Below are positions 1 to 64,000 of a DNA stretch of 64,000 nucleotides, in pieces. A program made the position numbers and the translations under genes. Source of the stretch: Clostridia bacterium (GTDB lineage: Bacteria > Bacillota > Clostridia > Christensenellales > QALW01). The stretch spans positions 9,175-73,174 of the forward strand of contig JAZQII010000090.1 of NCBI GenBank assembly GCA_045541035.1, read 5' to 3'. The notes beneath the pieces are model-generated. The model had not been told where the DNA came from, did not search any database, and saw only the letters and a program-made list of their open reading frames with translations. How positions within the stretch are numbered: position 1 is the stretch's first letter; the number at the start of each line of letters is the position of its first letter.

Positions 1-38
1 CCTTCTGCCGCAGCAGTTCCTAAAAAAGTTAACTTCAT
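1..38 (-). CDS. 5' fragment of MBL-fold metallo-hydrolase (PhnP/RNase Z-like N-terminus), runs off window edge
   Basis: Minus strand reads GAGGTG RBS then ATG: MKLTFLGTAAAE, the typical xxxFLGT start of MBL-fold hydrolases; only 12 codons visible. Confidence 0.6.
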   Translation of the reverse strand, partial: MKLTFLGTAAAE

Positions 39-142
39 AAGATCACCTCAAAAAAATAAAGACAGAGCATAAATTCTGTCTTTATTATATAATATGATGA
101 TACCAATGTAAATAAATATTTTTTAATAAAAGATATCAATTT

Positions 143-1342
143 TTAATTTGTGTAATTATCAAAGTAACCCTGAACAAGAACAACGGGAGTACCCTTATCA
201 CCGGATCCGCTTGTAAGGTCGCAAAGGGAACCGATAAGGTCTGTAAGCTGACGGGGTGTTGTGCCCTGAGATGCCATGTTGCCTACAAGGTTATCCTGCT
301 TTTCGCGAATGCTCTTTGAAATTGCTTCTTTAAGCGCATCGCCTGAAAGATTTTTAAAGTCGTTATCAGCAAGATATTTAAGTTTAAGTTCGTTGGGTGT
401 ACCAACAAGTCCGTCTGTAAAAGCAGGTGAAACAACGGGGTCAGCAAGTTCCCAAATCTTTCCTTTAGGATCTTTAAAGGCACCGTCGCCGTAAACCATA
501 ACTTCAACGTGTTTACCCGTTTTTTCAAGAACGTTTTTCTGAATATCAAGAACAAGATCTTTGCATTCTCTGGGGAAAAGTTTGATGGTATCTTCAGTTG
601 ATTTATTTGAACCAAGAAGACCATACTTTTCATTGCAGCCGCTGCCGTTTACGGGAGCGTTAAGAATTTCATCAAGACCTAAAACGATCTTTGCGCCCGC
701 TGCTTTTAATATGCGCTTTGTTCTCGCACGGGTATGAATATCGCAGTTAAGAACGCAGTCGGTGTAATTAAGGATTGCCTTTGCCTGGTTAGCAAAAACG
801 ATCTCTGCTTCAGCACCTGCATCTTCAATGATACCCTTATAATATGAAACATAGTCAACACCGGTAAACTCATGCTTGTTTTCACCGAAAAGTTCACGGT
901 ACTTTGCTTCAGAAAGTACGTCAGAATAAGGATTGATGCCTGCTTCGTCTATTTTATCAAGGCTAACAAGTTCGTTTCCCACTTCATCTGATGGGTATGA
1001 AAGCATAAGAACGATTTTCTTTGCTCCCATAGCAATACCCTTTAAGCAGATTGCGAAGCGGTTTCGTGAAAGAATAGGGAAGATAACGCCCACAGTTTCG
1101 CCGCCGAATTTGTTGCGTACGTCTTCTGCAATGTTTTCAACAGAAGCATAGTTACCCTGAGCACGTGCTACGATAGATTCGGTAATTGAAATAACGTCTC
1201 TATCATTTAATGAGAAACCTTCAATTTCTGCAGCTTCAAGTACGCTATCTGTAACTATCTTCGCAAGATCATCGCCTTTGCGAATAATGGGACAACGAAT
1301 TCCTCGTGATACCGTACCGACTCTTCTTTCATTTTTTGACAT
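143..1342 (-). CDS. Coenzyme F420-0:gamma-glutamyl ligase (CofE)-like family protein
   Basis: N-terminal GIRCPIIRKGDDL..D..SITESIVARAQG and C-terminal DLIGSLCDLTSGSGDKGTPVVLVQGY match the clostridial CofE-like family. Confidence 0.8.
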   Translation of the reverse strand: MSKNERRVGTVSRGIRCPIIRKGDDLAKIVTDSVLEAAEIEGFSLNDRDVISITESIVARAQGNYASVENIAEDVRNKFGGETVGVIFPILSRNRFAICLKGIAMGAKKIVLMLSYPSDEVGNELVSLDKIDEAGINPYSDVLSEAKYRELFGENKHEFTGVDYVSYYKGIIEDAGAEAEIVFANQAKAILNYTDCVLNCDIHTRARTKRILKAAGAKIVLGLDEILNAPVNGSGCNEKYGLLGSNKSTEDTIKLFPRECKDLVLDIQKNVLEKTGKHVEVMVYGDGAFKDPKGKIWELADPVVSPAFTDGLVGTPNELKLKYLADNDFKNLSGDALKEAISKSIREKQDNLVGNMASQGTTPRQLTDLIGSLCDLTSGSGDKGTPVVLVQGYFDNYTN

Positions 1343-1602
1343 GTTTTTTGCCTTCTTTCTTATTTAAGAAAATTTGCGATTTTTGCAACAACAAAAATAA
1401 CAGAGATATTATATACTATTTTTTGTAAAATTACAACTATTATTGCAAAAAAATATGTATTTTTTTTATTAACAAAAAGCTGTTTTGTGTATATTGCAAA
1501 TTTTTTAAAGATTTAGGACAAAAAAACAATATTTGCAATAGCATTTGCAAAAAAAATAATGTATAATAAAATTGCAAAAAAATTTAGTAAAGGAGATTTT
1601 GT

Positions 1603-3216
1603 ATGAAAAAGATTTTTGCAATTCTTTTATCGGTAGCAATAATGTTTTCAATGGCAATTCCTGCTTTTGCCGATGAAGACGAGATTAAAGTTACTGATCC
1701 ATGGGACAAATATATGTCAAAAGGTGAATTGACAACAAGTGATGAAAATGGTGAAACAGTATATAAAGTCACAGGAATAACAGCGGCGTATACTTCACCG
1801 GGTGTTGATATTTTGCCTACACTTAAAAAATTGATGGAGGGTAATGATAAGATTACCGTCACAATTGCTGTTGACGTTAAAATTGACTATGCCGAAGGTT
1901 TTGAAGATGAAGAATTCCCCATTGCGGGTCTTATCCGTGCGGCAGAAGTTAATGAGAAGATAAAAGACCCCAATGCATTTAAGGCAATTTATAGAGATGC
2001 GCAGGCAGGCGGTTTCGCTGATACAGGCGGCGGAAACTATTCGATCCGTTTCTTTGAAAATGAAAGTGCTCTTGATTACTGGACAACTCTTGAAGGCGAA
2101 GTTACTTTTACTGCTAACGATATTAATGCAGGTCTTTGGGGTAAACTTAACGTTTGCTTTGACAGAATGAACTGTTATGAAGCAATAAGTGCAATTTATA
2201 TAAAAAATACGAGAATTACGCTTACTGATTATGAAGAAGGCGATGGTGAGATCACCATTGATTTTGATACGGAAGTTATACCAAGCACAGATGACGTTGA
2301 TGAGGCTCCCGTTGATCTTACTGTTGATCTTACTTTAAATGCTGATGCTGAAGATACACCTGCTCTTCCCGAAGGAAACTATCTTGATACAAAGTGGGTA
2401 AAAGGCATGGCGGCAAACGATCCTATCGAAGGCACTTTCAATGATCAGCCCATGTATTCAATGACCGGTTGGAAGACTGCCTACGGCTCACCTTTCCTTG
2501 ATATTCTTCCTGCAGTTAAGTCAGCAATGGGTGAAGAGGATGAAATAAATGTATATATCGTTTTTGATGCTCGTGTGCTTAATTATAAAGGTCTTGAAGG
2601 CACGGAACATGGTTTTGGAATAAAGATTCGTCCCAAAACAACCGATCTTACGAAGGAACTTGAAGATTTTGAAGAGAATTATCTTGGATCAACTTTTAAA
2701 CATCACAATTCGGGCGACGTAAGACTTACTCTTTTGGCTTCGGATAAGGAGTATATTACCGAAGATTGGCAGAGATTTGAGTTCATATATACGTTCAGCG
2801 CAGAAGACGTTGAAGATGGTCTTTGGGAAGCATGGAACCTTTGCTTTGATAACGTTAATAGCTTTAAAACTCTTGGCGCCATTCAGATAAAGAATATGGG
2901 CGTTTTCTACGGAGACGATTATGAACCAATAAATATTGATGAACCTGCAACAGATGTTCCCGAAACGTCAACACCAGCGGAAAAACCTCAAGGATCAGAA
3001 GATCCTGTTGTTATTCACAAACCTATCGGTGGCGGAAAATATCAGATCACATTTACAGAATCCGTTGATACTGTTGTTGAAGGCCTTGTTGATAATAACG
3101 GTGGAAACGGTACGATCTGGATAATCGTTGCAGTTGCGGCAGTTGTTGTATTAGCAGGCGTTGCAGTGGGAATCGTTACCGTTGCAAAAAAGAAAAATGC
3201 AAAGGAGGATAAGTAA
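1603..3216 (+). CDS. Secreted, C-terminally membrane-anchored protein with two repeated CBM-like domains (paralogue of 5184..6722)
   Basis: Signal peptide (..AIPAFA), two internal repeats (YxSPxxDIxP...W...LCFD...IKN), acidic/Pro linkers, C-terminal TM helix + KKK; AAGGAG RBS. Confidence 0.75.
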   Translation: MKKIFAILLSVAIMFSMAIPAFADEDEIKVTDPWDKYMSKGELTTSDENGETVYKVTGITAAYTSPGVDILPTLKKLMEGNDKITVTIAVDVKIDYAEGFEDEEFPIAGLIRAAEVNEKIKDPNAFKAIYRDAQAGGFADTGGGNYSIRFFENESALDYWTTLEGEVTFTANDINAGLWGKLNVCFDRMNCYEAISAIYIKNTRITLTDYEEGDGEITIDFDTEVIPSTDDVDEAPVDLTVDLTLNADAEDTPALPEGNYLDTKWVKGMAANDPIEGTFNDQPMYSMTGWKTAYGSPFLDILPAVKSAMGEEDEINVYIVFDARVLNYKGLEGTEHGFGIKIRPKTTDLTKELEDFEENYLGSTFKHHNSGDVRLTLLASDKEYITEDWQRFEFIYTFSAEDVEDGLWEAWNLCFDNVNSFKTLGAIQIKNMGVFYGDDYEPINIDEPATDVPETSTPAEKPQGSEDPVVIHKPIGGGKYQITFTESVDTVVEGLVDNNGGNGTIWIIVAVAAVVVLAGVAVGIVTVAKKKNAKEDK

Positions 3217-3217
3217 T

Positions 3218-5044
3218 ATGAAAAAGTTTTTAGCAATCAGTTGTGCACTTTTAATTCTTGTTTCTGTATTTTCAGGTTGTGAAAACGGAAGTACAAATAC
3301 TCCCACAAAAACTCCTATTGCACCTCCTGAAGCAACAGAAGCACCTCAAGATATTACCGAAAAAACCGATTACGTTACCGAACAATGGATTTCAGTTGAA
3401 ATTCCTTTTGAGGCAAACAAAAAATCAAAAAATATTACCGATACTATTCTTGATGTAACATTTACAAACCGTTCAACCGGCACAAAGTTACTTATGCCCG
3501 GTTTCTGGAACGGCGCAAATAAGTGGGCAGTTCGTTTTGCACCTACCGAATGCGGTATCTGGGATTATGAAACTGCAACAACAGGTGAAGACGTTGGCAT
3601 CAGCGGCATCAAAGGTACTGTTGCTTGCAATGCTTATAAGGGCGACCTTGATATCTATAAACACGGCTTTGTAAAGGCTGTTGAAGGAAAAAAATATTTT
3701 GTCTATGCTGATGGAACTCCATTCTTCTATTTAGGTGATACCCATTGGAATATGGTAACAGAAGAATTTGATTCAGCCGGTCCTAACGCAGGTGATATAG
3801 AGACCGATTCTCACTTTAAATATATTGTTGACCGCCGTGCAGAGCAGGGCTTCACCGTATATCAGTCAGAAGTTATTGGCACAACAATTAACGTTGCTGA
3901 CGGTAAGATTTCCGAAAGCGATATTAAGGGCTTTGAAGTAATGGATAAATACTTCCAGTATATTGCATCAAAAGGCCTTGTTCATGCCAATGCAAAACTT
4001 CTTTTCCCCAGCGAAGTTACTCAGAGTTTTAAGTTAAACAATGAATCACTTACCCGTTATTGGATTGCGCGTTATTGCTCATATCCCGTTATGTGGACTT
4101 TGGGCCAAGAAGTTGACGATGCCAAAAATCAGAAGATAGATATGCTCGTTCTTACTTACATTGATATGTGCGCATTTGTTGCAAAGCATGATCCTTATCA
4201 GAATCCCACATCGGCTCACCAGCTTAATGCAGCATCGGTTACTGCGGCAGGCGGCGTTCCCATTGCAGGTATTGACGGCGGTTACGACCATATTAACGTT
4301 GAGGATACTGAACAGAAATACAAAACAAGAAAATCAGCATTCCTTGGAGCAAAAGGTCATACGTGGTGGGCAAATCAGTGGAGACCTGTAGTTCATGCAC
4401 AGTATAACTTCGGTATTCCCAAAGATTATTGGGAAAACGGTCAAGATAAGCCTATCGTAGACTATGAACCCAGATATCACTATCTCTATGGCGGTGATTT
4501 CTGTATGCGCGCGCAGGCATGGATAGCATACCTTTGTGGTATGTGCGGTCATGCTTACGGCGGAGCAGATATGTGGCTTTATAAAGGCAGATATGCAACC
4601 GATACAGATGCCTTTGACGGTATTCAAACCATTACCAAAGAAGAAAAGGTTAATACATTGTGGTCAGATCTTATCAATGCACCTATTTCCAATGAACTTA
4701 CTTATTTAAGAGGTTTCATGGAGAGCGTTGGTTGGTGGGAACTTACACCTGACTTTGATTACGGTAATGCATTTAAACCGGTTGAAGGTAAGGAAGGCTT
4801 CTATGCAGTTGCACATAACGGCGACGAAACTTACGTAGTTTATCTTTATAACCGTACAACGGGTTCAGCAGGTAAACTTGTGAACATGGATAAAAACGCA
4901 ACCTACATTGCACAGTGGTTTGATACAAGAACAGGTGAATATTCACTTATTGATTATAACCTTAAAGCAGATGCAAACGGTGAATATGATATTCCCGAAA
5001 AACCCGTTGCTGATGATATGATTCTTCTCGTAACAAAAAAATAA
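3218..5044 (+). CDS. Lipoprotein, DUF5060 + DUF4038 (apiosidase/GH140-like) + C-terminal putative collagen-binding-type domain
   Basis: Start re-called at MKKFLA (AGGAGG RBS); lipobox FSGC; GFWNG..W.VRFAP..G.W.Y (DUF5060), YADGTPFFYLGDTHW and HAYGG (DUF4038), WFDTRTG C-terminal domain. Confidence 0.8.
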   Translation: MKKFLAISCALLILVSVFSGCENGSTNTPTKTPIAPPEATEAPQDITEKTDYVTEQWISVEIPFEANKKSKNITDTILDVTFTNRSTGTKLLMPGFWNGANKWAVRFAPTECGIWDYETATTGEDVGISGIKGTVACNAYKGDLDIYKHGFVKAVEGKKYFVYADGTPFFYLGDTHWNMVTEEFDSAGPNAGDIETDSHFKYIVDRRAEQGFTVYQSEVIGTTINVADGKISESDIKGFEVMDKYFQYIASKGLVHANAKLLFPSEVTQSFKLNNESLTRYWIARYCSYPVMWTLGQEVDDAKNQKIDMLVLTYIDMCAFVAKHDPYQNPTSAHQLNAASVTAAGGVPIAGIDGGYDHINVEDTEQKYKTRKSAFLGAKGHTWWANQWRPVVHAQYNFGIPKDYWENGQDKPIVDYEPRYHYLYGGDFCMRAQAWIAYLCGMCGHAYGGADMWLYKGRYATDTDAFDGIQTITKEEKVNTLWSDLINAPISNELTYLRGFMESVGWWELTPDFDYGNAFKPVEGKEGFYAVAHNGDETYVVYLYNRTTGSAGKLVNMDKNATYIAQWFDTRTGEYSLIDYNLKADANGEYDIPEKPVADDMILLVTKK

Positions 5045-5051
5045 TTTTATT

Positions 5052-5087
5052 AAGATCCTGCATTTTATTTGCAGGATCTTTTTTTAT
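5052..5087 (+). terminator. Rho-independent terminator
   Basis: AAGATCCTGCA-ttttatt-TGCAGGATCTT followed by T-run. Confidence 0.85.
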
Positions 5088-5183
5088 GTTAGAAAATGCA
5101 ATGTTTTAGTTAGAATTTGCAATTTATTTTACTTTTTTTATTTGTTATAATTATGCTATCGAATAAAATTAAGACGGAGGTTT

Positions 5184-6722
5184 ATGTCAATGAAGAAAAT
5201 CTTGGCTGTAATTTTTGCTTTGATTCTTATAATGACTTCATTTCTAACGGTTTCTGCTGAAGAAGTCAAAATTGAAGCAGAATGGTCAAAGTACCTTGGT
5301 AAAGTTGAAATAACAAAAACTGAAGAAAATGGGGAAACCATCTATGCCTTTAAAAACTTCACGGCAGAGTTTGCAACGCCCGGTATTGAAATTATGCCTC
5401 TTTTGAAGGAAATCATAAAAGGTAAAGATTCCGTTACTCTTAATTTCAGTATGGAATTAAAAGCTGATGCTGAGGAAGATTTTACACTTGGTATGCTTTT
5501 GAGAATGGAAGACGTTCATCCCAAAGTTCAGAAGAAAGAAGATTTTAAACAGGCATATACAGGTAAAAGAGTAAATATCATTGGCGATAAAAATTATCTC
5601 ATCAGGATTGCCAGCGATCTTAACGTTTCTGAGGATTGGGAGTTTGTTGAAGGTGCAATCACTTTAACTCCTGATGAAATTCTTTCCGGCATGTGGAAGA
5701 GAATGGTTTTGTGCTTTGATGGAATAAAAAAGTATGAACTTTTAGAAACTCTTTACGTTAAAAATGCTGTTGTTGAAATAGTTGATTATGAAGAAGGTAA
5801 AGGCGAACCTTCAATAGATATTGAAAAGATTGACCTTGAAAAGCCAACTATTGAACTTGATGATACGGATACCCCTGTTCTTCCCGAAGGAAATCACCTT
5901 ACAGATAACGCTTGGTATAAAGGCAAGTTGGGTAGTATTACGCCCGGTGAAGTAGGGGAAGATAAGGTATATAAGTTTGCAGATCTTAAAAGTTCATATT
6001 CATCTCCCGTTATTAACATTTATCCCACGTTAAAGGAAATGCTGGGAGATCAGGAAAGTATGAGCATATGGATAGTTCTTGATGTGCGCGCAGTATTGAC
6101 TGAAAATGACAGAGTCTTCGGCATGAAGATCCGTCCCAATGTTGCAAATGAGTTTGTGGATGATAAGTCGATGTTTGCCGCCAAATACGGCGGATCTACC
6201 GTTAAACACACTTCGTATGGTATTTTGATTACTGCTTACAGTGACGGTAAATTAACGAATAAGTGGCAGAGAATTGAAATACCAATGACTATCACCAAAG
6301 CAGATATCAATGACGAATTGTGGACCGAGTGGAATCTCTGTTTTGATATGATGACCGATTATTATCAGATCAAAGAACTTCAAATTAAGGATACTGCTAT
6401 TTATTATAACGGTGAATATGAAAGCGTTTATAAATTAAATAATGACGGTGATTCTGAAAGCGAAGGCACAGCAAAACCTGAAAATAATAAGGAAATGCCC
6501 GTAATTTATAAACCCTATGGATTTGAAAAATATAGCATTACCTTTGCCGATACGGTTGCATCTGAACTTCCCGAAGGCATAACTGATGAGCGTGTAAGCG
6601 GAGCATCAGTAAACATTGATTCTTATCTTATTTACATTATTATAGGCGCAGGTGTTTTAGTGCTTGGTGCTATAGTAGTTATTATTTTAAAGAAGAAAAA
6701 AACGCAGAAGGAGGAAAAATAA
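5184..6722 (+). CDS. Secreted, C-terminally membrane-anchored protein with two CBM-like repeats (paralogue of 1603..3216)
   Basis: Same architecture and shared motifs (W.KY..K.E....ENGET.Y, DYEEG.GE..ID, TP.LPEGN.L, WNLCFD, KP.G..KY.ITF), TM + KKKK tail. Confidence 0.75.
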   Translation: MSMKKILAVIFALILIMTSFLTVSAEEVKIEAEWSKYLGKVEITKTEENGETIYAFKNFTAEFATPGIEIMPLLKEIIKGKDSVTLNFSMELKADAEEDFTLGMLLRMEDVHPKVQKKEDFKQAYTGKRVNIIGDKNYLIRIASDLNVSEDWEFVEGAITLTPDEILSGMWKRMVLCFDGIKKYELLETLYVKNAVVEIVDYEEGKGEPSIDIEKIDLEKPTIELDDTDTPVLPEGNHLTDNAWYKGKLGSITPGEVGEDKVYKFADLKSSYSSPVINIYPTLKEMLGDQESMSIWIVLDVRAVLTENDRVFGMKIRPNVANEFVDDKSMFAAKYGGSTVKHTSYGILITAYSDGKLTNKWQRIEIPMTITKADINDELWTEWNLCFDMMTDYYQIKELQIKDTAIYYNGEYESVYKLNNDGDSESEGTAKPENNKEMPVIYKPYGFEKYSITFADTVASELPEGITDERVSGASVNIDSYLIYIIIGAGVLVLGAIVVIILKKKKTQKEEK

Positions 6723-8545
6723 TGAAAAAATTATTGGCAATTATTTGCACACTTTTAATTGTTGTCGGTGCTTTTTCAGGTTGTAATGAGCAGGGAACTG
6801 CATCAAGCAGTACGCCTGATCCCACACCCGTACCTACTCCTGCGCCTCAGGATATTACTGAAAAAACAGATTACGTTACTGAACAATGGATAGCCATTGA
6901 TATTCCCTTTAAAGCAAATAAAAAATCAGAGAATATTAAAGATACTCTCCTTGACGTAACTTTTAAAAACCGTTCAACGGGAACTTCAATGCTTATGCCG
7001 GGATTTTGGAACGGTAACGATGAATGGATCGTCCGTTTTGCACCTACAGAGTGCGGTATCTGGGATTATGAAACTGTTACCACAGGTGAGGATGTTGGCA
7101 TAAGCGGTATTAAAGGAACGCTTGCTTGCAATGCCTATAAAGGCGACCTTGATATCTATAAGCACGGTTTTGTAAAAACAGAGCCGGGCAAAAAGTATTT
7201 TGTGTATGCTGACGGAACTCCCTTCTTCTATTTAGGTGATACCCATTGGAATATGGCAAGAGAAGAATTTGATTCAGCAGGTCCCGTTGCAGGTGATATT
7301 GAAACTGATTCACATTTTAAGTATATCGTTGATGAAAGAGTAAAACAAGGTTTTACCGTATATCAGTCAGAGCCCATAGATGCAGGCTTTGATGCTACTG
7401 ATGGCGAAATAACCAATTTCGATATAAGCGGATTCAAAACCTATGATAAGTATTTTCAGTATATTGCTGAAAAAGGACTCGTTCATGCCAATGCATTGCT
7501 TATTTTCCCAAGCGGTGCAACGGATAGTTTCACAAAAAATCTTGAATCTCTTACCCGTTATTGGATTGCAAGATATGCTGCATATCCCGTAATGTGGACT
7601 CTTGGTCAGGAAGTTGATGACGGTCACAATCAGAACATTCCAACTATCGGTTTTACTTACACGCAGATGTGTGAAATGATCTATAAACATGATCCTTATA
7701 AGAACCCCACTTCGGCGCATCAGCTTAACACGGCGCTTATCGGCTGTAACGGTAACGTTGCTCTTGCTAAGATCGATGCAGGTTCATCTGTTTTTGATCC
7801 TAATGATACAAAACGCACTATAACGAATAAACCGTCAATATTTAGAGCAACAAAAGGTCATACTTGGTGGGCAACACAGTGGAGACCCACAGTTCACACA
7901 CAGTATAACTTCGATATGGCAAGAGATTATTGGGTAAACGGTTCAGATAAGCCGATAGTATCCTATGAAGCAAGATATCATTTGCTTTCGGCAAGTGATT
8001 TTGGTGCTCGTGTTCAGGCTTGGATTGCATACCTTTCAGGTATGTACGGTCATGGATACGGAGGTCAGGATATGTGGCTGTATCTCGGAACTTACGATGA
8101 TAACAATGATTCAACTGACGGCGTATTTGAAACTCCCAAGGAGATTAAAGCATCAACCAATTGGTCAGATCTTATTCATGCTGATATTTCAAGAGAACTT
8201 TATCTTATGCGCGGCTTCCTTGAGCAAGCAGGTTGGTGGAAACTTGTTCCCGATTTTGATGACGGTAACGCCTTTAAGAAAGTAGACGGTAAAGAAGGCT
8301 TCTATGCCGCCGCACACGACGGTAATGACGTTTACGTAGTTTATCTCTATAACCGCACAACAGATTCGGCAGGTAAACTTGTTAACATGGATAAAAATGC
8401 CGTTTACGTTGCACAGTGGTTTGATACAAGAACAGGCGAGTATACACTTATTGATTATAATCTCAGAGCCGATAAAAACGGTGAATACGATATTCCCCAA
8501 AAACCCGTTGCAGAAGATATGGTTTTACTCGTTACAAAAAAATAA
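6722..8545 (+). CDS. Lipoprotein, DUF5060/DUF4038 (GH140-like), close paralogue of 3218..5044
   Basis: Lipobox FSGC, PT linker, long near-identical blocks with 3218..5044; TAATG overlap with upstream gene. Confidence 0.8.
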   Translation: MKKLLAIICTLLIVVGAFSGCNEQGTASSSTPDPTPVPTPAPQDITEKTDYVTEQWIAIDIPFKANKKSENIKDTLLDVTFKNRSTGTSMLMPGFWNGNDEWIVRFAPTECGIWDYETVTTGEDVGISGIKGTLACNAYKGDLDIYKHGFVKTEPGKKYFVYADGTPFFYLGDTHWNMAREEFDSAGPVAGDIETDSHFKYIVDERVKQGFTVYQSEPIDAGFDATDGEITNFDISGFKTYDKYFQYIAEKGLVHANALLIFPSGATDSFTKNLESLTRYWIARYAAYPVMWTLGQEVDDGHNQNIPTIGFTYTQMCEMIYKHDPYKNPTSAHQLNTALIGCNGNVALAKIDAGSSVFDPNDTKRTITNKPSIFRATKGHTWWATQWRPTVHTQYNFDMARDYWVNGSDKPIVSYEARYHLLSASDFGARVQAWIAYLSGMYGHGYGGQDMWLYLGTYDDNNDSTDGVFETPKEIKASTNWSDLIHADISRELYLMRGFLEQAGWWKLVPDFDDGNAFKKVDGKEGFYAAAHDGNDVYVVYLYNRTTDSAGKLVNMDKNAVYVAQWFDTRTGEYTLIDYNLRADKNGEYDIPQKPVAEDMVLLVTKK

Positions 8546-8550
8546 TTTTT

Positions 8551-8577
8551 AAAGCACCGCAAAAACGGTGCTTTTAT
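8551..8577 (+). terminator. Rho-independent terminator
   Basis: AAAGCACCG-caaaaa-CGGTGCTTT then T/A-rich tail. Confidence 0.7.
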
Positions 8578-8678
8578 ATTGCAAAAAAGCGGTAAAATTT
8601 TATAAAAAAGCAATATTTACAATGGAAATACCTTTCTGACTAATGTATAATATTAAAAAACAAAAGGAGTGTATAAAT

Positions 8679-10328
8679 ATGAAAAACGTAGAAAAATGGA
8701 CTTCCTATGAAACGTGTTTTTTAGCAAAAGTTCAGATTGATGACGCTTTAGAAAATGAAGTCGACGTAATTTTTACACATGAATCAGGTGTTGAAATAGT
8801 GATGCCCGCTTTCTGGGACGGCGGTTTTACCTGGCGCGTTCGTTTCGCACCTAATAAAATTGGCATATGGAATTATGTTGTTAAAGAAGTTACAGGATGC
8901 GAACTTGGCATTAGCGGTATAAAAGGCGCTATCAACTGTGTTGAATATGCAGGTGAATATGAAATTTATAAACGAGGTTTTTTGAAAACGGAACCTAACG
9001 TGCGCCATTTTATGTATGATGACGGCACGCCTTTCTTCTACTTAGGTGATACACATTGGCGTATGCCCATGGAAGAATTTGATGAAAAAGGCTCCCATGC
9101 AGTAGATATTGAAACTGATTCTCATTTTAAATATATCGTTGATAAGCGTGTTGAACAGAAGTTTAACGTTTATCAGTCTGAACCTTTAGGATTTGAGTGT
9201 ACTATTTATGATGGAATTGGCGAGGATGATATTTTAGAGTTTCAGCGTTTTGATGAATATTTTAAGTATATTGCCCAAAAAGGTCTTGTGCATGCTAACG
9301 CCCAATACATTTTCCCAAGCGGTGTAAAGGAAAAGTTCTTTGAAGAAGAGTTCCAGCGTAAAATAAACCGTTATTGGATTGCACGCTATGCATCATATCC
9401 CGTTCTTTGGACGTTAGGGCAGGAAGTTGACAGGTGTTTCTTTGGTAAATGCGGTATGACTGCGGAAAATAACCCTTATAAACTTATGTGTAAATATTTG
9501 TATCAGTATGATCCATATAAGCATCCCATTACGGGACATCAGGAAAATGCAATGCTTACCGGTGCAAAAGGTGATGCTGAATATAACGTATATTCAGGTA
9601 AAAACGTGCTTCGTACCGGCACTAATAAACAGTCGGCATTCTACGGAATGAGCGAGCACACATGGTGGGGAATTCAATGGCGTCCCGACGTGCACGTTCA
9701 GCACAATTTTAATATTCCCAAGGATTATTGGTATACGGGCGAAGGCAAAGTTTCCATTAACTATGAAACGCGTTATGATTATCTTTATACCAAAAACTTT
9801 GGCGCCCGTGCAAACGGCTGGATATCTGTCTTAAGCGGTATTTTCGGCTACGGTTACGGCGCGGCAGATATGTGGGCATATAAGTTAACGTATAGTTTTA
9901 ACGTTCCGTCATCTGATGGTGTAGATACCGTTTATCCCCCTGAAAAGTATATGCCCTGGGGCATTGCAATAAATATGCCTACGGGTGATCACTTAACAAA
10001 ATTCCGCGAATTTTTTGAAAGTTTTGAATGGTGGAAACTTGTTCCTGACTTTGATGAGGGTAATGCTTTCCAAAAAACAGAAAAAGAAGGATATTATACG
10101 GCGGCGCATATCGGTAACGAAAAGTATATTGTTTATCTCTATAACCGCGATACTGCTTCAGCAGGTAAACTTGTTAATATGGATGAAAATGCCGAATATC
10201 TTATTCAATGGTTTAACACAAGAACGGGTGAATATACCGTCTTAGAAGAAAATTATAAAGGTACTGAATATGATCTTCCCGAAAAACCTGATTATGAAGA
10301 TTACGCTTTAGTTGCAACCAAAAAATAA
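8679..10328 (+). CDS. DUF5060/DUF4038 (GH140-like) protein without signal peptide, probably cytoplasmic
   Basis: Start re-called at MKNVEK (AAGGAG RBS); same DDGTPFFYLGDTHW, WTLGQEVD, YGYGAAD and WFNTRTG motifs; no lipobox. Confidence 0.8.
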   Translation: MKNVEKWTSYETCFLAKVQIDDALENEVDVIFTHESGVEIVMPAFWDGGFTWRVRFAPNKIGIWNYVVKEVTGCELGISGIKGAINCVEYAGEYEIYKRGFLKTEPNVRHFMYDDGTPFFYLGDTHWRMPMEEFDEKGSHAVDIETDSHFKYIVDKRVEQKFNVYQSEPLGFECTIYDGIGEDDILEFQRFDEYFKYIAQKGLVHANAQYIFPSGVKEKFFEEEFQRKINRYWIARYASYPVLWTLGQEVDRCFFGKCGMTAENNPYKLMCKYLYQYDPYKHPITGHQENAMLTGAKGDAEYNVYSGKNVLRTGTNKQSAFYGMSEHTWWGIQWRPDVHVQHNFNIPKDYWYTGEGKVSINYETRYDYLYTKNFGARANGWISVLSGIFGYGYGAADMWAYKLTYSFNVPSSDGVDTVYPPEKYMPWGIAINMPTGDHLTKFREFFESFEWWKLVPDFDEGNAFQKTEKEGYYTAAHIGNEKYIVYLYNRDTASAGKLVNMDENAEYLIQWFNTRTGEYTVLEENYKGTEYDLPEKPDYEDYALVATKK

Positions 10329-10448
10329 AAAGTTGAGCCGATAAGGGGCGTAATCTAAAGGATAATACAACAAGAGATAAAAACACCCAAAGTTTTTTAA
10401 AGCGGCGGGTGTTTTTAATATTATCTTTCTTTGTTAGTCAAGTTGTGC

Positions 10449-10729
10449 TATAGCCGAAGGGAATCGAACCCATAACGCCCAATAGGACTGCTTTTGCGCA
10501 TAAAACGACTCTTGTCGCTTGAAATACACCCGGTATTCCTTCGCTTCGCGAGCCGTTTTCTATCACAAAATCAGTTCCTTTGGGTTCGCAGAAGTTTAAA
10601 ATAGCAATTTTTGTTCATGTCAAGGCACTTGCGCAGGGACATACAGGACGTATTTCCCTGTGTAAGTAACGCAGAGATGGGCAAAAATGGCATTTTAAAC
10701 CGTTGCGGGTTCGGCTCCCTTCGGCTATA
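10449..10729. mobile_element. 281-bp MITE-like element with 23-bp terminal inverted repeats and two internal hairpin arms
   Basis: Left TATAGCCGAAGGGAATCGAACCC vs reverse complement of right end TATAGCCGAAGGGAGCCGAACCC (21/23); no ORF. Confidence 0.75.
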
Positions 10730-10755
10730 ATGTAAAAAAACAAAGGAGAAGTATT

Positions 10756-11421
10756 ATGGCACGAAATGAAGATAACACCGTATCCTCAGAAAATCAGGTT
10801 TCTGATCATATTTATTATGAGGATCGCGGCGGTAAGAAAATATTATTTTTAGGTAATTCTATCACTAAGCATGCTCCTTCGCCAACAATAGGCTGGTATG
10901 GTGATTGGGGAATGGCTGCTTCATGTAAAGATAAGGATTATGTACATCGCACCATGGCGAAGGTGTGGGAGAAATTTCCCCAAACATCCTTTATGGTTGC
11001 GCAGATAGCTCCATGGGAAAGAGAGTTCTGGAACGAAAATCTTTTAAATGAAACTTTTGCTGATGCAGTTAATTATAATGCTGATATTATAGTTATGCGC
11101 GCCATTGAAAATGTTCGTGAAATTGAGCACGAAGGTTATTCTCTTGAAAAAGCATATAACGTTCTTATTGATACCGTAGCAAAAAACAAAGCCAAAGTGG
11201 TTTTGACCAATTCGTTCTGGCAGGCACCCCAAAAAGATTCTGTCGTTTTAAAAGTTGCAAAAGATCGGAATTGTAAACTTGTAGATGTGTGCATCGGTTC
11301 AGATGACAGATATACTGCGAAAGGTTTGTTTGAACATTCAGGTGTTGCGGCTCACCCGGGAGATGAGGGCATGGAGGAAATTGCCTGCCGCATTTTTGAA
11401 GGCATAAAAGAATATTTATAA
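10756..11421 (+). CDS. SGNH/GDSL hydrolase family esterase
   Basis: LFLGNSIT block I, WGMAAS, C-terminal VAAHPGDEG. Confidence 0.85.
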   Translation: MARNEDNTVSSENQVSDHIYYEDRGGKKILFLGNSITKHAPSPTIGWYGDWGMAASCKDKDYVHRTMAKVWEKFPQTSFMVAQIAPWEREFWNENLLNETFADAVNYNADIIVMRAIENVREIEHEGYSLEKAYNVLIDTVAKNKAKVVLTNSFWQAPQKDSVVLKVAKDRNCKLVDVCIGSDDRYTAKGLFEHSGVAAHPGDEGMEEIACRIFEGIKEYL

Positions 11422-11447
11422 AAAAGCACCTTTTGGTGCTTTTTTTT
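11422..11447 (+). terminator. Rho-independent terminator
   Basis: AAAAGCACC-tttt-GGTGCTTTT + T-run. Confidence 0.8.
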
Positions 11448-11448
11448 G

Positions 11449-11500
11449 TTGACAAATATGTGTTCAATGAATATAATAATATTTGAACAATCGTTCAAAT
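11449..11500 (+). promoter_or_regulatory. Consensus sigmaA promoter with downstream ArsR/SmtB-type operator
   Basis: TTGACA(11449)-17-TATAAT(11472); inverted repeat ATTTGAAC-aatc-GTTCAAAT at 11481-11500 resembling SmtB/CadC operators. Confidence 0.8.
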
Positions 11501-11522
11501 GAGAAAATAAGGAGAAGGTGCC

Positions 11523-11867
11523 ATGAACGAGCAGGAATATATGCACGCCAATGATGATTTAGTTAAAAAGGTTCACGATAATATGCCTGAAGAAAACTTT
11601 TTGTTTGACCTTGCTGAACTTTATAAAGTTTTCGGCGATTCAACAAGAATCAAGATTCTTTACGTTTTATTTGAAGCGGAGATGTGCGTAAACGATATTG
11701 CGCAAGTTTTAAACATGAACGTATCGGCAATTTCGCATCAGTTGAGAGTTTTGAAGCAGGCGGGACTTGTGAAATTCAGAAGAAACGGTAAAACGGTTTT
11801 TTATGCACTTAGTGATGATCATGTGCGCACAATAATTGATCAGGGCGCTGAACACGTAGGGGAGTAA
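11523..11867 (+). CDS. ArsR/SmtB family metal-responsive repressor (CadC/CzrA-like)
   Basis: LAELYKVFGDSTRIKIL, EMCVNDIA, SAISHQLRVLK, YALSDDHV..GAEH. Confidence 0.9.
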   Translation: MNEQEYMHANDDLVKKVHDNMPEENFLFDLAELYKVFGDSTRIKILYVLFEAEMCVNDIAQVLNMNVSAISHQLRVLKQAGLVKFRRNGKTVFYALSDDHVRTIIDQGAEHVGE

Positions 11868-11868
11868 T

Positions 11869-12087
11869 ATGAAAAGAGTATATAAACTTGAAGATCTTGA
11901 ATGTGCAAACTGCGCGGCAAAAATGGAAAGAGCAATAAACGAACTTGAAGGAGTAAAAAGTGCAACGGTAAGTTATCTGCACCAAAAACTTGTTATTGAT
12001 GCTGATGATAAAAGAATTGATGAAATTATAAAAGAAGCGCAAAAAATAATGAAAAAGATCGAACCGGATTGCAGGATAGTGAAATGA
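11869..12087 (+). CDS. Stand-alone heavy-metal-associated (HMA) domain protein
   Basis: LECANCAAKME CxxC motif, 72 aa. Confidence 0.85.
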   Translation: MKRVYKLEDLECANCAAKMERAINELEGVKSATVSYLHQKLVIDADDKRIDEIIKEAQKIMKKIEPDCRIVK

Positions 12088-13880
12088 CCAAAAAACAGAA
12101 AAGGCAACTTGCAAGCATTATTATATCGGCAATTTTATTGATTATAGTATTTCTGATAACTAAAATTCCTATGCCGTGGTACGTTAAGGCAATATTATAT
12201 CTTTTTCCGTATATTACGGTAGGCTTTAACGTATTAAAAAAAGCCGTACAAAATATTTTTTCAGGGCAGATGCTTGATGAAAATTTTTTAATGACAATAG
12301 CAACGATAGGTGCTTTTTTATTAAAAGAATATCCTGAAGCAGTATTTGTTATGCTTTTTTATCAGGTAGGCGAGTTTTTTGAAAGTATCGCTGTTGGTAA
12401 AAGCAGAAAATCAATTTCTGCACTTATGGAGATATGCCCTGAAGAAGCATACGTAATAAGAAACGGTGAAATTCTTTGTGTTTCGCCTGAAGAAGTTGAA
12501 ATAAGCGAAATAATAGTTGTAAAACCCGGCGAAAAAATCCCTCTTGACGGTATAATTATTAAAGGTACGTCAAGTATTGATACCAAAGCATTAACGGGCG
12601 AATCTATCCCTAAAGACGTTGAAAAAGGCGATAGCGTTGTAAGCGGAACAGTAAATCTTAACGGAGTTCTTGAAATCGAAGTTAAAAAACAATTTCAGGA
12701 AAGTACAGTCTCTAAAATTCTTGAACTTGTTGAAAACACACAAAAATCTGAAAGCGAAAAGTTTATAACAAAGTTTTCTCGATATTATACGCCTATTGTG
12801 GTTTTGTTTGCCCTTTTATTGGCAGTAATTCCACCTATTTTTTTGGGTAATTGGTCAGAGTGGCTGCACAGAGGTCTTATTGCTTTGGTTGTATCTTGCC
12901 CTTGTGCTTTGGTGTTATCTGTGCCACTTTCATACTTTGCATCTATTGGCGGTGCATCAAAAAATGGCATACTTATTAAAGGTGCAGGATATCTTGAAAA
13001 ACTTTCTAAAGTTGAGAACGTAGTTTTTGATAAAACGGGCACGCTTACAAAAGGAAATTTTATAGTTACTTCCGTTGAAGGTGAGGACACACTTTGTTAT
13101 ATGGCTTCTGCCGAACAGTTTTCCGATCATCCCGTTGCAAAGTCCATAAGAAATGCCTATAACGGTGAACTTAAAAAGGCAACGGATATTATAGAACACG
13201 CAGGCTTTGGTGTTGAAGCCGTAATTGACAATAAAAAAGTGCTTTGCGGTAACTATAAAATGTTTAAAGATATAGAAGATAAAAAAGGAATATATCTGTC
13301 CCTTGACGGCGTTATTAAAGGAAAAATACTTCTTGAAGATGAAATAAAAGAAGATTCAAAGTTTACTGTTTCAGAACTTAAAAAAATGGGAATAAAAAAC
13401 ACCGTTATGCTAACGGGTGATAATCTTTCCGTTGGAGAAAAGGTTAAAAAAGAGTTAAATATTGATGAGGTAAAAGCAGAACTTCTGCCTATAGAAAAAG
13501 TTGAAGCACTAAAAGAAATAATGAAATCAGGAACGACTCTTTACGTTGGCGACGGCATAAACGATGCACCCGTACTTGCAAAGGCGGATATTGGCGTTGC
13601 CATGGGCGCTTTCGGAACGGATGCGGCAATAGAGGCTGCCGACGTCGTTTTAATGCAAGATAATCCTTCGAAAATCGTTACGTTAATAAAGATCGCTAAA
13701 AAAACACAAGGAATCGTTTATACAAATATTGTTTTTTCGCTTATCGTAAAAATAGCGGTGCTTATTTTAAGTGCATTTTCCCTTGTCGGAATGGGTGCGG
13801 CAATATTTGCAGACGTTGGTGTTTTGGTGCTTGCCGTTATAAATGCAATGAGAGGACTGAATGTTGACAAAGGGAAATAA
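12084..13880 (+). CDS. cadA: Heavy-metal translocating P1B-type ATPase (Cd/Zn/Co)
   Basis: LTGES, SCPC, DKTGTLT, HP, TGD and GDGINDAP motifs; start re-called at MTKKQ overlapping the HMA stop. Confidence 0.85.
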   Translation: MTKKQKRQLASIIISAILLIIVFLITKIPMPWYVKAILYLFPYITVGFNVLKKAVQNIFSGQMLDENFLMTIATIGAFLLKEYPEAVFVMLFYQVGEFFESIAVGKSRKSISALMEICPEEAYVIRNGEILCVSPEEVEISEIIVVKPGEKIPLDGIIIKGTSSIDTKALTGESIPKDVEKGDSVVSGTVNLNGVLEIEVKKQFQESTVSKILELVENTQKSESEKFITKFSRYYTPIVVLFALLLAVIPPIFLGNWSEWLHRGLIALVVSCPCALVLSVPLSYFASIGGASKNGILIKGAGYLEKLSKVENVVFDKTGTLTKGNFIVTSVEGEDTLCYMASAEQFSDHPVAKSIRNAYNGELKKATDIIEHAGFGVEAVIDNKKVLCGNYKMFKDIEDKKGIYLSLDGVIKGKILLEDEIKEDSKFTVSELKKMGIKNTVMLTGDNLSVGEKVKKELNIDEVKAELLPIEKVEALKEIMKSGTTLYVGDGINDAPVLAKADIGVAMGAFGTDAAIEAADVVLMQDNPSKIVTLIKIAKKTQGIVYTNIVFSLIVKIAVLILSAFSLVGMGAAIFADVGVLVLAVINAMRGLNVDKGK

Positions 13881-13892
13881 CAGGTATATAAT
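13864..13892 (+). promoter_or_regulatory. Consensus sigmaA promoter for the C39 peptidase gene, overlapping the cadA 3' end
   Basis: TTGACA(13864)-17-TATAAT(13887). Confidence 0.75.
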
Positions 13893-13910
13893 CTACTTGA
13901 GGTGATTCTT

Positions 13911-14699
13911 TTGAAAAACAGAGGTTTTCGTATTTTCTTTTGTTTTTTAATTACGCTTGTTATGGTTGTTGTTGGCTCTATGGCAGGAATGTTCATAAGA
14001 TGGGGCGTAACACAGTCTGCTTTTGCAAGTGTTTCATTTAAAACGCAAAGTACGGTAAAAAAATTTGCAAAAGAAAAGGGAATAGCAATTCATGAATATC
14101 CTCAAGAAATTCTTGAACTTCTTGAAAATAACCCTGAAACTGAAGAATTTGTTTTAAATTATCCCTTGGAAAAAGATAAAAAGCACGAAATAGATTTAAG
14201 CGATTATTCAACCGATTCGGTTCCGTTGTTTATGCAATGGGATAAACGTTGGGGTTATATAAAATATGGCAGCAACGTTGCAGGGATTACGGCGTGCGGG
14301 CCTGTGTGCTTATCCATGGTAGCCTATTATTTCACTTCTGATAATAATATGGCACCTGATAAAATTATAGATTTTGCTTTAAAAAACAATTATTATACCG
14401 AAGGCGTCGGCTCAAAGTGGACTCTTATATCAGAAGGCGGAAAACAATTAGGTTTTAGAGTAAAAGAACTGCCGTTAGATGAAAACGTAATGAAAAACGC
14501 TTTAGAATCAGGCAAGATCATTATTGCGGTAATGGGCGCAGGTTCCTTTACCACAACGGGGCATTTTATCGTATTTACCGAATATTCTGACGGCGCATTT
14601 AAAGTCAACGATCCTAACAGTTATTTAAACTCAAATAAAAAATGGTATTATGAAGATATAAAAGATGAGTTTAAAAATTTGTGGTCAATAGGGAAATGA
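13911..14699 (+). CDS. Membrane-anchored C39-like (papain-fold) peptidase
   Basis: N-terminal TM, QWDKRWGY..YG...ACGP, FTTTGHFIV, VNDPNS; probable TTG start after GAGGTG. Confidence 0.8.
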   Translation: MKNRGFRIFFCFLITLVMVVVGSMAGMFIRWGVTQSAFASVSFKTQSTVKKFAKEKGIAIHEYPQEILELLENNPETEEFVLNYPLEKDKKHEIDLSDYSTDSVPLFMQWDKRWGYIKYGSNVAGITACGPVCLSMVAYYFTSDNNMAPDKIIDFALKNNYYTEGVGSKWTLISEGGKQLGFRVKELPLDENVMKNALESGKIIIAVMGAGSFTTTGHFIVFTEYSDGAFKVNDPNSYLNSNKKWYYEDIKDEFKNLWSIGK

Positions 14700-14729
14700 A
14701 TTATATTTCTGAAAACATGAAAAAATGAG

Positions 14730-15248
14730 TTATCCTTTCGATAACTCATTTTTTTTATATCTTATTAAACCTATTGTAGTTGAACAAAGTGTAATTACTT
14801 CGTTTAATATGGTCATTGGAATCAGCCATTTTATACCGTATGTAATTTGGCAGAAGCATATGGGATAGGCAAGAACTTTTGTTAAAAGCGGTTTGCTGAG
14901 CCAGAAACAAATAACTGAAATAATCGAAGCCGCCATGGGGAAAAGACTCCAAAAACCGTTCCACGTAACTATGGGTGAAATAAGGGAAAGAACAATAAAA
15001 AGTACAAGCCATAATTTGCTCTGCGCCCATTTATGTTTACTGTTCAAGAAAACCGTTTCGCGCAATATTCCAATCAGCGCGATTGCCATACCGCTATATG
15101 CACCTTTGAAGAAAAATTGAAGTGTCCACATAAAGTCGGAGGCAAGTTTAAAATAAAGTATTTTCTCTCTTGTTTTCTGTTGGAATATAAGCGCATTAAG
15201 TATTATTCCAAAAAATCCGAAAACAAGAGAAAGTATTTCGTTTTCCAT
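14730..15248 (-). CDS. YgjV-family inner membrane protein
   Basis: Small multi-TM protein with FQQKTR..IL and GAYSG motifs. Confidence 0.65.
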   Translation of the reverse strand: MENEILSLVFGFFGIILNALIFQQKTREKILYFKLASDFMWTLQFFFKGAYSGMAIALIGILRETVFLNSKHKWAQSKLWLVLFIVLSLISPIVTWNGFWSLFPMAASIISVICFWLSKPLLTKVLAYPICFCQITYGIKWLIPMTILNEVITLCSTTIGLIRYKKNELSKG

Positions 15249-15249
15249 G

Positions 15250-16341
15250 TTATTTATCCTTGAAAATATCCTTTATGGCTTCTAATTTTCCGTAACCGTA
15301 GTCGGAATCAGGCTCTAAATATCCACCCTCGGTCCATTCGTTCCAAGCGTAAAGTGTAACGATCTTATTCTTTGGATTAGTATCGTCAAGATGTCTTTTT
15401 GCCGCCAATAAAGCATTGCGGAATTCTTCAGGTGTAGCGTTATCGATAATGGTTGAGAAATAAGGTTTGTGTAATATTTCGAACTCACCTGAAAGAGTGT
15501 GATACATTAAAGGGCCACCCTCATAGAAAACCATGTCTTTGGGGCATCTTGGAGAAGTATCCCAACCTGCTGAAACGTGGGTGTAATAGGGAACGGAATA
15601 TTTCTTCTCTATTTCAAGCATTTTATCATAAGCACTTTCCGCCCATTCCTTATAATCACCCTTTGGCCATGCGGGAACTGTGTTATGCGCCCAAACGTAA
15701 CTTGTAATTGCATCAAAACCAAGTGTTTCGATTACCTGCTCAGGAGTAAGAGTATTATCAAATAAATTCTGCAAACCCCATTCAACGGCTACAAAGTGGA
15801 TTTTAAGACCTTTTTTAGCGGCTTTTTCGCGGAAAATATCAAACATTTCCTTTGCTTTATCAAGGCCGCCCCAATTTTTTATATGCTTGCCGATCTCATA
15901 AATTGAATAATAGCAACCGCCGTCTACTTTCCAATAATTGTCTTGGGAAAAGTATCTGTCAATTATATAATCGTACATTTCCAACGTTTCATCATAATCG
16001 GTAACTCTGCCACAGTGCATAAGAGCAAACTTCATTTTATTTCTGCTGGGTGCTTCAATAAAAGTCTCAATAACAGTGTTGTTTCCCTTATATCCCCAGT
16101 CAAAAATAAAAGTATCAATACCGTAAGAAGATGCGGTATTTATCTGAAGTTCAACAGTTTCCATCTTAGAGTCATCAAGATAACCCCAAATGGGCTTTTT
16201 AGGCTGTTTATGACCGGGAAAACGGGGAACAGCATCCTTTGCATATTCCCATTCCGTCCAACCTTTGCCGCGTTTAATATCGTTAAATTCTGCAGGGTGC
16301 CAATTTGACCAATGATAACATGCTACTTCGTAGTTTTTCAT
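15250..16341 (-). CDS. Glycoside hydrolase family 99-like (WbsX-like) protein
   Basis: GWTEW..AVPRFPGH.QPK.P.WGY, YGIDTFIFDW, GWDTSPR, AWNEWTEGGYLEPD; start re-called at MKNYEV. Confidence 0.85.
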   Translation of the reverse strand: MKNYEVACYHWSNWHPAEFNDIKRGKGWTEWEYAKDAVPRFPGHKQPKKPIWGYLDDSKMETVELQINTASSYGIDTFIFDWGYKGNNTVIETFIEAPSRNKMKFALMHCGRVTDYDETLEMYDYIIDRYFSQDNYWKVDGGCYYSIYEIGKHIKNWGGLDKAKEMFDIFREKAAKKGLKIHFVAVEWGLQNLFDNTLTPEQVIETLGFDAITSYVWAHNTVPAWPKGDYKEWAESAYDKMLEIEKKYSVPYYTHVSAGWDTSPRCPKDMVFYEGGPLMYHTLSGEFEILHKPYFSTIIDNATPEEFRNALLAAKRHLDDTNPKNKIVTLYAWNEWTEGGYLEPDSDYGYGKLEAIKDIFKDK

Positions 16342-16411
16342 AATAAAACCTCCCACATTTTTTATATATTATATACGTTAAAAAAACGAAAGTCAATATG
16401 CTAAATGTTGC

Positions 16412-18187
16412 TTAAATAGTAAATTCATCATCGAAAACAAGGGCGAAATAAAGTGCCCAATCCTGATCGTTTGCCCAAGGATCGGTAAAATCACCTTTTA
16501 TTCCGTTAGACTCAAAGGGAGTAAATATTGCGCAGGTTGCTGAACCGTCATCAAAGAAGTTTGAAAGGCAAGTTCTTAAGCAAGCACGCGCTTTTTTTAT
16601 AAAACTTTCGTCTTTTGTAATTCTTCCCATAAAAGCGTAAAGCATAGCACCTGCCGTTGACCAATAATGGGGATAGGTATCACCGAATAACTTGCGTTTG
16701 CCAAACCAAAAATCGTCCCAATGATGAATTGATGCACCGTGCATTCTTGCATCAGGCTGAAAACCCACAAACATATCGTGCATGCGAACGTGTTCTTTAC
16801 CTGAATCAAGATATTTTTTATCTCCCGTAAGTTCATACATCTGTAAAAGCACAACACCTGCAGGGATAACTATATTGTCTTCAAAATTGACTTCAAGGTT
16901 AGGGTAGTTTGTACCCTTTGACATAATATACTCTGCATTTTTAATAAAGTAATTTAACAAAACATCTTTTTCTTTATCCATGCCTGCTTCTTCAAGAACT
17001 TTTATTGAATCGGTAAGTTCCATTGCAAGAGGATAAAAAGTAATACCGCCGTTTTCAAAAAGATCGGTAAAGGCTTTAAACATACAATTAAGCCAACGCT
17101 TGTTTTTTTCAAGGCGGTAAAGCTCACGGAAGAATGAAGCATACCAAGCGTTATTATATATTCTGCGCCTTGTGTTATCGCGGGGAAGTGAATTGTAAAC
17201 GATTCCTTTTTCTTCATCAAAATACTGTTTTATGACAAAACGTGTGTATTTTCTTAAACTTTCATGAAGTTCAGGATCATAATTTCTTTGAAGATGTTTT
17301 GCCATAAGCAATCCCATGGCAATACGCTCTCTGCCTGCATTATGATTGGGGTTTGGCCATTCTTCAAAATATCTGCATTTTTCTTCGTTATCGTAAATGA
17401 GATATGCGCCTTCAAGTTGCCCAAATTCAGTTTCTTGCTGTTTCTCATAAATGAAACGGCAACGCTTTTGCGAAAGAGAATCAATGTCAGGTTTTATCTG
17501 ATACCTGAAAAAAGCATCGTTAACGTTATAAGTATGATAACCGAGTTTATTATCTAAAAGAATTTCTTTACCGTTTATCAGAACTTTGGGATTTTCACTT
17601 TCAAAGAAAGTAAAACAATCACTTTCAACGTCAAGAAAATTTTGATACTTCTTTAAAATATCAAAGAAATCGGTGTTGTTATGAACAAAAATATCCCATG
17701 AAACAGTGTAACTTTCGCCCGGCTTTACTGTTTGTTTATCTGATAAAAGAAGAATATCACCGCGGTCGTTACTGCTGTTTTCACGCTCAACGCTATATGT
17801 TATAAGACTTCCTTTTGTAAGCATAAGTCCTAAGTGCGGAGGTTCTGATTTCATCGCCATAGCGTTTATCCATGAAGAAGTTCCGCCAAGCCAAATATGA
17901 GCATGGCACTTTTGGTCTTTACAAATAAGAGAGCCTTCGTAGCTATCGTTAAAAGTTGCCCAGATGCCCAATTCGCCAACTTCAAAGGTTATTATTTCAT
18001 CAGTTATATTGGTGAAAATATATTCTTCTTTTAAAACGTTATCAACGATTTTTCTGTTTGTTGTAAGAATAAAATTTTTGGGATGAACACATTCACCCCA
18101 AAAATGTTTTGAGCCTTCAACCCAATTAACGTTACTGTTTTTTATATAAAGAGATTGAAGATAACCGTTATTTTCACAAATTTCCAT
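16412..18187 (-). CDS. Putative six-hairpin (alpha/alpha)6 glycosidase-like protein
   Basis: CHAHIW.GG, SNDRGD, HNAGRER, HHWDDFWFGK..FGDTYPHYWS, DPWANDQDWAL motifs. Confidence 0.65.
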   Translation of the reverse strand: MEICENNGYLQSLYIKNSNVNWVEGSKHFWGECVHPKNFILTTNRKIVDNVLKEEYIFTNITDEIITFEVGELGIWATFNDSYEGSLICKDQKCHAHIWLGGTSSWINAMAMKSEPPHLGLMLTKGSLITYSVERENSSNDRGDILLLSDKQTVKPGESYTVSWDIFVHNNTDFFDILKKYQNFLDVESDCFTFFESENPKVLINGKEILLDNKLGYHTYNVNDAFFRYQIKPDIDSLSQKRCRFIYEKQQETEFGQLEGAYLIYDNEEKCRYFEEWPNPNHNAGRERIAMGLLMAKHLQRNYDPELHESLRKYTRFVIKQYFDEEKGIVYNSLPRDNTRRRIYNNAWYASFFRELYRLEKNKRWLNCMFKAFTDLFENGGITFYPLAMELTDSIKVLEEAGMDKEKDVLLNYFIKNAEYIMSKGTNYPNLEVNFEDNIVIPAGVVLLQMYELTGDKKYLDSGKEHVRMHDMFVGFQPDARMHGASIHHWDDFWFGKRKLFGDTYPHYWSTAGAMLYAFMGRITKDESFIKKARACLRTCLSNFFDDGSATCAIFTPFESNGIKGDFTDPWANDQDWALYFALVFDDEFTI

Positions 18188-18189
18188 AA

Positions 18190-19929
18190 TTAACTCCTAT
18201 AGTTTTCATATAGAGAAGCGTAAATTCCGTTCTTTTCAATTAGCTCCTGATGTGTGCCTTCCTCTTTTATGCCGTCATCAGTAAGAACAAGAATTCTATC
18301 GGCATTTTTTATAGTTGTAAGGCGGTGAGCAATAGTAAGAGTGGTTCTGCCTTCCTGAAGTTTTTCCAAAGACTTTTGAACAAGATGCTCGCTTTCGTTA
18401 TCAAGGGCGCTCGTTGCTTCATCAAGAATAAGAATGGGCGGGTTTTTAAGAAAAACTCGTGCAATGGATATTCTCTGTTTCTGTCCGCCTGAAAGTTTAA
18501 CACCGCGCTCACCAACGTAAGTGTCATAGCCGTCAGGTAAAGTCAAAATGAAATCGTGTGCGCCTGCAAGTTTTGCAGATTCAATTATCTGTTCATCTGT
18601 TGCACCGGGCATACCGTAAGCGATATTCTCTCTTACGGAACCTGAAAACAAATATACGTCTTGCTGAACGATACCGATATTTTTTCTTAATGAGTCAAGC
18701 GTTACGGAAGAAATATCAGTTCCGTCAATGCTTATTGAACCTTCAGTAAGTTCATAGAAACGGGGAATAAGATTGCAGATAGTGGTTTTTCCTGAACCTG
18801 AAGGACCAACGAGAGCAATGTTTTCGCCTTTCTTTATTTTTAAATTGATGTTTGAAAGTACGTTATCGAGTTCTTCACCGTACTTAAAGGAAGCATTTTT
18901 AAATTCGATTTCGCCTTTAACTAAAGTAAGTTCTTTTGCATTTGGCGCATCTTTTATATCAGGTTCGGTGCTGATGACTTCATAAAATCTTTCAATACCC
19001 GTCATTCCGCGCTGGAACTGTTCAGCAAATTCAACTATTCGGCGTATAGAAACAAGAAGCGTTGAAACGTAAAGAACGTATGCAATAAAGTCAGAAACTT
19101 CGATTTGACCGTTTATAAGGAAAATTGCGCCTGAAACAATGATGATTATATACATGAAGCCTTCAAAGAACCGCGTTGACGATTGAAAGCCTGCCATATA
19201 GTTATAAACTTTTTTCTTAACGCGCAAAAAGGTTTGGTTGCCTTTTTCAAATTTTTCCATTTCAATATCTTCGTTTGCAAAAGATTTTACAACACGGATA
19301 CCTAAAAGACTGTCTTCCACCTGAGCGTTTAATTCGCCTACGGTTTTTCTTGATTCTTTAAATCCTGCTTTCATTTTGCGGTTAAAATGGGTAAGCACCA
19401 TGATCATAACGGGAATTACTGCAAAGAGTATAAGAGTAAGGGGAATATTAAAAGTGCAAAGAATAATAAAGGATGCAATTATTTTTATGCCTGCAATAAA
19501 AAACTCTTCAGGGCAGTGATGGGCAAATTCGGTAATATCGAAAAGATCGCTTGTAAGGCGGGACATAAGCTGACCTACCTTTGTGTTATCGTAATAACCG
19601 AAAGAAAGTTTTTCAAGGTGCTTGAAAAATGCAGAACGCATATCGGTTTCAATTTTTGAACCCATAATATGACCTACTGCCGCCATATAATAGTTTGCCG
19701 CAGTATCAATAAGTCTTAACACAAGATAAATTGCGCCCGCCGTCAAAATAAAAGATAAAGTAAGGCTTTCAATATTTTCAGTTGCCCTGCCGGTTATCTC
19801 ACGAACAATCAACGGCAGAATAAGTTCGCAACCCGTTGTAAGGCAGGCGCAAATGAGATCAAGAATCATTGTGCCGATATAAGGTTTATAGTAGGGTAAA
19901 AAGCATTTTAAAAGAGTTTTCGTTTTCAT
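18190..19929 (-). CDS. ABC transporter, fused permease + ATP-binding (exporter type)
   Basis: TM domain, GPSGSGKT Walker A, LSGGQKQR signature, ILDEATSALD; start re-called at MKTKTL. Confidence 0.9.
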   Translation of the reverse strand: MKTKTLLKCFLPYYKPYIGTMILDLICACLTTGCELILPLIVREITGRATENIESLTLSFILTAGAIYLVLRLIDTAANYYMAAVGHIMGSKIETDMRSAFFKHLEKLSFGYYDNTKVGQLMSRLTSDLFDITEFAHHCPEEFFIAGIKIIASFIILCTFNIPLTLILFAVIPVMIMVLTHFNRKMKAGFKESRKTVGELNAQVEDSLLGIRVVKSFANEDIEMEKFEKGNQTFLRVKKKVYNYMAGFQSSTRFFEGFMYIIIIVSGAIFLINGQIEVSDFIAYVLYVSTLLVSIRRIVEFAEQFQRGMTGIERFYEVISTEPDIKDAPNAKELTLVKGEIEFKNASFKYGEELDNVLSNINLKIKKGENIALVGPSGSGKTTICNLIPRFYELTEGSISIDGTDISSVTLDSLRKNIGIVQQDVYLFSGSVRENIAYGMPGATDEQIIESAKLAGAHDFILTLPDGYDTYVGERGVKLSGGQKQRISIARVFLKNPPILILDEATSALDNESEHLVQKSLEKLQEGRTTLTIAHRLTTIKNADRILVLTDDGIKEEGTHQELIEKNGIYASLYENYRS

Positions 19930-19991
19930 AATATACCTCGAAAATAAAGTTACCTTAATTATACGCTTAAAGAGCATTTTTTGCAAGAGAA

Positions 19992-20017
19992 AAAGAAGCA
20001 GTATTTACTGCTTCTTT
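19992..20017 (-). terminator. Terminator of thiT
   Basis: AAAGAAGCAGT-attt-ACTGCTTCTTT hairpin just downstream of the thiT stop. Confidence 0.75.
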
Positions 20018-20042
20018 CAGAGCATTGATAAACTCTTTAACT

Positions 20043-20720
20043 TTATTTTGCTTTAGGTATTCTTTTAAATAACTTCTGTATTGAGGGAACTAATGCAAGA
20101 ATATAGCAGGGGATTGCATCAATAAACACAAAGGAGTTATAGGCAAAACTGTAAAGTATGGGGTTGTAAGGCGCACCGTCTGCCCAGAACACGATTCCTG
20201 CGAAAACGTGGCATGCATAGCGCACAACGATGGCAAGAGTCATACCCGCTAAAATATCAACGTTTTTCTTTCCCGTCTTAAACACACCTGAAAGTGCGCT
20301 TATAGCAAGGAACGGGAAGATGTAGTCAAAGAAAAATTGGGGAATTGAAAGGAAATAACAATCTTGCATGCATTGAAGTATCGCGTAAGCAATACCTGCA
20401 ACCGTACCCCAGATAGGACCTGCCATATAGCCGTATAAAAGCATGGGAAGCATACTTGCCGCAGTAACTGAACCGCCGTTAGGCATATGCCATAATCTTA
20501 TGTATGATAAAACAAAAGAAAGGGCGATGCAAACTGCGCCGTAAGTAACCATTCGCGTATCCCATTTAAGACCGCCGGTCTTTTTGTTGATAAGCACGAA
20601 AACGACAACGATTATTGCGGTAATCAGAATGGTTGCAGTAAGAAGTATGGGATCAATTTCTGATAATTTTTCCCACATTTCTTGAAAATAGGAACTGAGT
20701 GACATTGTTTGAAGTGGCAT
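20043..20720 (-). CDS. thiT: Energy-coupled thiamine transporter S component
   Basis: ALSFVLSYIRLWHMPNGGSVT, QFFFDY, CHVFAGIVFW, YSFAYN; upstream TPP riboswitch. Confidence 0.9.
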   Translation of the reverse strand: MPLQTMSLSSYFQEMWEKLSEIDPILLTATILITAIIVVVFVLINKKTGGLKWDTRMVTYGAVCIALSFVLSYIRLWHMPNGGSVTAASMLPMLLYGYMAGPIWGTVAGIAYAILQCMQDCYFLSIPQFFFDYIFPFLAISALSGVFKTGKKNVDILAGMTLAIVVRYACHVFAGIVFWADGAPYNPILYSFAYNSFVFIDAIPCYILALVPSIQKLFKRIPKAK

Positions 20721-20739
20721 ATAAACACTTCCTTTCTGA

Positions 20740-20772
20740 AAAATTAAAACCGTATATCATAGGGATATACGG
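20740..20772 (-). terminator. Expression-platform terminator of the TPP riboswitch
   Basis: Minus strand CCGTATATC-cctat-GATATACGG followed by TTTTAATTTTT, between aptamer and thiT RBS. Confidence 0.7.
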
Positions 20773-20794
20773 CCGAAAATTTTTCAGTCAAAAT

Positions 20795-20878
20795 AAGCTT
20801 CCCTACGGTAGGATTATCTACACAGGTTTAATGGGTTTAGCTAAAAAGCAATCTCAGCCCCGAAGGACTCCCCAAGCC
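20795..20878 (-). ncRNA. TPP riboswitch aptamer
   Basis: Minus strand GGGGAGTCC..GGCTGAGA..ACCC..AACCTG..GATAAT..CGTAGGGAAGC matches the THI-box consensus, upstream of thiT. Confidence 0.92.
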
Positions 20879-20968
20879 GATATACAGTTTTGTTAAATTA
20901 TATCACAAATATGCTTGTTGTCAAGAAAAATTTATGATACAATATAAGGAAATAAAGAGGTGTAAATT

Positions 20969-21541
20969 ATGAGTAACTTTTTCGCTTTGATGGCAAGAAT
21001 GAAATATATCCGCCGGTGGGGACTTATGAAGTCCACAAGGGAGGAAAACATTCAGGAACATTCCCTGCAAACGGCAATGATAGCCCATATGCTTGCATTG
21101 ATAGGTAACAAAATCTATAATAAAAATTACGATGCAGATTCCATTGCGGTAAAAGCAATGTATCACGAGGCAAGCGAAATTATAACCGGTGATCTTCCAA
21201 CACCCATAAAGTATTATAATTCCGAAATAAAAAGCGCTTATAAGCAGATAGAAGCATATGCAACTGATGAAATATGCGCAATGCTTCCTGATGAATTTAA
21301 GGGCGATTTTACGCCCATTCTTAAAATTGAAGATGCTGAAGAAAAGAAGATTGTAAAATATGCTGATAGAATCTGTGCTTATTTAAAATGTGTTGAAGAG
21401 GTAAATGCGGGCAATTCTGAATTTGTTGATGCCAAAAATTCAATTAAAACGGATATTGACAAAATTGACGCGCCTGAAGTAAAATATTTCATGTTGAATT
21501 TTGTTGGCGGATTTGATCTTACGCTTGATAAATTGAGGTAA
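20969..21541 (+). CDS. yfbR: 5'-deoxynucleotidase, HD family (YfbR-like)
   Basis: RMKYIRRWGLM, ENIQEHS, YHEASEIITGDLPTPIKY, GNSEF. Confidence 0.85.
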   Translation: MSNFFALMARMKYIRRWGLMKSTREENIQEHSLQTAMIAHMLALIGNKIYNKNYDADSIAVKAMYHEASEIITGDLPTPIKYYNSEIKSAYKQIEAYATDEICAMLPDEFKGDFTPILKIEDAEEKKIVKYADRICAYLKCVEEVNAGNSEFVDAKNSIKTDIDKIDAPEVKYFMLNFVGGFDLTLDKLR

Positions 21542-21544
21542 TTT

Positions 21545-22330
21545 ATGAAAATAGGAATTTCTACTGCATCGATGTACGGCAAGATGTATACCGAAGAAGC
21601 ACTTGAGTTTTTTAGTAAAAATAACGTTGATTGCTGCGAAGTTTTTCTTGCTTCCTTTTCTGAATATACAGAAGAATTCGGTGAAAAATTGAAAAGCGTT
21701 AAAGGAAATGTTGACGTTCATTCTGTTCATACCCTTAACAGCCAATTTGAAGGTCAACTTTTTTCGCGCTCCGAAAGACAGTATAATGACGCTTTAAAAA
21801 TTTTCCGTTCTGCGTTAAGAGTGGGGGAAATGCTTGATGCAAAGATCTACGTTATGCACGGCCCCCAACAAATGAAATATACAAAGTACGTTACTAACTA
21901 TGAGTTTTTCGGAAAACGTACCGCAGAACTTGCAAGAATAGCAAAGGAATATAATATTCTTCTTACTTGGGAGAACGTTCATTGGGCACACTATAATCAC
22001 CCTGACTTTATGAAAAATCTTCTGCCTTACTGTGATGCGGAAATCGGTTGCACTCTTGATATAAAGCAGGCGGCGCAAAGCGATACGGTGGTTGATAAAT
22101 ATATTTTCGATATGCAGGGCAAAATCAAAAATATACATATTGTTGATTTTGATGAAGACGGCAGGCTTGTTCTGCCCACAACAGGTTTTTATGATTACGA
22201 AAGCCTTTTTAAGAAGATAGGTGATTATAACGAAACCGTTATGATTGAGGTTTATGATGGCTGTTATAAAGAACCTAAACAGCTTCTTGAAAGTTATAAT
22301 AAATTTAAAGCATTGTATGGAGGCAAATAA
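21545..22330 (+). CDS. Sugar phosphate isomerase/epimerase (AP-endonuclease-2 TIM barrel)
   Basis: VHSVH, WENV, TLDIKQA, NIHIVD, MIEVY motifs. Confidence 0.75.
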   Translation: MKIGISTASMYGKMYTEEALEFFSKNNVDCCEVFLASFSEYTEEFGEKLKSVKGNVDVHSVHTLNSQFEGQLFSRSERQYNDALKIFRSALRVGEMLDAKIYVMHGPQQMKYTKYVTNYEFFGKRTAELARIAKEYNILLTWENVHWAHYNHPDFMKNLLPYCDAEIGCTLDIKQAAQSDTVVDKYIFDMQGKIKNIHIVDFDEDGRLVLPTTGFYDYESLFKKIGDYNETVMIEVYDGCYKEPKQLLESYNKFKALYGGK

Positions 22331-22331
22331 A

Positions 22332-23390
22332 ATGGAATTCTTTCCCGACCTTTTAACATTCCAAAACGGTGAAAAGGTTACAAAGGAAACTTGGCCGAAA
22401 AGGCGCGAAGAAATGCTTGATATTCTTTGCCGTGAGGAGTATGGATATTCACCCAAAAAACCTGAAACAGTAAAGGGTGAGATTGTTGAAACGGTTGATA
22501 GAATTGCTTCAGGTCATGCTATTTTGGAAAAAATAAATATCTCTTTTGAAGCGGAAAAAGGTGAGTTTTCTTTTCCTATAAATTTCATTTACCCCAAAAA
22601 TAAAAAGAATGTGCCCACTTTTATTCTTATAAATTTCAGACCTGATGTTTACGATATGTATTATCCCCTTGAGGAAATCATTGATAACGGCTTTGCATTG
22701 GTGGTAGTTAATTATAAAGACGTTACAAGTGATGACACTGATTTCACTAACGGTATTGCCGCAATGTACTCAAGAAATAACCCTGATACCGATTGGGGCA
22801 AAATAGCAATGTGGGCATTTGCCGCAAGCCGAGTTCTTGATTATCTCGAAACGAGAGATGAAGTTGATAAAAATAATGTTTCGGTAATCGGCCATTCAAG
22901 ATTAGGTAAAACGGCACTTTGGTGTTCTGCTCAAGATGAACGTTTTAAGTTTGCTTTTTCCAATAATTCAGGTTGTTCAGGTGCCGCTTACGAGCGCATT
23001 AAGCACGGGAACAGTGAAACTATTGAGGCTATAACGAGAGTGTTCCCTTATTGGTTCTGCGAAAACTTTAAAAAATATGTTGGCAGGGAAGATGAGCGTC
23101 CCTTTGATCAGCATTTTCTAATTGCTTTAACTTGTCCAAGATACGTAGGCGTAGGCTCTGCAAGCCTTGATTTCTGGGCAGATCAGTATTCAGAACAGTT
23201 ATCCTGCATCGGTGCATCGCCTGCATGGAAACTTTTTGAAAGAAAAGGTTTTGTTGGAAAAGATGAGCCTGCTGAAATCGGCGAACATTTTATGGAAGGC
23301 GATATTGCTTATCATCTTCGTGACGGAATCCATTTTTTAGGTCGTCAGGATTGGCTCAATTATATGGCATTTGTAAGAAGTAAAATGTAA
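22332..23390 (+). CDS. CE15-like glucuronoyl esterase / alpha-beta hydrolase
   Basis: WAFAASRVLDYL, GHSRLGKTALW, SGCSGAA, PFDQHFLIAL; start re-called at MEFFPD. Confidence 0.75.
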   Translation: MEFFPDLLTFQNGEKVTKETWPKRREEMLDILCREEYGYSPKKPETVKGEIVETVDRIASGHAILEKINISFEAEKGEFSFPINFIYPKNKKNVPTFILINFRPDVYDMYYPLEEIIDNGFALVVVNYKDVTSDDTDFTNGIAAMYSRNNPDTDWGKIAMWAFAASRVLDYLETRDEVDKNNVSVIGHSRLGKTALWCSAQDERFKFAFSNNSGCSGAAYERIKHGNSETIEAITRVFPYWFCENFKKYVGREDERPFDQHFLIALTCPRYVGVGSASLDFWADQYSEQLSCIGASPAWKLFERKGFVGKDEPAEIGEHFMEGDIAYHLRDGIHFLGRQDWLNYMAFVRSKM

Positions 23391-23417
23391 AAAAATAGCG
23401 GCTACAACGTAGCCGCT

Positions 23418-23608
23418 CAGAGCACTGACAAACCCCTGCAAACACAAACCCCTGCAAAAATTTTGCAGGGGTTTGTTTCCATCGTTGCGTTTCACTTGCA
23501 AAATGCGGTCATTTACGTCTGTGTAAACTCCCTTTTTTGCAAGTTCAGCGCCTTGGCTTGCAAGGGTTTCTCGAACTCTGACAGTCTGGTGACTTTGTCA
23601 GCAGACTG
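23418..23608 (+). mobile_element. ~190-bp terminator-associated MITE, copy 1 (flanks not duplicated)
   Basis: Ends CAGAGCACTGACAAA / TTTGTCAGCAGACTG; highly similar to 31898..32087 and 43777..43966; left flank hairpin AGCGGCTAC-aac-GTAGCCGCT, right flank a different hairpin. Confidence 0.85.
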
Positions 23609-23762
23609 AGACCTCTGAAAAAAATCAGAGGACATTTTTTATAAATTTCTTTGCTTTTTCGACCTGATTTTTTTCCTTTTGAAGCGAACTTGTGGTTTAA
23701 AAAAATACCGACCACAACATATGGCATATGACAAAAAAATATAAAGTTTTTACAAAAAACAG

Positions 23763-23791
23763 TTGACAAGTATTGACTTTTCTGTTAAACT
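23763..23791 (+). promoter_or_regulatory. Probable rpoBC promoter
   Basis: TTGACA-17-TAAACT with TG extension. Confidence 0.55.
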
Positions 23792-23938
23792 TGACAATTG
23801 TATAAAACTATAATATGGGGTAAATTGCGCACATTTTATGTGGGTAAGGGGATTTTATCCCCAAAATGCCCAAAACACGGGAGTTTTTGGCATTTGCAAA
23901 TTTACTTCGTTACCAATCAAGATTAGGAGAGTGAAAGT

Positions 23939-26900
23939 ATGCTTCATAAGGTATTGAACGCAGCAGAAACCGCTAAGGAAGACAGATTATCCTTTGCAGA
24001 AATCGATGCGGCTTTAGAGATGCCCGATCTGATTGAGATCCAGAAAAATTCCTACAACAAATTTGTTAAGGAAGATCTTGGTCCTATCGTAAGGGATTTC
24101 TCACCCATCGACGATTTTTCAGGTGCAATGAGTCTGGAATTCCTGGACTGCTACATAGAGAATGCACCTAAGTACTCCATTGAGGAGTGCAAGGACAGAG
24201 ACGTTACTTACGCCGCACCTATGCGCGTAAAGGTTCGTCTTACACTTAAAAATGATGACGGAACTGTTCGAGAGATTCTTGAACAGGATGTTTTCATGGG
24301 TGATTTCCCGCTTATGACGCCTACGGGTACCTTTATCATAAACGGCGCTGAACGTGTTGTTGCTTCTCAGCTCGTGCGTTCACCCGGCTGTTATTTTGCT
24401 GATGATAAGGCAGCCGGCAAATTCCAATTCGGCGCAACCCTTATACCCAACCGCGGTGCATGGATGGAATTTGAAATTGATAATGCAAACGTATTTTCAG
24501 TTAAAGTTGACAGAAGCCGTAAGGTTTCTATCACTGCACTTCTTCGTGCATTAGGTTTCTCAAGCGATGAACAGTTAATTGAACTTTTAGGCGAAAGCGA
24601 AGTTTTAAAGGCTACTATCGAGCATGACCACCAGAGCAACATTTTCAACGAACTTGACGGTCTTACCGAGATGTACAAGCGTATCCGTCCCGGTGAAAAT
24701 GCTGAAGAAAAGATCATGCGTGACAGACTTACTTCCAGCTTCTTTGAGAGCCGTCATTACGATCTTGCACGCGTTGGACGTTATAAGTTCAATAAGAAAC
24801 TTGCTCTTGCTTCAAGAATCGAAGGTCACGTTGCCGCAGAAGACGTTATTTCTCCTGACGGTGAAGTGCTTGTTGAAAAAGGTCAGGTTATTTCAACAGA
24901 AAAAGCATATGAAATTCAGAATGCAGGCGTTATGCTTGTAAATCTTAATATCACTCTTAAAAACGAGTCAGGCGAGGAGACTGTAAAGACCGTTCGCGTT
25001 ATGTCCAACGGCTTTATCGATCCTAAAGCATATCTTAACTTTGATCCCAAAGAAGTTGGAATCAAGGAGTACGTTCATTACGATTCTTTGATGAAGATCC
25101 TTTCCGAATGCTCAACGGACGAGCAGATCAAAGCACGTCTTGTTGCCGATATGGAAGATCTTTCACCTGAACATCTTTATATGTCAGATATCGTTGCAAG
25201 CATCAACTATATCATCACTCTTTGTGAAGGTCATGGCGATCTTGATGATATCGACCACCTTGGCAACCGTCGTGTTCGCTGCGTAGGTGAACTTTTACAG
25301 AACCAGCTTCGCGTTGGTCTTTCAAGAATGGAACGTGTTATCCGCGAAAGAATGACAAGTCAGTCCATTGACAGCGTTTCACCTGCATCACTTATAAATA
25401 TCCGTCCCGTATCTGCAGTTATCCGCGAGTTCTTCGGTTCATCACAGCTTTCACAGTTCATGGATCAGAACAACCCCCTTGCAGAACTTACCCATAAGCG
25501 CCGTCTTTCAGCGTTGGGTCCCGGCGGTCTTAACCGTGACCGTCCTTCATTTGAGGTTCGTGACGTTCACCATTCACACTACGGAAGAATGTGCCCCATC
25601 GAAACTCCTGAAGGTAAGAACATCGGTCTTATCGGTTCACTTGCAACTTATGCACGTATTAACGAATACGGCTTTATGGAATCACCCTACCGCAAGGTAG
25701 ATAAGGAAAACGGTGTGGTAACAAACGAAGTTGTTTATCTTGCCGCTGATGATGAGGACCGTTATATTATCGCTCAGGCAAACGAGCCTATCGATGAAAA
25801 CGGACGTTTTGTAAACGAAGTTGTTTCAGCACGTAGTAAAGAAGATTTCTTACGTGTTTCCGTTCACGAAGTTGATTATATCGACGTTTCACCCAAACAG
25901 GTAGTATCAGTTGCAACTGCAATGATCCCCTTCCTTGAAAACGATGACGCTTCCCGTGCTCTGATGGGTGCAAACATGCAGCGTCAGGCAGTTCCGCTTT
26001 TAAGAACCGAGGCACCTATCGTTGGTACCGGTATCGAATATAAAGCAGCACGCGACAGCGGTGTTTCTGTTCTTTCTCAGGGCCCCGGTGTTGTTGAATA
26101 CGTTGATGCAGATAAGATTATCGTTAAGCATGATAACGGTGAAACGATTACCTATGAATTGTTAAAATACCGCCGTTCCAACCAGGGAACCTGCATCAAT
26201 CAGGTGCCCATCGTTGAAAAAGGTCAGCGCGTTGAATATAAGACCACTCTTGCAGACGGTCCTTCAACAAGTCAGGGCGAACTTTCATTGGGCAGAAATA
26301 TCGTTATTGCCTTCATGCCCTGGAACGGTTATAACTACGAAGACGCTATGCTCATTTCAGAGCGTCTTGCCCGTGATGATATCTTCACCACCATTCATAT
26401 TGAGGAGTACGAGTGCGAAGCACGTGATACCAAACTCGGTCCTGAAGAGATCACCCACGATATTCCCAACGTAGGCGAGGATATGCGCAGAAATCTTGAT
26501 GAGGAAGGTATTATCCGCATCGGTGCTGAAGTTCATTCAGGCGATATTCTTGTTGGTAAGGTTACACCTAAGGGTGAAACTGACGTTACTGCTGAAGAAA
26601 AACTTCTTCATGCAATTTTCTCAAACAACGCAAAAGAAGTTCGTGATACTTCACTTCGTGCACCTCACGGTGAAGGCGGCGTTGTTGTTGATATTAAGAT
26701 CTTTACCCGTGAGAATAAAGATGAACTTTCTCCCGGCGTAAACAAAATGGTTCGTGTATATCTTGCGCAGAAGCGTAAGATCCATGCCGGCGATAAGATG
26801 GCAGGCCGTCACGGAAACAAGGGTGTTATTTCCCGTGTTCTTCCCGAAGAGGATATGCCCTTTATGCCCGACGGCACACCCGTTCAGATCTGCCTTAACC

Positions 26901-28195
26901 CCTTGGGCGTTCCTTCACGTATGAACGTTGGTCAGGTTCTTGAAGTTCACTTGGGTATTGCCGCAAAGAAATTAGGCATTAAGATCGCAACTCCCGTTTT
27001 CGACGGTGCACACGAAGCAGATATTGAAAAACTTTCCCTTGCTTCAAAACTTTTAGAGAAGATCGATACTCTTCTTACCTTTGCAGTACGTTTGCGCTCA
27101 ACAGAGGAAATTCCCGTTGTTGACGGTGCATTAGGTCATACTGCAGGTCAGCTTCTTGAAATGGGTAAAGTACTCCGCGGCAAAGATCAGCCTGATTATG
27201 ACGGCGGTAAGATCGACGTTGAAGCCTACGATAAGGAGTTCCTTGAAATCAAGGATCTTGCTTATGATAACGAGGTTGAAGATAAGTTCGCTCTTGCAGA
27301 CCGTATCGTTGCTCTTGCTGATAAGTATTTTGTTGCAACCGCCAAGATTTTAGGCGATATGGCACCTTTATTCGGTCTTGAAAAGATTGAAAACAAGAAT
27401 AAGAAAGAAGAAACTGCACAGCAGGAACTTTGTGAATATGCAGGCAACATCTTTACCGGTAAGACCATTCTTTACGACGGACGTACCGGCGAACCCTTCG
27501 ATAACCCCGTTACCGTTGGTTGTATGTATATGATCAAACTTATTCACATGGTTGACGATAAGATCCACGCCCGTTCAACAGGTCCTTACTCACTTGTTAC
27601 CCAGCAGCCCCTCGGCGGTAAAGCCCAGTTCGGCGGTCAGCGTTTCGGTGAAATGGAAGTTTGGGCTCTTGAAGCTTACGGTGCAGCACATACACTTCAG
27701 GAAATTCTTACAATCAAGTCCGATGACGTTGTTGGCCGTGTTAAGGCTTATGAGGCTATCGTTAAGGGACAGAACGTTCCTGAACCCGGTATCCCCGAAT
27801 CCTTCAAGGTTCTTTTAGAAGAACTCCGTTCACTTGCTCTTGACGTTAAGATTCTTACGGAAGAACATAAGGAAGTTGAGATGCGCGAGCTTCTTGACGA
27901 TGACAGAGACGTTGTTGAATACGTTGACGAAAAGGAAAGAAATGCTCCCGTCGGCGATCTCCTTGCAATGCTCGGTGATCTTGATGATGAAGATCTTGAC
28001 GATCTTGACGACGATGAAGATTTTGACGAACTCGGCGATCTTGACGATGAAGACGGAATTGATATTCTTGACGGCATCGAAGAAGATGAAGAAGATATGT
28101 TCGAGGATGAGGAAATGTCTTTAGATGATGAACTCGATCTCTTTGGTGATGATGAAGAAGATGAGTTTGATGAAGACGACGAGGCTGAGGAATAA
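23939..28195 (+). CDS. rpoB: DNA-directed RNA polymerase beta subunit
   Basis: [46 protein letters not shown]; lineage insertion and acidic tail. Confidence 0.99.
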
Positions 28196-28252
28196 TCAGC
28201 ACACCCAACTTTAAGAAAAAAGTTGACAATTTGATGAGAGGAAGATGAAGCC

Positions 28253-31200
28253 TTGTTTGAACTTAACAATTTTGATTCAATACAAATAGGTCTTGCACCG
28301 GCAGAGAAAATTCTTGAATGGTCTTACGGCGAAGTTACAAAGCCTGAAACCATCAATTACCGTACACTTAAACCTGAGCGCGAAGGTCTTTTCTGTGAAA
28401 AGATCTTCGGCCCAACAAAGGACTGGGAGTGTTCCTGCGGTAAGTATAAGAAAGGCGCAAGATATAAAGGTCTTGTGTGCGACCGTTGCGGTGTTGAAGT
28501 TACACGTGCAAAGGTTCGCCGCGAGCGTATGGGACATATCTGTCTTGCAGCACCCGTATCACACATCTGGTATTTTAAAGGCATTCCTTCAAGAATGAGC
28601 CTTTTATTGAACGTTTCACCTAAAGATCTTGAAAAGGTTCTTTACTTTGCAGCGTTTATCGTTCTTGATGAAGGTGCAACAGAATATCAGGTAAAAGACG
28701 TTATTTCCGATGCAGACTATCGTGAAGTAATGGATAGAGAAATAAATATCGGCTCATTCCGCGCAGGCATGGGCGCTGAAGCAGTTCGTGAATTGCTTCG
28801 CTCCATTGACCTTGACAAGGAAGCCGCTGAATTAAGAGAAGAATTAAGAACTACCAACTCAACACAGAAACGTGTTAAGGCTGTAAAACGCCTTGAGGTA
28901 GTTGAATCCTTCAGAAAATCAGGCAATAAGCCTGAATGGATGATCATGGACGTTGTTCCGGTTATTCCTCCGGAAATCCGTCCCATGGTTCAGCTTGACG
29001 GCGGAAGATTTGCTTCCAGCGATCTTAACGATCTTTACCGTCGAGTTATTAACCGTAACAACCGTCTTAAAAAACTTCTTGAACTTGGCGCACCTGATAT
29101 TATTATCAGAAACGAAAAGCGAATGCTTCAGGAAGCAGTTGACGCACTTATAGATAACGGCCGCCGCGGTCGTCCCGTTACGGGCCCCGGCAACCGTCCC
29201 CTTAAGTCATTATCCGATATGCTTCGCGGTAAGCAGGGCCGTTTCCGTCAGAACCTTCTTGGTAAGCGTGTTGACTATTCAGGCCGTTCAGTTATCGTTG
29301 TTGGTCCTGAACTTAAAATGCATCAGTGTGGTCTTCCCAAGGAAATGGCAATCGAACTTTTCAAACCCTTCGTAATGAAGCGTCTGGTTGAACTTAACCT
29401 TGCACAGAATATCCGCGGTGCAAAGCGTCTTATCGAAAGAGGAACTGCTGAAGTTTGGGACGTTTTAGAGGAAGTTATTAAGGGACATCCCGTTCTTCTT
29501 AACCGTGCACCTACACTTCACCGTCTTGGTATTCAGGCTTTCGAGCCCGTACTTGTTGACGGACGTGCAATTAAACTTCATCCCCTTGTATGTACCGCAT
29601 TTAACGCTGACTTCGACGGCGACCAGATGCCTTGCCACGTGCCCCTTTCAGTTGAGGCTCAGGCAGAAGCACGTTTCCTGATGCTTGCGGCAAACAACAT
29701 TCTTAAACCTGCTGACGGCAGACCCGTTGTTGTTCCCACTCAGGATATGATCATCGGTTCATACTATCTTACTATCGTAAATGACGATAATCCTATGCTT
29801 GACCGTACATTCTCATCACCTGAAGAAGCAGTTCTTGCTTATGAAATGGGCAAACTTCCCCTTCAGTCAATGACAAACGTTCGTATGTCAAAGACAGATG
29901 AGAACGGCAACGTTCGTTCAAAGATCATTCAGACCACCGTTGGTAAGATCATCTTTAACAAGGCTGTTCCTCAGAACATCGGTTTTGTTGACAGAACTGA
30001 TCCTGAACATGAATTTGATCTTGAAATCGGTTTCCTTATTGACAAGAAGACTTTGAACAAAGTTGTATATCAGTGCTACAGCGTTCACGGCGAGGCTATA
30101 ACTGCTGAAATGCTTGATGCTATCAAGGCTCAGGGCTTCCAGTACGCTACACGCGGCGCTATCACCGTTGGCGTTAAGGACGCAGTTATTCCCAAAACCA
30201 AGAAAGAAATTCTTGAAAAAGCCGATGCACAGGTTGCAAAGATCAACGATATGGCAAAACGCGGTTTCTATTCAGAAGAAGAAAGATATCGCGCAGTTAT
30301 CGATACTTGGCGTATCGCCAAGGACGACGTTACAGTTGAACTTATGAACGGTCTTGATAAGTTCAATCCCATCAACATGATGGCTGTATCAGGTGCTCGT
30401 GGTAACAAATCACAGATCACACAGCTTGCAGGTATGCGTGGCTTGATGGCTGATCCTTCAGGTAGAACCATCGAGATCCCCGTTAAGGCAAACTTCCGTG
30501 AAGGTCTTACCATTATTGACTTCTTCATGTCATCACACGGAACACGTAAAGGTCTTGCCGATACCGCTCTTCGTACTGCTGACTCCGGTTACCTTACAAG
30601 ACGTCTTGTTGACGTTTGTCAGGACGTTATTATCCGCGAAGAAGACTGTCATGCAATCAATTCTTCAATCAATACACCTAACGGCGTTTACGTTGAAGAT
30701 ATTATCCACGAAGGTTCAGTTATCGAAACTGTTACCGAGCGTATCAAGAACAGAACTCTTGCAGAAGATATTCTTGATGATGACGGCAACGTTGTATTTA
30801 CAGACGGAACTCTTGTTACCGATGAAATTGCCAACAAGATCACTGCTTCAAAAGAAAAAGGCGGCTTAGGCAAAACAAAGGTTATGATCCGTTCAATCTT
30901 CACTTGCCGTTGCGAGCACGGCGTTTGTGCTAAGTGCTACGGTGCTGACCTTTCAAATAACAAACCCGTTGCTATCGGTGAGGCTGTTGGTATCATTGCT
31001 GCACAGTCAATCGGTGAACCCGGTACACAGCTTACCATGAGAACATTCCACACCGGTGGTGTTGCAGGAACCGATATTACCCAAGGTCTTCCCCGTGTTG
31101 AAGAAATCTTCGAAGCACGTAAACCTAAGGGACTTGCAGTTCTTTCAGATATTTCAGGTAAGGTTGAAGTTTCAACCGTTCGCGGCAAAACCAGCGTAAG

Positions 31201-31861
31201 CATCATTGCTTCCGACGGTGAAGAAAAGAATTATCCCTTGCCTTACAATGCACACCTTGCAGTTGAAGAAGGCCAGCACGTTGAAGTTGGTCAGGAACTT
31301 ACAAAAGGTTCAGTAAACCCCCACGATATGCTTCGTATAAAGGGTGTTGTTCCTCTTCAGGACTACATGCTTAAAGAAGTTCAGACCGTTTATAAGGTTC
31401 AGGGTGTTGATATTGCCGATAAGCACATCGAACTTATCGTTCGTCAGATGCTTCGTAAAGTTCGTATTGAAGATGCAGGTGATACCGATCTTCTTCCCGG
31501 CGACGTTGTTGATATCTTTAAGGTTGAGCAGGTAAACGAGGAAACACGTCTTGCAGGCGGAATCCCCGCAACCAGCCGTAGAATCCTTCTTGGTATCACA
31601 AAGGCAGCCCTTGCAACAGAATCATTCCTTTCAGCCGCATCATTCCAGGAAACAACACGTGTTCTTACTGATGCCGCTATTAAAGGTAAGATCGATCCGC
31701 TTCTCGGTCTTAAGGAATGTGTATGTATCGGTAAACTTATTCCCGCAGGTACGGGCGTAAGAAGATACAAGGATATTGACGTTCAGGTTATCCGCAAAAA
31801 TGCAGAAGCCGAACTTGAAAATATCGAAGTTCCTGAAGTTCCCGTTCAGCAAGAAGCATAA
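28253..31861 (+). CDS. rpoC: DNA-directed RNA polymerase beta' subunit
   Basis: Zn-binding C-C motifs, [33 protein letters not shown]; TTG start. Confidence 0.99.
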
Positions 31862-31897
31862 TAAATATAGAAAGTCAGCCTGAAATACGGCTGACTT

Positions 31898-32087
31898 CAG
31901 AGCACTGACAAACCCATGCAAACATAATCTCCTGCAAAAAATTTGCAGGAGATTATTTGCTTTGTTGCATTCACTTGCAAAATTCGGTCATTTACCGTCA
32001 TGTAAACTCCCTCTTTTGCAAGTTCTGCGCCTTGCCTTGCATAGGTTTCTCGAACTCTGACAGTCTGCTGACAAAGTCAGCAGACTG
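31898..32087 (+). mobile_element. ~190-bp MITE, copy 2, flanked by a 26-bp direct repeat of the rpoC terminator
   Basis: AAGTCAGCCTGAAATACGGCTGACTT at 31872-31897 and 32088-32113. Confidence 0.9.
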
Positions 32088-32118
32088 AAGTCAGCCTGAA
32101 ATACGGCTGACTTTTTGT
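32088..32118 (+). terminator. rpoBC terminator (right-hand duplicated copy with U-tract)
   Basis: AAGTCAGCC-tgaaatac-GGCTGACTT + TTT. Confidence 0.8.
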
Positions 32119-32198
32119 TATTTTTTTGCAGAAACGGGAATATATGTAAAATAAAACATGATTTTCCGTAAAAAAACGTTAAAATCTTGTTAAAAAAG

Positions 32199-32229
32199 TT
32201 TGACAATGACTTGTCAAATGTGGTATTAT
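32199..32229 (+). promoter_or_regulatory. Promoter of the 2100-aa gene with a palindrome over the -35 box
   Basis: TTGACA at 32200 and TG-extended TATTAT at 32224; perfect 8-4-8 IR TTTGACAA-tgac-TTGTCAAA. Confidence 0.6.
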
Positions 32230-32285
32230 AATACTGTGTATAAATGCCCCCTAAAGGGGATATCTAAGAAAGGAAGAAAAGCATT

Positions 32286-35200
32286 ATGAAAAAACTTTTA
32301 AGCTTAGTTCTCGTTCTTGCAATGCTTATTTCATGCGTAAGCATGGTTTCGATCGTTGCAGGCGGAAGCGAAAACGTCGGCGTAAAGCTTACTGCTACTA
32401 AGGCTCTGGCTGAAACTCAGGCATTTAACTACGTTAATGCAGGGCTTAGCGCAAGTGACGTTAAAAACGGCACCATAATGAAAACCTACAAGGTAACTAA
32501 CCCTACCGATCACTCGGTTATAGTTACTGTTGAATGGCGCGACGGATGGACAGAACTTAAGGGACACGATGATGAAGCAAAAACAATCACTGTTCTCCCA
32601 AAGACAACTGTGCCCTTCGGTCTTATGGTTGCAGTTGAAGATGATAACACTATCTCCTATAACAGTGGCGCAGCAAGCGCTCAACTTGCAAACATCGTTT
32701 TGCGTATTGATACCTTCTCTGCTATGGCAGCAGGCGAAAGCATCTACGTTTCTTGGGATGGCTATGATAAGCAGCCTGCCGATTTCACAACCGGCGGTCA
32801 GGGCGGCAATGCATACTCCTTTGAAAGCGTTGCATCCGTTCCTGCACCTCAGGTTAAGGCAGTTACAAACGGCGATGCTCAGGCAGGTTCCATAAACTGG
32901 GATATGATCCACGGCGGTGTAACCACCATTGTTAAGGACCCTGATAACACATCAAACAATATTGCACAGTTTGACCCCCAGGGCGGTAAGTATGCTTCAA
33001 TCGCATTTAACTTAGGCCCTGCTATCATCAAAGATGCTGAGTATGGTTATGCTGGCGGCGGCGCAGGCGAATATAAACTCACATTCCGCGCTAAGGCTGA
33101 AGCAGGTAAGGGCGGCAATTTCAATTTCGTTCTTAACTCAATGAACCATCAGGAAAAGGATACTATCAATAAGTATACCGGCTTAAACGCCACGTCAGGC
33201 AGCTATAAGACTTATACCACAACACCTATTGAACTTACTGATACTTGGAACACCTTTGAGATCACCTTTAAGGTTGAACAGGAATTCCTTGATAAACTTA
33301 AGGCTCTCTATGAATCAGCTCATTCAAATGCAAGAAAGACCTATGATCTTGTTCTTCGACTTGATGGCTCAACTCAAGGTTTTGCAAGCGAAGTCTTCAA
33401 ATATTTTGTAGATGACGTTAAGATCGAAAAGGCTTCAACTGATCCCGTAGGCCTTAAGTTTGAGATCACCGAGGATATCGGCGCAGGCTATCCTATCTGG
33501 AGAAAAGATAACCCCGGCTTCACTCAGACAATGGCTGATGCAAGCAATAACATCAACCTTTCCTATGATGTTTATAACACCAGCACCGAAGAGATCAGCA
33601 TTGATATTCAGATCCAGAAGGGCTGGAACCCCACATATGCAGTAAAAACTCTTACAATTCCTGCAGGTCAGAAGGCAACGGCGGCTTTTACTGTTGCAAC
33701 TGACGGCAACGGCAACGTTCTTAAGAGCGGTGCAGCTTTCTCAACACTTCAAGAACTTTCGATCCGTGTTCAAATAAATAACGGTTCACTTAAGAGTGCA
33801 GGCACATCATTTGTTATTGCCGCACCTATGGGTGACGTTATCTATAACATCGCTGATGCTTCAATTATGTCAGGCAACGGCACAGGCAAAACTGCTAAGA
33901 CAGTTGTAACATCACTTCCCGCAGTTGCAACACCTACTCCCGTTGTTGATAAAACCGTTGTTAACGGTGATGCTGAAAACGGCAAGACCGGTTGGAGTGT
34001 ATTTTCAGCAGCAGGTGGCACGACAACTATCGTTACTCCCGGTGCTGACGGCACAGGCCACGCAGCTAAATTTACTGCTACCGGCAAGTACGATTCTATC
34101 GGCTTTGATTTAGGTCCTGCTATCGTTCAGGATGCTGAACAAGGCTATAAGGGCGGCGGCGCAGGTAGATACACAGTTACCTTCAAGGCTAAGGCTGATG
34201 CAGGCAAGAGCGGAAAGTTCGCTTTCGTTCTTAACTCACAGCTCCATGCAAGTGAGGGTTCAAACCACAATGTTGGCGGCATTGTTCAGCAACTTCCCAC
34301 ACACAGCTATCTTACCGGTATTAAGTCAATTGAACTTACCGATCAGTGGCAGGAATATACAATTACATTTAACGTACCTGAAAACTTCCTTGAAGCAGTT
34401 AAAATGCTTCGTAACAGCACTAATGCAACTGCATCCAGAGCATACGAACTTATTCTCCGTCTTGACGGTTCAGGTGCTGTAAGCGCATTTGCAAACAATG
34501 AGTTTTTCTCATACTATGTAGATGACGTTACAATTCAAAAGGATGCAGTAGCAACTGCAACACCTGTTGCAACACCTGTTGTTACACCTACACCCACAGC
34601 TGTTCCCACAGTTCCCGTTGGTCTTGAACTTAAGGTTTCAGAAGCACTTGGCGCATCCGCTAACTTCTATTTCCTTTCAAAGCCCGGCGCACTCGCAGCT
34701 GATGCAACTGCTAACGGCACAAAGGACGTAACATACACAATTTATAACACATCCGATAAGGTTGCACACGTTCAGTTCTCACTTCAGTGCACCATCAACA
34801 ACAGCTGGCAGCCCATCAGCGGCGCAGTAGTAAGCGTTGATATTCCCGCAAACGGAAGCAAGAATGTTACTTATACCATTGAAAACATTGTAAGCGGCGA
34901 AGTTACAAAGACCTATGGCGGTCACACCGATACATTTGCACTTAACGAGCTTATGCTCCGCGTTGGCTTCACCTTTGAAGGCGGCGAAACTGTTGGCGAT
35001 GCTATCATTATTGCTGCAGATGCAAGCGATAACATCTATAACGGTCAGACAAGTGTAAGAAAGATCACAACCGCAAAGGTTTTCACTCTTCCCACAACAG
35101 CAACACCTGTTCCCACCGCAACTGCAACACCCACTCCTACACCTACTCCCGCAGCAAACAAGGTAGTTGCAAACGGTAACGTTGAAGACGGTCTTACAAA

Positions 35201-38200
35201 TTGGAACACATTCGCAGGTGCATCAGGCGGTACTCTTGAACGCGTTCAGCCCGGTGCAAACGGCACAGGTAATGCTATTAAGTTTACACCTGCCAATAAG
35301 TACACCACTTCAATGTTTGATTTAGGCCCCGCTATTATTAAGGACGCTGCAAAAGGCTATAACGGCGGCAGCGCAGGAACCTATAAGGTTACGTTCTATG
35401 CAAAGGTTGAAGCAGGCACACATTTAAGCACCGGATTCTACCCAACACTTAACTCTCAGCTTCATATGAATAAGGGTAATCAGTTAGGTTCTCATACCTT
35501 TACGGTTAACACTTACACTCCCGCAACTCAGTCAATCACGCTTACAGATGCTTGGCAGAAGTATGAAGTTACATTCATCGTATCAGAAGAATACCTTGAA
35601 AACATTATGGCAGCTTACGCTAACGGCGAAACAAAAGCTTATGAGTTAGGTCTTCGTATGGATGGCGCAGGCACAGGTCTTGCATTTAATCAGGAATTAT
35701 ATCCCTATTATCTTGACGAAGTAACAATCGAAAAGGTTGTAGCAACACCTACACCTACTGCAACACCCACACCTACCGGCGAACCCGTTGGTGTTAAGAT
35801 CGATGTTACTGAAGATCTTGCTGGCGGTTACGTTTACTGGCGTGCTACAGACCTTGGCATAACCGAGGCTATGGCAGTTGATAACGTTATTACTATTAAG
35901 AATGACGTTTACAACACAAGCGATCACGAGATCATTGTTCAGACAATGCTTCAGAACGGCTGGAGCGGATTTGAAAACGGTTCAGTATTTAAGACCATTC
36001 CCGCACAGTCAAAGATGACTCTCGAAATTAAGGTTAAGACTGACGGCAACGGCAATGCAGTTAAGGCTGACGGCACAGTTATCTGCGCACTTTCAGCACT
36101 TACTTATCGCTTTGAATTTAAGCCCAATTCAATTATGACTGCAGGCACATCCTTCGTTATTGCAGGCTTTGACGGCATCTTTAAGACAAACGGCGGTGCA
36201 AAATCATCCACTGCAATGACAGGTAGCTTCACAAAGACACTTGTTTATGAACTTCCCACATTAGTAGAAGCAACACCTACACCTACTCCCGCACCTACTC
36301 CCGTAGCTAATAAGGAAGTTACCAACGGTGACGTTGAAAACGGACTTGTAAATTGGGATGAGTTTGCAGCAGCAGGCGGTAAGGTTGAACTTACAACACC
36401 CGGTGCTGACGGCACAGGCAGTGCGGCTAAATTTACTGCTTCAGGTGTATATGATTCAATCGCATTTGATTTAGGTCCTGCAATCATCAACGCTCCTGAA
36501 CACGGCTATAACGGCGGTGGCGCAGGTAGCTATACTATCGGCTTCTGGGTAAAGGCTGATGCTAACGAAACAAACAACAAGTTCAATTTCGTTCTTAACA
36601 GCCAAGCACATCACCAGACCAATAATAAGGTTGGCGCTTACACAGTTACAATGAACACCTACATCACATCAGGTTCTGTTACAACCACAACTGAGTGGCA
36701 GTATTTTGAGACAACAGTTGCTGTAACACAAGCATTCCTTGATAACCTTAAGGGAATCTATGATGCAGGTAAGCCTTCCGCATATCAGCTTATCCTCCGT
36801 CTTGACGGTGCAACAAATGCATTTAAGGATAGCCAGTTCTTCAGCTATTATATTGATGACGTAACAATCGAAAAGGCAAAGGATCCCATTGGTATTAAGA
36901 TGACCACAACTGAAGCTTATACAGGCGATCACTATATGACCGGCGCCACAAAGGTACTTCAGGCAGATCCTTCCTTCACAGGCAAAAAGTCAATTACCTA
37001 TACCTTCTATAACCCCAGCGACGTTAATATGAACATCGCACTCAGCATGCAGGTTACTCATAAGAAGGCTGACGGCAACAACACTTGGGCAGATATTACA
37101 AAGGCTGCTTCAGGCGTTGCAGCAGCAGGCAAAAAGGTAACTCTTACCTTCACCTTCGATGTTGAAAACGGTATGGTTAAGGTTACAAACGGCGGTTCAA
37201 CTGCACTTTACTCACTTGATCAGCTCTTCTTACGTATCAACGTTAAGACAATGGGCGCAAACGAAGCAGGTAAAGAACTTATCATCGGCGCTCCCGACAA
37301 GAACGATATGCTCTATACTATCTCAAGCGCTATGAAGGGTAAAATTACTCCCGTAACTGAACTTCCTGAAATGGAAGAAACAACTCCTGCTGATTTCGCT
37401 CCCAAGAGAGAAAACGGCAACGCTGAAAACGGTCTTGTAAACTGGGGCACAATCCACGGCGGTAAGATCGAGCACGTAACTCCCGGTGCTTTAGGCACAG
37501 GTCATGCAGTTAAACTTATCCCCGCAGCAGGTGGCAAGTATAACTCAATCGCATTTGACCTTGGTCCCTGGATTATCTATGATAAGGCTAACGGTTATAA
37601 CGGCGGCGGCGCAGGTAAGTACGAAGTTACTTTCTACGCTAAGGGCGAAGGCACAGGCAAGTTCAATATCATGCTTAACTCACAGCTTCATACAAGTCAG
37701 GCTGATGCTAAGAAGTATGTTGGTTCAGCAGCAGTTGGTAACACCTATATCGGCGGCGGCTCAATCGAACTTACAAAGAGCTGGAAGAAGTACACTGTAA
37801 CATTCGATGTTAAGACCGAATGGTATCAGATGATCAAGAAGCTTCACAACAGCACACATCCCAATGCAGCACTTGCATATCAGCTTGTATTGCGTTTCGA
37901 CGGTGCATCAACTGCATTTAAGGACAGACAGTTCGCATACTATGTTGACCAGGTATCTGTAAAGAAGACAGCAAGTTATTCAAATAAGGCTGCAACGGGC
38001 GTAATGCTTGAACTTCTTGAAGATAGTTCATCATCAGCATGGTTCAAGACCGCAACAGGTGTTGTAACAAAGGCTGACGTTGTTGACGGCGAACTTACAA
38101 AGACCTATAAGATTACCAATAACGGTGAAGAAGATATCAGAATTCAGTTCTCACTTCAGGCAACTGTTAAGGTAAACGGCAAAGATTCATGGGCAGGTCC

Positions 38201-38588
38201 CAGTGCAGGTGAATGGTTTGATATTCCTGCTGGTGAAACAGTAGAAGTATCTTTTACCATGGAAGTAAATGAAGATGGTACTGTAACCGTTGCAGATAGC
38301 GACGTTAAGCTTGACGCCTTCTTTGCACGCTTCAACTTGTCAAATGCTGAAGGTCAGAATGAATTTGTAAAGGGCCTTAAGTTTACAATTATGGGCTCCA
38401 ATGCAAATGACTATAAGGCTATTGCAAAACTTCAGACATCTAATGCAAATATTTGGCAGATAACTCCCATCTATACAAAGAGCAATTCTTCCGAAAGTGG
38501 CGACATGCTTCCCGTTGCACTTATCGCAACAGTAGTGGTTGCTTCAGCTGGTTTGGTGGTAGTTGCTAAGAAGAAAAAGGAAAACTAA
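32286..38588 (+). CDS. 2100-aa cell-surface protein with alternating A and CBM4/9-like B domains, PT linkers and C-terminal anchor
   Basis: Signal peptide; five repeats NG(D/N)xxxG..W...FDLGP..GYxGG.AG.Y...LRxDG...YYxDxV; six interleaved A domains; SGD + TM + KKKK. Confidence 0.8.
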   Translation: MKKLLSLVLVLAMLISCVSMVSIVAGGSENVGVKLTATKALAETQAFNYVNAGLSASDVKNGTIMKTYKVTNPTDHSVIVTVEWRDGWTELKGHDDEAKTITVLPKTTVPFGLMVAVEDDNTISYNSGAASAQLANIVLRIDTFSAMAAGESIYVSWDGYDKQPADFTTGGQGGNAYSFESVASVPAPQVKAVTNGDAQAGSINWDMIHGGVTTIVKDPDNTSNNIAQFDPQGGKYASIAFNLGPAIIKDAEYGYAGGGAGEYKLTFRAKAEAGKGGNFNFVLNSMNHQEKDTINKYTGLNATSGSYKTYTTTPIELTDTWNTFEITFKVEQEFLDKLKALYESAHSNARKTYDLVLRLDGSTQGFASEVFKYFVDDVKIEKASTDPVGLKFEITEDIGAGYPIWRKDNPGFTQTMADASNNINLSYDVYNTSTEEISIDIQIQKGWNPTYAVKTLTIPAGQKATAAFTVATDGNGNVLKSGAAFSTLQELSIRVQINNGSLKSAGTSFVIAAPMGDVIYNIADASIMSGNGTGKTAKTVVTSLPAVATPTPVVDKTVVNGDAENGKTGWSVFSAAGGTTTIVTPGADGTGHAAKFTATGKYDSIGFDLGPAIVQDAEQGYKGGGAGRYTVTFKAKADAGKSGKFAFVLNSQLHASEGSNHNVGGIVQQLPTHSYLTGIKSIELTDQWQEYTITFNVPENFLEAVKMLRNSTNATASRAYELILRLDGSGAVSAFANNEFFSYYVDDVTIQKDAVATATPVATPVVTPTPTAVPTVPVGLELKVSEALGASANFYFLSKPGALAADATANGTKDVTYTIYNTSDKVAHVQFSLQCTINNSWQPISGAVVSVDIPANGSKNVTYTIENIVSGEVTKTYGGHTDTFALNELMLRVGFTFEGGETVGDAIIIAADASDNIYNGQTSVRKITTAKVFTLPTTATPVPTATATPTPTPTPAANKVVANGNVEDGLTNWNTFAGASGGTLERVQPGANGTGNAIKFTPANKYTTSMFDLGPAIIKDAAKGYNGGSAGTYKVTFYAKVEAGTHLSTGFYPTLNSQLHMNKGNQLGSHTFTVNTYTPATQSITLTDAWQKYEVTFIVSEEYLENIMAAYANGETKAYELGLRMDGAGTGLAFNQELYPYYLDEVTIEKVVATPTPTATPTPTGEPVGVKIDVTEDLAGGYVYWRATDLGITEAMAVDNVITIKNDVYNTSDHEIIVQTMLQNGWSGFENGSVFKTIPAQSKMTLEIKVKTDGNGNAVKADGTVICALSALTYRFEFKPNSIMTAGTSFVIAGFDGIFKTNGGAKSSTAMTGSFTKTLVYELPTLVEATPTPTPAPTPVANKEVTNGDVENGLVNWDEFAAAGGKVELTTPGADGTGSAAKFTASGVYDSIAFDLGPAIINAPEHGYNGGGAGSYTIGFWVKADANETNNKFNFVLNSQAHHQTNNKVGAYTVTMNTYITSGSVTTTTEWQYFETTVAVTQAFLDNLKGIYDAGKPSAYQLILRLDGATNAFKDSQFFSYYIDDVTIEKAKDPIGIKMTTTEAYTGDHYMTGATKVLQADPSFTGKKSITYTFYNPSDVNMNIALSMQVTHKKADGNNTWADITKAASGVAAAGKKVTLTFTFDVENGMVKVTNGGSTALYSLDQLFLRINVKTMGANEAGKELIIGAPDKNDMLYTISSAMKGKITPVTELPEMEETTPADFAPKRENGNAENGLVNWGTIHGGKIEHVTPGALGTGHAVKLIPAAGGKYNSIAFDLGPWIIYDKANGYNGGGAGKYEVTFYAKGEGTGKFNIMLNSQLHTSQADAKKYVGSAAVGNTYIGGGSIELTKSWKKYTVTFDVKTEWYQMIKKLHNSTHPNAALAYQLVLRFDGASTAFKDRQFAYYVDQVSVKKTASYSNKAATGVMLELLEDSSSSAWFKTATGVVTKADVVDGELTKTYKITNNGEEDIRIQFSLQATVKVNGKDSWAGPSAGEWFDIPAGETVEVSFTMEVNEDGTVTVADSDVKLDAFFARFNLSNAEGQNEFVKGLKFTIMGSNANDYKAIAKLQTSNANIWQITPIYTKSNSSESGDMLPVALIATVVVASAGLVVVAKKKKEN

Positions 38589-38590
38589 TT

Positions 38591-38751
38591 AAAATTCCGA
38601 TAAACTTCGCAAACATAATCCCCGAAAACATTTGTTTTCGGGGATTATTTGCTTTGTTGCGCCAAAAGATAAAAACTCAGTCATTTACGTTTTTGTAAAC
38701 TCCTTCGTTTTTACTTTTGCGCGCCTTGCCTTGCTCGTTTCTCGAAATTTT
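38591..38751 (+). repeat. Diverged relative of the MITE core (hairpin + GTCATTTAC/GTAAACTCC module)
   Basis: GCAAAC-hairpin-TTGTTGC...GTCATTTACG..GTAAACTCC...GCGCCTTGCCTTGC..GTTTCTCGAA; bounded by AAAATTCCGA/TCGAAATTTT. Confidence 0.7.
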
Positions 38752-38867
38752 ATGGTGCCGGCATGATTTCTAACGCTTTAGCTTGCAGAGGTTCTCGCAC
38801 TTTTTCTGCTAAAAAGGGAACGCTCAAATATTTACGTCTGTGTAAGCGCAATTGCTTTTACCCCCGC

Positions 38868-39220
38868 ACGCCTTGAATTTTAAGTTTTTTCTCACTCGCA
38901 AGGTTGAGATTCATATAAAGTTGCCGAAGGCATACCTCAATCAATGCTGAACAGAGAGAAGCATTGCATATCATCAAAACGAAGTTTTGTATATCATCAC
39001 GACAAAGTCGTGCATATCATCAATGCGAAGCATTGCATAAACTTACGCCTTGAATTTTAAGTTTTTTCTTACTCGCAAGGTTGAGATTCATATAAAGTTG
39101 CCGAAGGCATACCTCAATCAATGCTGAACAAAGAGAAGCATTGCATATCATCAAAACGAAGTTTTGTATATCATCACGACAAAGTCGTGCATATCATCAA
39201 TGCGAAGCATTGTATATCTC
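38868..39220. repeat. Tandem duplication of a ~177-bp unit containing a ~23-bp-period mini-hairpin array
   Basis: Units start ACGCCTTGAATTTTAAG at 38868 and 39045 and differ at only a few positions; internal TGYATATCATCA repeats. Confidence 0.9.
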
Positions 39221-39290
39221 ACGCCTTGGCTTGCGGAGTTTCTCGCACTTTTTCTGTTGAAATGTGGTGCGCTTTTATTGCGCCAAAAAT

Positions 39291-39317
39291 AAAAAAACTC
39301 CCCGTTTTGGGGAGTTT
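39291..39317 (-). terminator. Terminator of the HlyC/CorC gene
   Basis: AAACTCCCC-gtttt-GGGGAGTTT hairpin with upstream A-run (U-tract on minus strand). Confidence 0.75.
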
Positions 39318-39320
39318 ACG

Positions 39321-40655
39321 TTAATCTTCGTCGTCTTCGTCGTCAGATTCATCATCGTCAGACTTGGGGTTGACTTTTATAAGTATTTCGTGGGTTTTCA
39401 GTTCGTCGGCTTTAAGAATTGTAATTGAAAGATTTTCATATTCGAACTGATATCCTTCTTCGGGAATGGTTTCACATTGTTCAGTTACCCAACCGTTGAC
39501 GGTGGTTGACTCAATTGTTTCGTCTTCGGGAAGATCAAAGAATTCAAAGAATTCATCGATGGCAAGTGTTGACAGTACTTTATATTCATCGGAACTTACT
39601 TTTTCAAAGTTCTCAATTTCTTCGTCCTGCTCGTCCCAGATCTCGCCGACGATTTCTTCCAAAATGTCTTCCATAGTAACAAGACCTGCCGTTCCGCCGT
39701 ACTCATCAACAACGATAACAATATGATTGTGATCCATCTGCATTTCCTTAAAAAGCGCATCAAGATGAACGGATTCAGGAACAAAGGTAGGCTGAAAAAC
39801 TGCATCGGAAAGTTTGAAATCGGGTTCGTTGTGCCTTAAAAGATAATCGCGGGCATAGAGTATACCGGTAATATTATCGACCGTATCGCTGTAAACGGGG
39901 ATTCGGGAATAACCGCTTGAAACGATCAGATCAATAATTTCCTTATCTTCGGCATCTTCTGAAATAAGTTCAATGGCGTTTCGGGGAGTCATAATATCGC
40001 CGGCGGTAAGATGGTCAAGTTCGAACACATTTTTAATATACTCGATATTTTCTTTGTTAAGAGTACCTTCTTCAGCGCCTGCATCAAGCATTATAACGAT
40101 ATCTTCTTCTGAAACGGACTCTTCCGATTCGTTAGGATCAATGCCAAACAATCTCAAAACACCGTTTGTTGAAATGGTAAGAAGCCAAACAACAGGTTTC
40201 ATAACGGTTGCAAGGAACAGTATAAAACCGCAAACGGCATCGGCAAACTTTTCGCAGTTCTTCATGGCAACGCGCTTGGGAACAAGTTCGCCAAAGACCA
40301 ATGTGAAGAATGATAAAATAATAGTAATAACCACAACTGAAATACTATCAATGGTGCCTGCAAGATTTTCGGCAAGATTAAAGGTTTTCATAATCCATTG
40401 AGTAAGAGGTTCTGAAAAACTATCTGCCGCAAAAGCGGAACCTAAAAATCCTGCAAGGGTTATGCCAACCTGAATTGTGGACAAAAATCCCGTAGGGTTT
40501 TTTATCATTTTCAGCATTTTTTTTGCTTTTTTATCGCCGTCCTCAGCACGAGCCTTGACTTTGTTTTCATTTAATGAAACAACGGCAATTTCAGTAGCAG
40601 CAAAAAAGGCGTTTAGTGCAATAAGAATAATTTGTAATATCAATAATTTTATCAT
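39321..40655 (-). CDS. Hemolysin-family HlyC/CorC (CNNM/DUF21-CBS-CorC) Mg2+/Co2+ transporter
   Basis: LNAFFAATEIA, FLSTIQVGIT, FGELVPK, IMTPR, GYSRIPVY, VDEYGGTAGLVTMEDILEEIVG; start re-called at MIKLLI (GGAGG RBS). Confidence 0.9.
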   Translation of the reverse strand: MIKLLILQIILIALNAFFAATEIAVVSLNENKVKARAEDGDKKAKKMLKMIKNPTGFLSTIQVGITLAGFLGSAFAADSFSEPLTQWIMKTFNLAENLAGTIDSISVVVITIILSFFTLVFGELVPKRVAMKNCEKFADAVCGFILFLATVMKPVVWLLTISTNGVLRLFGIDPNESEESVSEEDIVIMLDAGAEEGTLNKENIEYIKNVFELDHLTAGDIMTPRNAIELISEDAEDKEIIDLIVSSGYSRIPVYSDTVDNITGILYARDYLLRHNEPDFKLSDAVFQPTFVPESVHLDALFKEMQMDHNHIVIVVDEYGGTAGLVTMEDILEEIVGEIWDEQDEEIENFEKVSSDEYKVLSTLAIDEFFEFFDLPEDETIESTTVNGWVTEQCETIPEEGYQFEYENLSITILKADELKTHEILIKVNPKSDDDESDDEDDED

Positions 40656-40693
40656 ATCATATAACCTCCATATTTTTTGAACCAATTAAAAAA

Positions 40694-40807
40694 TCAACAA
40701 CGTAAAAATTGCAGATTTAAAGGGATAAATATGGGTTTCGGGGTGATATGATTTTTTTCAGTTACACAAGAAAAAACGAGCGTGCAACTTCGGGGAAGCG
40801 GATCCAA
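40694..40807 (-). CDS. Putative 37-aa proline-containing leader peptide (MgtL-like) upstream of the HlyC/CorC gene
   Basis: AAGGAG + 8 nt + TTG; MDPLPRSCTLVFSCVTEKNHITPKPIFIPLNLQFLRC*; lies between the promoter and the main CDS. Confidence 0.55.
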   Translation of the reverse strand: MDPLPRSCTLVFSCVTEKNHITPKPIFIPLNLQFLRC

Positions 40808-40838
40808 CAAACCATCTCCTTAAAATTTATTACTAAAA

Positions 40839-40867
40839 ATTATACCATATATAAAGAATAAATGCAA
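40839..40867 (-). promoter_or_regulatory. sigmaA promoter for leader ORF + HlyC/CorC
   Basis: Minus strand TTGCAT-17-TATAAT with TG extension. Confidence 0.75.
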
Positions 40868-40955
40868 GCATTTAACGGGATTTTAAAAAAAGTGCTTTAT
40901 TTATTGAAGTTTTAAGTGTATAATATTGAAAATGTTAAAATTGAGGTATTTTTAA

Positions 40956-41720
40956 ATGCGTGTAGTTATCAAAATCGGAACAAGTACGTTAACTCATTCA
41001 ACGGGGCATCTTAACATAAGACGTGTTGAAGAGATCTGTAAAATAATAAGCGATATAAAAAATGCGGGACATCAGGTTATAATGGTGTCGTCAGGCGCTA
41101 TCGGCATGGGCGTTGGAAAACTTGGATTAAGTGAGCGCCCCAAAGATATTCCCACCAAGCAGGCGGCGGCGGCAGTAGGTCAGTGCGAACTGATGTACGT
41201 TTACGATAAGTTGTTTTCTGAATATAATCACACCGTTGCACAGTTGCTTATTACCGGTGATGACGTTGAGAACGACGTGCGCCACGAAAATTTCTCAAAC
41301 ACTCTTAACCGTTTGTTGGAACTTGACGCGCTTCCGATCATAAATGAAAATGACACCGTTTCAACAAAGGAGATCGTTATCGGTGATAACGATACTTTAG
41401 CGGCAATTGTTGCAAAAAGTGTTAAGGCAGACCTTTTGATTCTTATGTCAGATATTGACGGGCTTTATACTGCAGATCCACACAAAGATGAGAACGCTGA
41501 ACTTATTCCTATTGTAAATAAGATAGATGAAAAAATCGAAGCACTTGCAGGGGCAAGCGGAAGCGCACTTGGCACGGGCGGAATGGTAACAAAACTTAAT
41601 GCCGCAAAAATGTGCTTTGAAGTAAATTGCGATATGGTCATCACAAACGGCGATAATCCCCAAAATCTTTACGGAATTATCAACGGCGAAAATATCGGCA
41701 CGCGTTTTACGGAGAAATAA
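40956..41720 (+). CDS. proB: Glutamate 5-kinase (short form, no PUA domain)
   Basis: VIKIGTSTLT, VSSGAI, KQAAAAVGQ, INENDTV, GDNDTL, GTGGMVTK. Confidence 0.95.
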   Translation: MRVVIKIGTSTLTHSTGHLNIRRVEEICKIISDIKNAGHQVIMVSSGAIGMGVGKLGLSERPKDIPTKQAAAAVGQCELMYVYDKLFSEYNHTVAQLLITGDDVENDVRHENFSNTLNRLLELDALPIINENDTVSTKEIVIGDNDTLAAIVAKSVKADLLILMSDIDGLYTADPHKDENAELIPIVNKIDEKIEALAGASGSALGTGGMVTKLNAAKMCFEVNCDMVITNGDNPQNLYGIINGENIGTRFTEK

Positions 41721-41721
41721 T

Positions 41722-42954
41722 ATGATTGAAATGTTGAAAAGAGCCAAAAAGGCTAAAATCGAGGTATCAAATTCCGACACCGCAAAAAGAGATCTTGCCC
41801 TGAAATATATGGCAGAAGCGCTTATTGAGCATCAGGAAGAAATTCTTGAAGCTAATAAACAAGACGTTGAAAAGGCACGGGGCACAGTTTCCGACGTAAT
41901 GATCGACAGACTTATGCTTACCGCTCAAAGAATCGAGGGTATGGCAAAAGGTATTCTTGAAGTTAAAAATCTGCCTGATCCGGTAAACAGAGTTCTCGAT
42001 GAATATGTTCGCGAAGACGGACTTAAAATAACAAAAGTATCTGTTCCCATGGGCGTTGTTGCAATTATCTATGAAAGCCGACCTAACGTTACAAGCGATG
42101 CGGCGGCATTAGCAATAAAAAGCGGCAACGTGTGTGTTCTTCGCGGCGGAAAAGAAGCCTTTAATTCGGCAAACGCCATAGTAAACGCCCTTAAAGAAGG
42201 TCTTAAAAAAGCAGGTCTTTGCGAAGACGCGGTAAACCTTGTTCAGGATATAACAAGAGAAAGCGCAAACCAACTTATGACGGCTGATAAATACGTGGAT
42301 CTTCTTATTCCCCGCGGTGGTGCAGGACTTATTTCTGCCTGCGTTAAAAATGCAACCGTACCTTGCATACAGACGGGAACGGGTATTTGCCACGTTTACG
42401 TTGAAAAGTCTGCCGATCAGGAAAAGGCACTTAAAATAATCGAAAATGCAAAAACAAGCAGACCTTCCGTATGTAACGCTGAAGAAGTGTTGCTTGTTGA
42501 TAAAGAGATCGCAAAAGAGTTCTTGCCTAAAGTGAAGGAACTTCTTACAAAAAAACATAACGTTGAACTGCGCCTTGATGAGTATTCTCAAAAAATTATT
42601 GAAGGCACTCCCGCAGGCGAAAATGATTTCGATACTGAATTTTTAGATTATATTTTGGCTGTAAAATGTGTTGAAAACGTTTTTGAAGCAGTTGAACATA
42701 TTTCGGAACATTCAACGGGCCACAGTGAAGCGATAGTTACCGAAAACGAAGAAGCCAAAAAGGTTTTTGTTTCTTCCGTTGATTCTTCTTCCGTTTACGT
42801 TAATTCTTCAACACGTTTCACCGATGGCGGAGAGTTCGGTTTAGGTTGTGAAATGGGCATTTCCACCCAAAAACTTCACGCCCGCGGACCTATGGGATTA
42901 AGGGAACTTAACACCTATAAATACGTCATTGTTGGTGACGGTCATATAAGATAG
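41722..42954 (+). CDS. proA: Gamma-glutamyl phosphate reductase
   Basis: IIYESRPNVT, IPRGGAGLI, PSVCNA, TRFTDGGEFG, STQKLHARGPMG. Confidence 0.95.
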   Translation: MIEMLKRAKKAKIEVSNSDTAKRDLALKYMAEALIEHQEEILEANKQDVEKARGTVSDVMIDRLMLTAQRIEGMAKGILEVKNLPDPVNRVLDEYVREDGLKITKVSVPMGVVAIIYESRPNVTSDAAALAIKSGNVCVLRGGKEAFNSANAIVNALKEGLKKAGLCEDAVNLVQDITRESANQLMTADKYVDLLIPRGGAGLISACVKNATVPCIQTGTGICHVYVEKSADQEKALKIIENAKTSRPSVCNAEEVLLVDKEIAKEFLPKVKELLTKKHNVELRLDEYSQKIIEGTPAGENDFDTEFLDYILAVKCVENVFEAVEHISEHSTGHSEAIVTENEEAKKVFVSSVDSSSVYVNSSTRFTDGGEFGLGCEMGISTQKLHARGPMGLRELNTYKYVIVGDGHIR

Positions 42955-42965
42955 GAGATTTTATT

Positions 42966-43751
42966 ATGAAATACGGTTTTATCGGTTGCGGTAACATGGG
43001 CGGTGCGCTTATCCGCGCATTAAGCAAAAAAACAAAAGATATTATAATTGCCGATTTCTTTCTTGAAAAGGCACAAGCGTTGGCAGAAGAATTGGATATC
43101 GAATGGGGTACCAACGATGAAGTTGTTGACAGGGCGGACAGAATTTTCCTTGCCGTCAAACCTCAGATGATGGAGAAAGTTCTTTCTGAATTAAAAGAAC
43201 AGATTCAGGAGAGAAAACCTCTTTTAATTACCATTGCGGCAGGTCTTGAAATTAAAAAGATCGAAGAATTTGCAGGCGGAAATCTTCCCGTTATCCGCAT
43301 CATGCCCAATACTCCCGTTTCGGTTGGCGAAGGACTTATCATGTATACTTCAAACGTTCTTGCGGAAGACAGAGTTGATGACTTCGTTTCAGACATGGAG
43401 TATGCAGGTACGTTAGATAAACTTGACGAAAAACTTATTGATGCAGGCACGGCAGTTTCAGGTTGCGGTCCTGCCTATATGTATATGTTTTTAGAAGCGC
43501 TTGCCGATGGCGGTGTTGCTTGCGGTCTTCCCCGCGATAAAGCGCTTTTATATGCTTCAAAGACTATGGAAGGCGCGGCAAAACTTGCCCTTGAAAGTAA
43601 AAAACACCCCGGTGAACTTAAAGATGCGGTTTGCTCGCCCGGCGGAAGCACCATCATGGGCGTCAAGGCTCTTGAAGACGGCAATCTCCGCGCTTCAGCA
43701 GTAAATGCAGTAGTTAAGGCTTATGAGAGAAATAAAGAATTAGGAAAATAA
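42966..43751 (+). CDS. proC: Pyrroline-5-carboxylate reductase
   Basis: GFIGCGNMG, LAVKPQ, RIMPNTP, SGCGPAY, VCSPGGST. Confidence 0.95.
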   Translation: MKYGFIGCGNMGGALIRALSKKTKDIIIADFFLEKAQALAEELDIEWGTNDEVVDRADRIFLAVKPQMMEKVLSELKEQIQERKPLLITIAAGLEIKKIEEFAGGNLPVIRIMPNTPVSVGEGLIMYTSNVLAEDRVDDFVSDMEYAGTLDKLDEKLIDAGTAVSGCGPAYMYMFLEALADGGVACGLPRDKALLYASKTMEGAAKLALESKKHPGELKDAVCSPGGSTIMGVKALEDGNLRASAVNAVVKAYERNKELGK

Positions 43752-43776
43752 AAATAACGGCTCAAAATGAGCCGTT

Positions 43777-43966
43777 CAGAGCACTGACAAACCCTTACAA
43801 ACATAGCACCCTGCAAAAATTTTGCAGGGTGCTATTTCCTTCGTTACATTCACTTGCAAAATGCGGTCATTTACGTCTGTGTAAACTCCCTTTTTTGCAA
43901 GTTCAGCGCCTTGGCTTGCAAGGGTTTCTCGAACTCTGGCAGTCTGCTGACCTTGCCAGCAGACTG
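43777..43966 (+). mobile_element. ~190-bp MITE, copy 3, flanked by a 20-bp direct repeat of the proC terminator
   Basis: ACGGCTCAAAATGAGCCGTT at 43757-43776 and 43967-43986. Confidence 0.9.
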
Positions 43967-43995
43967 ACGGCTCAAAATGAGCCGTTATTTTTTTC

Positions 43996-44024
43996 TTGCT
44001 AAATTTAAAAAAGTGTGATATTAT
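43996..44024 (+). promoter_or_regulatory. sigmaA promoter
   Basis: TTGCTA-17-TATTAT with TG extension, immediately before the structured region. Confidence 0.65.
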
Positions 44025-44028
44025 GATA

Positions 44029-44232
44029 CTGTCACATAAACTTAATAAGAGTATTGGGGTATTCTTCTTTTTTGGAATATTCTGTCTTTTCGTGTTCACT
44101 GCCGAATTTGATAAAAATGCAAATTCCACTCGGTGAATGCGTGATTTAATATCCCATTTTATTAAGTTTGTGTGACAGCAATCGGAGTTTGCGTTTTTTG
44201 TGTGTGCAACTTTGGTTGTGCACACTTTTTTT
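44029..44232 (+). ncRNA. Candidate structured RNA (150-nt rod-like hairpin + intrinsic terminator), unassigned
   Basis: Nested stems with G-U pairs favouring the + strand, closed by CTGTCACATAAACTTAATAA/TTATTAAGTTTGTGTGACAG; terminator at 44200-44232. Confidence 0.6.
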
Positions 44233-44339
44233 ATTCCCAAAAACAAAGAAAATCCACGAAAGATGGATAAAACTCTACGACACGTAGGTTTATTATTTTT
44301 GGGATTAGGTTTATAATAGTTAACGAAAGAAGGGATAAT

Positions 44340-45308
44340 ATGATATTCAAAGAAAAACGCTATACGTGTTTGCAAGAGATATTTGGAGTTGAAGAAAATT
44401 TTAGTAAATGGCTTGCCTCGGATGATGATGAGGGAGGGATCGAGTACATAAAAAGCGCGTTAGGCGTTGAAGTTGTAAGCGAAGGTACAGAAGTAAGTCC
44501 TACAGGTCATTTTTCAGCAGATATTGTTATGCGAACGTCAGACATTGATGATGAAAGCGAATCTGTAAAAATTATAATTGAAAATCAATATGGAAAAACC
44601 GATCATAATCACCTTAGCAAACTTATAACGTATGCTTTGGAAAATGAAGCAACGTATTCAGTGTGGATTGCTGAAGATGTTGACAGCACTCACAAAAAAG
44701 TTATTGATTGGCTTAATGCAAATACAAATCCCGGACGAGATATTTATTTTTATCTTTTTAAAGCGGTTGTTGAAGAAATTGGTGATTCCAAAGAAAAGCA
44801 TTTTGAGTTGATTCCTATTTGTGAACCCGATGAAAACTCAAGGATCATCAATTCTATAGCAAATAAAGAACTATCCGTTATAAAATTTGCGCAACTTGAA
44901 TTTTGGAAGACTTTTTCAGATCAGTTGAAAAAATCTAAATTTAATATTCGCAAACCTCGACCACAGCATTGGTATAATATATCTGCAGGTTTGCGTGATG
45001 CTGTTTTTTCTGTCTGCATTAACATTAAAGAGAGCAGTGCCCGATTGGAATTTTATATAAGTAACAACGTTGATTTATATAATAATCTTTACAATAAAAA
45101 AGATGAAATCGAAAGTGATATTGGCAGGAAACTTATTTGGGAAAACAAGGAAAATAAAAAATCGTGTAAAATTTGTTATGTATTCCCAAATAAAGATTTT
45201 GATTTTTCTGATGATAAAAAATATATTGAGTATTCAGAAAAAATTATTAAAGAGTTAACTGATAAATTTAAAAAAATAAGTGATTATGCAAAGGAGAATA
45301 GAAAATAA
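44340..45308 (+). CDS. DUF4268 domain protein with N-terminal PD-(D/E)XK (NucS-like) nuclease-like domain
   Basis: ADIV...IIIENQYGKTDHNHLSKLITYA, VWIAE, WLN; C-terminal QLEFW..RKPRPQHWYNIS..L.W; very AT-rich. Confidence 0.75.
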   Translation: MIFKEKRYTCLQEIFGVEENFSKWLASDDDEGGIEYIKSALGVEVVSEGTEVSPTGHFSADIVMRTSDIDDESESVKIIIENQYGKTDHNHLSKLITYALENEATYSVWIAEDVDSTHKKVIDWLNANTNPGRDIYFYLFKAVVEEIGDSKEKHFELIPICEPDENSRIINSIANKELSVIKFAQLEFWKTFSDQLKKSKFNIRKPRPQHWYNISAGLRDAVFSVCINIKESSARLEFYISNNVDLYNNLYNKKDEIESDIGRKLIWENKENKKSCKICYVFPNKDFDFSDDKKYIEYSEKIIKELTDKFKKISDYAKENRK

Positions 45309-48300
45309 TGAAAAAATTATTGTCTTTTATCTTAATACTTGCACTTGCTTTTTCTTGTGTAAGTATGGTAACTTTTACCGTTAGTGCTGAAGATTCTACT
45401 TACGGTGATTTAACTTATACTGTTTCAATTGGCAAAGTTACAATCACCAATTGCAATACTTCCGCAAGCGGTGCATTGGAAATTCCCGCAACTATTGATG
45501 GTTATCCGGTAACAAGTATTGATCCCTTGGCATTCTCTGGTTGCAGCGGTTTAACCAGCATAATAATACCCGATAGCGTTACAAGTATTGGTTATGATGC
45601 ATTCTCTGGTTGCAGCAGTTTAACAAGCATAACAATACCCGATAGCGTAACAAGTATTGGTTCGAGGGCATTCTATGATTGTAGCAATTTAACAAGCATA
45701 ACAATCCCCGATAGCGTTACAAGCATTGGTATTGATGTATTCTATGGTTGCAGCGGTTTAAAAGAAGTACATATAACTGATTTGAAGGCTTGGTGTAATA
45801 TTGAGTTTGGTGAGGTTCATTCTAACCCATTAGGTTATGCACAGAACCTTTATCTTAACGGAGCATTAGTAACCGATCTGATTGTTCCTGACGGCGTAAC
45901 AAGTATTGGTAATTCTGCATTCCTTGGTTGCAACAGTTTAACAAGCGTAACAATACCTGATAGCGTAACAAGTATTGGTTCTTATGTATTCGCTTATTGC
46001 AGCAGTTTAACAAGCATAACGATACCCGATAGCGTAAAAAGTATTGGTGATTCTGCATTCGAAGAATGCAGCAGTTTAACAAGCATAACAATAGGTAATA
46101 GCGTAACAAGTATTGGTGGTTATGCATTCTATGGTTGCAGCAGTTTAACAAGCATAATAATACCTGATAGCGTAAAAAGTATTAATTATCGTGTATTCGA
46201 AGGTTGCAGCAATTTAACAAGCATAACGATACCTGATAGCGTAAAAAGTATTGGTGGTTCTGCATTCTATGGTTGCAGCAGTTTAACAAGCGTAACGATA
46301 CCTGATAGCGTAACAAGTATTGACAGTTGGGCATTCAATGATTGCAGCAGTTTAACAAGCGTAATAATACCCGATAGCGTTACAAGTATTGGTAATTCTG
46401 CATTCTCTGGTTGCAGCAGTTTAAAAGAAGTACATATAACTGATTTAAAGGCTTGGTGTAATATTAAGTTTGGTTATGATTCTAACCCATTAGGTTATGC
46501 ACATAACCTTTATCTTAACGGAGAATTAGTAACCGATCTGATTGTTCCTGACGGCGTAACAAGTATTGGCTCGAGGGCCTTCGCCAAGTGCAGCAGTTTA
46601 ACCAGCATAACAATGCCCGATAGTGTTACAAGTATTGGTGATTCTGCATTCTCTGGTTGCAGCAGTTTAACAAGCGTAACAATCCCCGATAGCGTTACAA
46701 GTATTGGTGGTTATGCATTCTCTGGTTGCAACAGTTTAACAAGCATAATAATCCCTGATAGCGTAACAAATATTGGTGATTATGCATTCGAAGGTTGCAA
46801 CAGTTTAACAAGCATAATAATCCCTGATAGCGTAACAAATATTGGTGATTATGCATTCGAAGGTTGCAGCAGTTTAACAAGCATAATAATACCCGATAGC
46901 GTAACAAGTATTAGTGGTTATGCATTCTATAATTGCAGCAGTTTAACAAGCATAATAATCCCCGATAGCGTAACAAGTATTAGTGGTTATGCATTCTATA
47001 ATTGCAGCAGTTTAACAAGCATAACGATACCTGATAGCGTAACAAGTATTGGTGATTATGCATTCCGTAATTGCAGCAGTTTAACAAGCATAACGATACC
47101 CGACGGCGTAACAAGTATTGGTGATTATGCATTCCGTGATTGCAGCAAGTTAAGCACAGTATACTATAATGGCACCGATGAACAATGGAATAATATTACA
47201 GTTGGTTCAAATAATACGCCGTTACTGAATGCAAGACTTGAAAATTCAATAGCATACGCTACTTATGAGATTTCAAATAATGAAGTAACGATTACTGATT
47301 TTGATACAACAAAAGGCGGAAAAATAGAACTCCCCGCAACGATTGAAGGCTATCCCGTAACAAAGATCGGAACATCTGCTTTTGCGGGGTGCGCGTTGAT
47401 CACGGAGATCATTTTACCTGATTCTATTACAGAAATCGGTGCATCCGCTTTTGAAGAATGTAATTTAATTACTGAAATTGTTATACCTGATTCTGTTACG
47501 GAAATCGGCGCATGGGCATTTTATAATTGCAGTGCTTTAACCGAAATAAACATTCCTGCTTCTGTTACAAAAATCAACAGTTACACGTTTAATAATTGCA
47601 GTGCACTTACTGACGTTTGGTTTGACGGCACAGAAGAGCAATGGGCAAGCATAACCATATCATCAGGTAATACTCCTTTAAAAAATGCAAAAGTATATTA
47701 TAATTTTGATGGGCATCATAAAGATATAACAAAATATTTAACTTACAGAATCTCTTCAGGTAAAGTAACTATTACTGACTGCGATACATCAATTGCAGGC
47801 GCATATTTTATACCTGATACAATTGAAGGCTATCCGGTAACAAGTATTGGTAATTATGCATTCCAAAATTGCAGTAGTTTAACAAGCGTAACAATACCCG
47901 ATAGCGTTACAAGTATTGGCAGTTATGCATTCGATGGTTGCAGCAGTTTAAATGCAGTGTATATAACTGATTTAAAGGCTTGGTGTAATATTGAGTTTAT
48001 TTCTAACCCGTTATATTATGCACATAACCTTTATCTTAACGGAGAATTAGTAACCGATCTAATTATCCCCGATAGCGTAACAAGTATTGGTGAAAGGGCA
48101 TTCGAAGGTTGCAGCAGTTTAACAAGCGTAACAATACCCGATAGCGTAACAAGTATTGGCGCTAGGGCTTTCCAATATTGCAGTAGTTTAACAAGCGTAA
48201 CAATACCTGATAGCGTAACAAGTATTAGTGCTATGGCATTCGAAGGTTGCAGTAGTTTAACAAGCGTAACGATACCTGATAGTGTAACAAGTATTGGCAG

Positions 48301-49489
48301 TTATGCATTCAAGATTTGCAGCAGTTTAACCAGTATAATAATACCCGATAGCATAACAAGCATTAGTATTGATGTATTCTATGGTTGCAGCAGTTTAACC
48401 AGCATAACAATCCCCGATAGCGTTACAAGTATTGGTGATTCTGCATTCTATAAATGCAGCAGTTTAGAAACGGTATATTATCCTGCGACAAAAGCAAAAT
48501 GGAACAGTATTACAATTGGCGGAAATAATGAGGCATTAACAAATGCTGAACTTATTTGTATTGATCCTCAAATCACAGGTTCAAGTGTTGACGTTGGCTC
48601 AACCCTTACCGTTAACTATTTTGTTGAATTTGATTATCTTGATAAATTCAATTTAACTGCAGATGATTTTACTATGCGCTTTACGTCGCCTAACGGTAAA
48701 GTTGAACTTGTTAAAGGAACTTATGATCCTCAAAGCGGTTATTATAAATATCCATATGCAGGTGTTAACCCTCAGTGTATGAATGATAATATTAAGGCTG
48801 AACTTATTTATAATGAAGAAGTTTGTGCAATAAAAGAATATTATAGCGTAAAAGAATATTGTGAAAGACAGATTTCAAGAACAGCAGAACAGTTAGGCTT
48901 AACCGAAACTCAATATAACGCCCTTAAAACTCTTCTTGCCGATATGCTTGTTTACGGAAGCGAAGCACAGAAATACAGAGATTATAATGATTCCGAACTT
49001 CCTGATGTTGACGAATGGATAAGCGAATATAAGAGCACCTTTAAAACTCCTGATGGCGTTAAGAAGGTAACGGGCAATGCTGATGCAGAAAACAAGGTAA
49101 AATCTGTTGGTCTTAATATGGCAAACGTAAACAGAATCTACTTTAAAATGATTCTCAATGATGAAAACGTTGTTATTAAGTTAAATAATAAAGTAATTGA
49201 CCGCGCAGAGTTAATTAAAAATGCTGACGGAACGTTCACTCTTTATTCTTCCGATATTAAGGCAACGGGATTTAATGACGTTCACACCTTAACTCTCACA
49301 CAAGGCGAAGAAGTTATCTCAACAGTTCAATATAACGTAAACGCTTACGTTAAATCAAAGAACGCTGATGAGAATGTAGGAGATATAGTAAAAGCATTAT
49401 CTAACTACGGCGCATCTGCAAAGCGTTATGCAAATTCCTTTAAGACAATTGGCGATAATCAGTTTGAACTTGAAGAGGATATCCTTTAA
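45308..49489 (+). CDS. BspA-type (TpLRR/LRR_5) leucine-rich-repeat surface protein
   Basis: Signal peptide, >30 23-aa repeats LTSITIPDSVTSIGxxAFxxCSS, IPATIxGYPVT caps, C-terminal non-LRR domain. Confidence 0.92.
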   Translation: MKKLLSFILILALAFSCVSMVTFTVSAEDSTYGDLTYTVSIGKVTITNCNTSASGALEIPATIDGYPVTSIDPLAFSGCSGLTSIIIPDSVTSIGYDAFSGCSSLTSITIPDSVTSIGSRAFYDCSNLTSITIPDSVTSIGIDVFYGCSGLKEVHITDLKAWCNIEFGEVHSNPLGYAQNLYLNGALVTDLIVPDGVTSIGNSAFLGCNSLTSVTIPDSVTSIGSYVFAYCSSLTSITIPDSVKSIGDSAFEECSSLTSITIGNSVTSIGGYAFYGCSSLTSIIIPDSVKSINYRVFEGCSNLTSITIPDSVKSIGGSAFYGCSSLTSVTIPDSVTSIDSWAFNDCSSLTSVIIPDSVTSIGNSAFSGCSSLKEVHITDLKAWCNIKFGYDSNPLGYAHNLYLNGELVTDLIVPDGVTSIGSRAFAKCSSLTSITMPDSVTSIGDSAFSGCSSLTSVTIPDSVTSIGGYAFSGCNSLTSIIIPDSVTNIGDYAFEGCNSLTSIIIPDSVTNIGDYAFEGCSSLTSIIIPDSVTSISGYAFYNCSSLTSIIIPDSVTSISGYAFYNCSSLTSITIPDSVTSIGDYAFRNCSSLTSITIPDGVTSIGDYAFRDCSKLSTVYYNGTDEQWNNITVGSNNTPLLNARLENSIAYATYEISNNEVTITDFDTTKGGKIELPATIEGYPVTKIGTSAFAGCALITEIILPDSITEIGASAFEECNLITEIVIPDSVTEIGAWAFYNCSALTEINIPASVTKINSYTFNNCSALTDVWFDGTEEQWASITISSGNTPLKNAKVYYNFDGHHKDITKYLTYRISSGKVTITDCDTSIAGAYFIPDTIEGYPVTSIGNYAFQNCSSLTSVTIPDSVTSIGSYAFDGCSSLNAVYITDLKAWCNIEFISNPLYYAHNLYLNGELVTDLIIPDSVTSIGERAFEGCSSLTSVTIPDSVTSIGARAFQYCSSLTSVTIPDSVTSISAMAFEGCSSLTSVTIPDSVTSIGSYAFKICSSLTSIIIPDSITSISIDVFYGCSSLTSITIPDSVTSIGDSAFYKCSSLETVYYPATKAKWNSITIGGNNEALTNAELICIDPQITGSSVDVGSTLTVNYFVEFDYLDKFNLTADDFTMRFTSPNGKVELVKGTYDPQSGYYKYPYAGVNPQCMNDNIKAELIYNEEVCAIKEYYSVKEYCERQISRTAEQLGLTETQYNALKTLLADMLVYGSEAQKYRDYNDSELPDVDEWISEYKSTFKTPDGVKKVTGNADAENKVKSVGLNMANVNRIYFKMILNDENVVIKLNNKVIDRAELIKNADGTFTLYSSDIKATGFNDVHTLTLTQGEEVISTVQYNVNAYVKSKNADENVGDIVKALSNYGASAKRYANSFKTIGDNQFELEEDIL

Positions 49490-49493
49490 TACA

Positions 49494-49519
49494 AAAAACT
49501 CCCTTTCGGGAGTTTTTTT
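49494..49519. terminator. Bidirectional terminator
   Basis: AAAAAACTCCC-tttc-GGGAGTTTTTT between convergent genes. Confidence 0.8.
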
Positions 49520-50303
49520 ATTCCAATTCTCCGTAAAACTTAAAATACTCGCAGACGTAGGCGCAGGCGGTGTACTTGAATTTTTGCAGGAAATTATTTT
49601 GGTCGCTGTCGGGCATTTCGGCTATCAGGGTTTTACTTATGCTCAACATATCGGTAAGCGCTTTTACCGTTATATTTGAACTGTTAAGATCACCTAAAAG
49701 TTTCAGATCTTCTTCAAGTTTGCTTTCCATGGCGTTTAGTTTTGTGGAAGCCTGAAGCGACGTTATCTCTCCTGATTCAAGTTGTTCAAGGTAAAGTATA
49801 AGATCTTTGGAATTATCGGTCATTAAATTAAAGCAGGCGGATATTGTATCGGTCTGTTTTTTTGTGCCCGTAATTTTTATTGAAAGTTCATCAAGGGTAA
49901 GCGTCATAACCGTGCCTGAAGATAGGCTTGAAGCAACTTCTTTTGCCGAATCTTTATTTGTCTTTACAGAATGAAGCACGTTGAATTTTTTATCCATTTC
50001 AAAAATATATCCGCTTCCGCCCTGACTTTTTATTTCGTCGCTTGCTTTCTGCGCTTCTTCTAAAGAATCAACTTCCAAGGCGGAAATAAGATATATTTCA
50101 AGTTTTGTGGTTTTTAAGTTTTCGGTGGAAACACTTTCTGACTTAATTCCCGAAAAGTCGGCTACCGGCTTAATTATCTTTTCGGCAATAAATTTTCCGA
50201 TAGAATTTATGCTGAAAACCGTAAAGGCAAACATGACGATTATTAGCACCGCAATTATATTCTTTTTTAATTCTTTTTGTCTTGTCCGTTTTGAAACTCC
50301 CAT
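49518..50303 (-). CDS. Membrane-anchored hypothetical protein, possibly SPOR-like
   Basis: Start re-called at MGVSKR (GAGGTG RBS); N-terminal TM; EEAQKASDEIKSQGGSGYI resembles SPOR-type segments. Confidence 0.5.
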   Translation of the reverse strand: MGVSKRTRQKELKKNIIAVLIIVMFAFTVFSINSIGKFIAEKIIKPVADFSGIKSESVSTENLKTTKLEIYLISALEVDSLEEAQKASDEIKSQGGSGYIFEMDKKFNVLHSVKTNKDSAKEVASSLSSGTVMTLTLDELSIKITGTKKQTDTISACFNLMTDNSKDLILYLEQLESGEITSLQASTKLNAMESKLEEDLKLLGDLNSSNITVKALTDMLSISKTLIAEMPDSDQNNFLQKFKYTACAYVCEYFKFYGELE

Positions 50304-50537
50304 TTTTAACACCTCAAGAAATATTACGCGAAAATTTAACGGGATATACATAAAAATTTTCACATATTCTGCTTGTCAATAAAGAATCTCTGTGATAAAA
50401 TATCCATACAAATTGAAAGTTATGTAGGGGAATATTGCAAAATACTGCAATATTCATTTTGTATTACTCAAAAAATGACAGAAATAGTTGCATTTTTGCA
50501 ACATTATGAATAAAAACTTGCAAAAGAGGTAATTAAG

Positions 50538-52370
50538 TTGGCTAGAGAAGATATCAGGAATATTGCTATTATTGCTCACGTTGACCATGGAAAGACTACG
50601 CTTGTTGACGAAATGCTTAAACAAAGCGGTCTTTTCAGAGAAAATCAGCAACTTCAGGACAGAATGATGGATTCAGGCGACATCGAAAGAGAAAGAGGAA
50701 TCACAATTCTTTCAAAGAACACGTCTATCAGATATAAGGATACCAAGATCAACGTTGTTGATACTCCCGGACACGCAGATTTCGGCGGTGAGGTTGAACG
50801 TGTTTTAAAGATGACAAGCGGTGTTGTACTTCTTGTTGATGCTTTTGAAGGGCCCATGCCTCAGACTCGTTTCGTTTTATCAAAGGCACTTGAACTTGGT
50901 TTAAAGGTTATCGTTGTTATCAATAAGATGGATAGACCTGATGCCCGTCCCGATGGTGTTGCAGATGAAGTATTTGATCTTTTCATCGAACTTGGCGCTG
51001 ACGATTCACAGCTTGACTGCCCCTTTATCTATGCTTCGGGAAGATCAGGTACGGCATCTCTTGATCCTGAAAATCTTGGAACAGATATGGTTCCTTTGTT
51101 CGATGCTATCTTAAAGTATATTCCCGCACCTGAAGGCGATGCAACCGCGCCTTGCCAGATGCTTGTTTCCACCATCGACTATAATGAGTACGTTGGAAGA
51201 ATCGGTATCGGTAAAATTGAAAGAGGTACTCTTAAATCAGGTGATATGATCTCTCTTTGCACTTACGGCGAAGAAGGCGCAAGAGCCAACGTTCGCGTAA
51301 CAAGTCTTTCTGTTTTTGAAGGCTTAAAGCGCGTTCCCGTTGAAAGTGCTTCCGCAGGCGAGATCGTTGCAGTTTCAGGCGTTACGGAAATTAACATCGG
51401 GGACACTCTTTGTAAACCCGATTGCATTGAGCCTTTGCCCTTCGTTCAGATAACAGAGCCTACCGTAAGCATGACTTTTTCGGTAAACGATTCGCCCTTT
51501 GCAGGAAAAGAGGGTAAATATTTAACAAGCCGTCATATCCGCGCAAGGCTTTACAGAGAGATCGAAACAGACGTTTCTCTCCGCGTTGAAGATACCGAAT
51601 CTGCCGATAGTTTTAAGGTTTCAGGCAGAGGCGAACTTCATCTTTCGATCTTAATCGAGAATATGCGCAGACAAGGTTATGAACTGCAGGTATCAAAGCC
51701 TGAAGTTTTATATAAGGAGATCGACGGCAAGCGTTGCGAGCCTATGGAACGCGTTATTATTGACGTTCCCGATCAGTATTCAGGCACCGTTATTCAGCAC
51801 ATGGGAACTAACCATGGCGAAATGGTAAACATGATCTCGTTAAGCGATACAATGCGCAGAATGGAGTTTATCGTTCCTGCCCGCGGACTTTTCGGTTACC
51901 GCTCAACTTTTATGACAGATACTCACGGCGAAGGCGTTATGAACTCTGTTTTTGAAGGCTATGCGCCTTATAAAGGCGAAATGCCCGGAAGAAAGAACGG
52001 TTCGCTAATTGCTTTTGAAACGGGTGAAACAATTACTTACGGCTTATTTAACGCGCAGGAAAGAGGAACACTTTTCCTTGGCGCAGGCGAGCAGGTATAT
52101 TCAGGTATGATCGTTGGCGAAAGCTCAAGACCTGAAGATATCGAAGTAAACGTGTGCAAAAGAAAAAATATGACCAACTCACGTTCTGCGGGAAGTGATG
52201 ATGCACTTCATCTTGTTCCCCCCAAGCGCATGAGTCTGGAGCAGGCTCTTGAATATTTAGGCGAAGATGAGCTTGCTGAAATTACACCCAATAACATAAG
52301 AATCCGCAAAAAGATACTCGATCCCACGTTAAGGTACCGCGCGGCAAAAATAAATAACCGCCAGAACTAA
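50538..52370 (+). CDS. typA: Translational GTPase TypA/BipA
   Basis: IRNIAIIAHVDHGKTTLVD, DTPGHADFGGEVER, VSGRGELHL, NSRSAG. Confidence 0.97.
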   Translation: MAREDIRNIAIIAHVDHGKTTLVDEMLKQSGLFRENQQLQDRMMDSGDIERERGITILSKNTSIRYKDTKINVVDTPGHADFGGEVERVLKMTSGVVLLVDAFEGPMPQTRFVLSKALELGLKVIVVINKMDRPDARPDGVADEVFDLFIELGADDSQLDCPFIYASGRSGTASLDPENLGTDMVPLFDAILKYIPAPEGDATAPCQMLVSTIDYNEYVGRIGIGKIERGTLKSGDMISLCTYGEEGARANVRVTSLSVFEGLKRVPVESASAGEIVAVSGVTEINIGDTLCKPDCIEPLPFVQITEPTVSMTFSVNDSPFAGKEGKYLTSRHIRARLYREIETDVSLRVEDTESADSFKVSGRGELHLSILIENMRRQGYELQVSKPEVLYKEIDGKRCEPMERVIIDVPDQYSGTVIQHMGTNHGEMVNMISLSDTMRRMEFIVPARGLFGYRSTFMTDTHGEGVMNSVFEGYAPYKGEMPGRKNGSLIAFETGETITYGLFNAQERGTLFLGAGEQVYSGMIVGESSRPEDIEVNVCKRKNMTNSRSAGSDDALHLVPPKRMSLEQALEYLGEDELAEITPNNIRIRKKILDPTLRYRAAKINNRQN

Positions 52371-52382
52371 ATTTTTAAAGGA

Positions 52383-53546
52383 TTGATGAATTTGAAAACA
52401 GAAAAAAGATTCTGGGTAGTAGTTGCGCTTGTGTTTGTTGCTATTCTTGTTTGGCATATTACAAGTGCTATAATTCCGTCACTTGCGGCAGGTTTTAATG
52501 CGCTTACGCCTTTCCTGCTTGCATTTATAACTGCATATCTTTTAAGGCATCCCGTTATCTGGGTGGAAAATCTTTTGTCTTTGACAACAAAGAAGAAAAA
52601 ACACAGATGGCAGCACAGCGTAGCAAGTTTGTTTGTGCTTATACTGTTTTTAGGTCTTGCAGGATTGCTTATCGGAATGATGATTCCCGGTATTATCAAC
52701 AACGTTTCTGACGTTGTTGAAAATCTGCCCGGCTTTGTAAATTCTTTTATAGGTTTTGTAAAAGAACTCGTTGCCGATCTTTCTCAAAAACTTGATAAAG
52801 AAACGGGCGATAAGATTATCGAAATGGCAACCAATTTCGGCGGTCAGATCATATCTTTTATCACCAACGGTGCAGGCACGGTGGTAACGGGACTTACGGG
52901 CGTTATTACAAAAACTGCAAGTTTTGTTCTTGATTTTGTTCTTTACGTGGTGGCAAGTTTCATGCTTCTTCACGATTACGATAAAATCAAGCAGGCTCTT
53001 AAACGTTGTTTGAGACTTATTATTACAGAACCCGATAAATATGATGAATCTTGCATATTCCTTCACGATTGCGACGTTATCGTTGAAAAATACATCGTTG
53101 TAAGGCTTGTAACAAGTCTCGGTATCGGCATTGTAAGTTATTTCGGCTTCCTTTTGTTCGGATTGCCCTATTCGGTTTTACTTGCGCTTATTATTGCCAT
53201 AACTAACCTTATACCTTATATCGGACCTTTTGTGGGTGCGGTTCCCGTTGTGCTTATTGCTCTTGCATCAGGCGAGTTTTCAACGGTTATAGGTGTATGT
53301 ATATTTATGCTGGTAGTTCAGCAAATCGAAGGAAATATTTTAACACCGTTACTTACAAGCGATGCACTTGAAGTATCACCCATACTTGTGCTTATAGGCA
53401 TTGCGGTGTTCGGCGCGATGATGGGTATTCCCGGAATGATCATCGGTGCACCTATTGTTGCAATAATTTCAGGACTCGTTAAGCGAGCCATCGTTATTGC
53501 TGAAAAGAAAGCAGAAAAAAAGGAGAAAAACAATGAGATTAAGTGA
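52383..53546 (+). CDS. AI-2E family transporter
   Basis: PFLLAFITAYLL, TNLIPYIGP, QQIEGNILTP, GIPGMIIGAP. Confidence 0.88.
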   Translation: MMNLKTEKRFWVVVALVFVAILVWHITSAIIPSLAAGFNALTPFLLAFITAYLLRHPVIWVENLLSLTTKKKKHRWQHSVASLFVLILFLGLAGLLIGMMIPGIINNVSDVVENLPGFVNSFIGFVKELVADLSQKLDKETGDKIIEMATNFGGQIISFITNGAGTVVTGLTGVITKTASFVLDFVLYVVASFMLLHDYDKIKQALKRCLRLIITEPDKYDESCIFLHDCDVIVEKYIVVRLVTSLGIGIVSYFGFLLFGLPYSVLLALIIAITNLIPYIGPFVGAVPVVLIALASGEFSTVIGVCIFMLVVQQIEGNILTPLLTSDALEVSPILVLIGIAVFGAMMGIPGMIIGAPIVAIISGLVKRAIVIAEKKAEKKEKNNEIK

Positions 53547-54726
53547 AAAATGTCAAAAAGTTCAGGGTTCTGTAACCTTGCAGATAGATGCCAAAGCAAA
53601 ACAGATGAAGGCTGAAGGAAAGGATGTTGTTTCTTTCGGCGCAGGCGAACCTGATTTTCAGACACCTCAATATATTATTGATGCCGCCATTAAGGCATTG
53701 CAAGAGGGAAAAACAAAATATACTGCCGCGGCAGGTATTCCTGAGTTGAGAAAGGCAGTTTGCGGACTGACAAAGAAAAACTTGGGTATTGATTGCGAAT
53801 TTGATCAGGTAGTTATTTCCACCGGTGCAAAGCAGGCTTTGTTCAATGCACTTCAGGCAATAGTAAATCCCGGTGATGAAGTAATAATTTTTGCACCCTA
53901 TTGGGTAAGTTATCCTGAACTTGTTAAAATGGCTGACGGTGTTCCCGTTTTTGTAAACACCATTGAAGAAAAGGGATTTGCCATTGATTTTCAGGCACTT
54001 AACAATGCTTTAACCGATAAGACCTGTGCAATTATTTTAAACACACCTTCAAACCCCTCAGGCGCAGTTTTATCTGAAGAAGATATAAGAAAGATTGCAG
54101 ATATCGCAAAAGAACATGATCTCATGATTATTTCCGATGAAATCTACGATTGTCTTCTTTATGATGGGGCAAAGCATTTTTCGGTTATGCAGATCGATGA
54201 AGATATGCGCGAGAGAACTATTTTAATTAACGGTATGTCAAAGGCTTATGCCATGACCGGTTGGAGAATGGGTTATTCTGTCAGCAACAAAAAAATCGCC
54301 AAAATGATTGCAAGTTATCAGAGCCATGCAACGGGCAACCCCAACACCATCACACAGTACGCTACTCTTGCCGCGCTTGAAAGCGAAAATCCCGAATATG
54401 AAAAAATGCTTACAGAGTTTGATAAGCGCAGAAAGTATATGGTTGAAGCAGTAAATGCAATCAACGGTTTAAGCGCACAGACTCCTAAGGGCGCATTCTA
54501 CGTAATGGTATGCATTAAAGATATTATCGGAAAAAGTTATAACGGCAGAAAGATAAACGGCTCAATGGATTTTGCTGAAATTCTTCTTGATGAAACTATG
54601 ACTGCTGTTGTTCCCGGCGGACCTTTCGGTCTTGATAATTACATAAGACTTTCCTATGCAACAAGCATGGAAACAATTGAAAAAGGACTTTCACGAATCA
54701 AAAAATTTGCTGAAGGAGCGAAATAA
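53533..54726 (+). CDS. PLP-dependent class I aminotransferase (aspartate aminotransferase-like)
   Basis: GAGEPDF, PYWVSY, PSNPSG, SDEIY, SKAYAMTGWRMG; start re-called at MRLSEK. Confidence 0.92.
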   Translation: MRLSEKCQKVQGSVTLQIDAKAKQMKAEGKDVVSFGAGEPDFQTPQYIIDAAIKALQEGKTKYTAAAGIPELRKAVCGLTKKNLGIDCEFDQVVISTGAKQALFNALQAIVNPGDEVIIFAPYWVSYPELVKMADGVPVFVNTIEEKGFAIDFQALNNALTDKTCAIILNTPSNPSGAVLSEEDIRKIADIAKEHDLMIISDEIYDCLLYDGAKHFSVMQIDEDMRERTILINGMSKAYAMTGWRMGYSVSNKKIAKMIASYQSHATGNPNTITQYATLAALESENPEYEKMLTEFDKRRKYMVEAVNAINGLSAQTPKGAFYVMVCIKDIIGKSYNGRKINGSMDFAEILLDETMTAVVPGGPFGLDNYIRLSYATSMETIEKGLSRIKKFAEGAK

Positions 54727-56135
54727 TGCTTAAAATAGATAAGAATAACAGACTTTCGGAAAATGAATACAGTTATATGCTGCAGGACGTTGCCGAGCCT
54801 GAATTGTTCAGAACTTTTTATGAATATACTTCAATTCCCAAAGTAGGCTTTAATGAACGTCACGTGCCCATGGTTACACCTGAGGAACTGTGGATAACCG
54901 ATACCACGTTCCGTGACGGTCAGCAATCAACATCACCTTTTACTGTTGAGCAGATCGTTGACATTTTTAAAATGCTTTCACGTCTTTCAGGTCCTAAAGG
55001 AATAATCCGTCAGAGCGAGTTCTTCCTTTATAGCGAAAAGGACAGAAAAGCCGTTGAGAAGTGTATGGAGTTGGGACTTGAGTTCCCCGAAATTACCAGC
55101 TGGATACGCGCCAATCCTAAAGATTTTGAACTTGTTAAATCAATGGGCGTTAAGGAAACGGGTATTCTGGTAAGTTGTTCGGACTATCATATTTTCAAAA
55201 AAATGAACCTTACAAGATCAGGCGCAATGGAAAAATATCTTTCCATTGTAAAAGCGGCTCTGGAGCAGGGAATCGTTCCCCGTTGCCACTTTGAAGATAT
55301 TACCCGCGCTGATTTTTACGGCTTTGTTGTACCCTTTGCAACAGAACTTATGAAACTTGCCGAAGAAACGGGCATTCCCATAAAAATCCGCGCTTGCGAT
55401 ACAATGGGCTTTGGCGTATCCTATCCCGGTGCATCACTTCCCCGAAGCGTTCCCGGTATCATTTACGGTTTACATCACTATGCAGGCGTGCCTAACGGTC
55501 AGATCGAATGGCACGGTCATAACGACTTTTATAAAGTTGTTACCAATGCCGCAACTGCATGGCTTTACGGCTGCTCAAGCGTAAACTGCTCGCTTATGGG
55601 TATCGGTGAAAGAACGGGCAACTGTCCTTTGGAGGCTATGGCAATTGAATATGCATCTCTCCGCGGAACAACTGACGGAATGGATCTTTCCGCCATTACC
55701 GATATTGCACAGTATTTTGAACATGAACTTGGCTATGAAATTCCTGCAAACACTCCCTTTGTCGGAAGAAACTTCAATGCTACCCGCGCAGGTATCCACG
55801 CTGACGGTATGCTCAAAAACGAAGAGATTTATAATATTTTTGATACAAAGGCAATTCTTAACCGTCCTGCAATGGTTATCGTTGATGCAACAAGCGGTTT
55901 GGCAGGTATTGCTTATTGGATAAACGGCTATTATCATCTTGAAGGCGATCTTCAGATCGATAAAAAGCATCCTATCGTTGTAAAAATGAAGGAACTTGTT
56001 GATAAGGAATATGAATCAGGCAGAAATACCGCAATGGGCGATATTGAACTTGATACTATGTTAAGACAGCTTGATAATCACTTACATTCAGCCTTTGAAC
56101 ATCACCATATCGCAAAAAAATTGCTTGAAAAATAA
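54726..56135 (+). CDS. Re-citrate synthase (DRE-TIM family; often mislabelled isopropylmalate synthase)
   Basis: ITDTTFRDGQQS, FPEITSWIRA, SCSDYHIFKK, RCHFEDITRADFYGFVVPF, EWHGHNDFY, TRAGIHADG match the clostridial Re-CS pattern. Confidence 0.85.
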   Translation: MLKIDKNNRLSENEYSYMLQDVAEPELFRTFYEYTSIPKVGFNERHVPMVTPEELWITDTTFRDGQQSTSPFTVEQIVDIFKMLSRLSGPKGIIRQSEFFLYSEKDRKAVEKCMELGLEFPEITSWIRANPKDFELVKSMGVKETGILVSCSDYHIFKKMNLTRSGAMEKYLSIVKAALEQGIVPRCHFEDITRADFYGFVVPFATELMKLAEETGIPIKIRACDTMGFGVSYPGASLPRSVPGIIYGLHHYAGVPNGQIEWHGHNDFYKVVTNAATAWLYGCSSVNCSLMGIGERTGNCPLEAMAIEYASLRGTTDGMDLSAITDIAQYFEHELGYEIPANTPFVGRNFNATRAGIHADGMLKNEEIYNIFDTKAILNRPAMVIVDATSGLAGIAYWINGYYHLEGDLQIDKKHPIVVKMKELVDKEYESGRNTAMGDIELDTMLRQLDNHLHSAFEHHHIAKKLLEK

Positions 56136-56268
56136 AAGATTTTTATAAAATCAGGTATATTTAACAATATTTTTTAAAAAAACTTAAGTTTTTTATAAAA
56201 AAGGTATGGAAATTTATTCAAAAATAGTTTATAATACAAGTAACAAACATTAAGGAGGATTTTTTACT

Positions 56269-56682
56269 ATGATTAAAATTATCTATGGCAAAAAAGGAAC
56301 AGGCAAAACAAAGAAAATCATCGAATGTGCCAACGAGGCTTCAATGACCTTAAAGGGCAACGTTGCATTCCTTTTTAACAATAAGGATTATATCCACGAT
56401 CTTAAACATCAGGTTCGCTTCATCAATACCAGCGAGTACGGAATCAAGGGCGCATATCTTTTCCTTGGCTTCGTTTCAGGTCTTGTTGCTTCAAACTTCG
56501 ATCTTGAAAGAATCTATGTTGACGGTTTCTTAAAGCATATGGACCGTCCTATGGAAGAACTTGAAGATCTTTTCATCAAACTTGATAAGTTTGCAGGCGA
56601 GAACAGAATTGAGCTTATTCTTTCATTAAGTGCTGATAAGGAAGAAATTCCCGCATTTATGCAGAAATATTTAGTTGACTAA
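56269..56682 (+). CDS. Conserved clostridial small P-loop protein of unknown function
   Basis: IIYGKKGTGKTK N-terminus, FLGFVSGLVASNFDLERIYVDG. Confidence 0.7.
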   Translation: MIKIIYGKKGTGKTKKIIECANEASMTLKGNVAFLFNNKDYIHDLKHQVRFINTSEYGIKGAYLFLGFVSGLVASNFDLERIYVDGFLKHMDRPMEELEDLFIKLDKFAGENRIELILSLSADKEEIPAFMQKYLVD

Positions 56683-56696
56683 AAGGAAAAAAGAAT

Positions 56697-58178
56697 ATGT
56701 TATACACTTCCACAAGGGATTCTTCCCTTAAATACTCTGCGGCAAAGTGTTTCGTTCAGGGTATTTCAGGTGAAGGCGGGCTGTTCGTTCCCGAAAGCTT
56801 TCCCCAAATTAGCTTAGACGAAATAGCCTCTATGTCGGAAATGTCTTATTCCGAGAGAGCATTTACGGTGCTCTCTCGTTATTTAACGGACTTTTCCAAA
56901 GAGGAGTTAGAGGATTGCATCAAAGGTGCTTACGGCACTAAGTTTGATGAAAAAGGCGTTTGTCCCCTCCACTATACCGAGGATAAGGTTGCCGTTATGG
57001 AGCTTTATCACGGCCCCACGCTTGCTTTTAAGGATGTGGCTCTTCAGATTTTGCCTCATTTCTTAAAGCACGCCAAGAAAAAGGAAAATGAAAGTGCAGA
57101 TATCCGCATCTTAGTTGCAACAAGCGGTGATACGGGTAAAGCGGCTCTTGAAGGCTTCTCTGATGTTGATGGTATGGGCATCACCGTATTCTTCCCCAAC
57201 GAGGGCGTTTCAATGATGCAACAGCTTCAGATGACCACTCAGGAGGGCAAAAACGTTTTCGTTTGTGCCGTTAACGGCAACTTTGACGATGCTCAGACGG
57301 GCGTTAAAAAGATCTTTGCCGATAATAATATTAAGGACGAGCTTTTAAAGAAAAACGTTAAGCTTTCCTCAGCCAACTCCATTAACTGGGGCAGACTTGT
57401 GCCTCAGGTGGTTTATTACTTCTCAGCCTATGCAGATATGCTTAAGGATAAGAAGATAAAAATGGGTGATAAGGTTAACTTCGTTGTTCCCACAGGCAAC
57501 TTCGGTGATATTTTGGCAGGCTATTACGCTATGCGAATGGGTCTTCCCGTGAACAAGCTCATTTGCGCCTCCAATAAGAATAACGTTTTAACGGATTTCT
57601 TTGAAACGGGCGTTTATAATGCTAACCGCGAGTTCTATAAAACACAGTCGCCCTCAATGGATATTCTTATTTCTTCAAACCTTGAACGTCTTTTGTTTGA
57701 ACTTTCAGGCAGAGATGATAAATTTGTTGATGCGCTTATGCAGAAACTTAAAACTGTTGGCGAATATAAGATAACCGACGAAATGTTTAAAGAACTTACA
57801 AGTGTTTTCGGTGCAGGATATGCTGATGAAGATGCTACAAAGGCTGCCATTAAGGAAATGTGGCAGAATAAAAATTACTGCATAGATACTCATACGGCAG
57901 TTGGTGTTGCAGTATATGAAAATTATAAGAAAGAATCAGGGGATAATACGCCTACTGTACTTCTTTCAACTGCAAGCCCCTATAAGTTCCCGCATTCCGT
58001 GCTTGAAGCCATTTTCGGTGAAGCACCTGCTGACGAATTTATGGCGGCAGATAAATTAAAGGCTATGGGTGTTAAACAGCCTGAACAGATTTCAAGCCTC
58101 AAAACAAAAGAGATTTTACATAAAACTGTCTGCGATAAGGATGAAATGCCTCAGGCAGTATTAGGTTCGGTGAAGTAA
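56697..58178 (+). CDS. thrC: Threonine synthase
   Basis: YTSTR, ELYHGPTLAFKDVAL, ATSGDTG, SANSINWGRL, VPTGNFG, SPSMDILISSN, TASPYKF. Confidence 0.95.
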   Translation: MLYTSTRDSSLKYSAAKCFVQGISGEGGLFVPESFPQISLDEIASMSEMSYSERAFTVLSRYLTDFSKEELEDCIKGAYGTKFDEKGVCPLHYTEDKVAVMELYHGPTLAFKDVALQILPHFLKHAKKKENESADIRILVATSGDTGKAALEGFSDVDGMGITVFFPNEGVSMMQQLQMTTQEGKNVFVCAVNGNFDDAQTGVKKIFADNNIKDELLKKNVKLSSANSINWGRLVPQVVYYFSAYADMLKDKKIKMGDKVNFVVPTGNFGDILAGYYAMRMGLPVNKLICASNKNNVLTDFFETGVYNANREFYKTQSPSMDILISSNLERLLFELSGRDDKFVDALMQKLKTVGEYKITDEMFKELTSVFGAGYADEDATKAAIKEMWQNKNYCIDTHTAVGVAVYENYKKESGDNTPTVLLSTASPYKFPHSVLEAIFGEAPADEFMAADKLKAMGVKQPEQISSLKTKEILHKTVCDKDEMPQAVLGSVK

Positions 58179-58179
58179 A

Positions 58180-59184
58180 ATGGATGATAAAAAAACTATA
58201 TTTTCAGGCATACAGCCTTCAGGATGCGTAACTATCGGAAATTATTTAGGCGCACTTCGTTCATGGAAAGAATTGCAGAACGATTACAACTGCTATTTCT
58301 GCGTTGTTGACCTTCATGCAATAACAGTTCGTCAGACGCCTGCTGATTTAAGAAGACGTTGCGTTGAACTTTACGCTGAATATATCGCCTGCGGTCTTGA
58401 TCCTGAAAAGAACATAATGTTCTTCCAATCTCACGTGCCTGCCCATTCTGAACTTTCATGGCTTCTTACCTGCAACACTTATATGGGCGAAATGAGCCGT
58501 ATGACTCAGTTTAAGGAAAAAAGTAAAAAAGCAGGCGCCAACGTTGGGTTAGGTCTTTTAAGTTATCCCGTTTTAATGGCGGCAGATATTCTTTTATATA
58601 ACACCGATCTTGTTCCCGTTGGTGCTGACCAGAAACAACATCTTGAACTTGCACGTGATCTTGCTATCCGCTTTAATAATACTTATTCTGAAACCTTTAC
58701 CGTGCCCGATCCCTATATTCCAAAAAACGGCGCACGTATTATGAGTTTGCAGGATCCTTTAAGCAAGATGAGCAAAAGTGCTGAAAACGTTAACGCTTTT
58801 GTTTCTATTTTAGATGAGCCTGACGTTATTATGAAAAAGTTTGCCCGTGCGGTAACCGATTCCGACAGCCGTATTATTCACGATATTGAAAATAAGCCGG
58901 GCATCACAAACTTAATGGAAATCTATTCTGCCTGCACAGGTGAAACTGTTGAAAATATCGAAAAACTCTTTGAAAATAAGGGTTACGGTGATTTCAAAAA
59001 GGCAGTTGGCGAAGCAGTTGTTGAAACCGTTAAGCCTATTCAGGATAACTTTAAACGTATCATGACCGATAAAGCATATATCGAAAAATGTTTTACAATG
59101 GGTGCAGAACGCGCTTCCTACACCGCTAATAAAACTTTAGCAAAGGTGCAGAGGAAAATGGGACTTGCTTCCCGTAAACTTTAA
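58180..59184 (+). CDS. trpS: Tryptophanyl-tRNA synthetase
   Basis: SGIQPSG..TIGNY, VVDLHAIT, YPVLMAADILLY, VGADQKQH, KMSKS. Confidence 0.97.
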   Translation: MDDKKTIFSGIQPSGCVTIGNYLGALRSWKELQNDYNCYFCVVDLHAITVRQTPADLRRRCVELYAEYIACGLDPEKNIMFFQSHVPAHSELSWLLTCNTYMGEMSRMTQFKEKSKKAGANVGLGLLSYPVLMAADILLYNTDLVPVGADQKQHLELARDLAIRFNNTYSETFTVPDPYIPKNGARIMSLQDPLSKMSKSAENVNAFVSILDEPDVIMKKFARAVTDSDSRIIHDIENKPGITNLMEIYSACTGETVENIEKLFENKGYGDFKKAVGEAVVETVKPIQDNFKRIMTDKAYIEKCFTMGAERASYTANKTLAKVQRKMGLASRKL

Positions 59185-59207
59185 TTCATAGCACGAGAAG
59201 TCTTTGC

Positions 59208-59242
59208 AAACGAGCCACTGAAAAATCAGTGGCTCGTTTTTT
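59208..59242 (+). terminator. trpS terminator
   Basis: AAACGAGCCACTGA-aaaa-TCAGTGGCTCGTTT + T-run. Confidence 0.85.
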
Positions 59243-59343
59243 ATATGAGAAAGTTGTATTTCTTGTGAGAAAAATGTAAAAAATACTTGTTTTTAAGTGA
59301 AAACTGTGATACTATATTTATATATTATTTCTTGAGGTTTACT

Positions 59344-59916
59344 ATGCAGTTATTAAAGGATAAAATCTTAAAAGAGGGCAACGTTCTCCCAGGCAATATT
59401 TTGAAGGTGGACGGTTTTTTAAATCAGCAGTTGGACATTACTCTTATTCAGGAAATCGGTAAAGAGTTTGCCAAACGCTTTGAAAACGAGAAAATAACAA
59501 AGATACTTACCGTTGAATCTTCGGGGATAGGTATTGCTTGCATTGCGGCGCAGTATATGAATAACGTTCCCGTTGTTTTCGGTAAAAAACACAAAACTTC
59601 TAAAGTGGGCGATGAGTTTTATGCCACGAAGATTTTTTCTTTTACCCATAACAGAGAGTATGAAGTTACCATTGCCAAAAAGTTTATAAATGAAGACGAT
59701 AAAATTCTTATTATTGATGACTTTTTAGCAAACGGTGAAGCAGTTCACGGCCTTATGGATATTATTTCTCAGGCAGGGGCAACTTTGGTGGGTATCGGCA
59801 TTGCAGTTGAAAAAGGCTTTCAGGGCGGCGGAGACGCATTAAGAGAGAAAGGTATAAAACTTGAATCTCTTGCAATCGTTGATTCCATGGCTGATAACAG
59901 CATTTCATTCAGGTAA
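59344..59916 (+). CDS. xpt: Xanthine phosphoribosyltransferase
   Basis: ILKVDGFLNQQLD, LTVESSGI, IIDDFLANG, EKGFQGG; start re-called at MQLLKD. Confidence 0.92.
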   Translation: MQLLKDKILKEGNVLPGNILKVDGFLNQQLDITLIQEIGKEFAKRFENEKITKILTVESSGIGIACIAAQYMNNVPVVFGKKHKTSKVGDEFYATKIFSFTHNREYEVTIAKKFINEDDKILIIDDFLANGEAVHGLMDIISQAGATLVGIGIAVEKGFQGGGDALREKGIKLESLAIVDSMADNSISFR

Positions 59917-59968
59917 TAGCAGCTTCAGGCTGAAAAATATTACAAAAATAAAAAAGGAGAGAATTATT

Positions 59969-61201
59969 ATGAAGAATCTCAAAAAGGTTTTCGCAGTAGT
60001 TCTTGCAGTTCTTATGATGGCAAGCGTATTTGTTGCTTGTAATAACGAACCTGCAAAGACTCCCGACGAGAACAACAATGAAGCAAAGAAAGATTTGAAG
60101 GTTGGTTTCATCTTCCTTCACGACGAGCAGTCAACATATGACAAGAACTTCATGGATGCTGCTAAGAAGGCATGTGAAGAAATGGATGTTGACTATGCAC
60201 AGAAGACGCAGATCCCTGAATCAAAGGATTGCTACGATGCTGCAGTTGAACTTATCGAAGTTGACGGTTGCGACATCATTTTCGCTGACTCCTTTGGTCA
60301 TGAACCCTTCCTTATTGACGCTGCAAAGAAATATCCTGACGTACAGTTCTGCCATGCAACAGGTACTCAGGCTCACACTGCAGACGTTAAGAACTTCCAC
60401 AATGCATTCGCTTCAATTTACGAAGGCCGTTACCTTGCAGGCGTTGCTGCAGGCTTAAAGCTTAACGAAATGATCGATGCAGGCAAGATCACTGCTGAAC
60501 AGGCTAAGATGGGTTACGTTGGTGCTTTCACATTTGCTGAAGTTATCTCCGGTTACACATCATTCTATCTTGGCGCAAAGTCAGTTTGCCCCTCAGTAAC
60601 AATGGACGTTAAGTTCACAGGTTCATGGTATGACGAGCAGAAGGAAAAGGAAGCTGCAAACGCTCTTATTTCAGGCGGTTGCGTTCTTATTTCTCAGCAC
60701 GCTGACTCAATGGGTGCTCCCACTGCTTGCGAAACAGCAGGTGTTCCCAACGTTTCTTATAACGGTTCAACAGTTGCTGCTTGCCCCAACACCTTCATCG
60801 TTTCCTCAAGAATCGATTGGACTCCTTACTTCAAGTACATGATCGATTGCGTTCAGAATGACAAGGCTATCGATACTGACTGGACAGGCACCATCGAAAC
60901 AGGTTCAGTAGTTCTTACTGACGTTAACGAAAAGGCTGCTGCTGCAGGTACTGCTGAAAAGATCGCTGAAGTTAAAGAAAAACTTCAGAAGGGCGAAATC
61001 AACGTATTTGATACTAAAAACTTCACCGTTAAGGGCGAAGCTCTTTCCGCTTACAAGGCTGACGTTGATACTGATGATGCATTCACACCTGATACAGAAG
61101 CTATCGAAAACGGTGTATTCTATGAGTCAAAGCATCGCAGCGCTCCTTACTTCGATGTAAGAATCGACGGTATCGTTCTTCTTGACGAAAACTACGGTTG
61201 A
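59969..61201 (+). CDS. BMP-family ABC substrate-binding lipoprotein (nucleoside/purine)
   Basis: Lipobox FVAC, IIFADSFG, IYEGRYLAGVAAG, ISQHADS; start re-called at MKNLKK. Confidence 0.9.
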   Translation: MKNLKKVFAVVLAVLMMASVFVACNNEPAKTPDENNNEAKKDLKVGFIFLHDEQSTYDKNFMDAAKKACEEMDVDYAQKTQIPESKDCYDAAVELIEVDGCDIIFADSFGHEPFLIDAAKKYPDVQFCHATGTQAHTADVKNFHNAFASIYEGRYLAGVAAGLKLNEMIDAGKITAEQAKMGYVGAFTFAEVISGYTSFYLGAKSVCPSVTMDVKFTGSWYDEQKEKEAANALISGGCVLISQHADSMGAPTACETAGVPNVSYNGSTVAACPNTFIVSSRIDWTPYFKYMIDCVQNDKAIDTDWTGTIETGSVVLTDVNEKAAAAGTAEKIAEVKEKLQKGEINVFDTKNFTVKGEALSAYKADVDTDDAFTPDTEAIENGVFYESKHRSAPYFDVRIDGIVLLDENYG

Positions 61202-61213
61202 TAAATAAATTTT

Positions 61214-61245
61214 GTCTGAGACGGAGAGCAATCTCCGCCTCAGGC
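61214..61245 (+). other. Intergenic stem-loop (GCAA tetraloop, no U-tract), likely an mRNA-stabilising hairpin after the binding-protein gene
   Basis: GTCTGAGACGGAGA-gcaa-TCTCCGCCTCAGGC. Confidence 0.55.
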
Positions 61246-61304
61246 TGATTTTAAAGAAAGTGCTTTCACACTTCCTTTAAAGTCATAGATAACGGAGGTT
61301 TAAA

Positions 61305-62852
61305 GTGAATAAACAACCTGCTATTGAATTTAAAAATATTACAAAAACATTTGGCAAAGTTGTAGCCAATAAGAATGTAAATCTTACTGCATACCGCGGT
61401 GAGATTCTTTCTATTTTAGGTGAAAACGGAAGCGGAAAAACAACCCTGATGAATATGATATCAGGCATTTATTTCCCCGATGAAGGGCAGATCTTCATTG
61501 ATGGAAAAGAAGCAGTTATCACTTCACCTAGAAATGCTTTCCAATATAAGATCGGTATGATTCATCAGCACTTCAAACTTGTTGATGTTTTCAGCGCTGC
61601 CGAAAATATCGTTCTTGGTATCGAAGACGGTAAGTATAACCTTAAAAACTCAACTCAGGAGATTAAGAAGATAAGCGAGCAGTACGGCTTTGATCTTGAT
61701 CCTGAAAAGAAGATTTATACCATGTCTGTTTCTGAAAAGCAGACCGTTGAGATTATCAAGGTTTTATATCGCGGTGCGGACATTCTTATTCTTGATGAAC
61801 CTACTGCGGTTTTAACTCCTCAGGAAACTGAAAAATTATTTAACATTCTCCGCCGTATGCGTGATGACGGTAAATGTATTATCATCATCACTCACAAACT
61901 TCACGAAGTGCTTTCTCTTTCGGATAAAGTATCTGTTCTTCGTAAAGGCGAGTACGTAGGAACTGTAAACACAAAGGAAACAACCGAATCAGAACTTACC
62001 GAAATGATGGTAGGTAAAAAGGTTGATCTCAATATTGAACGTCATGAGCCTAAAAATACTGAAGAACGTCTTGTGGTAAATGATCTTACCTGTGTTGACC
62101 GCGTAGGCGCAACGGTGCTTGATAAAGTATCCTTTACGGCATTTGGCGGTGAAATTCTCGGTATTGCAGGTATTGCAGGTTCAGGTCAGCGTGAACTTCT
62201 TGAATCTATCGCAGGTCTTCAGCATCTTGCTTCAGGCGAGATAACTTATTTCGATCCGCGAACCGGTGAAAAAGAAAATTTAAGAGATAAAACTCCCGTT
62301 CAGATCAGAAATATGGGTGTGCGCCTTTCCTTCGTTCCTGAAGACCGTCTTGGCATGGGCCTTGTAGGAAACATGGATATTGTTGATAACATGATGTTAA
62401 GAAGTTATTCAAAGGGCCATTCAATATTCCTTAAGCGCAAGAGCCCCAAAGACCTTGCAACAAGGCTCATAAATGACCTTGAGATCGTAACGCCCAGCGC
62501 ATCAACGCCTGTTCGCCGTCTTTCGGGCGGTAACGTTCAAAAAGTGCTTGTTGGCCGTGAAATTGCTGCATCACCTACCGTTTTAATGGTTGCATATCCC
62601 GTTCGCGGTCTTGATATAAACTCGTCGTATATGATCTATAATCTCCTTAACGAACAGAAAGAAAAGGGCGTTGCCATTATTTTCGTTGGTGAGGATCTTG
62701 ACGTTCTTTTGGAACTTTGCGACAGAATCATGGTTATCGGTTCAGGCCGTATTACGGGCATCGTTGATGCAAGAAAAACAACTAAAGAAGAAATAGGTCT
62801 TCTTATGACAAAATCCAAAGATGAGGGAAAGGAGAATACAGATGGCAATTAA
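61305..62852 (+). CDS. Nucleoside/sugar ABC transporter ATP-binding protein (tandem NBD)
   Basis: GENGSGKT, DEPTAVLT, PEDR, LSGGNVQK. Confidence 0.92.
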   Translation: MNKQPAIEFKNITKTFGKVVANKNVNLTAYRGEILSILGENGSGKTTLMNMISGIYFPDEGQIFIDGKEAVITSPRNAFQYKIGMIHQHFKLVDVFSAAENIVLGIEDGKYNLKNSTQEIKKISEQYGFDLDPEKKIYTMSVSEKQTVEIIKVLYRGADILILDEPTAVLTPQETEKLFNILRRMRDDGKCIIIITHKLHEVLSLSDKVSVLRKGEYVGTVNTKETTESELTEMMVGKKVDLNIERHEPKNTEERLVVNDLTCVDRVGATVLDKVSFTAFGGEILGIAGIAGSGQRELLESIAGLQHLASGEITYFDPRTGEKENLRDKTPVQIRNMGVRLSFVPEDRLGMGLVGNMDIVDNMMLRSYSKGHSIFLKRKSPKDLATRLINDLEIVTPSASTPVRRLSGGNVQKVLVGREIAASPTVLMVAYPVRGLDINSSYMIYNLLNEQKEKGVAIIFVGEDLDVLLELCDRIMVIGSGRITGIVDARKTTKEEIGLLMTKSKDEGKENTDGN

Positions 62853-63942
62853 AACACAGCATGAGCCTTTGTTCCACGTTGTTAAGCGTGATGATATGCC
62901 TGCATGGAAAGCATGGCTCATTCGTATATTAACGATCGTTATTGCACTTGTTCTTGTAGGATTCCTTTCTATGGTCGTTACTGAAAAAAGTTTCGGCGAA
63001 ACGTATGAGATCATGTTTAAAGGTGTTTTCGGCAGACTTCTTGAAGGCAAAACGACTATGCTTTGGAAATATCTTCAGGAAATAGCAATTCTTCTTTGCC
63101 TTGCTCTTGCATTGACTCCTGCCTTTAAAATGAAGTTCTGGAACTGCGGTGCTGAAGGTCAGGCTTTGGTAGGCGGTCTTGCTTCCATCTACTGCATGAT
63201 AGAGTTCGGCGGAAAAATTCCTGATGCGCTTCTTATTGCAATAATTGCAGTTACAAGTATGCTTGCAGGCGCTATCTGGGGCGTTATTCCCGCCATATTC
63301 AAGGCGCTTTTTAACACCAATGAAACGTTGTTTACTCTTATGATGAACTATATCGCCACTCAGATAATCGCTTATTACGTTTATATTGAAGGCGGCGGAT
63401 CAAACGTTATCAATCCCGTTCCTCACGGAAACTTCCCAAGCGTTGGAAACAACGAGTATTTTGTTAACATCATTATCGTAGCAGTTATCTGCGTGCTCAT
63501 GTATATTTATCTTCGTTTCAGCAAGCAGGGTTATGAGATATCTGTTGTTGGCGAAAGTCAGAATACTGCAAGATATATCGGTATCAATGTTAAAAAGGTT
63601 ATTATCCGCACAATGGTTATTTCAGGTGCACTTTGCGGTGTTACGGGAATGCTTCTTGTTGCAGGTAAGGACCACAGCATAAACATAAACAGTGTTGGCG
63701 GTCAGGGTTTTACCGCAATTCTTATGTCTTGGCTGGGTCAGTTCAACCCCTTTATTATGGTGATTATGACCGCAATCGTTATTTTCCTGAGAATAGGTGT
63801 TGCCAAGGTGGCAGATACCGCATTGCTCAACTCCTCTTTCTCGGAAATTATCGTTGGTATCGTAATTCTTATGTTGGTTGGTTGTGAATTCTTTATTCAC
63901 TATTCAATTAAATTCAAGCACAAGAAGGAGGCAAATGTATGA
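62842..63942 (+). CDS. Nucleoside ABC transporter permease
   Basis: WNCGAEGQ, NETLFTLMMNY, GESQNTARYIGI, GFTAI; start re-called at MAIKTQ. Confidence 0.88.
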   Translation: MAIKTQHEPLFHVVKRDDMPAWKAWLIRILTIVIALVLVGFLSMVVTEKSFGETYEIMFKGVFGRLLEGKTTMLWKYLQEIAILLCLALALTPAFKMKFWNCGAEGQALVGGLASIYCMIEFGGKIPDALLIAIIAVTSMLAGAIWGVIPAIFKALFNTNETLFTLMMNYIATQIIAYYVYIEGGGSNVINPVPHGNFPSVGNNEYFVNIIIVAVICVLMYIYLRFSKQGYEISVVGESQNTARYIGINVKKVIIRTMVISGALCGVTGMLLVAGKDHSININSVGGQGFTAILMSWLGQFNPFIMVIMTAIVIFLRIGVAKVADTALLNSSFSEIIVGIVILMLVGCEFFIHYSIKFKHKKEANV

Positions 63943-64000
63943 TTATTCAATTTATTTGCCGCGCAATTCTTCTTGGTGTTCCGCTGCTTTACGGCTCGGT
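63939..64000 (+). CDS. Second ABC permease, 5' fragment (runs off window)
   Basis: AAGGAGG RBS, ATGA overlap, MIIQFICRAILLGVPLLYGS resembles the start of the second permease in such operons. Confidence 0.65.
   Translation, partial: MIIQFICRAILLGVPLLYGS

Follow-up and report, generated by a model that had tools for sequence, protein, structure and literature searches.

A small gene-less mobile element of uncultured gut Clostridia that inserts at terminator hairpins and is probably moved by IS1182-family transposases

The direct repeats made by insertion sequences (IS) of the IS1182 family range from 0 to 60 bp in ISfinder. Palindromic targets and long direct repeats of variable length were described for this family by Siguier et al. 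2015, as quoted in the accessible portions of PMC4923244 and PMC5678879. These same portions present the family member IS1272/TnSha1 as targeting terminator hairpins with no primary-sequence specificity (PMC4923244), with the same hairpin being hit repeatedly and independently (PMC4923244; PMC5678879). [quoted passage not shown] 2017, PMC5678879). Beyond these, the available part of a 2024 review (PMC10969869) mentions IS1182 zero times. Within the accessible text of these sources, our literature search recovered hairpin targeting with hairpin loss (IS1272), and whole stem-loop duplication as a model branch only; it returned no paper documenting whole-hairpin duplication for a MITE.

The element reported here is a small gene-less mobile DNA of uncultured gut Clostridia, which inserts into terminator hairpins. 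It is present in three copies on the forward strand of the window, the 64,000-nucleotide stretch of contig JAZQII010000090.1 that was analyzed: copy 1 (23418-23608, 191 bp), copy 2 (31898-32087, 190 bp) and copy 3 (43777-43966, 190 bp). Copy 2 lies between the two members of an exact 26-bp target-site duplication (31872-31897 and 32088-32113, forward strand) and copy 3 between those of an exact 20-bp duplication (43757-43776 and 43967-43986, forward strand). In both cases each repeat is a complete hairpin and a T-run is present after the downstream hairpin copy only; at copy 2 the terminator is thereby regenerated. Copy 1, in turn, has an unrelated hairpin at each side: its left junction lies exactly 3' of the stem of the upstream gene's terminator (23397-23417, forward strand), which has no T-run here, and its right end adjoins a second, dissimilar hairpin that is followed by a T-run (23609-23633, forward strand).

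All three copies have an internal hairpin at element positions 27-59 (in copy 2 at 31924-31956 with a 12-bp stem; equivalents at 23444-23476 and 43803-43835) and a right end whose last 27 bases fold on themselves (32061-32087 in copy 2; equivalents at 23582-23608 and 43940-43966), both being features without an assigned strand. The right end is made up of two inverted copies of an IS1182-like terminal repeat with 3 bases between them: among 45 aligned copies this loop is AAA in copy 2 and five others, and T-rich, mostly TTT, in the remaining ones. The terminal inverted repeats are seen in the identity of the left end with the reverse complement of the right end at 12 of 16 positions, read from the copy sequences as the first three bases and the block at positions 8-15; the predicted fold also pairs the left end with the inner right repeat. 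A prior sequence-only reading of this DNA had described three ~190-bp copies, hairpin repeats of 26 and 20 bp at two of them and by implication none at copy 1, along with the internal hairpin and the self-folding right end, and each of these proved to be in place. Two further traces lie on the same strand of the window. One is a diverged relative with ~73% identity (38590-38750), which keeps the position of the internal hairpin and the conserved core, lacks the terminal hairpin and forms the start of a complex repeat extending to ~39290. The other is a degenerate left-end fragment located immediately 3' of a hairpin (20018-20035), an orphan left end recorded as C90 29191.

The length of the element ranges from 186 to 192 bp and its longest ORF has 43 codons' worth of protein (43 aa), which bears out the claimed lack of coding capacity. 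Its home genome has 31 complete copies and 55 orphaned end fragments, of which 30 are left and 25 right ends. Most of these fragments sit at contig ends, as do all the partial copies starting at element position 23-26 in two other genomes (G007 and G012). Of 20 further genomes of the genus, 9 carry the element, and it was absent from all 40 genomes examined outside the genus (0/40).

The element is mobile: sister species have four orthologous empty sites, each with a single hairpin, where the filled sites have two hairpin copies. The empty counterpart of the copy 2 site (G012:C227:8409-8434) has the 26-bp hairpin in single copy with a flank identity of 95-97%, and the same empty allele is present in contigs of two metagenome runs from two studies (X1 and X4), which join across copy 2; in X4, 26 letters at the joint fit either side. 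The empty sites for three other copies were scored by the overlap of the flank alignments on the subject, namely 14 bp (G012:C125), 24 bp (G012:C206) and 20 bp (G007:C75), the sequence being inspected for G012:C125 alone. The sequence-only reading had called for a search for empty alleles, and those in four sites of sister species and two metagenome runs bear out the mobility that it proposed. Additionally, another genome (G015) shows an independent insertion in the terminator orthologous to the copy 2 site, in a different hairpin and with a 24-bp repeat. Five genomes were searched for an empty copy 3 site and none was found: there the downstream region lacks conservation, and the orthologous gene has other terminators.

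Flanking 30-mers that fold at -8 kcal/mol or better are seen on the left in 26 of 29 cases and on the right in 24 of 28, as against 2.8% of 2000 random genome 30-mers; hence, the hairpin flanks are not due to chance. Together with the empty sites, this agrees with the earlier proposal of a mobile non-coding element that targets terminator hairpins. Among the distinct copies, 39 have flanks that could be used; a census of these yielded repeats of at least 15 bp in 21 (12 exact, 7 with one mismatch and 2 with two), clearly related hairpins with indels or altered loops in 11 (a class assigned by eye), and unrelated hairpins at the two sides in 7, including window copy 1. Loop flips between the flank hairpins were also classed by eye; direct-versus-inverted scoring is confounded by the A-run/T-run context. 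The 21 copies with clear repeats have duplications of 17-33 bp, and in 19 of these the cuts are symmetric about the hairpin dyad within 1 bp; the one clearly asymmetric duplication belongs to a copy on contig C91. Thus, the hairpin is both the target and the unit that is duplicated, with mirror-symmetric cuts. Of 40 copies, 39 are preceded by a T and 37 are followed by an A; beyond these junction bases the targets show no primary-sequence consensus. Loss of the target stem-loop without duplication, as in IS1272, is not what the MITE displays. The variable-length duplication of the hairpin, with a full terminator rebuilt downstream, that had been read from the window therefore holds across copies, the T-run being on the distal side. 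The staggered cuts it placed at the base of a cruciform hold in part: their mirror symmetry stands, but the cut positions are often 0-7 pairs inside the largest possible palindrome rather than strictly at its base.

The copies with mismatched hairpins admit two explanations, and we give about even odds to their being assembly chimeras or products of inter-copy recombination rather than a second outcome of insertion. The genome is a short-read MAG with 55 element ends at contig breaks; mismatched hairpins are often seen around 1.5-kb IS copies in contigs of short-read metagenomes, and around none of the 3 copies fetched from a one-contig genome. At the locus of copy 1, G012 lacks the element and retains the upstream gene's terminator in full, T-run included; there the locus is divided over two contig ends, with additional DNA between the copy 1 flanks, the arrangement to be expected if a deletion between two copies had occurred. 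However, the flanks of copy 1 match the facing contig ends of G012 (the C97 end and the C227 start), and on the downstream side colinearity between that genome and the window extends over 7.5 kb; therefore, the junction in the window is probably real. Loss of target DNA on insertion, moreover, is documented for IS1272 in the accessible part of PMC4923244.

Autonomous IS1182-family elements show matching behavior and matching tips. The genome G002 has, on its contig C30, a 1513-bp element coding for a 471-aa transposase (NF033551, score 381.8 bits, cut-off 270), with the same terminal CAG...CTG as the MITE and an exact 43-bp repeat of an entire terminator hairpin. Across the order, 14 loci were collected, with some of their ends read by eye: both ends are visible in 12, and six of these have whole-hairpin repeats of 17-43 bp, among them all 3 fetched IS copies of the one-contig genome. 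Exact whole-hairpin repeats of 20-32 bp are likewise found in 17 of 59 evaluable metagenome loci. The elements of G002 and G010 have a T before and an A after them, like the MITE, and their last seven bases are those of its right tip; one relative from the order has an end matching the MITE at 15 of 17 positions, as counted by eye. At its left tip the MITE agrees with a second type of tip, found in G041, and weakly with the common IS tip; in one of the order-wide loci the five-base tip is that of the MITE's left end. The resemblance to IS1182 elements, which the sequence-only reading had pointed out, is accordingly upheld by NF033551 elements of both the genus and the order that share CAG...CTG and the hairpin repeats.

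A transposase gene was sought in the element's own assembly. A profile search for the IS1182-type domains PF13751, PF05598 and PF01609, a tblastn search using two IS1182 transposases as queries and a blastn search using the 1513-bp G002 element all returned no match, and self-comparison of the genome for long near-identical repeats recovered ordinary genes only. With a completeness of 96% and no contig shorter than 1621 bp, this assembly could have lost a collapsed contig of a 1.5-kb IS. A BLAST comparison of the three window copies with 109 fetched IS loci likewise detected no similarity beyond the short tips. The MITE has no ORF, and its assembly no gene, for an IS1182 transposase (NF033551, or DUF772 with DDE_Tnp_1_6): this bars the label 'IS1182 element' but not mobilization by one, and is expected for a MITE. 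Within the genus the CAG-ended clade is confined to G002 and G010, which are free of the MITE, and is not in any MITE-bearing genome searched. The trans-acting transposase proposed in the sequence-only reading is a putative partner, none having been found in the home genome.

We interpret the element as a ~190-bp non-coding MITE of the IS1182 family that is moved in trans, at hairpins, by an IS1182-family DDE transposase, and place the probability of this at roughly 85%. The most likely partner would be the CAG...CTG-ended clade, found in sister species and in the whole order. Its transposase would pick hairpin- or cruciform-capable DNA, in practice intrinsic terminators, presumably recognizing the target as an extruded structure, and each strand would receive one of the two element ends, at points that mirror each other close to the foot of the stem. 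For the polarity of strand attack this scheme is modeled on the standard DDE reaction and on 'pathway b' of the IS1272 model (Wan et al. 2017). Gap repair would then duplicate all that lies between the joints, comprising the loop along with the stem, wholly or for the most part, such that the hairpin would set the length of the duplication: 17-33 bp in the MITE and up to 43 bp in its full-length relatives. The T-run would remain with the distal hairpin copy, restoring a complete terminator behind the element, and the insertion would therefore do little harm. More tentatively, one might go further and see here a shape-reading clade that docks on the extruded cruciform, with the rebuilt terminator serving as a safe-harbor strategy and the inner module of the MITE being possibly functional. 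This module has no counterpart in the full-length elements and could be a transposase-loading scaffold or a read-through RNA, while repair templated by hairpins may have left the frequent loop flips behind as scars.

Target choice might instead not be structure-guided: a near-fixed stagger of ~20-26 bp, centered on palindromes that are read as duplex DNA, would leave the hairpin merely seeming to determine the length. Most duplications indeed measure 17-28 bp regardless of the maximal stem length, up to 7 more potential base pairs lie outside the duplication, and the repeats of the metagenome relatives fall within the same 20-32 bp noted above. We nevertheless judge this unlikely, given that the full range extends from 17 to 43 bp, that the outside pairs are, as read by eye, mostly A:T pairs contributed by the A-run and T-run, that the targets have nothing in common in primary sequence besides the junction bases, and that IS1272 of the same family acts on sequence-unrelated hairpins, as far as the accessible parts of the sources describe it.

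The conserved stems raise the question of an RNA. Over 45 distinct copies the stem sequence of the internal hairpin varies by subfamily with its pairing always kept: five pairs are changed at both sides, pairing holds in 98.9% of the cells and the observed score was not attained by any of 500 shuffles. The stem covariation is real, and the compensatory changes first noticed in the window extend to the whole alignment. On this basis the element could chiefly carry a functional structured RNA, such as a 3'-UTR-derived small RNA or a cis-acting stabilizer, with the stems being maintained by selection on the transcript. Three stems covary in all: besides the internal hairpin, a second stem shows four mutually compensated versions, read by eye where the alignment is out of register, and a third hairpin has one pair switched in 5 copies. 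Moreover, the fold greatly exceeds shuffled sequences in stability (plus strand z = -7.9), and the location behind a terminator stem devoid of its T-run predicts read-through into the element. However, 533 of 540 cells of the internal hairpin are Watson-Crick pairs, with wobbles numbering just 1 on the plus strand and 4 on the minus strand; many of the pair switches are transversion swaps for which no G:U intermediate is possible; and the minus strand folds better still (z = -10.6). The orientation relative to genes is also mixed (n = 25: 16 convergent, 5 co-directional, 3 opposite and 1 divergent), and a search of the elements with Rfam 15 gave no match at the gathering thresholds, the best sub-threshold score being 23.6 bits against a cut-off of 70. 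Because the pairing is nearly strictly Watson-Crick on both strands and the orientation is mixed, an RNA function is unsupported, and the RNA-like cargo under structural selection that had been proposed is improbable. Terminator-like hairpins inside the ends of the full-length relatives offer a DNA- or IS-level reason for the stems: most simply, the conserved internal palindromes are DNA-level features, either end architecture or terminator-like hairpins, and an RNA gene is not required. As a separate observation, metatranscriptome contigs from two runs (X15 and X18) cover neighboring genes but leave the element uncovered, and weigh neither for nor against an RNA.

The MITE-bearing genomes G005 and G007 have IS1182 elements of a second clade, whose ends differ from those of the CAG-ended one and are palindromic. 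This clade is the sole source of an IS1182-family transposase seen in MITE-bearing genomes, and its protein is a full member of the family (NF033551, 395.9 bits). In G007:C54 such a palindromic-ended IS lies inside a MITE copy, adjoining the conserved right half of the latter. We see little prospect that this clade, rather than the CAG-ended one, mobilizes the MITE: its terminal repeat is different, widely conserved and unlike the MITE tips, the hairpin is replaced or no hairpin repeat is present where its flanks are seen, and the IS found inside a MITE could equally have arrived there because the internal hairpin served as a target. IS200/IS605-type and IS110-type elements and group II introns make no target duplication and require specific target motifs, and insertion by any of these was dropped in view of the long duplications and absence of a conserved target sequence.

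Structure-directed target choice by a DDE transposase has barely been studied. The dozens of natural insertions, empty sites and full-length relatives assembled here indicate a mirror-symmetric duplication that tracks the hairpin, and therefore render the mechanism directly testable in vitro. Such elements insert between the terminator stem and its T-run and produce twin terminators, which annotation pipelines and terminator predictors will misread; they also break short-read assemblies, as the element ends at contig breaks attest.

The whole-hairpin habit is common to the MITE and IS of the IS1182 family, so the MITE exemplifies a kind of element that is already known. Like the MITE, IS1272/TnSha1 of staphylococci hits terminator and other hairpins without primary-sequence specificity, but in the accessible portions of the reports it removes part or all of the stem-loop with no duplication ('stem-loop replacing'), whereas the MITE duplicates it, an outcome that corresponds to 'pathway b' in the available text of Wan et al. 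(PMC5678879). The closest likeness is to the CAG...CTG-ended IS1182 clade (the 1513-bp element of G002:C30, a 1522-bp element of G270 and gut metagenome relatives): these share the MITE's terminal trinucleotides and its junction bases (T on the left, A on the right), insert directly at hairpins, most of which are terminators, have whole-hairpin direct repeats of 17-43 bp, and in some copies have different hairpins per side. They differ from the MITE in coding for a ~470-aa transposase (NF033551) and have no detectable sequence in common with it past the tips. Classical MITEs, such as Correia/NEMIS, RUP and ERIC, are small, non-coding, multicopy, strongly folding intergenic elements with inverted-repeat ends and a transposase acting in trans, and make short duplications of fixed length. 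In contrast to these, the duplication made by the MITE described here is long, variable and equal to the structural unit of its target.

We confirmed the three window copies of the ~190-bp non-coding mobile element (MITE) that the sequence-only reading had picked out, together with the hairpin repeats around two of them; that observation is correct and far from chance. The three measure 190-191 bp. Copy 1 (23418-23608) lies between two different hairpins; copy 2 (31898-32087) has an exact 26-bp direct repeat on both sides, and copy 3 (43777-43966) an exact 20-bp one. The start of each copy directly abuts a G+C-rich hairpin located past the stop codon of a gene (3/3), and the repeats of copies 2 and 3 each amount to a whole hairpin, with a T-run only behind the downstream one. 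All copies share an internal hairpin with a 12-bp stem (element positions 27-59) and self-complementary last 27 bases; the longest ORF inside the element is at most 43 aa, and an Rfam search of it gave no match at or near the gathering thresholds.

The geometry of the duplication was examined in the 39 copies with usable flanks, out of 45 distinct ones collected from eight genomes. Direct repeats of at least 15 bp were found in 21/39 (12 exact, seven with one mismatch and two with two), the duplication spanning 17-33 bp; 11 of the 39, a class judged by eye, have related hairpins that differ in indels, in a loop that is changed or inverted, or in stem changes that compensate each other; in the remaining seven the left and right hairpins are unrelated. 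For 19 of the 21 copies with repeats, the number of potential stem pairs outside the duplication is equal on both sides within one, so the cuts mirror each other about the axis of the hairpin. They do not always fall at the foot of the largest palindrome that could form: 0-7 further pairs can lie outside, mostly A:T from the A-run and T-run as judged by eye. One copy, on contig C91, has a clearly asymmetric 22-bp duplication, an asymmetry that its empty site confirms. The base preceding the element is T in 39/40 copies and the base behind it A in 37/40; the sequence of one copy (locus L031) suggests that both are part of the element and not of the target, the empty sites being compatible with either. 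The loops of the hairpins are often inverted, with stems unchanged, between the two copies of a duplication (own-genome contigs C6, C26, C52 and C59; locus L296), and likewise between species at an empty and a filled site (G012:C125 vs the C91 copy). The loop of the element's own right-end hairpin is AAA in 6/45 copies of the alignment and otherwise T-rich, mostly TTT. Two duplication pairs (C34 and C91 17956) differ by compensatory stem changes.

Empty sites bear directly on mobility. At the site of copy 2, another genome of the genus, G012, has an empty orthologue, consisting of one 26-bp hairpin followed by the T-run, with flanks 95-97% identical. The empty allele of copy 2 is also present in two metagenome runs from two studies, whose contigs join across the insertion point; in one of these runs 26 letters fit either side of the joint. 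In a further genome (G015) the terminator at the orthologous position, whose hairpin differs in sequence, has been hit independently, and that insertion has a 24-bp repeat of its own. For three more insertions in the own genome there is an empty counterpart, where the alignments of the two flanks share 14 bp of the subject (G012:C125, where the empty-site sequence itself was inspected), 24 bp (G012:C206) and 20 bp (G007:C75), the latter two resting on this overlap. The sequence-only reading would have been undermined by a lack of hairpin repeats at other copies or of empty alleles; both were found. Structure-guided insertion with duplication of the hairpin is well supported.

Hairpins are prevalent beside the element: 30-base flanks fold at -8 kcal/mol or better in 26/29 cases on the left and 24/28 on the right, against a background of 2.8% among 2000 random 30-mers. 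For the 25 copies with ORFs on both sides, the gene context is convergent in 16, behind a co-directional gene in five, behind a gene in the opposite orientation in three and divergent in one. Hence, the targets are terminators, often bidirectional ones, and the orientation of the element with respect to transcription is not fixed. Downstream of an orthologue of the gene preceding copy 3 (locus L170, G012:C196), a terminator hairpin and the few bases past it resemble the internal hairpin region of one MITE subfamily, a likeness that could be due to chance or to an element remnant. On two metagenome contigs (L241, L265) the left end of another element starts directly past the right hairpin copy of an IS1182-type element; apparently, hairpins regenerated by one insertion get hit again, giving rise to arrays.

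The structure inside the element was scored for covariation on a 45-row alignment with five proposed helices against 500 shuffles. The helices are paired in 96.0% of cells (91.1% in the shuffles), 13 pairs change on both sides, and the covariation score was reached by 0/500 shuffles, which upholds the compensatory stem changes claimed at the outset. Sliding the partners by 1-3 columns lowers pairing to 35-50%. The internal hairpin occurs in several stem versions, each fully paired, and the second stem in four mutually compensated ones, as judged by eye with five diverged rows out of register there. The sequence-only reading had taken this as an RNA-like cargo under structural selection, an interpretation for which the covariation itself might speak. 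However, the internal hairpin is Watson-Crick in 533/540 cells, with one wobble on the plus strand and four on the minus strand; many stem switches are transversion swaps; and folding is far more stable than in shuffles on both strands (z = -7.9 on the plus and -10.6 on the minus strand). Together with the mixed orientation, these features fit DNA-level palindromes better than an RNA gene; an RNA cargo is not supported. Selection on the architecture of the ends could maintain such palindromes, or hairpin-templated repair could correct them. Full-length relatives have terminator-like hairpins just inside both ends, and the middle module of the MITE is without a counterpart in them.

A pattern scan of the own assembly (2.51 Mb, 109 contigs, 96% complete) recovered 31 complete copies and 55 orphan ends (30 left, 25 right); the orphan ends are mostly at contig ends, and the element therefore breaks the assembly. 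Twenty-eight of the 31 are 186-192 bp long, the others being a 112-bp truncation and two longer variants. The element is present in 9/20 other genomes of the genus and in 0/40 searched genomes from other genera of the family and order; the metagenome runs holding the locus are mostly from bovine gut. A 469-bp variant (C33:3619-4087, minus strand, also at ~10 contig ends) consists of the MITE with a 283-bp insert between element positions 74 and 80; this insert has terminal inverted repeats of roughly 25 bp, recurs elsewhere in the own genome (C38, C30, C60) at 80-84% identity and is probably a second small element nested inside the MITE. At 38590-39290 of the window a diverged MITE relative begins a few bases past a stop codon and is followed by fragments of further units, with a 172-bp tandem duplication (38868-39039 and 39045-39216, 98% identical). 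About 12 such relatives, at 72-83% identity, occur in the genome, often as arrays behind genes, and some have 22-23-bp terminal inverted repeats whose first five bases are those of the MITE left end. The window also holds a TPP riboswitch (20783-20884, minus strand; 66 bits vs a gathering score of 54.3), three blocks of long arrays of 69-bp (23-codon) tandem repeats (45431-48574), and tandem paralogous genes in ~3.5-kb units at 62-88% identity (3218-10328) and in five ~1.1-kb units at ~70-80% identity (33006-37650).

No IS1182-type transposase gene was detected in the own assembly by profile searches with PF13751, PF05598 and PF01609 or by tblastn with two IS1182 transposases, and self-comparison returned no long near-identical repeat resembling an IS; the shortest contig being 1621 bp, an IS of 1.5 kb collapsed into one contig could have been dropped. 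Across the genus, PF13751 matches occur in 5/21 genomes and represent two kinds of element. The first, in G005 and G007, has an IS1182-family transposase gene (~510 aa; NF033551, 395.9 bits) bounded by palindromic ends, the core repeat of which is conserved in many Bacillota relatives. The second, at G002:C30, is 1513 bp long with a 471-aa transposase (NF033551, 381.8 bits) and has the terminal CAG...CTG of the MITE, with the same preceding T and following A; a complete terminator hairpin stands on either side of it as an exact 43-bp direct repeat, with the T-run behind the second copy only. A relative in G010, 51% identical, shares these tips and has a different hairpin on each side. BLAST of the MITE against 109 fetched IS loci found no similarity beyond the tips, and the true parent is therefore not among the loci compared. 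The IS1182 link drawn from the ends stands for the ends and the hairpin behaviour, which are common to CAG-ended elements, but not for a transposase gene in the own assembly.

The CAG-ended clade behaves comparably at large. Relatives of the G002:C30 element occur in 22/401 genomes of the order; among 14 loci examined, both ends are visible in 12, some by eye. Six of these have whole-hairpin direct repeats (17, 24, 24, 24, 26 and 43 bp), including 3/3 fetched copies of a one-contig genome, as well as an element that shares its five-base tip with the MITE left end; the other six lie between two different hairpins. The end of one relative agrees with the MITE right end at 15/17 positions, by eye. 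In 67 metagenome loci (transposases 59-86% identical; 59 evaluable), exact whole-hairpin repeats of 20-32 bp were found in 17/59, and two more have related hairpins with an indel or inverted loop (by eye); most of the remainder have two different hairpins on the sides, part of which may reflect chimeric assembly across the 1.5-kb repeat. A complete Chryseobacterium genome has a distant IS1182-family element (L131-L147, 14 copies compared; transposase 36% identical), the ends of which share the inner motif of the Clostridia elements; it is bordered by an A-rich run to the left and a T-rich one to the right and has no hairpin repeat, as if terminator hairpins had been replaced. Direct repeats of the IS1182 family range from 0 to 60 bp in ISfinder. 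By its tips and target behaviour the MITE groups with the CAG-ended IS1182 clade, which would be the source of its partner transposase, the target presumably being recognized as a cruciform.

Our literature search found no paper documenting whole-terminator duplication by an IS1182-type MITE, and a 2024 review of prokaryotic MITEs (PMC10969869) mentions IS1182 0 times. The element lends itself to the study of a mode of target choice that has received little attention. Two studies provide points of comparison, and both cite Siguier et al. 2015 for some IS1182 members targeting palindromes. IS1272/TnSha1, of the IS1182 family, enters terminators and other hairpins without primary-sequence specificity and deletes part of the hairpin with no duplication (Furi et al. 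2016, PMC4923244), a mode named stem-loop-replacing transposition (Wan et al. 2017, PMC5678879). This mode fits what is seen at G007:C54 (L071/L075) and G005:C111 (L069/L074), where the palindromic-ended element sits inside a MITE copy in place of its internal hairpin; hence, one IS family may have two outcomes of insertion side by side in a single genus. In the cruciform model of Wan et al., the whole stem-loop would be duplicated if joining took place at the 5' feet, and duplication is the outcome seen for the MITE: while IS1272 insertion loses part of the hairpin, that of the MITE duplicates the whole of it.

Follow-up and report, generated by a model that had tools for sequence, protein, structure and literature searches.

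A family of rod-shaped leader RNAs in gut and rumen Clostridia with a putative transcription-termination switch

The window, that is, the whole 64,000-nt stretch of Clostridia DNA that was analysed, encodes on its + strand a rod-shaped RNA that, judged by sequence comparison, is a member of a large, uncatalogued family of leader RNAs of gut and rumen Clostridia. Members of this family share a conserved promoter, a long rod, an intrinsic terminator, two alternative pairings of the tail that joins rod and terminator, and a position directly before an open reading frame (ORF). We consider it moderately probable that the feature is a 5' leader with a terminator/antiterminator/anti-antiterminator switch responding to a putative effector. 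The competing hairpins would then probably set whether transcription reaches accessory surface and defence genes. The features of the window locus, all on the + strand, are as follows.

43996..44024, +, sigma-70-type promoter with an extended -10: TTGCTA (43996-44001), 17 nt, TATTAT (44019-44024)
44029..44178, +, rod of 150 nt (RNAfold)
44029-44048 with 44159-44178, +, stem P1, 20 bp (fold)
44055-44063 with 44149-44157, +, stem P2, 9 bp (fold)
44064-44090, +, U-rich internal loop of 27 nt on the 5' side, between P2 and P3 and opposite 7 nt on the 3' side
44091-44101 with 44131-44141, +, stem P3, 11 bp (fold)
44104-44110 with 44120-44126, +, stem P4, 7 bp (fold)
44111-44119, +, apical loop of P4 (fold)
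44113..44127, +, segment b (AAAAAUGCAAAUUCC): 3' part of the apical loop and 3' arm of P4, complementary to the tail
44179..44199, +, single-stranded tail of 21 nt (CAAUCGGAGUUUGCGUUUUUU), the proposed switching sequence
44200..44232, +, intrinsic terminator: 44200-44210 with 44215-44225 (11 bp), UUUG loop, U7 at 44226-44232
44238..44317, +, extra leader module of 80 nt between terminator and gene: two small hairpins, with a T-run after the second
44340..45308, +, DUF4268 gene, a PADLOC PDC-S11 candidate defence gene (Pfam DUF4268, E 6e-25; PDC-S11, E 7e-65)
45308..49489, +, gene of a BspA-type leucine-rich-repeat (LRR) surface protein (Pfam LRR_5, E 4e-261)

The rod, its promoter and its terminator

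A sequence-only reading of this locus had described four nested stems with an asymmetric U-rich bubble, preceded by a TTGCTA-17-TATTAT promoter and followed by an 11-bp terminator with seven T residues. All of these elements are in the sequence, the terminator at 44200-44232, and RNAfold recovered the same four nested stems. The + strand was calculated to fold with -72.8 kcal/mol (z -8.2), a value equalled by none of 200 shuffled sequences, as against only -53.3 kcal/mol for the - strand. This difference bears out the further remark of that reading that the non-Watson-Crick positions in the stems are G-U on the + strand. The greater stability of the + strand and its G-U pairs favour an RNA read from that strand. 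Among 144 distinct family rods, the + strand folds more stably than the - strand in 136, with a mean difference of 10.2 kcal/mol, and the closing stem P1 folds in 141, a conservation that goes beyond chance.

The stems also vary in sequence between copies while keeping their pairing. In A3, the alignment of 24 instances from which the covariance model R1 was built, both partners vary at 10 of the 12 pairs of P1 and at 7 of the 10 pairs of the terminator helix. In the helices of A3, 92.9% of cells are paired, compared with 28-45% when the partner strand is slid, and the scores found here were reached by none of 500 shuffles. P2 and P3 were not alignable across the family by MAFFT, and support for them therefore comes from per-sequence folds and from the comparison of strains. 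Contigs of a related strain (runs X3 and X4) carry three compensatory double changes in P3 at the window locus, namely 44095 T>C with 44137 A>G, 44098 A>G with 44134 T>C, and 44099 C>T with 44133 G>A, together with three further single changes that are compatible with pairing.

The window promoter has a TG at 44016-17, upstream of TATTAT (TGnTATTAT). By itself, this promoter-like site is weak, because a promoter scan around the window copy gave 2 sites where 1.6 were expected. Across 148 upstream regions of family members, however, an arrangement of -35 (TTGAnA), 17 nt and TGnTATAAT was observed at a fixed distance before the first position of the model. The -10 element matches at five or more of six positions in 138 of the 148 regions, the extended TG is present in 102, and the -35 element matches at four or more of six positions in 106, with 88 of these having the 17-nt spacing. 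The predicted transcription start of the family coincides with the first bases of P1, so the 5' end of the window RNA lies most likely near 44029-44032. The start at 43996 given in the sequence-only reading correctly marks the promoter, but not the start of the RNA. Overall, family-wide conservation supports the proposal of that reading of a structured RNA with a promoter and a terminator of its own.

A long inverted repeat can also be read as an element acting at the DNA level, such as an inverted-repeat mobile element, an inverton or a recombination site. The family is multi-copy and patchily distributed, and 10 of 60 loci lie just downstream of a co-oriented tRNA gene (at most 700 nt upstream of the member), both of which would suit such an element. 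Mobile-element ends conserve sequence, whereas the arms of the rod vary between copies yet stay complementary; moreover, G-U pairs stabilise one particular strand in nearly all rods, and the promoter and the terminator lie within the conserved unit. An element of this kind is therefore very unlikely.

A type I toxin mRNA, in which a hydrophobic ORF of 37-46 codons (43996/44023-44136) would be silenced by 5'-3' fold-back, was rated as improbable to a still greater degree. Hok-like mRNAs are fold-back rods, and a Phe- and Leu-rich ORF is indeed present in the window copy. However, the ATG at 44023 is part of the -10 box and would accordingly not be transcribed, and the ORF has no ribosome-binding site. 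The longest ORF through P4 falls in frames 1, 0 and 2 in 54, 32 and 4, respectively, of the 90 members with a canonical P4, which speaks against both a toxin and a leader peptide; U-rich composition alone yields such ORFs.

The family and the genes that it precedes

The genome of the window contains four family copies according to model R1. BLASTN within this genome returned three partial paralogues, which in full follow the same plan of promoter, rod, tail and terminator, and BLASTN in relatives gave matches in 23 of 61 genomes, the own genome included. R1 found 69 matches in 22 of 30 genomes of the host's taxonomic family, with 1-11 matches per positive genome, and was positive in 22 of 151 genomes and 15 of 96 genera of the host's order. 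A search with a 17-base motif of the tail, with one genome per species, matched at least 120 stretches, of which 80 were fetched; 77 of these 80 loci hold an R1 member. The other three loci, whose records bear the titles Cytophagales, Chloroherpeton and Alphaproteobacteria, matched by chance. The 77 member loci come from records titled as metagenome-assembled genomes of Clostridia, Eubacteriales, Oscillospiraceae, Acutalibacteraceae, Ruminococcaceae, Christensenellaceae and Lachnospiraceae, and one from a record titled Eubacterium sp. CAG:180. Titles that state a source point to a ruminant gut site, a rabbit or a human cohort. Some loci carry two identifiers (for example, L076 and L170), and altogether, the 152 named instances represent 149 distinct sequences. 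Complete leader units also occur in tandem. As a side observation on viral contigs, only 4 of 14 pattern matches there are family members, three of them with identical scores.

The sequence-only reading recognised no riboswitch in this RNA, and the covariance models of Rfam agree, being without a match at gathering and at permissive thresholds. In Rfam 15, the window copy matched no family (best E 0.07, to unrelated eukaryotic models), and the sole matches of six typical members were neighbouring tRNA genes. The c-di-GMP-I model (RF01051) had no match in the own genome, a result to be read alongside control genomes that barely responded to it either. A full-text search of the literature found no description of the leader family. 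Four tail strings are absent from eight supplementary files of Fremin and Bhatt (2021; PMC8040213); since this check covered the catalogue in part, the leader family may be among its thousands of unnamed candidates.

The sequence-only reading had offered a divergent 6S-like RNA, binding RNA polymerase, as its alternative. The rod shape with an internal loop resembles 6S RNA, and the own 6S RNA of this 96%-complete genome is unaccounted for, as RF00013 has no match in it. The same model nevertheless gave no match to the feature, whether in the window at the gathering threshold, in 43700-44400 at E values up to 10, or in the genome at E up to 1. Four copies in this genome, and up to 11 in relatives, contrast with the one or two stand-alone copies expected of 6S RNA. 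The leader position directly before ORFs and the strongly asymmetric bubble (27 versus 7 nt) also disagree, and the probability of this alternative is negligible.

The position of the family relative to genes is informative. Using a heuristic rule that includes a ribosome-binding-like motif, a downstream ORF was found for 137 of 150 instances. The distance from the U-tract to the next start codon has a median of 21 nt in these 137 members; it is 40 nt or less in 100 and exceeds 100 nt in 15. Such a gap leaves no room for a separate promoter, which makes the RNA the 5' leader of the gene that follows. As in an attenuator, the terminator thus stands in a 5' leader directly before an ORF, the gap of the window copy being 107 nt. 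A Pfam scan covered 138 downstream ORFs, many of which are truncated where the fetched DNA ends, and gave the following.

BspA-type LRR_5: 7 of 138
AMP-binding: 7 of 138, with one locus counted twice
Zinc-ribbon membrane proteins: 5 of 138
Collagen repeats: 4 of 138
MazE/AbrB fold: 3 of 138
GT2, EcoRI methylase, SHOCT, YpsA, DUF4230 and SH3_3: 2 each of 138
LiaF, SPFH, CHAP, dockerin, C-type lectin, Ltp lipoprotein, HNH, HTH_3, peptidase M13 and others: 1 each of 138
No Pfam family: 80 of 138

In the AMP-binding member that was scanned, models of long-chain-fatty-acid--CoA ligase matched below their cut-offs. A signal-peptide-like start was seen in 59 of 137 downstream ORFs by a crude rule. 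The downstream genes are heterogeneous, and their content points to no ligand.

The window copy belongs to the members with a long gap. The 80-nt module at 44238-44317, between its terminator and the DUF4268 gene, is 99% identical to the stretch that follows the leader of one paralogue (C57) and is confined to these two places in the genome; its fold is weak (z -1.6). The promoter scan also gave a promoter-like site at 44310-44339, ahead of the DUF4268 gene, which, given this site and the 107-nt gap, could be transcribed independently of the leader. The match to PDC-S11 spans the whole length of the protein encoded at 44340-45308. In a contig of run X3, from a related strain, 44318 is joined to 45307 with 27 other letters between them, and these letters resemble the ribosome-binding stretch that precedes the LRR gene in the C57 paralogue. 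The DUF4268 gene is absent at this locus in the X3 contigs, where the leader directly precedes the LRR gene. This join indicates that the DUF4268 gene was inserted between the leader and the BspA-LRR gene, and the LRR gene at 45308-49489 is likely the original gene of the leader; LRR_5 genes also stand behind 7 other family members. Of the six sequencing runs listed, four contain part of the stretch, all as contigs. In the run recorded as RNA, likewise available as contigs, 5% of sampled words were found, and coverage is confined to a repeat at 43849-43967 and the LRR repeats.

These observations bear on the earlier proposal that the RNA and the nuclease-like DUF4268 protein form a defence or antitoxin-like pair, the RNA being the partner or antitoxin of the PDC-S11 protein. 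The two are adjacent in the window, and the protein matches a candidate defence family. A check of the genes downstream of homologues showed, however, that a DUF4268 protein follows one of 137 members, the window copy itself, and that the other 136 ORFs bear no resemblance to it. The related strain keeps the leader without the gene, the three other copies in the own genome precede other genes, and the downstream genes as a whole are heterogeneous. Nor was there the conserved linkage of RNA and protein, or the tandem repeats, of a type III-like RNA antitoxin. The proposed pairing is not supported by these findings and was judged highly improbable.

The tail and the proposed switch

The tail is nearly invariant in alignments A3 and A6 and is unpaired in the terminator state of the window copy. 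It has two partners. The first is segment b: GGAGUUUGCGUUUUU of the tail (44184-44198) forms 15 contiguous pairs with AAAAAUGCAAAUUCC (44113-44127). In the window copy, this duplex was calculated at -20.1 kcal/mol, versus -11.2 kcal/mol with shuffled tails. Among 72 members, the best duplex of the tail within the rod averages -18.3 kcal/mol, versus -11.1 kcal/mol for shuffled tails; the cognate duplex is more stable than the shuffled mean in 71 of them (the exception being L201) and than all 50 shuffles in 44. The second partner is 44204-44218, comprising the 5' arm of the terminator, its loop and the start of its 3' arm: CAAUCGGAGUU and, further on, GCGU of the tail pair with the terminator 5' arm, the loop and the first bases of the 3' arm. 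The resulting chain of helices is a:b (P4), b:c (segment b with the tail), c:d (the antiterminator) and d:e (the terminator). An antiterminator between the arms of P1 and those of the terminator was also considered and rejected, as no consistent complementarity was seen by eye.

Both pairings of the tail are mutually exclusive, and both are accompanied by compensatory changes. Because the search pattern dictated the tail in the 77 loci, covariation was counted on A6, which consists of 73 covariance-model matches at loci obtained by BLASTN or by the model and was not selected by the tail pattern. On A6, about 95% of cells of the b:c pairing are paired, with changes on both sides at 8 of 15 pairs, although 18-24 of the 73 rows are gapped in these columns and short variants are unaligned in P4. 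The antiterminator is paired in 83-90% of cells, with changes on both sides at 9 of 15 pairs. Short, diverged variants (145-170 nt) retain the pairing of the tail with different letters. Within the own genome, one copy (C6) has GUG in its tail and CAC in segment b where the other copies have GCG and UGC, and this co-variation of tail and loop inside one genome argues that the pairing takes place inside each molecule. A5 and A6 were fitted to the model and consist of related sequences, and column pair 227/239 of A6, rejected as a base pair, covaries strongly with no sensible helix and looks like a subfamily signature; for these reasons, part of the covariation in the family may be phylogenetic rather than structural.

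The energies are those of a balanced pair of states. In all 73 sequences, when cut before the base of the terminator 3' arm, the tail finds its partner in the terminator region. In this nascent form, the antiterminator averages -14.8 kcal/mol, versus -7.1 kcal/mol with shuffled tails, and is better than at least 29 of 30 shuffles in 66 of the 73. The terminator state of the family averages -14.7 kcal/mol, near the value of the antiterminator. Once the segment of tail and terminator is complete, the best fold uses antiterminator pairs in only 34 of the 73, and in the window copy, the antiterminator (44178-44219) was calculated at -13.2 kcal/mol versus -16.0 kcal/mol for the terminator. A conserved alternative helix that excludes the terminator, as in an attenuator, is thus present by covariation on A6 and in 73 of 73 nascent forms. 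The attenuating leader that the sequence-only reading had listed as one option therefore fits, given the short distance to the start codon across the family and the conserved antiterminator pairing.

A pathway consistent with these pairings can be outlined. Transcription would begin at the first base of the long closing stem, and the nascent RNA would first fold into the rod tipped by the small hairpin P4 (a:b). The emerging tail (c) could then dock on the A-rich apical loop and invade P4 (b:c), as a pseudoknot or by strand invasion. If the tail were held by b or by a putative factor, the terminator would form and an RNA of about 200 nt would be released. If the tail were free, the c:d antiterminator would zip up before the 3' arm of the terminator had been made, and transcription would read through, here reaching the inserted DUF4268/PDC-S11 gene and the BspA-LRR gene. 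A ligand, ion, protein or RNA with affinity for the loop or the tail might tip the balance. We infer from the conserved pairings that they switch termination, that they do so in this direction and that an effector exists. By geometric reasoning, an intact, straight 40-bp rod and a linker of 8-9 nt leave no place for a full 15-bp b:c helix; either the rod would bend at the junction of P2 and P3, or only the loop part would dock.

Two other functions were weighed against this switch. As a stand-alone trans-acting small RNA (sRNA), the terminated RNA of about 200 nt, rod and tail, would pair with target mRNAs, and the downstream genes would be unrelated to it. The conserved promoter and the strong terminator suit such an RNA, as do the tail, which is conserved and unpaired in the terminator state, the promoter-like site between RNA and next gene in the window, and the tandem pair in which each unit has a promoter of its own. 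The close spacing of U-tract and start codon, with no room for a promoter, speaks against it, and so does the finding that the complements of the tail lie inside the same RNA and co-vary with it copy by copy, as in GUG/CAC of C6. An sRNA acting alone is thus unlikely; a dual role, in which the attenuator also releases an sRNA, is permitted by these data.

Alternatively, the family could be a constitutive 5' module in which the rod at +1 only protects the 5' end of the mRNA and the terminator is a leaky insulator, with no sensing involved. That P1 begins at the predicted first transcribed base, and that no single function is common to the downstream genes, would be expected of such a module. 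It leaves unexplained, however, why the tail has two conserved and exclusive partners and why antiterminator and terminator are nearly equal in energy, and we regard it as decidedly unlikely.

Beyond the switch itself, we tentatively raise the possibility of a new riboswitch-like class. Docking of the tail on the apical loop would be the sensing step, gated by a putative small molecule, ion, protein or RNA, and a portable cassette of promoter plus attenuator would place horizontally acquired surface, envelope and defence genes under one signal. The cassette reading draws support from the patchy spread over many families, from the frequent location just behind tRNA genes and, in the window, from the defence gene that was inserted after the leader. 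If the switch is real, one RNA element would control dozens of unrelated accessory genes in uncultured gut and rumen Clostridia, among them genes of BspA-type and collagen-like surface proteins, envelope proteins, methylases and a candidate defence gene, and the signal, once found, would show what the carriers sense before they change their surface. Such a switch would also be a new attenuator architecture, in which the tip of a rod beginning at +1 and the terminator compete for one tail. In genome annotation, the family accounts for many long intergenic "inverted repeats" and may serve as a marker of accessory-gene units.

Comparison with known systems

How does this leader family compare with known regulatory RNAs? 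With 6S RNA (RF00013), it shares a rod of similar size with an internal loop, but it differs in its score against the model, its copy number and its genomic context. The leaders served by NusG paralogues (LoaP, RfaH) carry terminators before horizontally acquired surface-related genes that are overcome by processive antitermination. A second NusG-like protein was not found in the host's taxonomic family, where each of 30 genomes has a single PF02357 match, and this speaks against a leader of the LoaP/RfaH type; unlike those leaders, the RNA described here carries its own antiterminator.

The leader also resembles the terminator/antiterminator expression platforms of riboswitches, among them those with pseudoknot-forming aptamers or tandem arrangements. 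In both, a 3' strand is common to a long-range pairing and to the antiterminator, the alternative states are nearly equal in energy, and complete units occur in tandem. c-di-GMP riboswitches are likewise present in many copies per genome before varied genes. Unlike riboswitches, the leader has no conserved multi-helix junction or obvious ligand pocket, its conserved bases are mostly explained by the competing helices, it matches no Rfam riboswitch model, and the genes behind it suggest no ligand.

The multi-hairpin attenuators of Firmicutes offer a further parallel in mechanism. The pyr leaders of Bacillus subtilis, controlled by PyrR, are attenuators with an anti-antiterminator, an antiterminator and a terminator. 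The infC leader of the same organism, controlled by L20, is reported to be about 200 nt long (PMC1865079). As in these systems, the family described here has a chain of mutually exclusive helices and a terminator just before the ORF, and the state of an upstream hairpin would decide whether the antiterminator forms. Despite this shared logic, there is no sequence or Rfam relationship between the leader family and the pyr and infC attenuators, and some distinctive features stand out: 1) a sensor part consisting of a 40-bp rod that starts at +1, 2) a switching strand that pairs with a distant apical loop, and 3) a putative regulon of heterogeneous accessory genes rather than of one pathway.

Insertions and possible exchange around the window leader

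The leader in the window (43996-44232, + strand), a proposed attenuator consisting of a promoter, a 150-nt rod, a conserved tail and a terminator, is preceded by a repeat:

43777-43967: 191-nt repeat, directly upstream of the leader promoter

On either side of this repeat stands the proC terminator hairpin, in two identical copies of 20 nt (43757-76 and 43968-87). Other copies of the repeat likewise lie between two hairpins, and these resemble each other in three of the four other copies for which both flanks were seen. In a contig from a related strain, 43776 is joined to 43988, without insertion of the repeat. A possible explanation is that the 191-nt repeat is a small mobile element, with terminator hairpins as the target that it duplicates. 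The organism's own genome contains at least 40 copies of the repeat, many of them located at contig ends.

On the other side of the leader, the gene at 44340-45308 encodes a DUF4268 protein whose full length is covered by a match (E 7e-65) to PDC-S11, a phage-defence candidate in PADLOC. The gene is absent from this locus in a related strain. The DUF4268 gene is a candidate defence-gene cassette inserted between the leader and the leader's surface-protein gene (45308-49489, of the BspA-type LRR class).

The 80-nt stretch that follows the terminator (window 44238-44317) is 99% identical to positions 1640-1720 of L003, a paralogous locus, whereas the rods immediately upstream are just 73-75% alike between the same two loci. 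This contrast suggests that the gene-proximal part was exchanged recently or that the rod arms turn over fast.

Placement and served genes of the leader family

Leader units are often located just downstream of tRNA genes, which hints at their placement at island or integration hot spots: a co-oriented tRNA gene lies no more than 700 nt upstream of the leader in 10 of a set of 60 pattern-fetched loci (L050-L112), and tRNA genes near leaders were also seen at L020, L023, L024 and L032. Complete leader units also occur in tandem (L089 531-1059, L187 151-663, L029 166-602, L025 371-1050, L068 135-888 and L192 158-855). Some of these pairs are separated by a remnant mini-ORF alone and others by an ORF of 57-82 codons, in some cases with a MazE/AbrB fold. 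Close examination of the L089 pair revealed a separate promoter for each unit; in L187 the first unit has degenerated and shows no clear promoter.

Among the genes directly behind the leader, the commonest enzyme is an AMP-binding, acyl-CoA-ligase-like protein, which recurs in several genomes (L031, L032, L062, L076/L170, L114 and L201). This recurrence may hint at what the leader senses.

Other RNAs and a hairpin in the internal loop

Only one Rfam match within the window reaches the gathering score:

20783-20884, - strand: TPP riboswitch (Rfam, 66 bits)

The 6S RNA model RF00013 gave no match at E up to 1 in the organism's own genome, an assembly rated 96% complete; its 6S RNA is outside the assembly, very divergent or absent.

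Most long members of the leader family have, within the 5' internal loop, a small hairpin of sequence GGGnAUAUUAUACCC and after it a U-run (columns about 66-93 of A5, the family alignment fitted to the covariance model), and window 44064-44090 is a degenerate form of this arrangement. With its U-run, this hairpin inside the leader resembles either a weak terminator or a pause hairpin.
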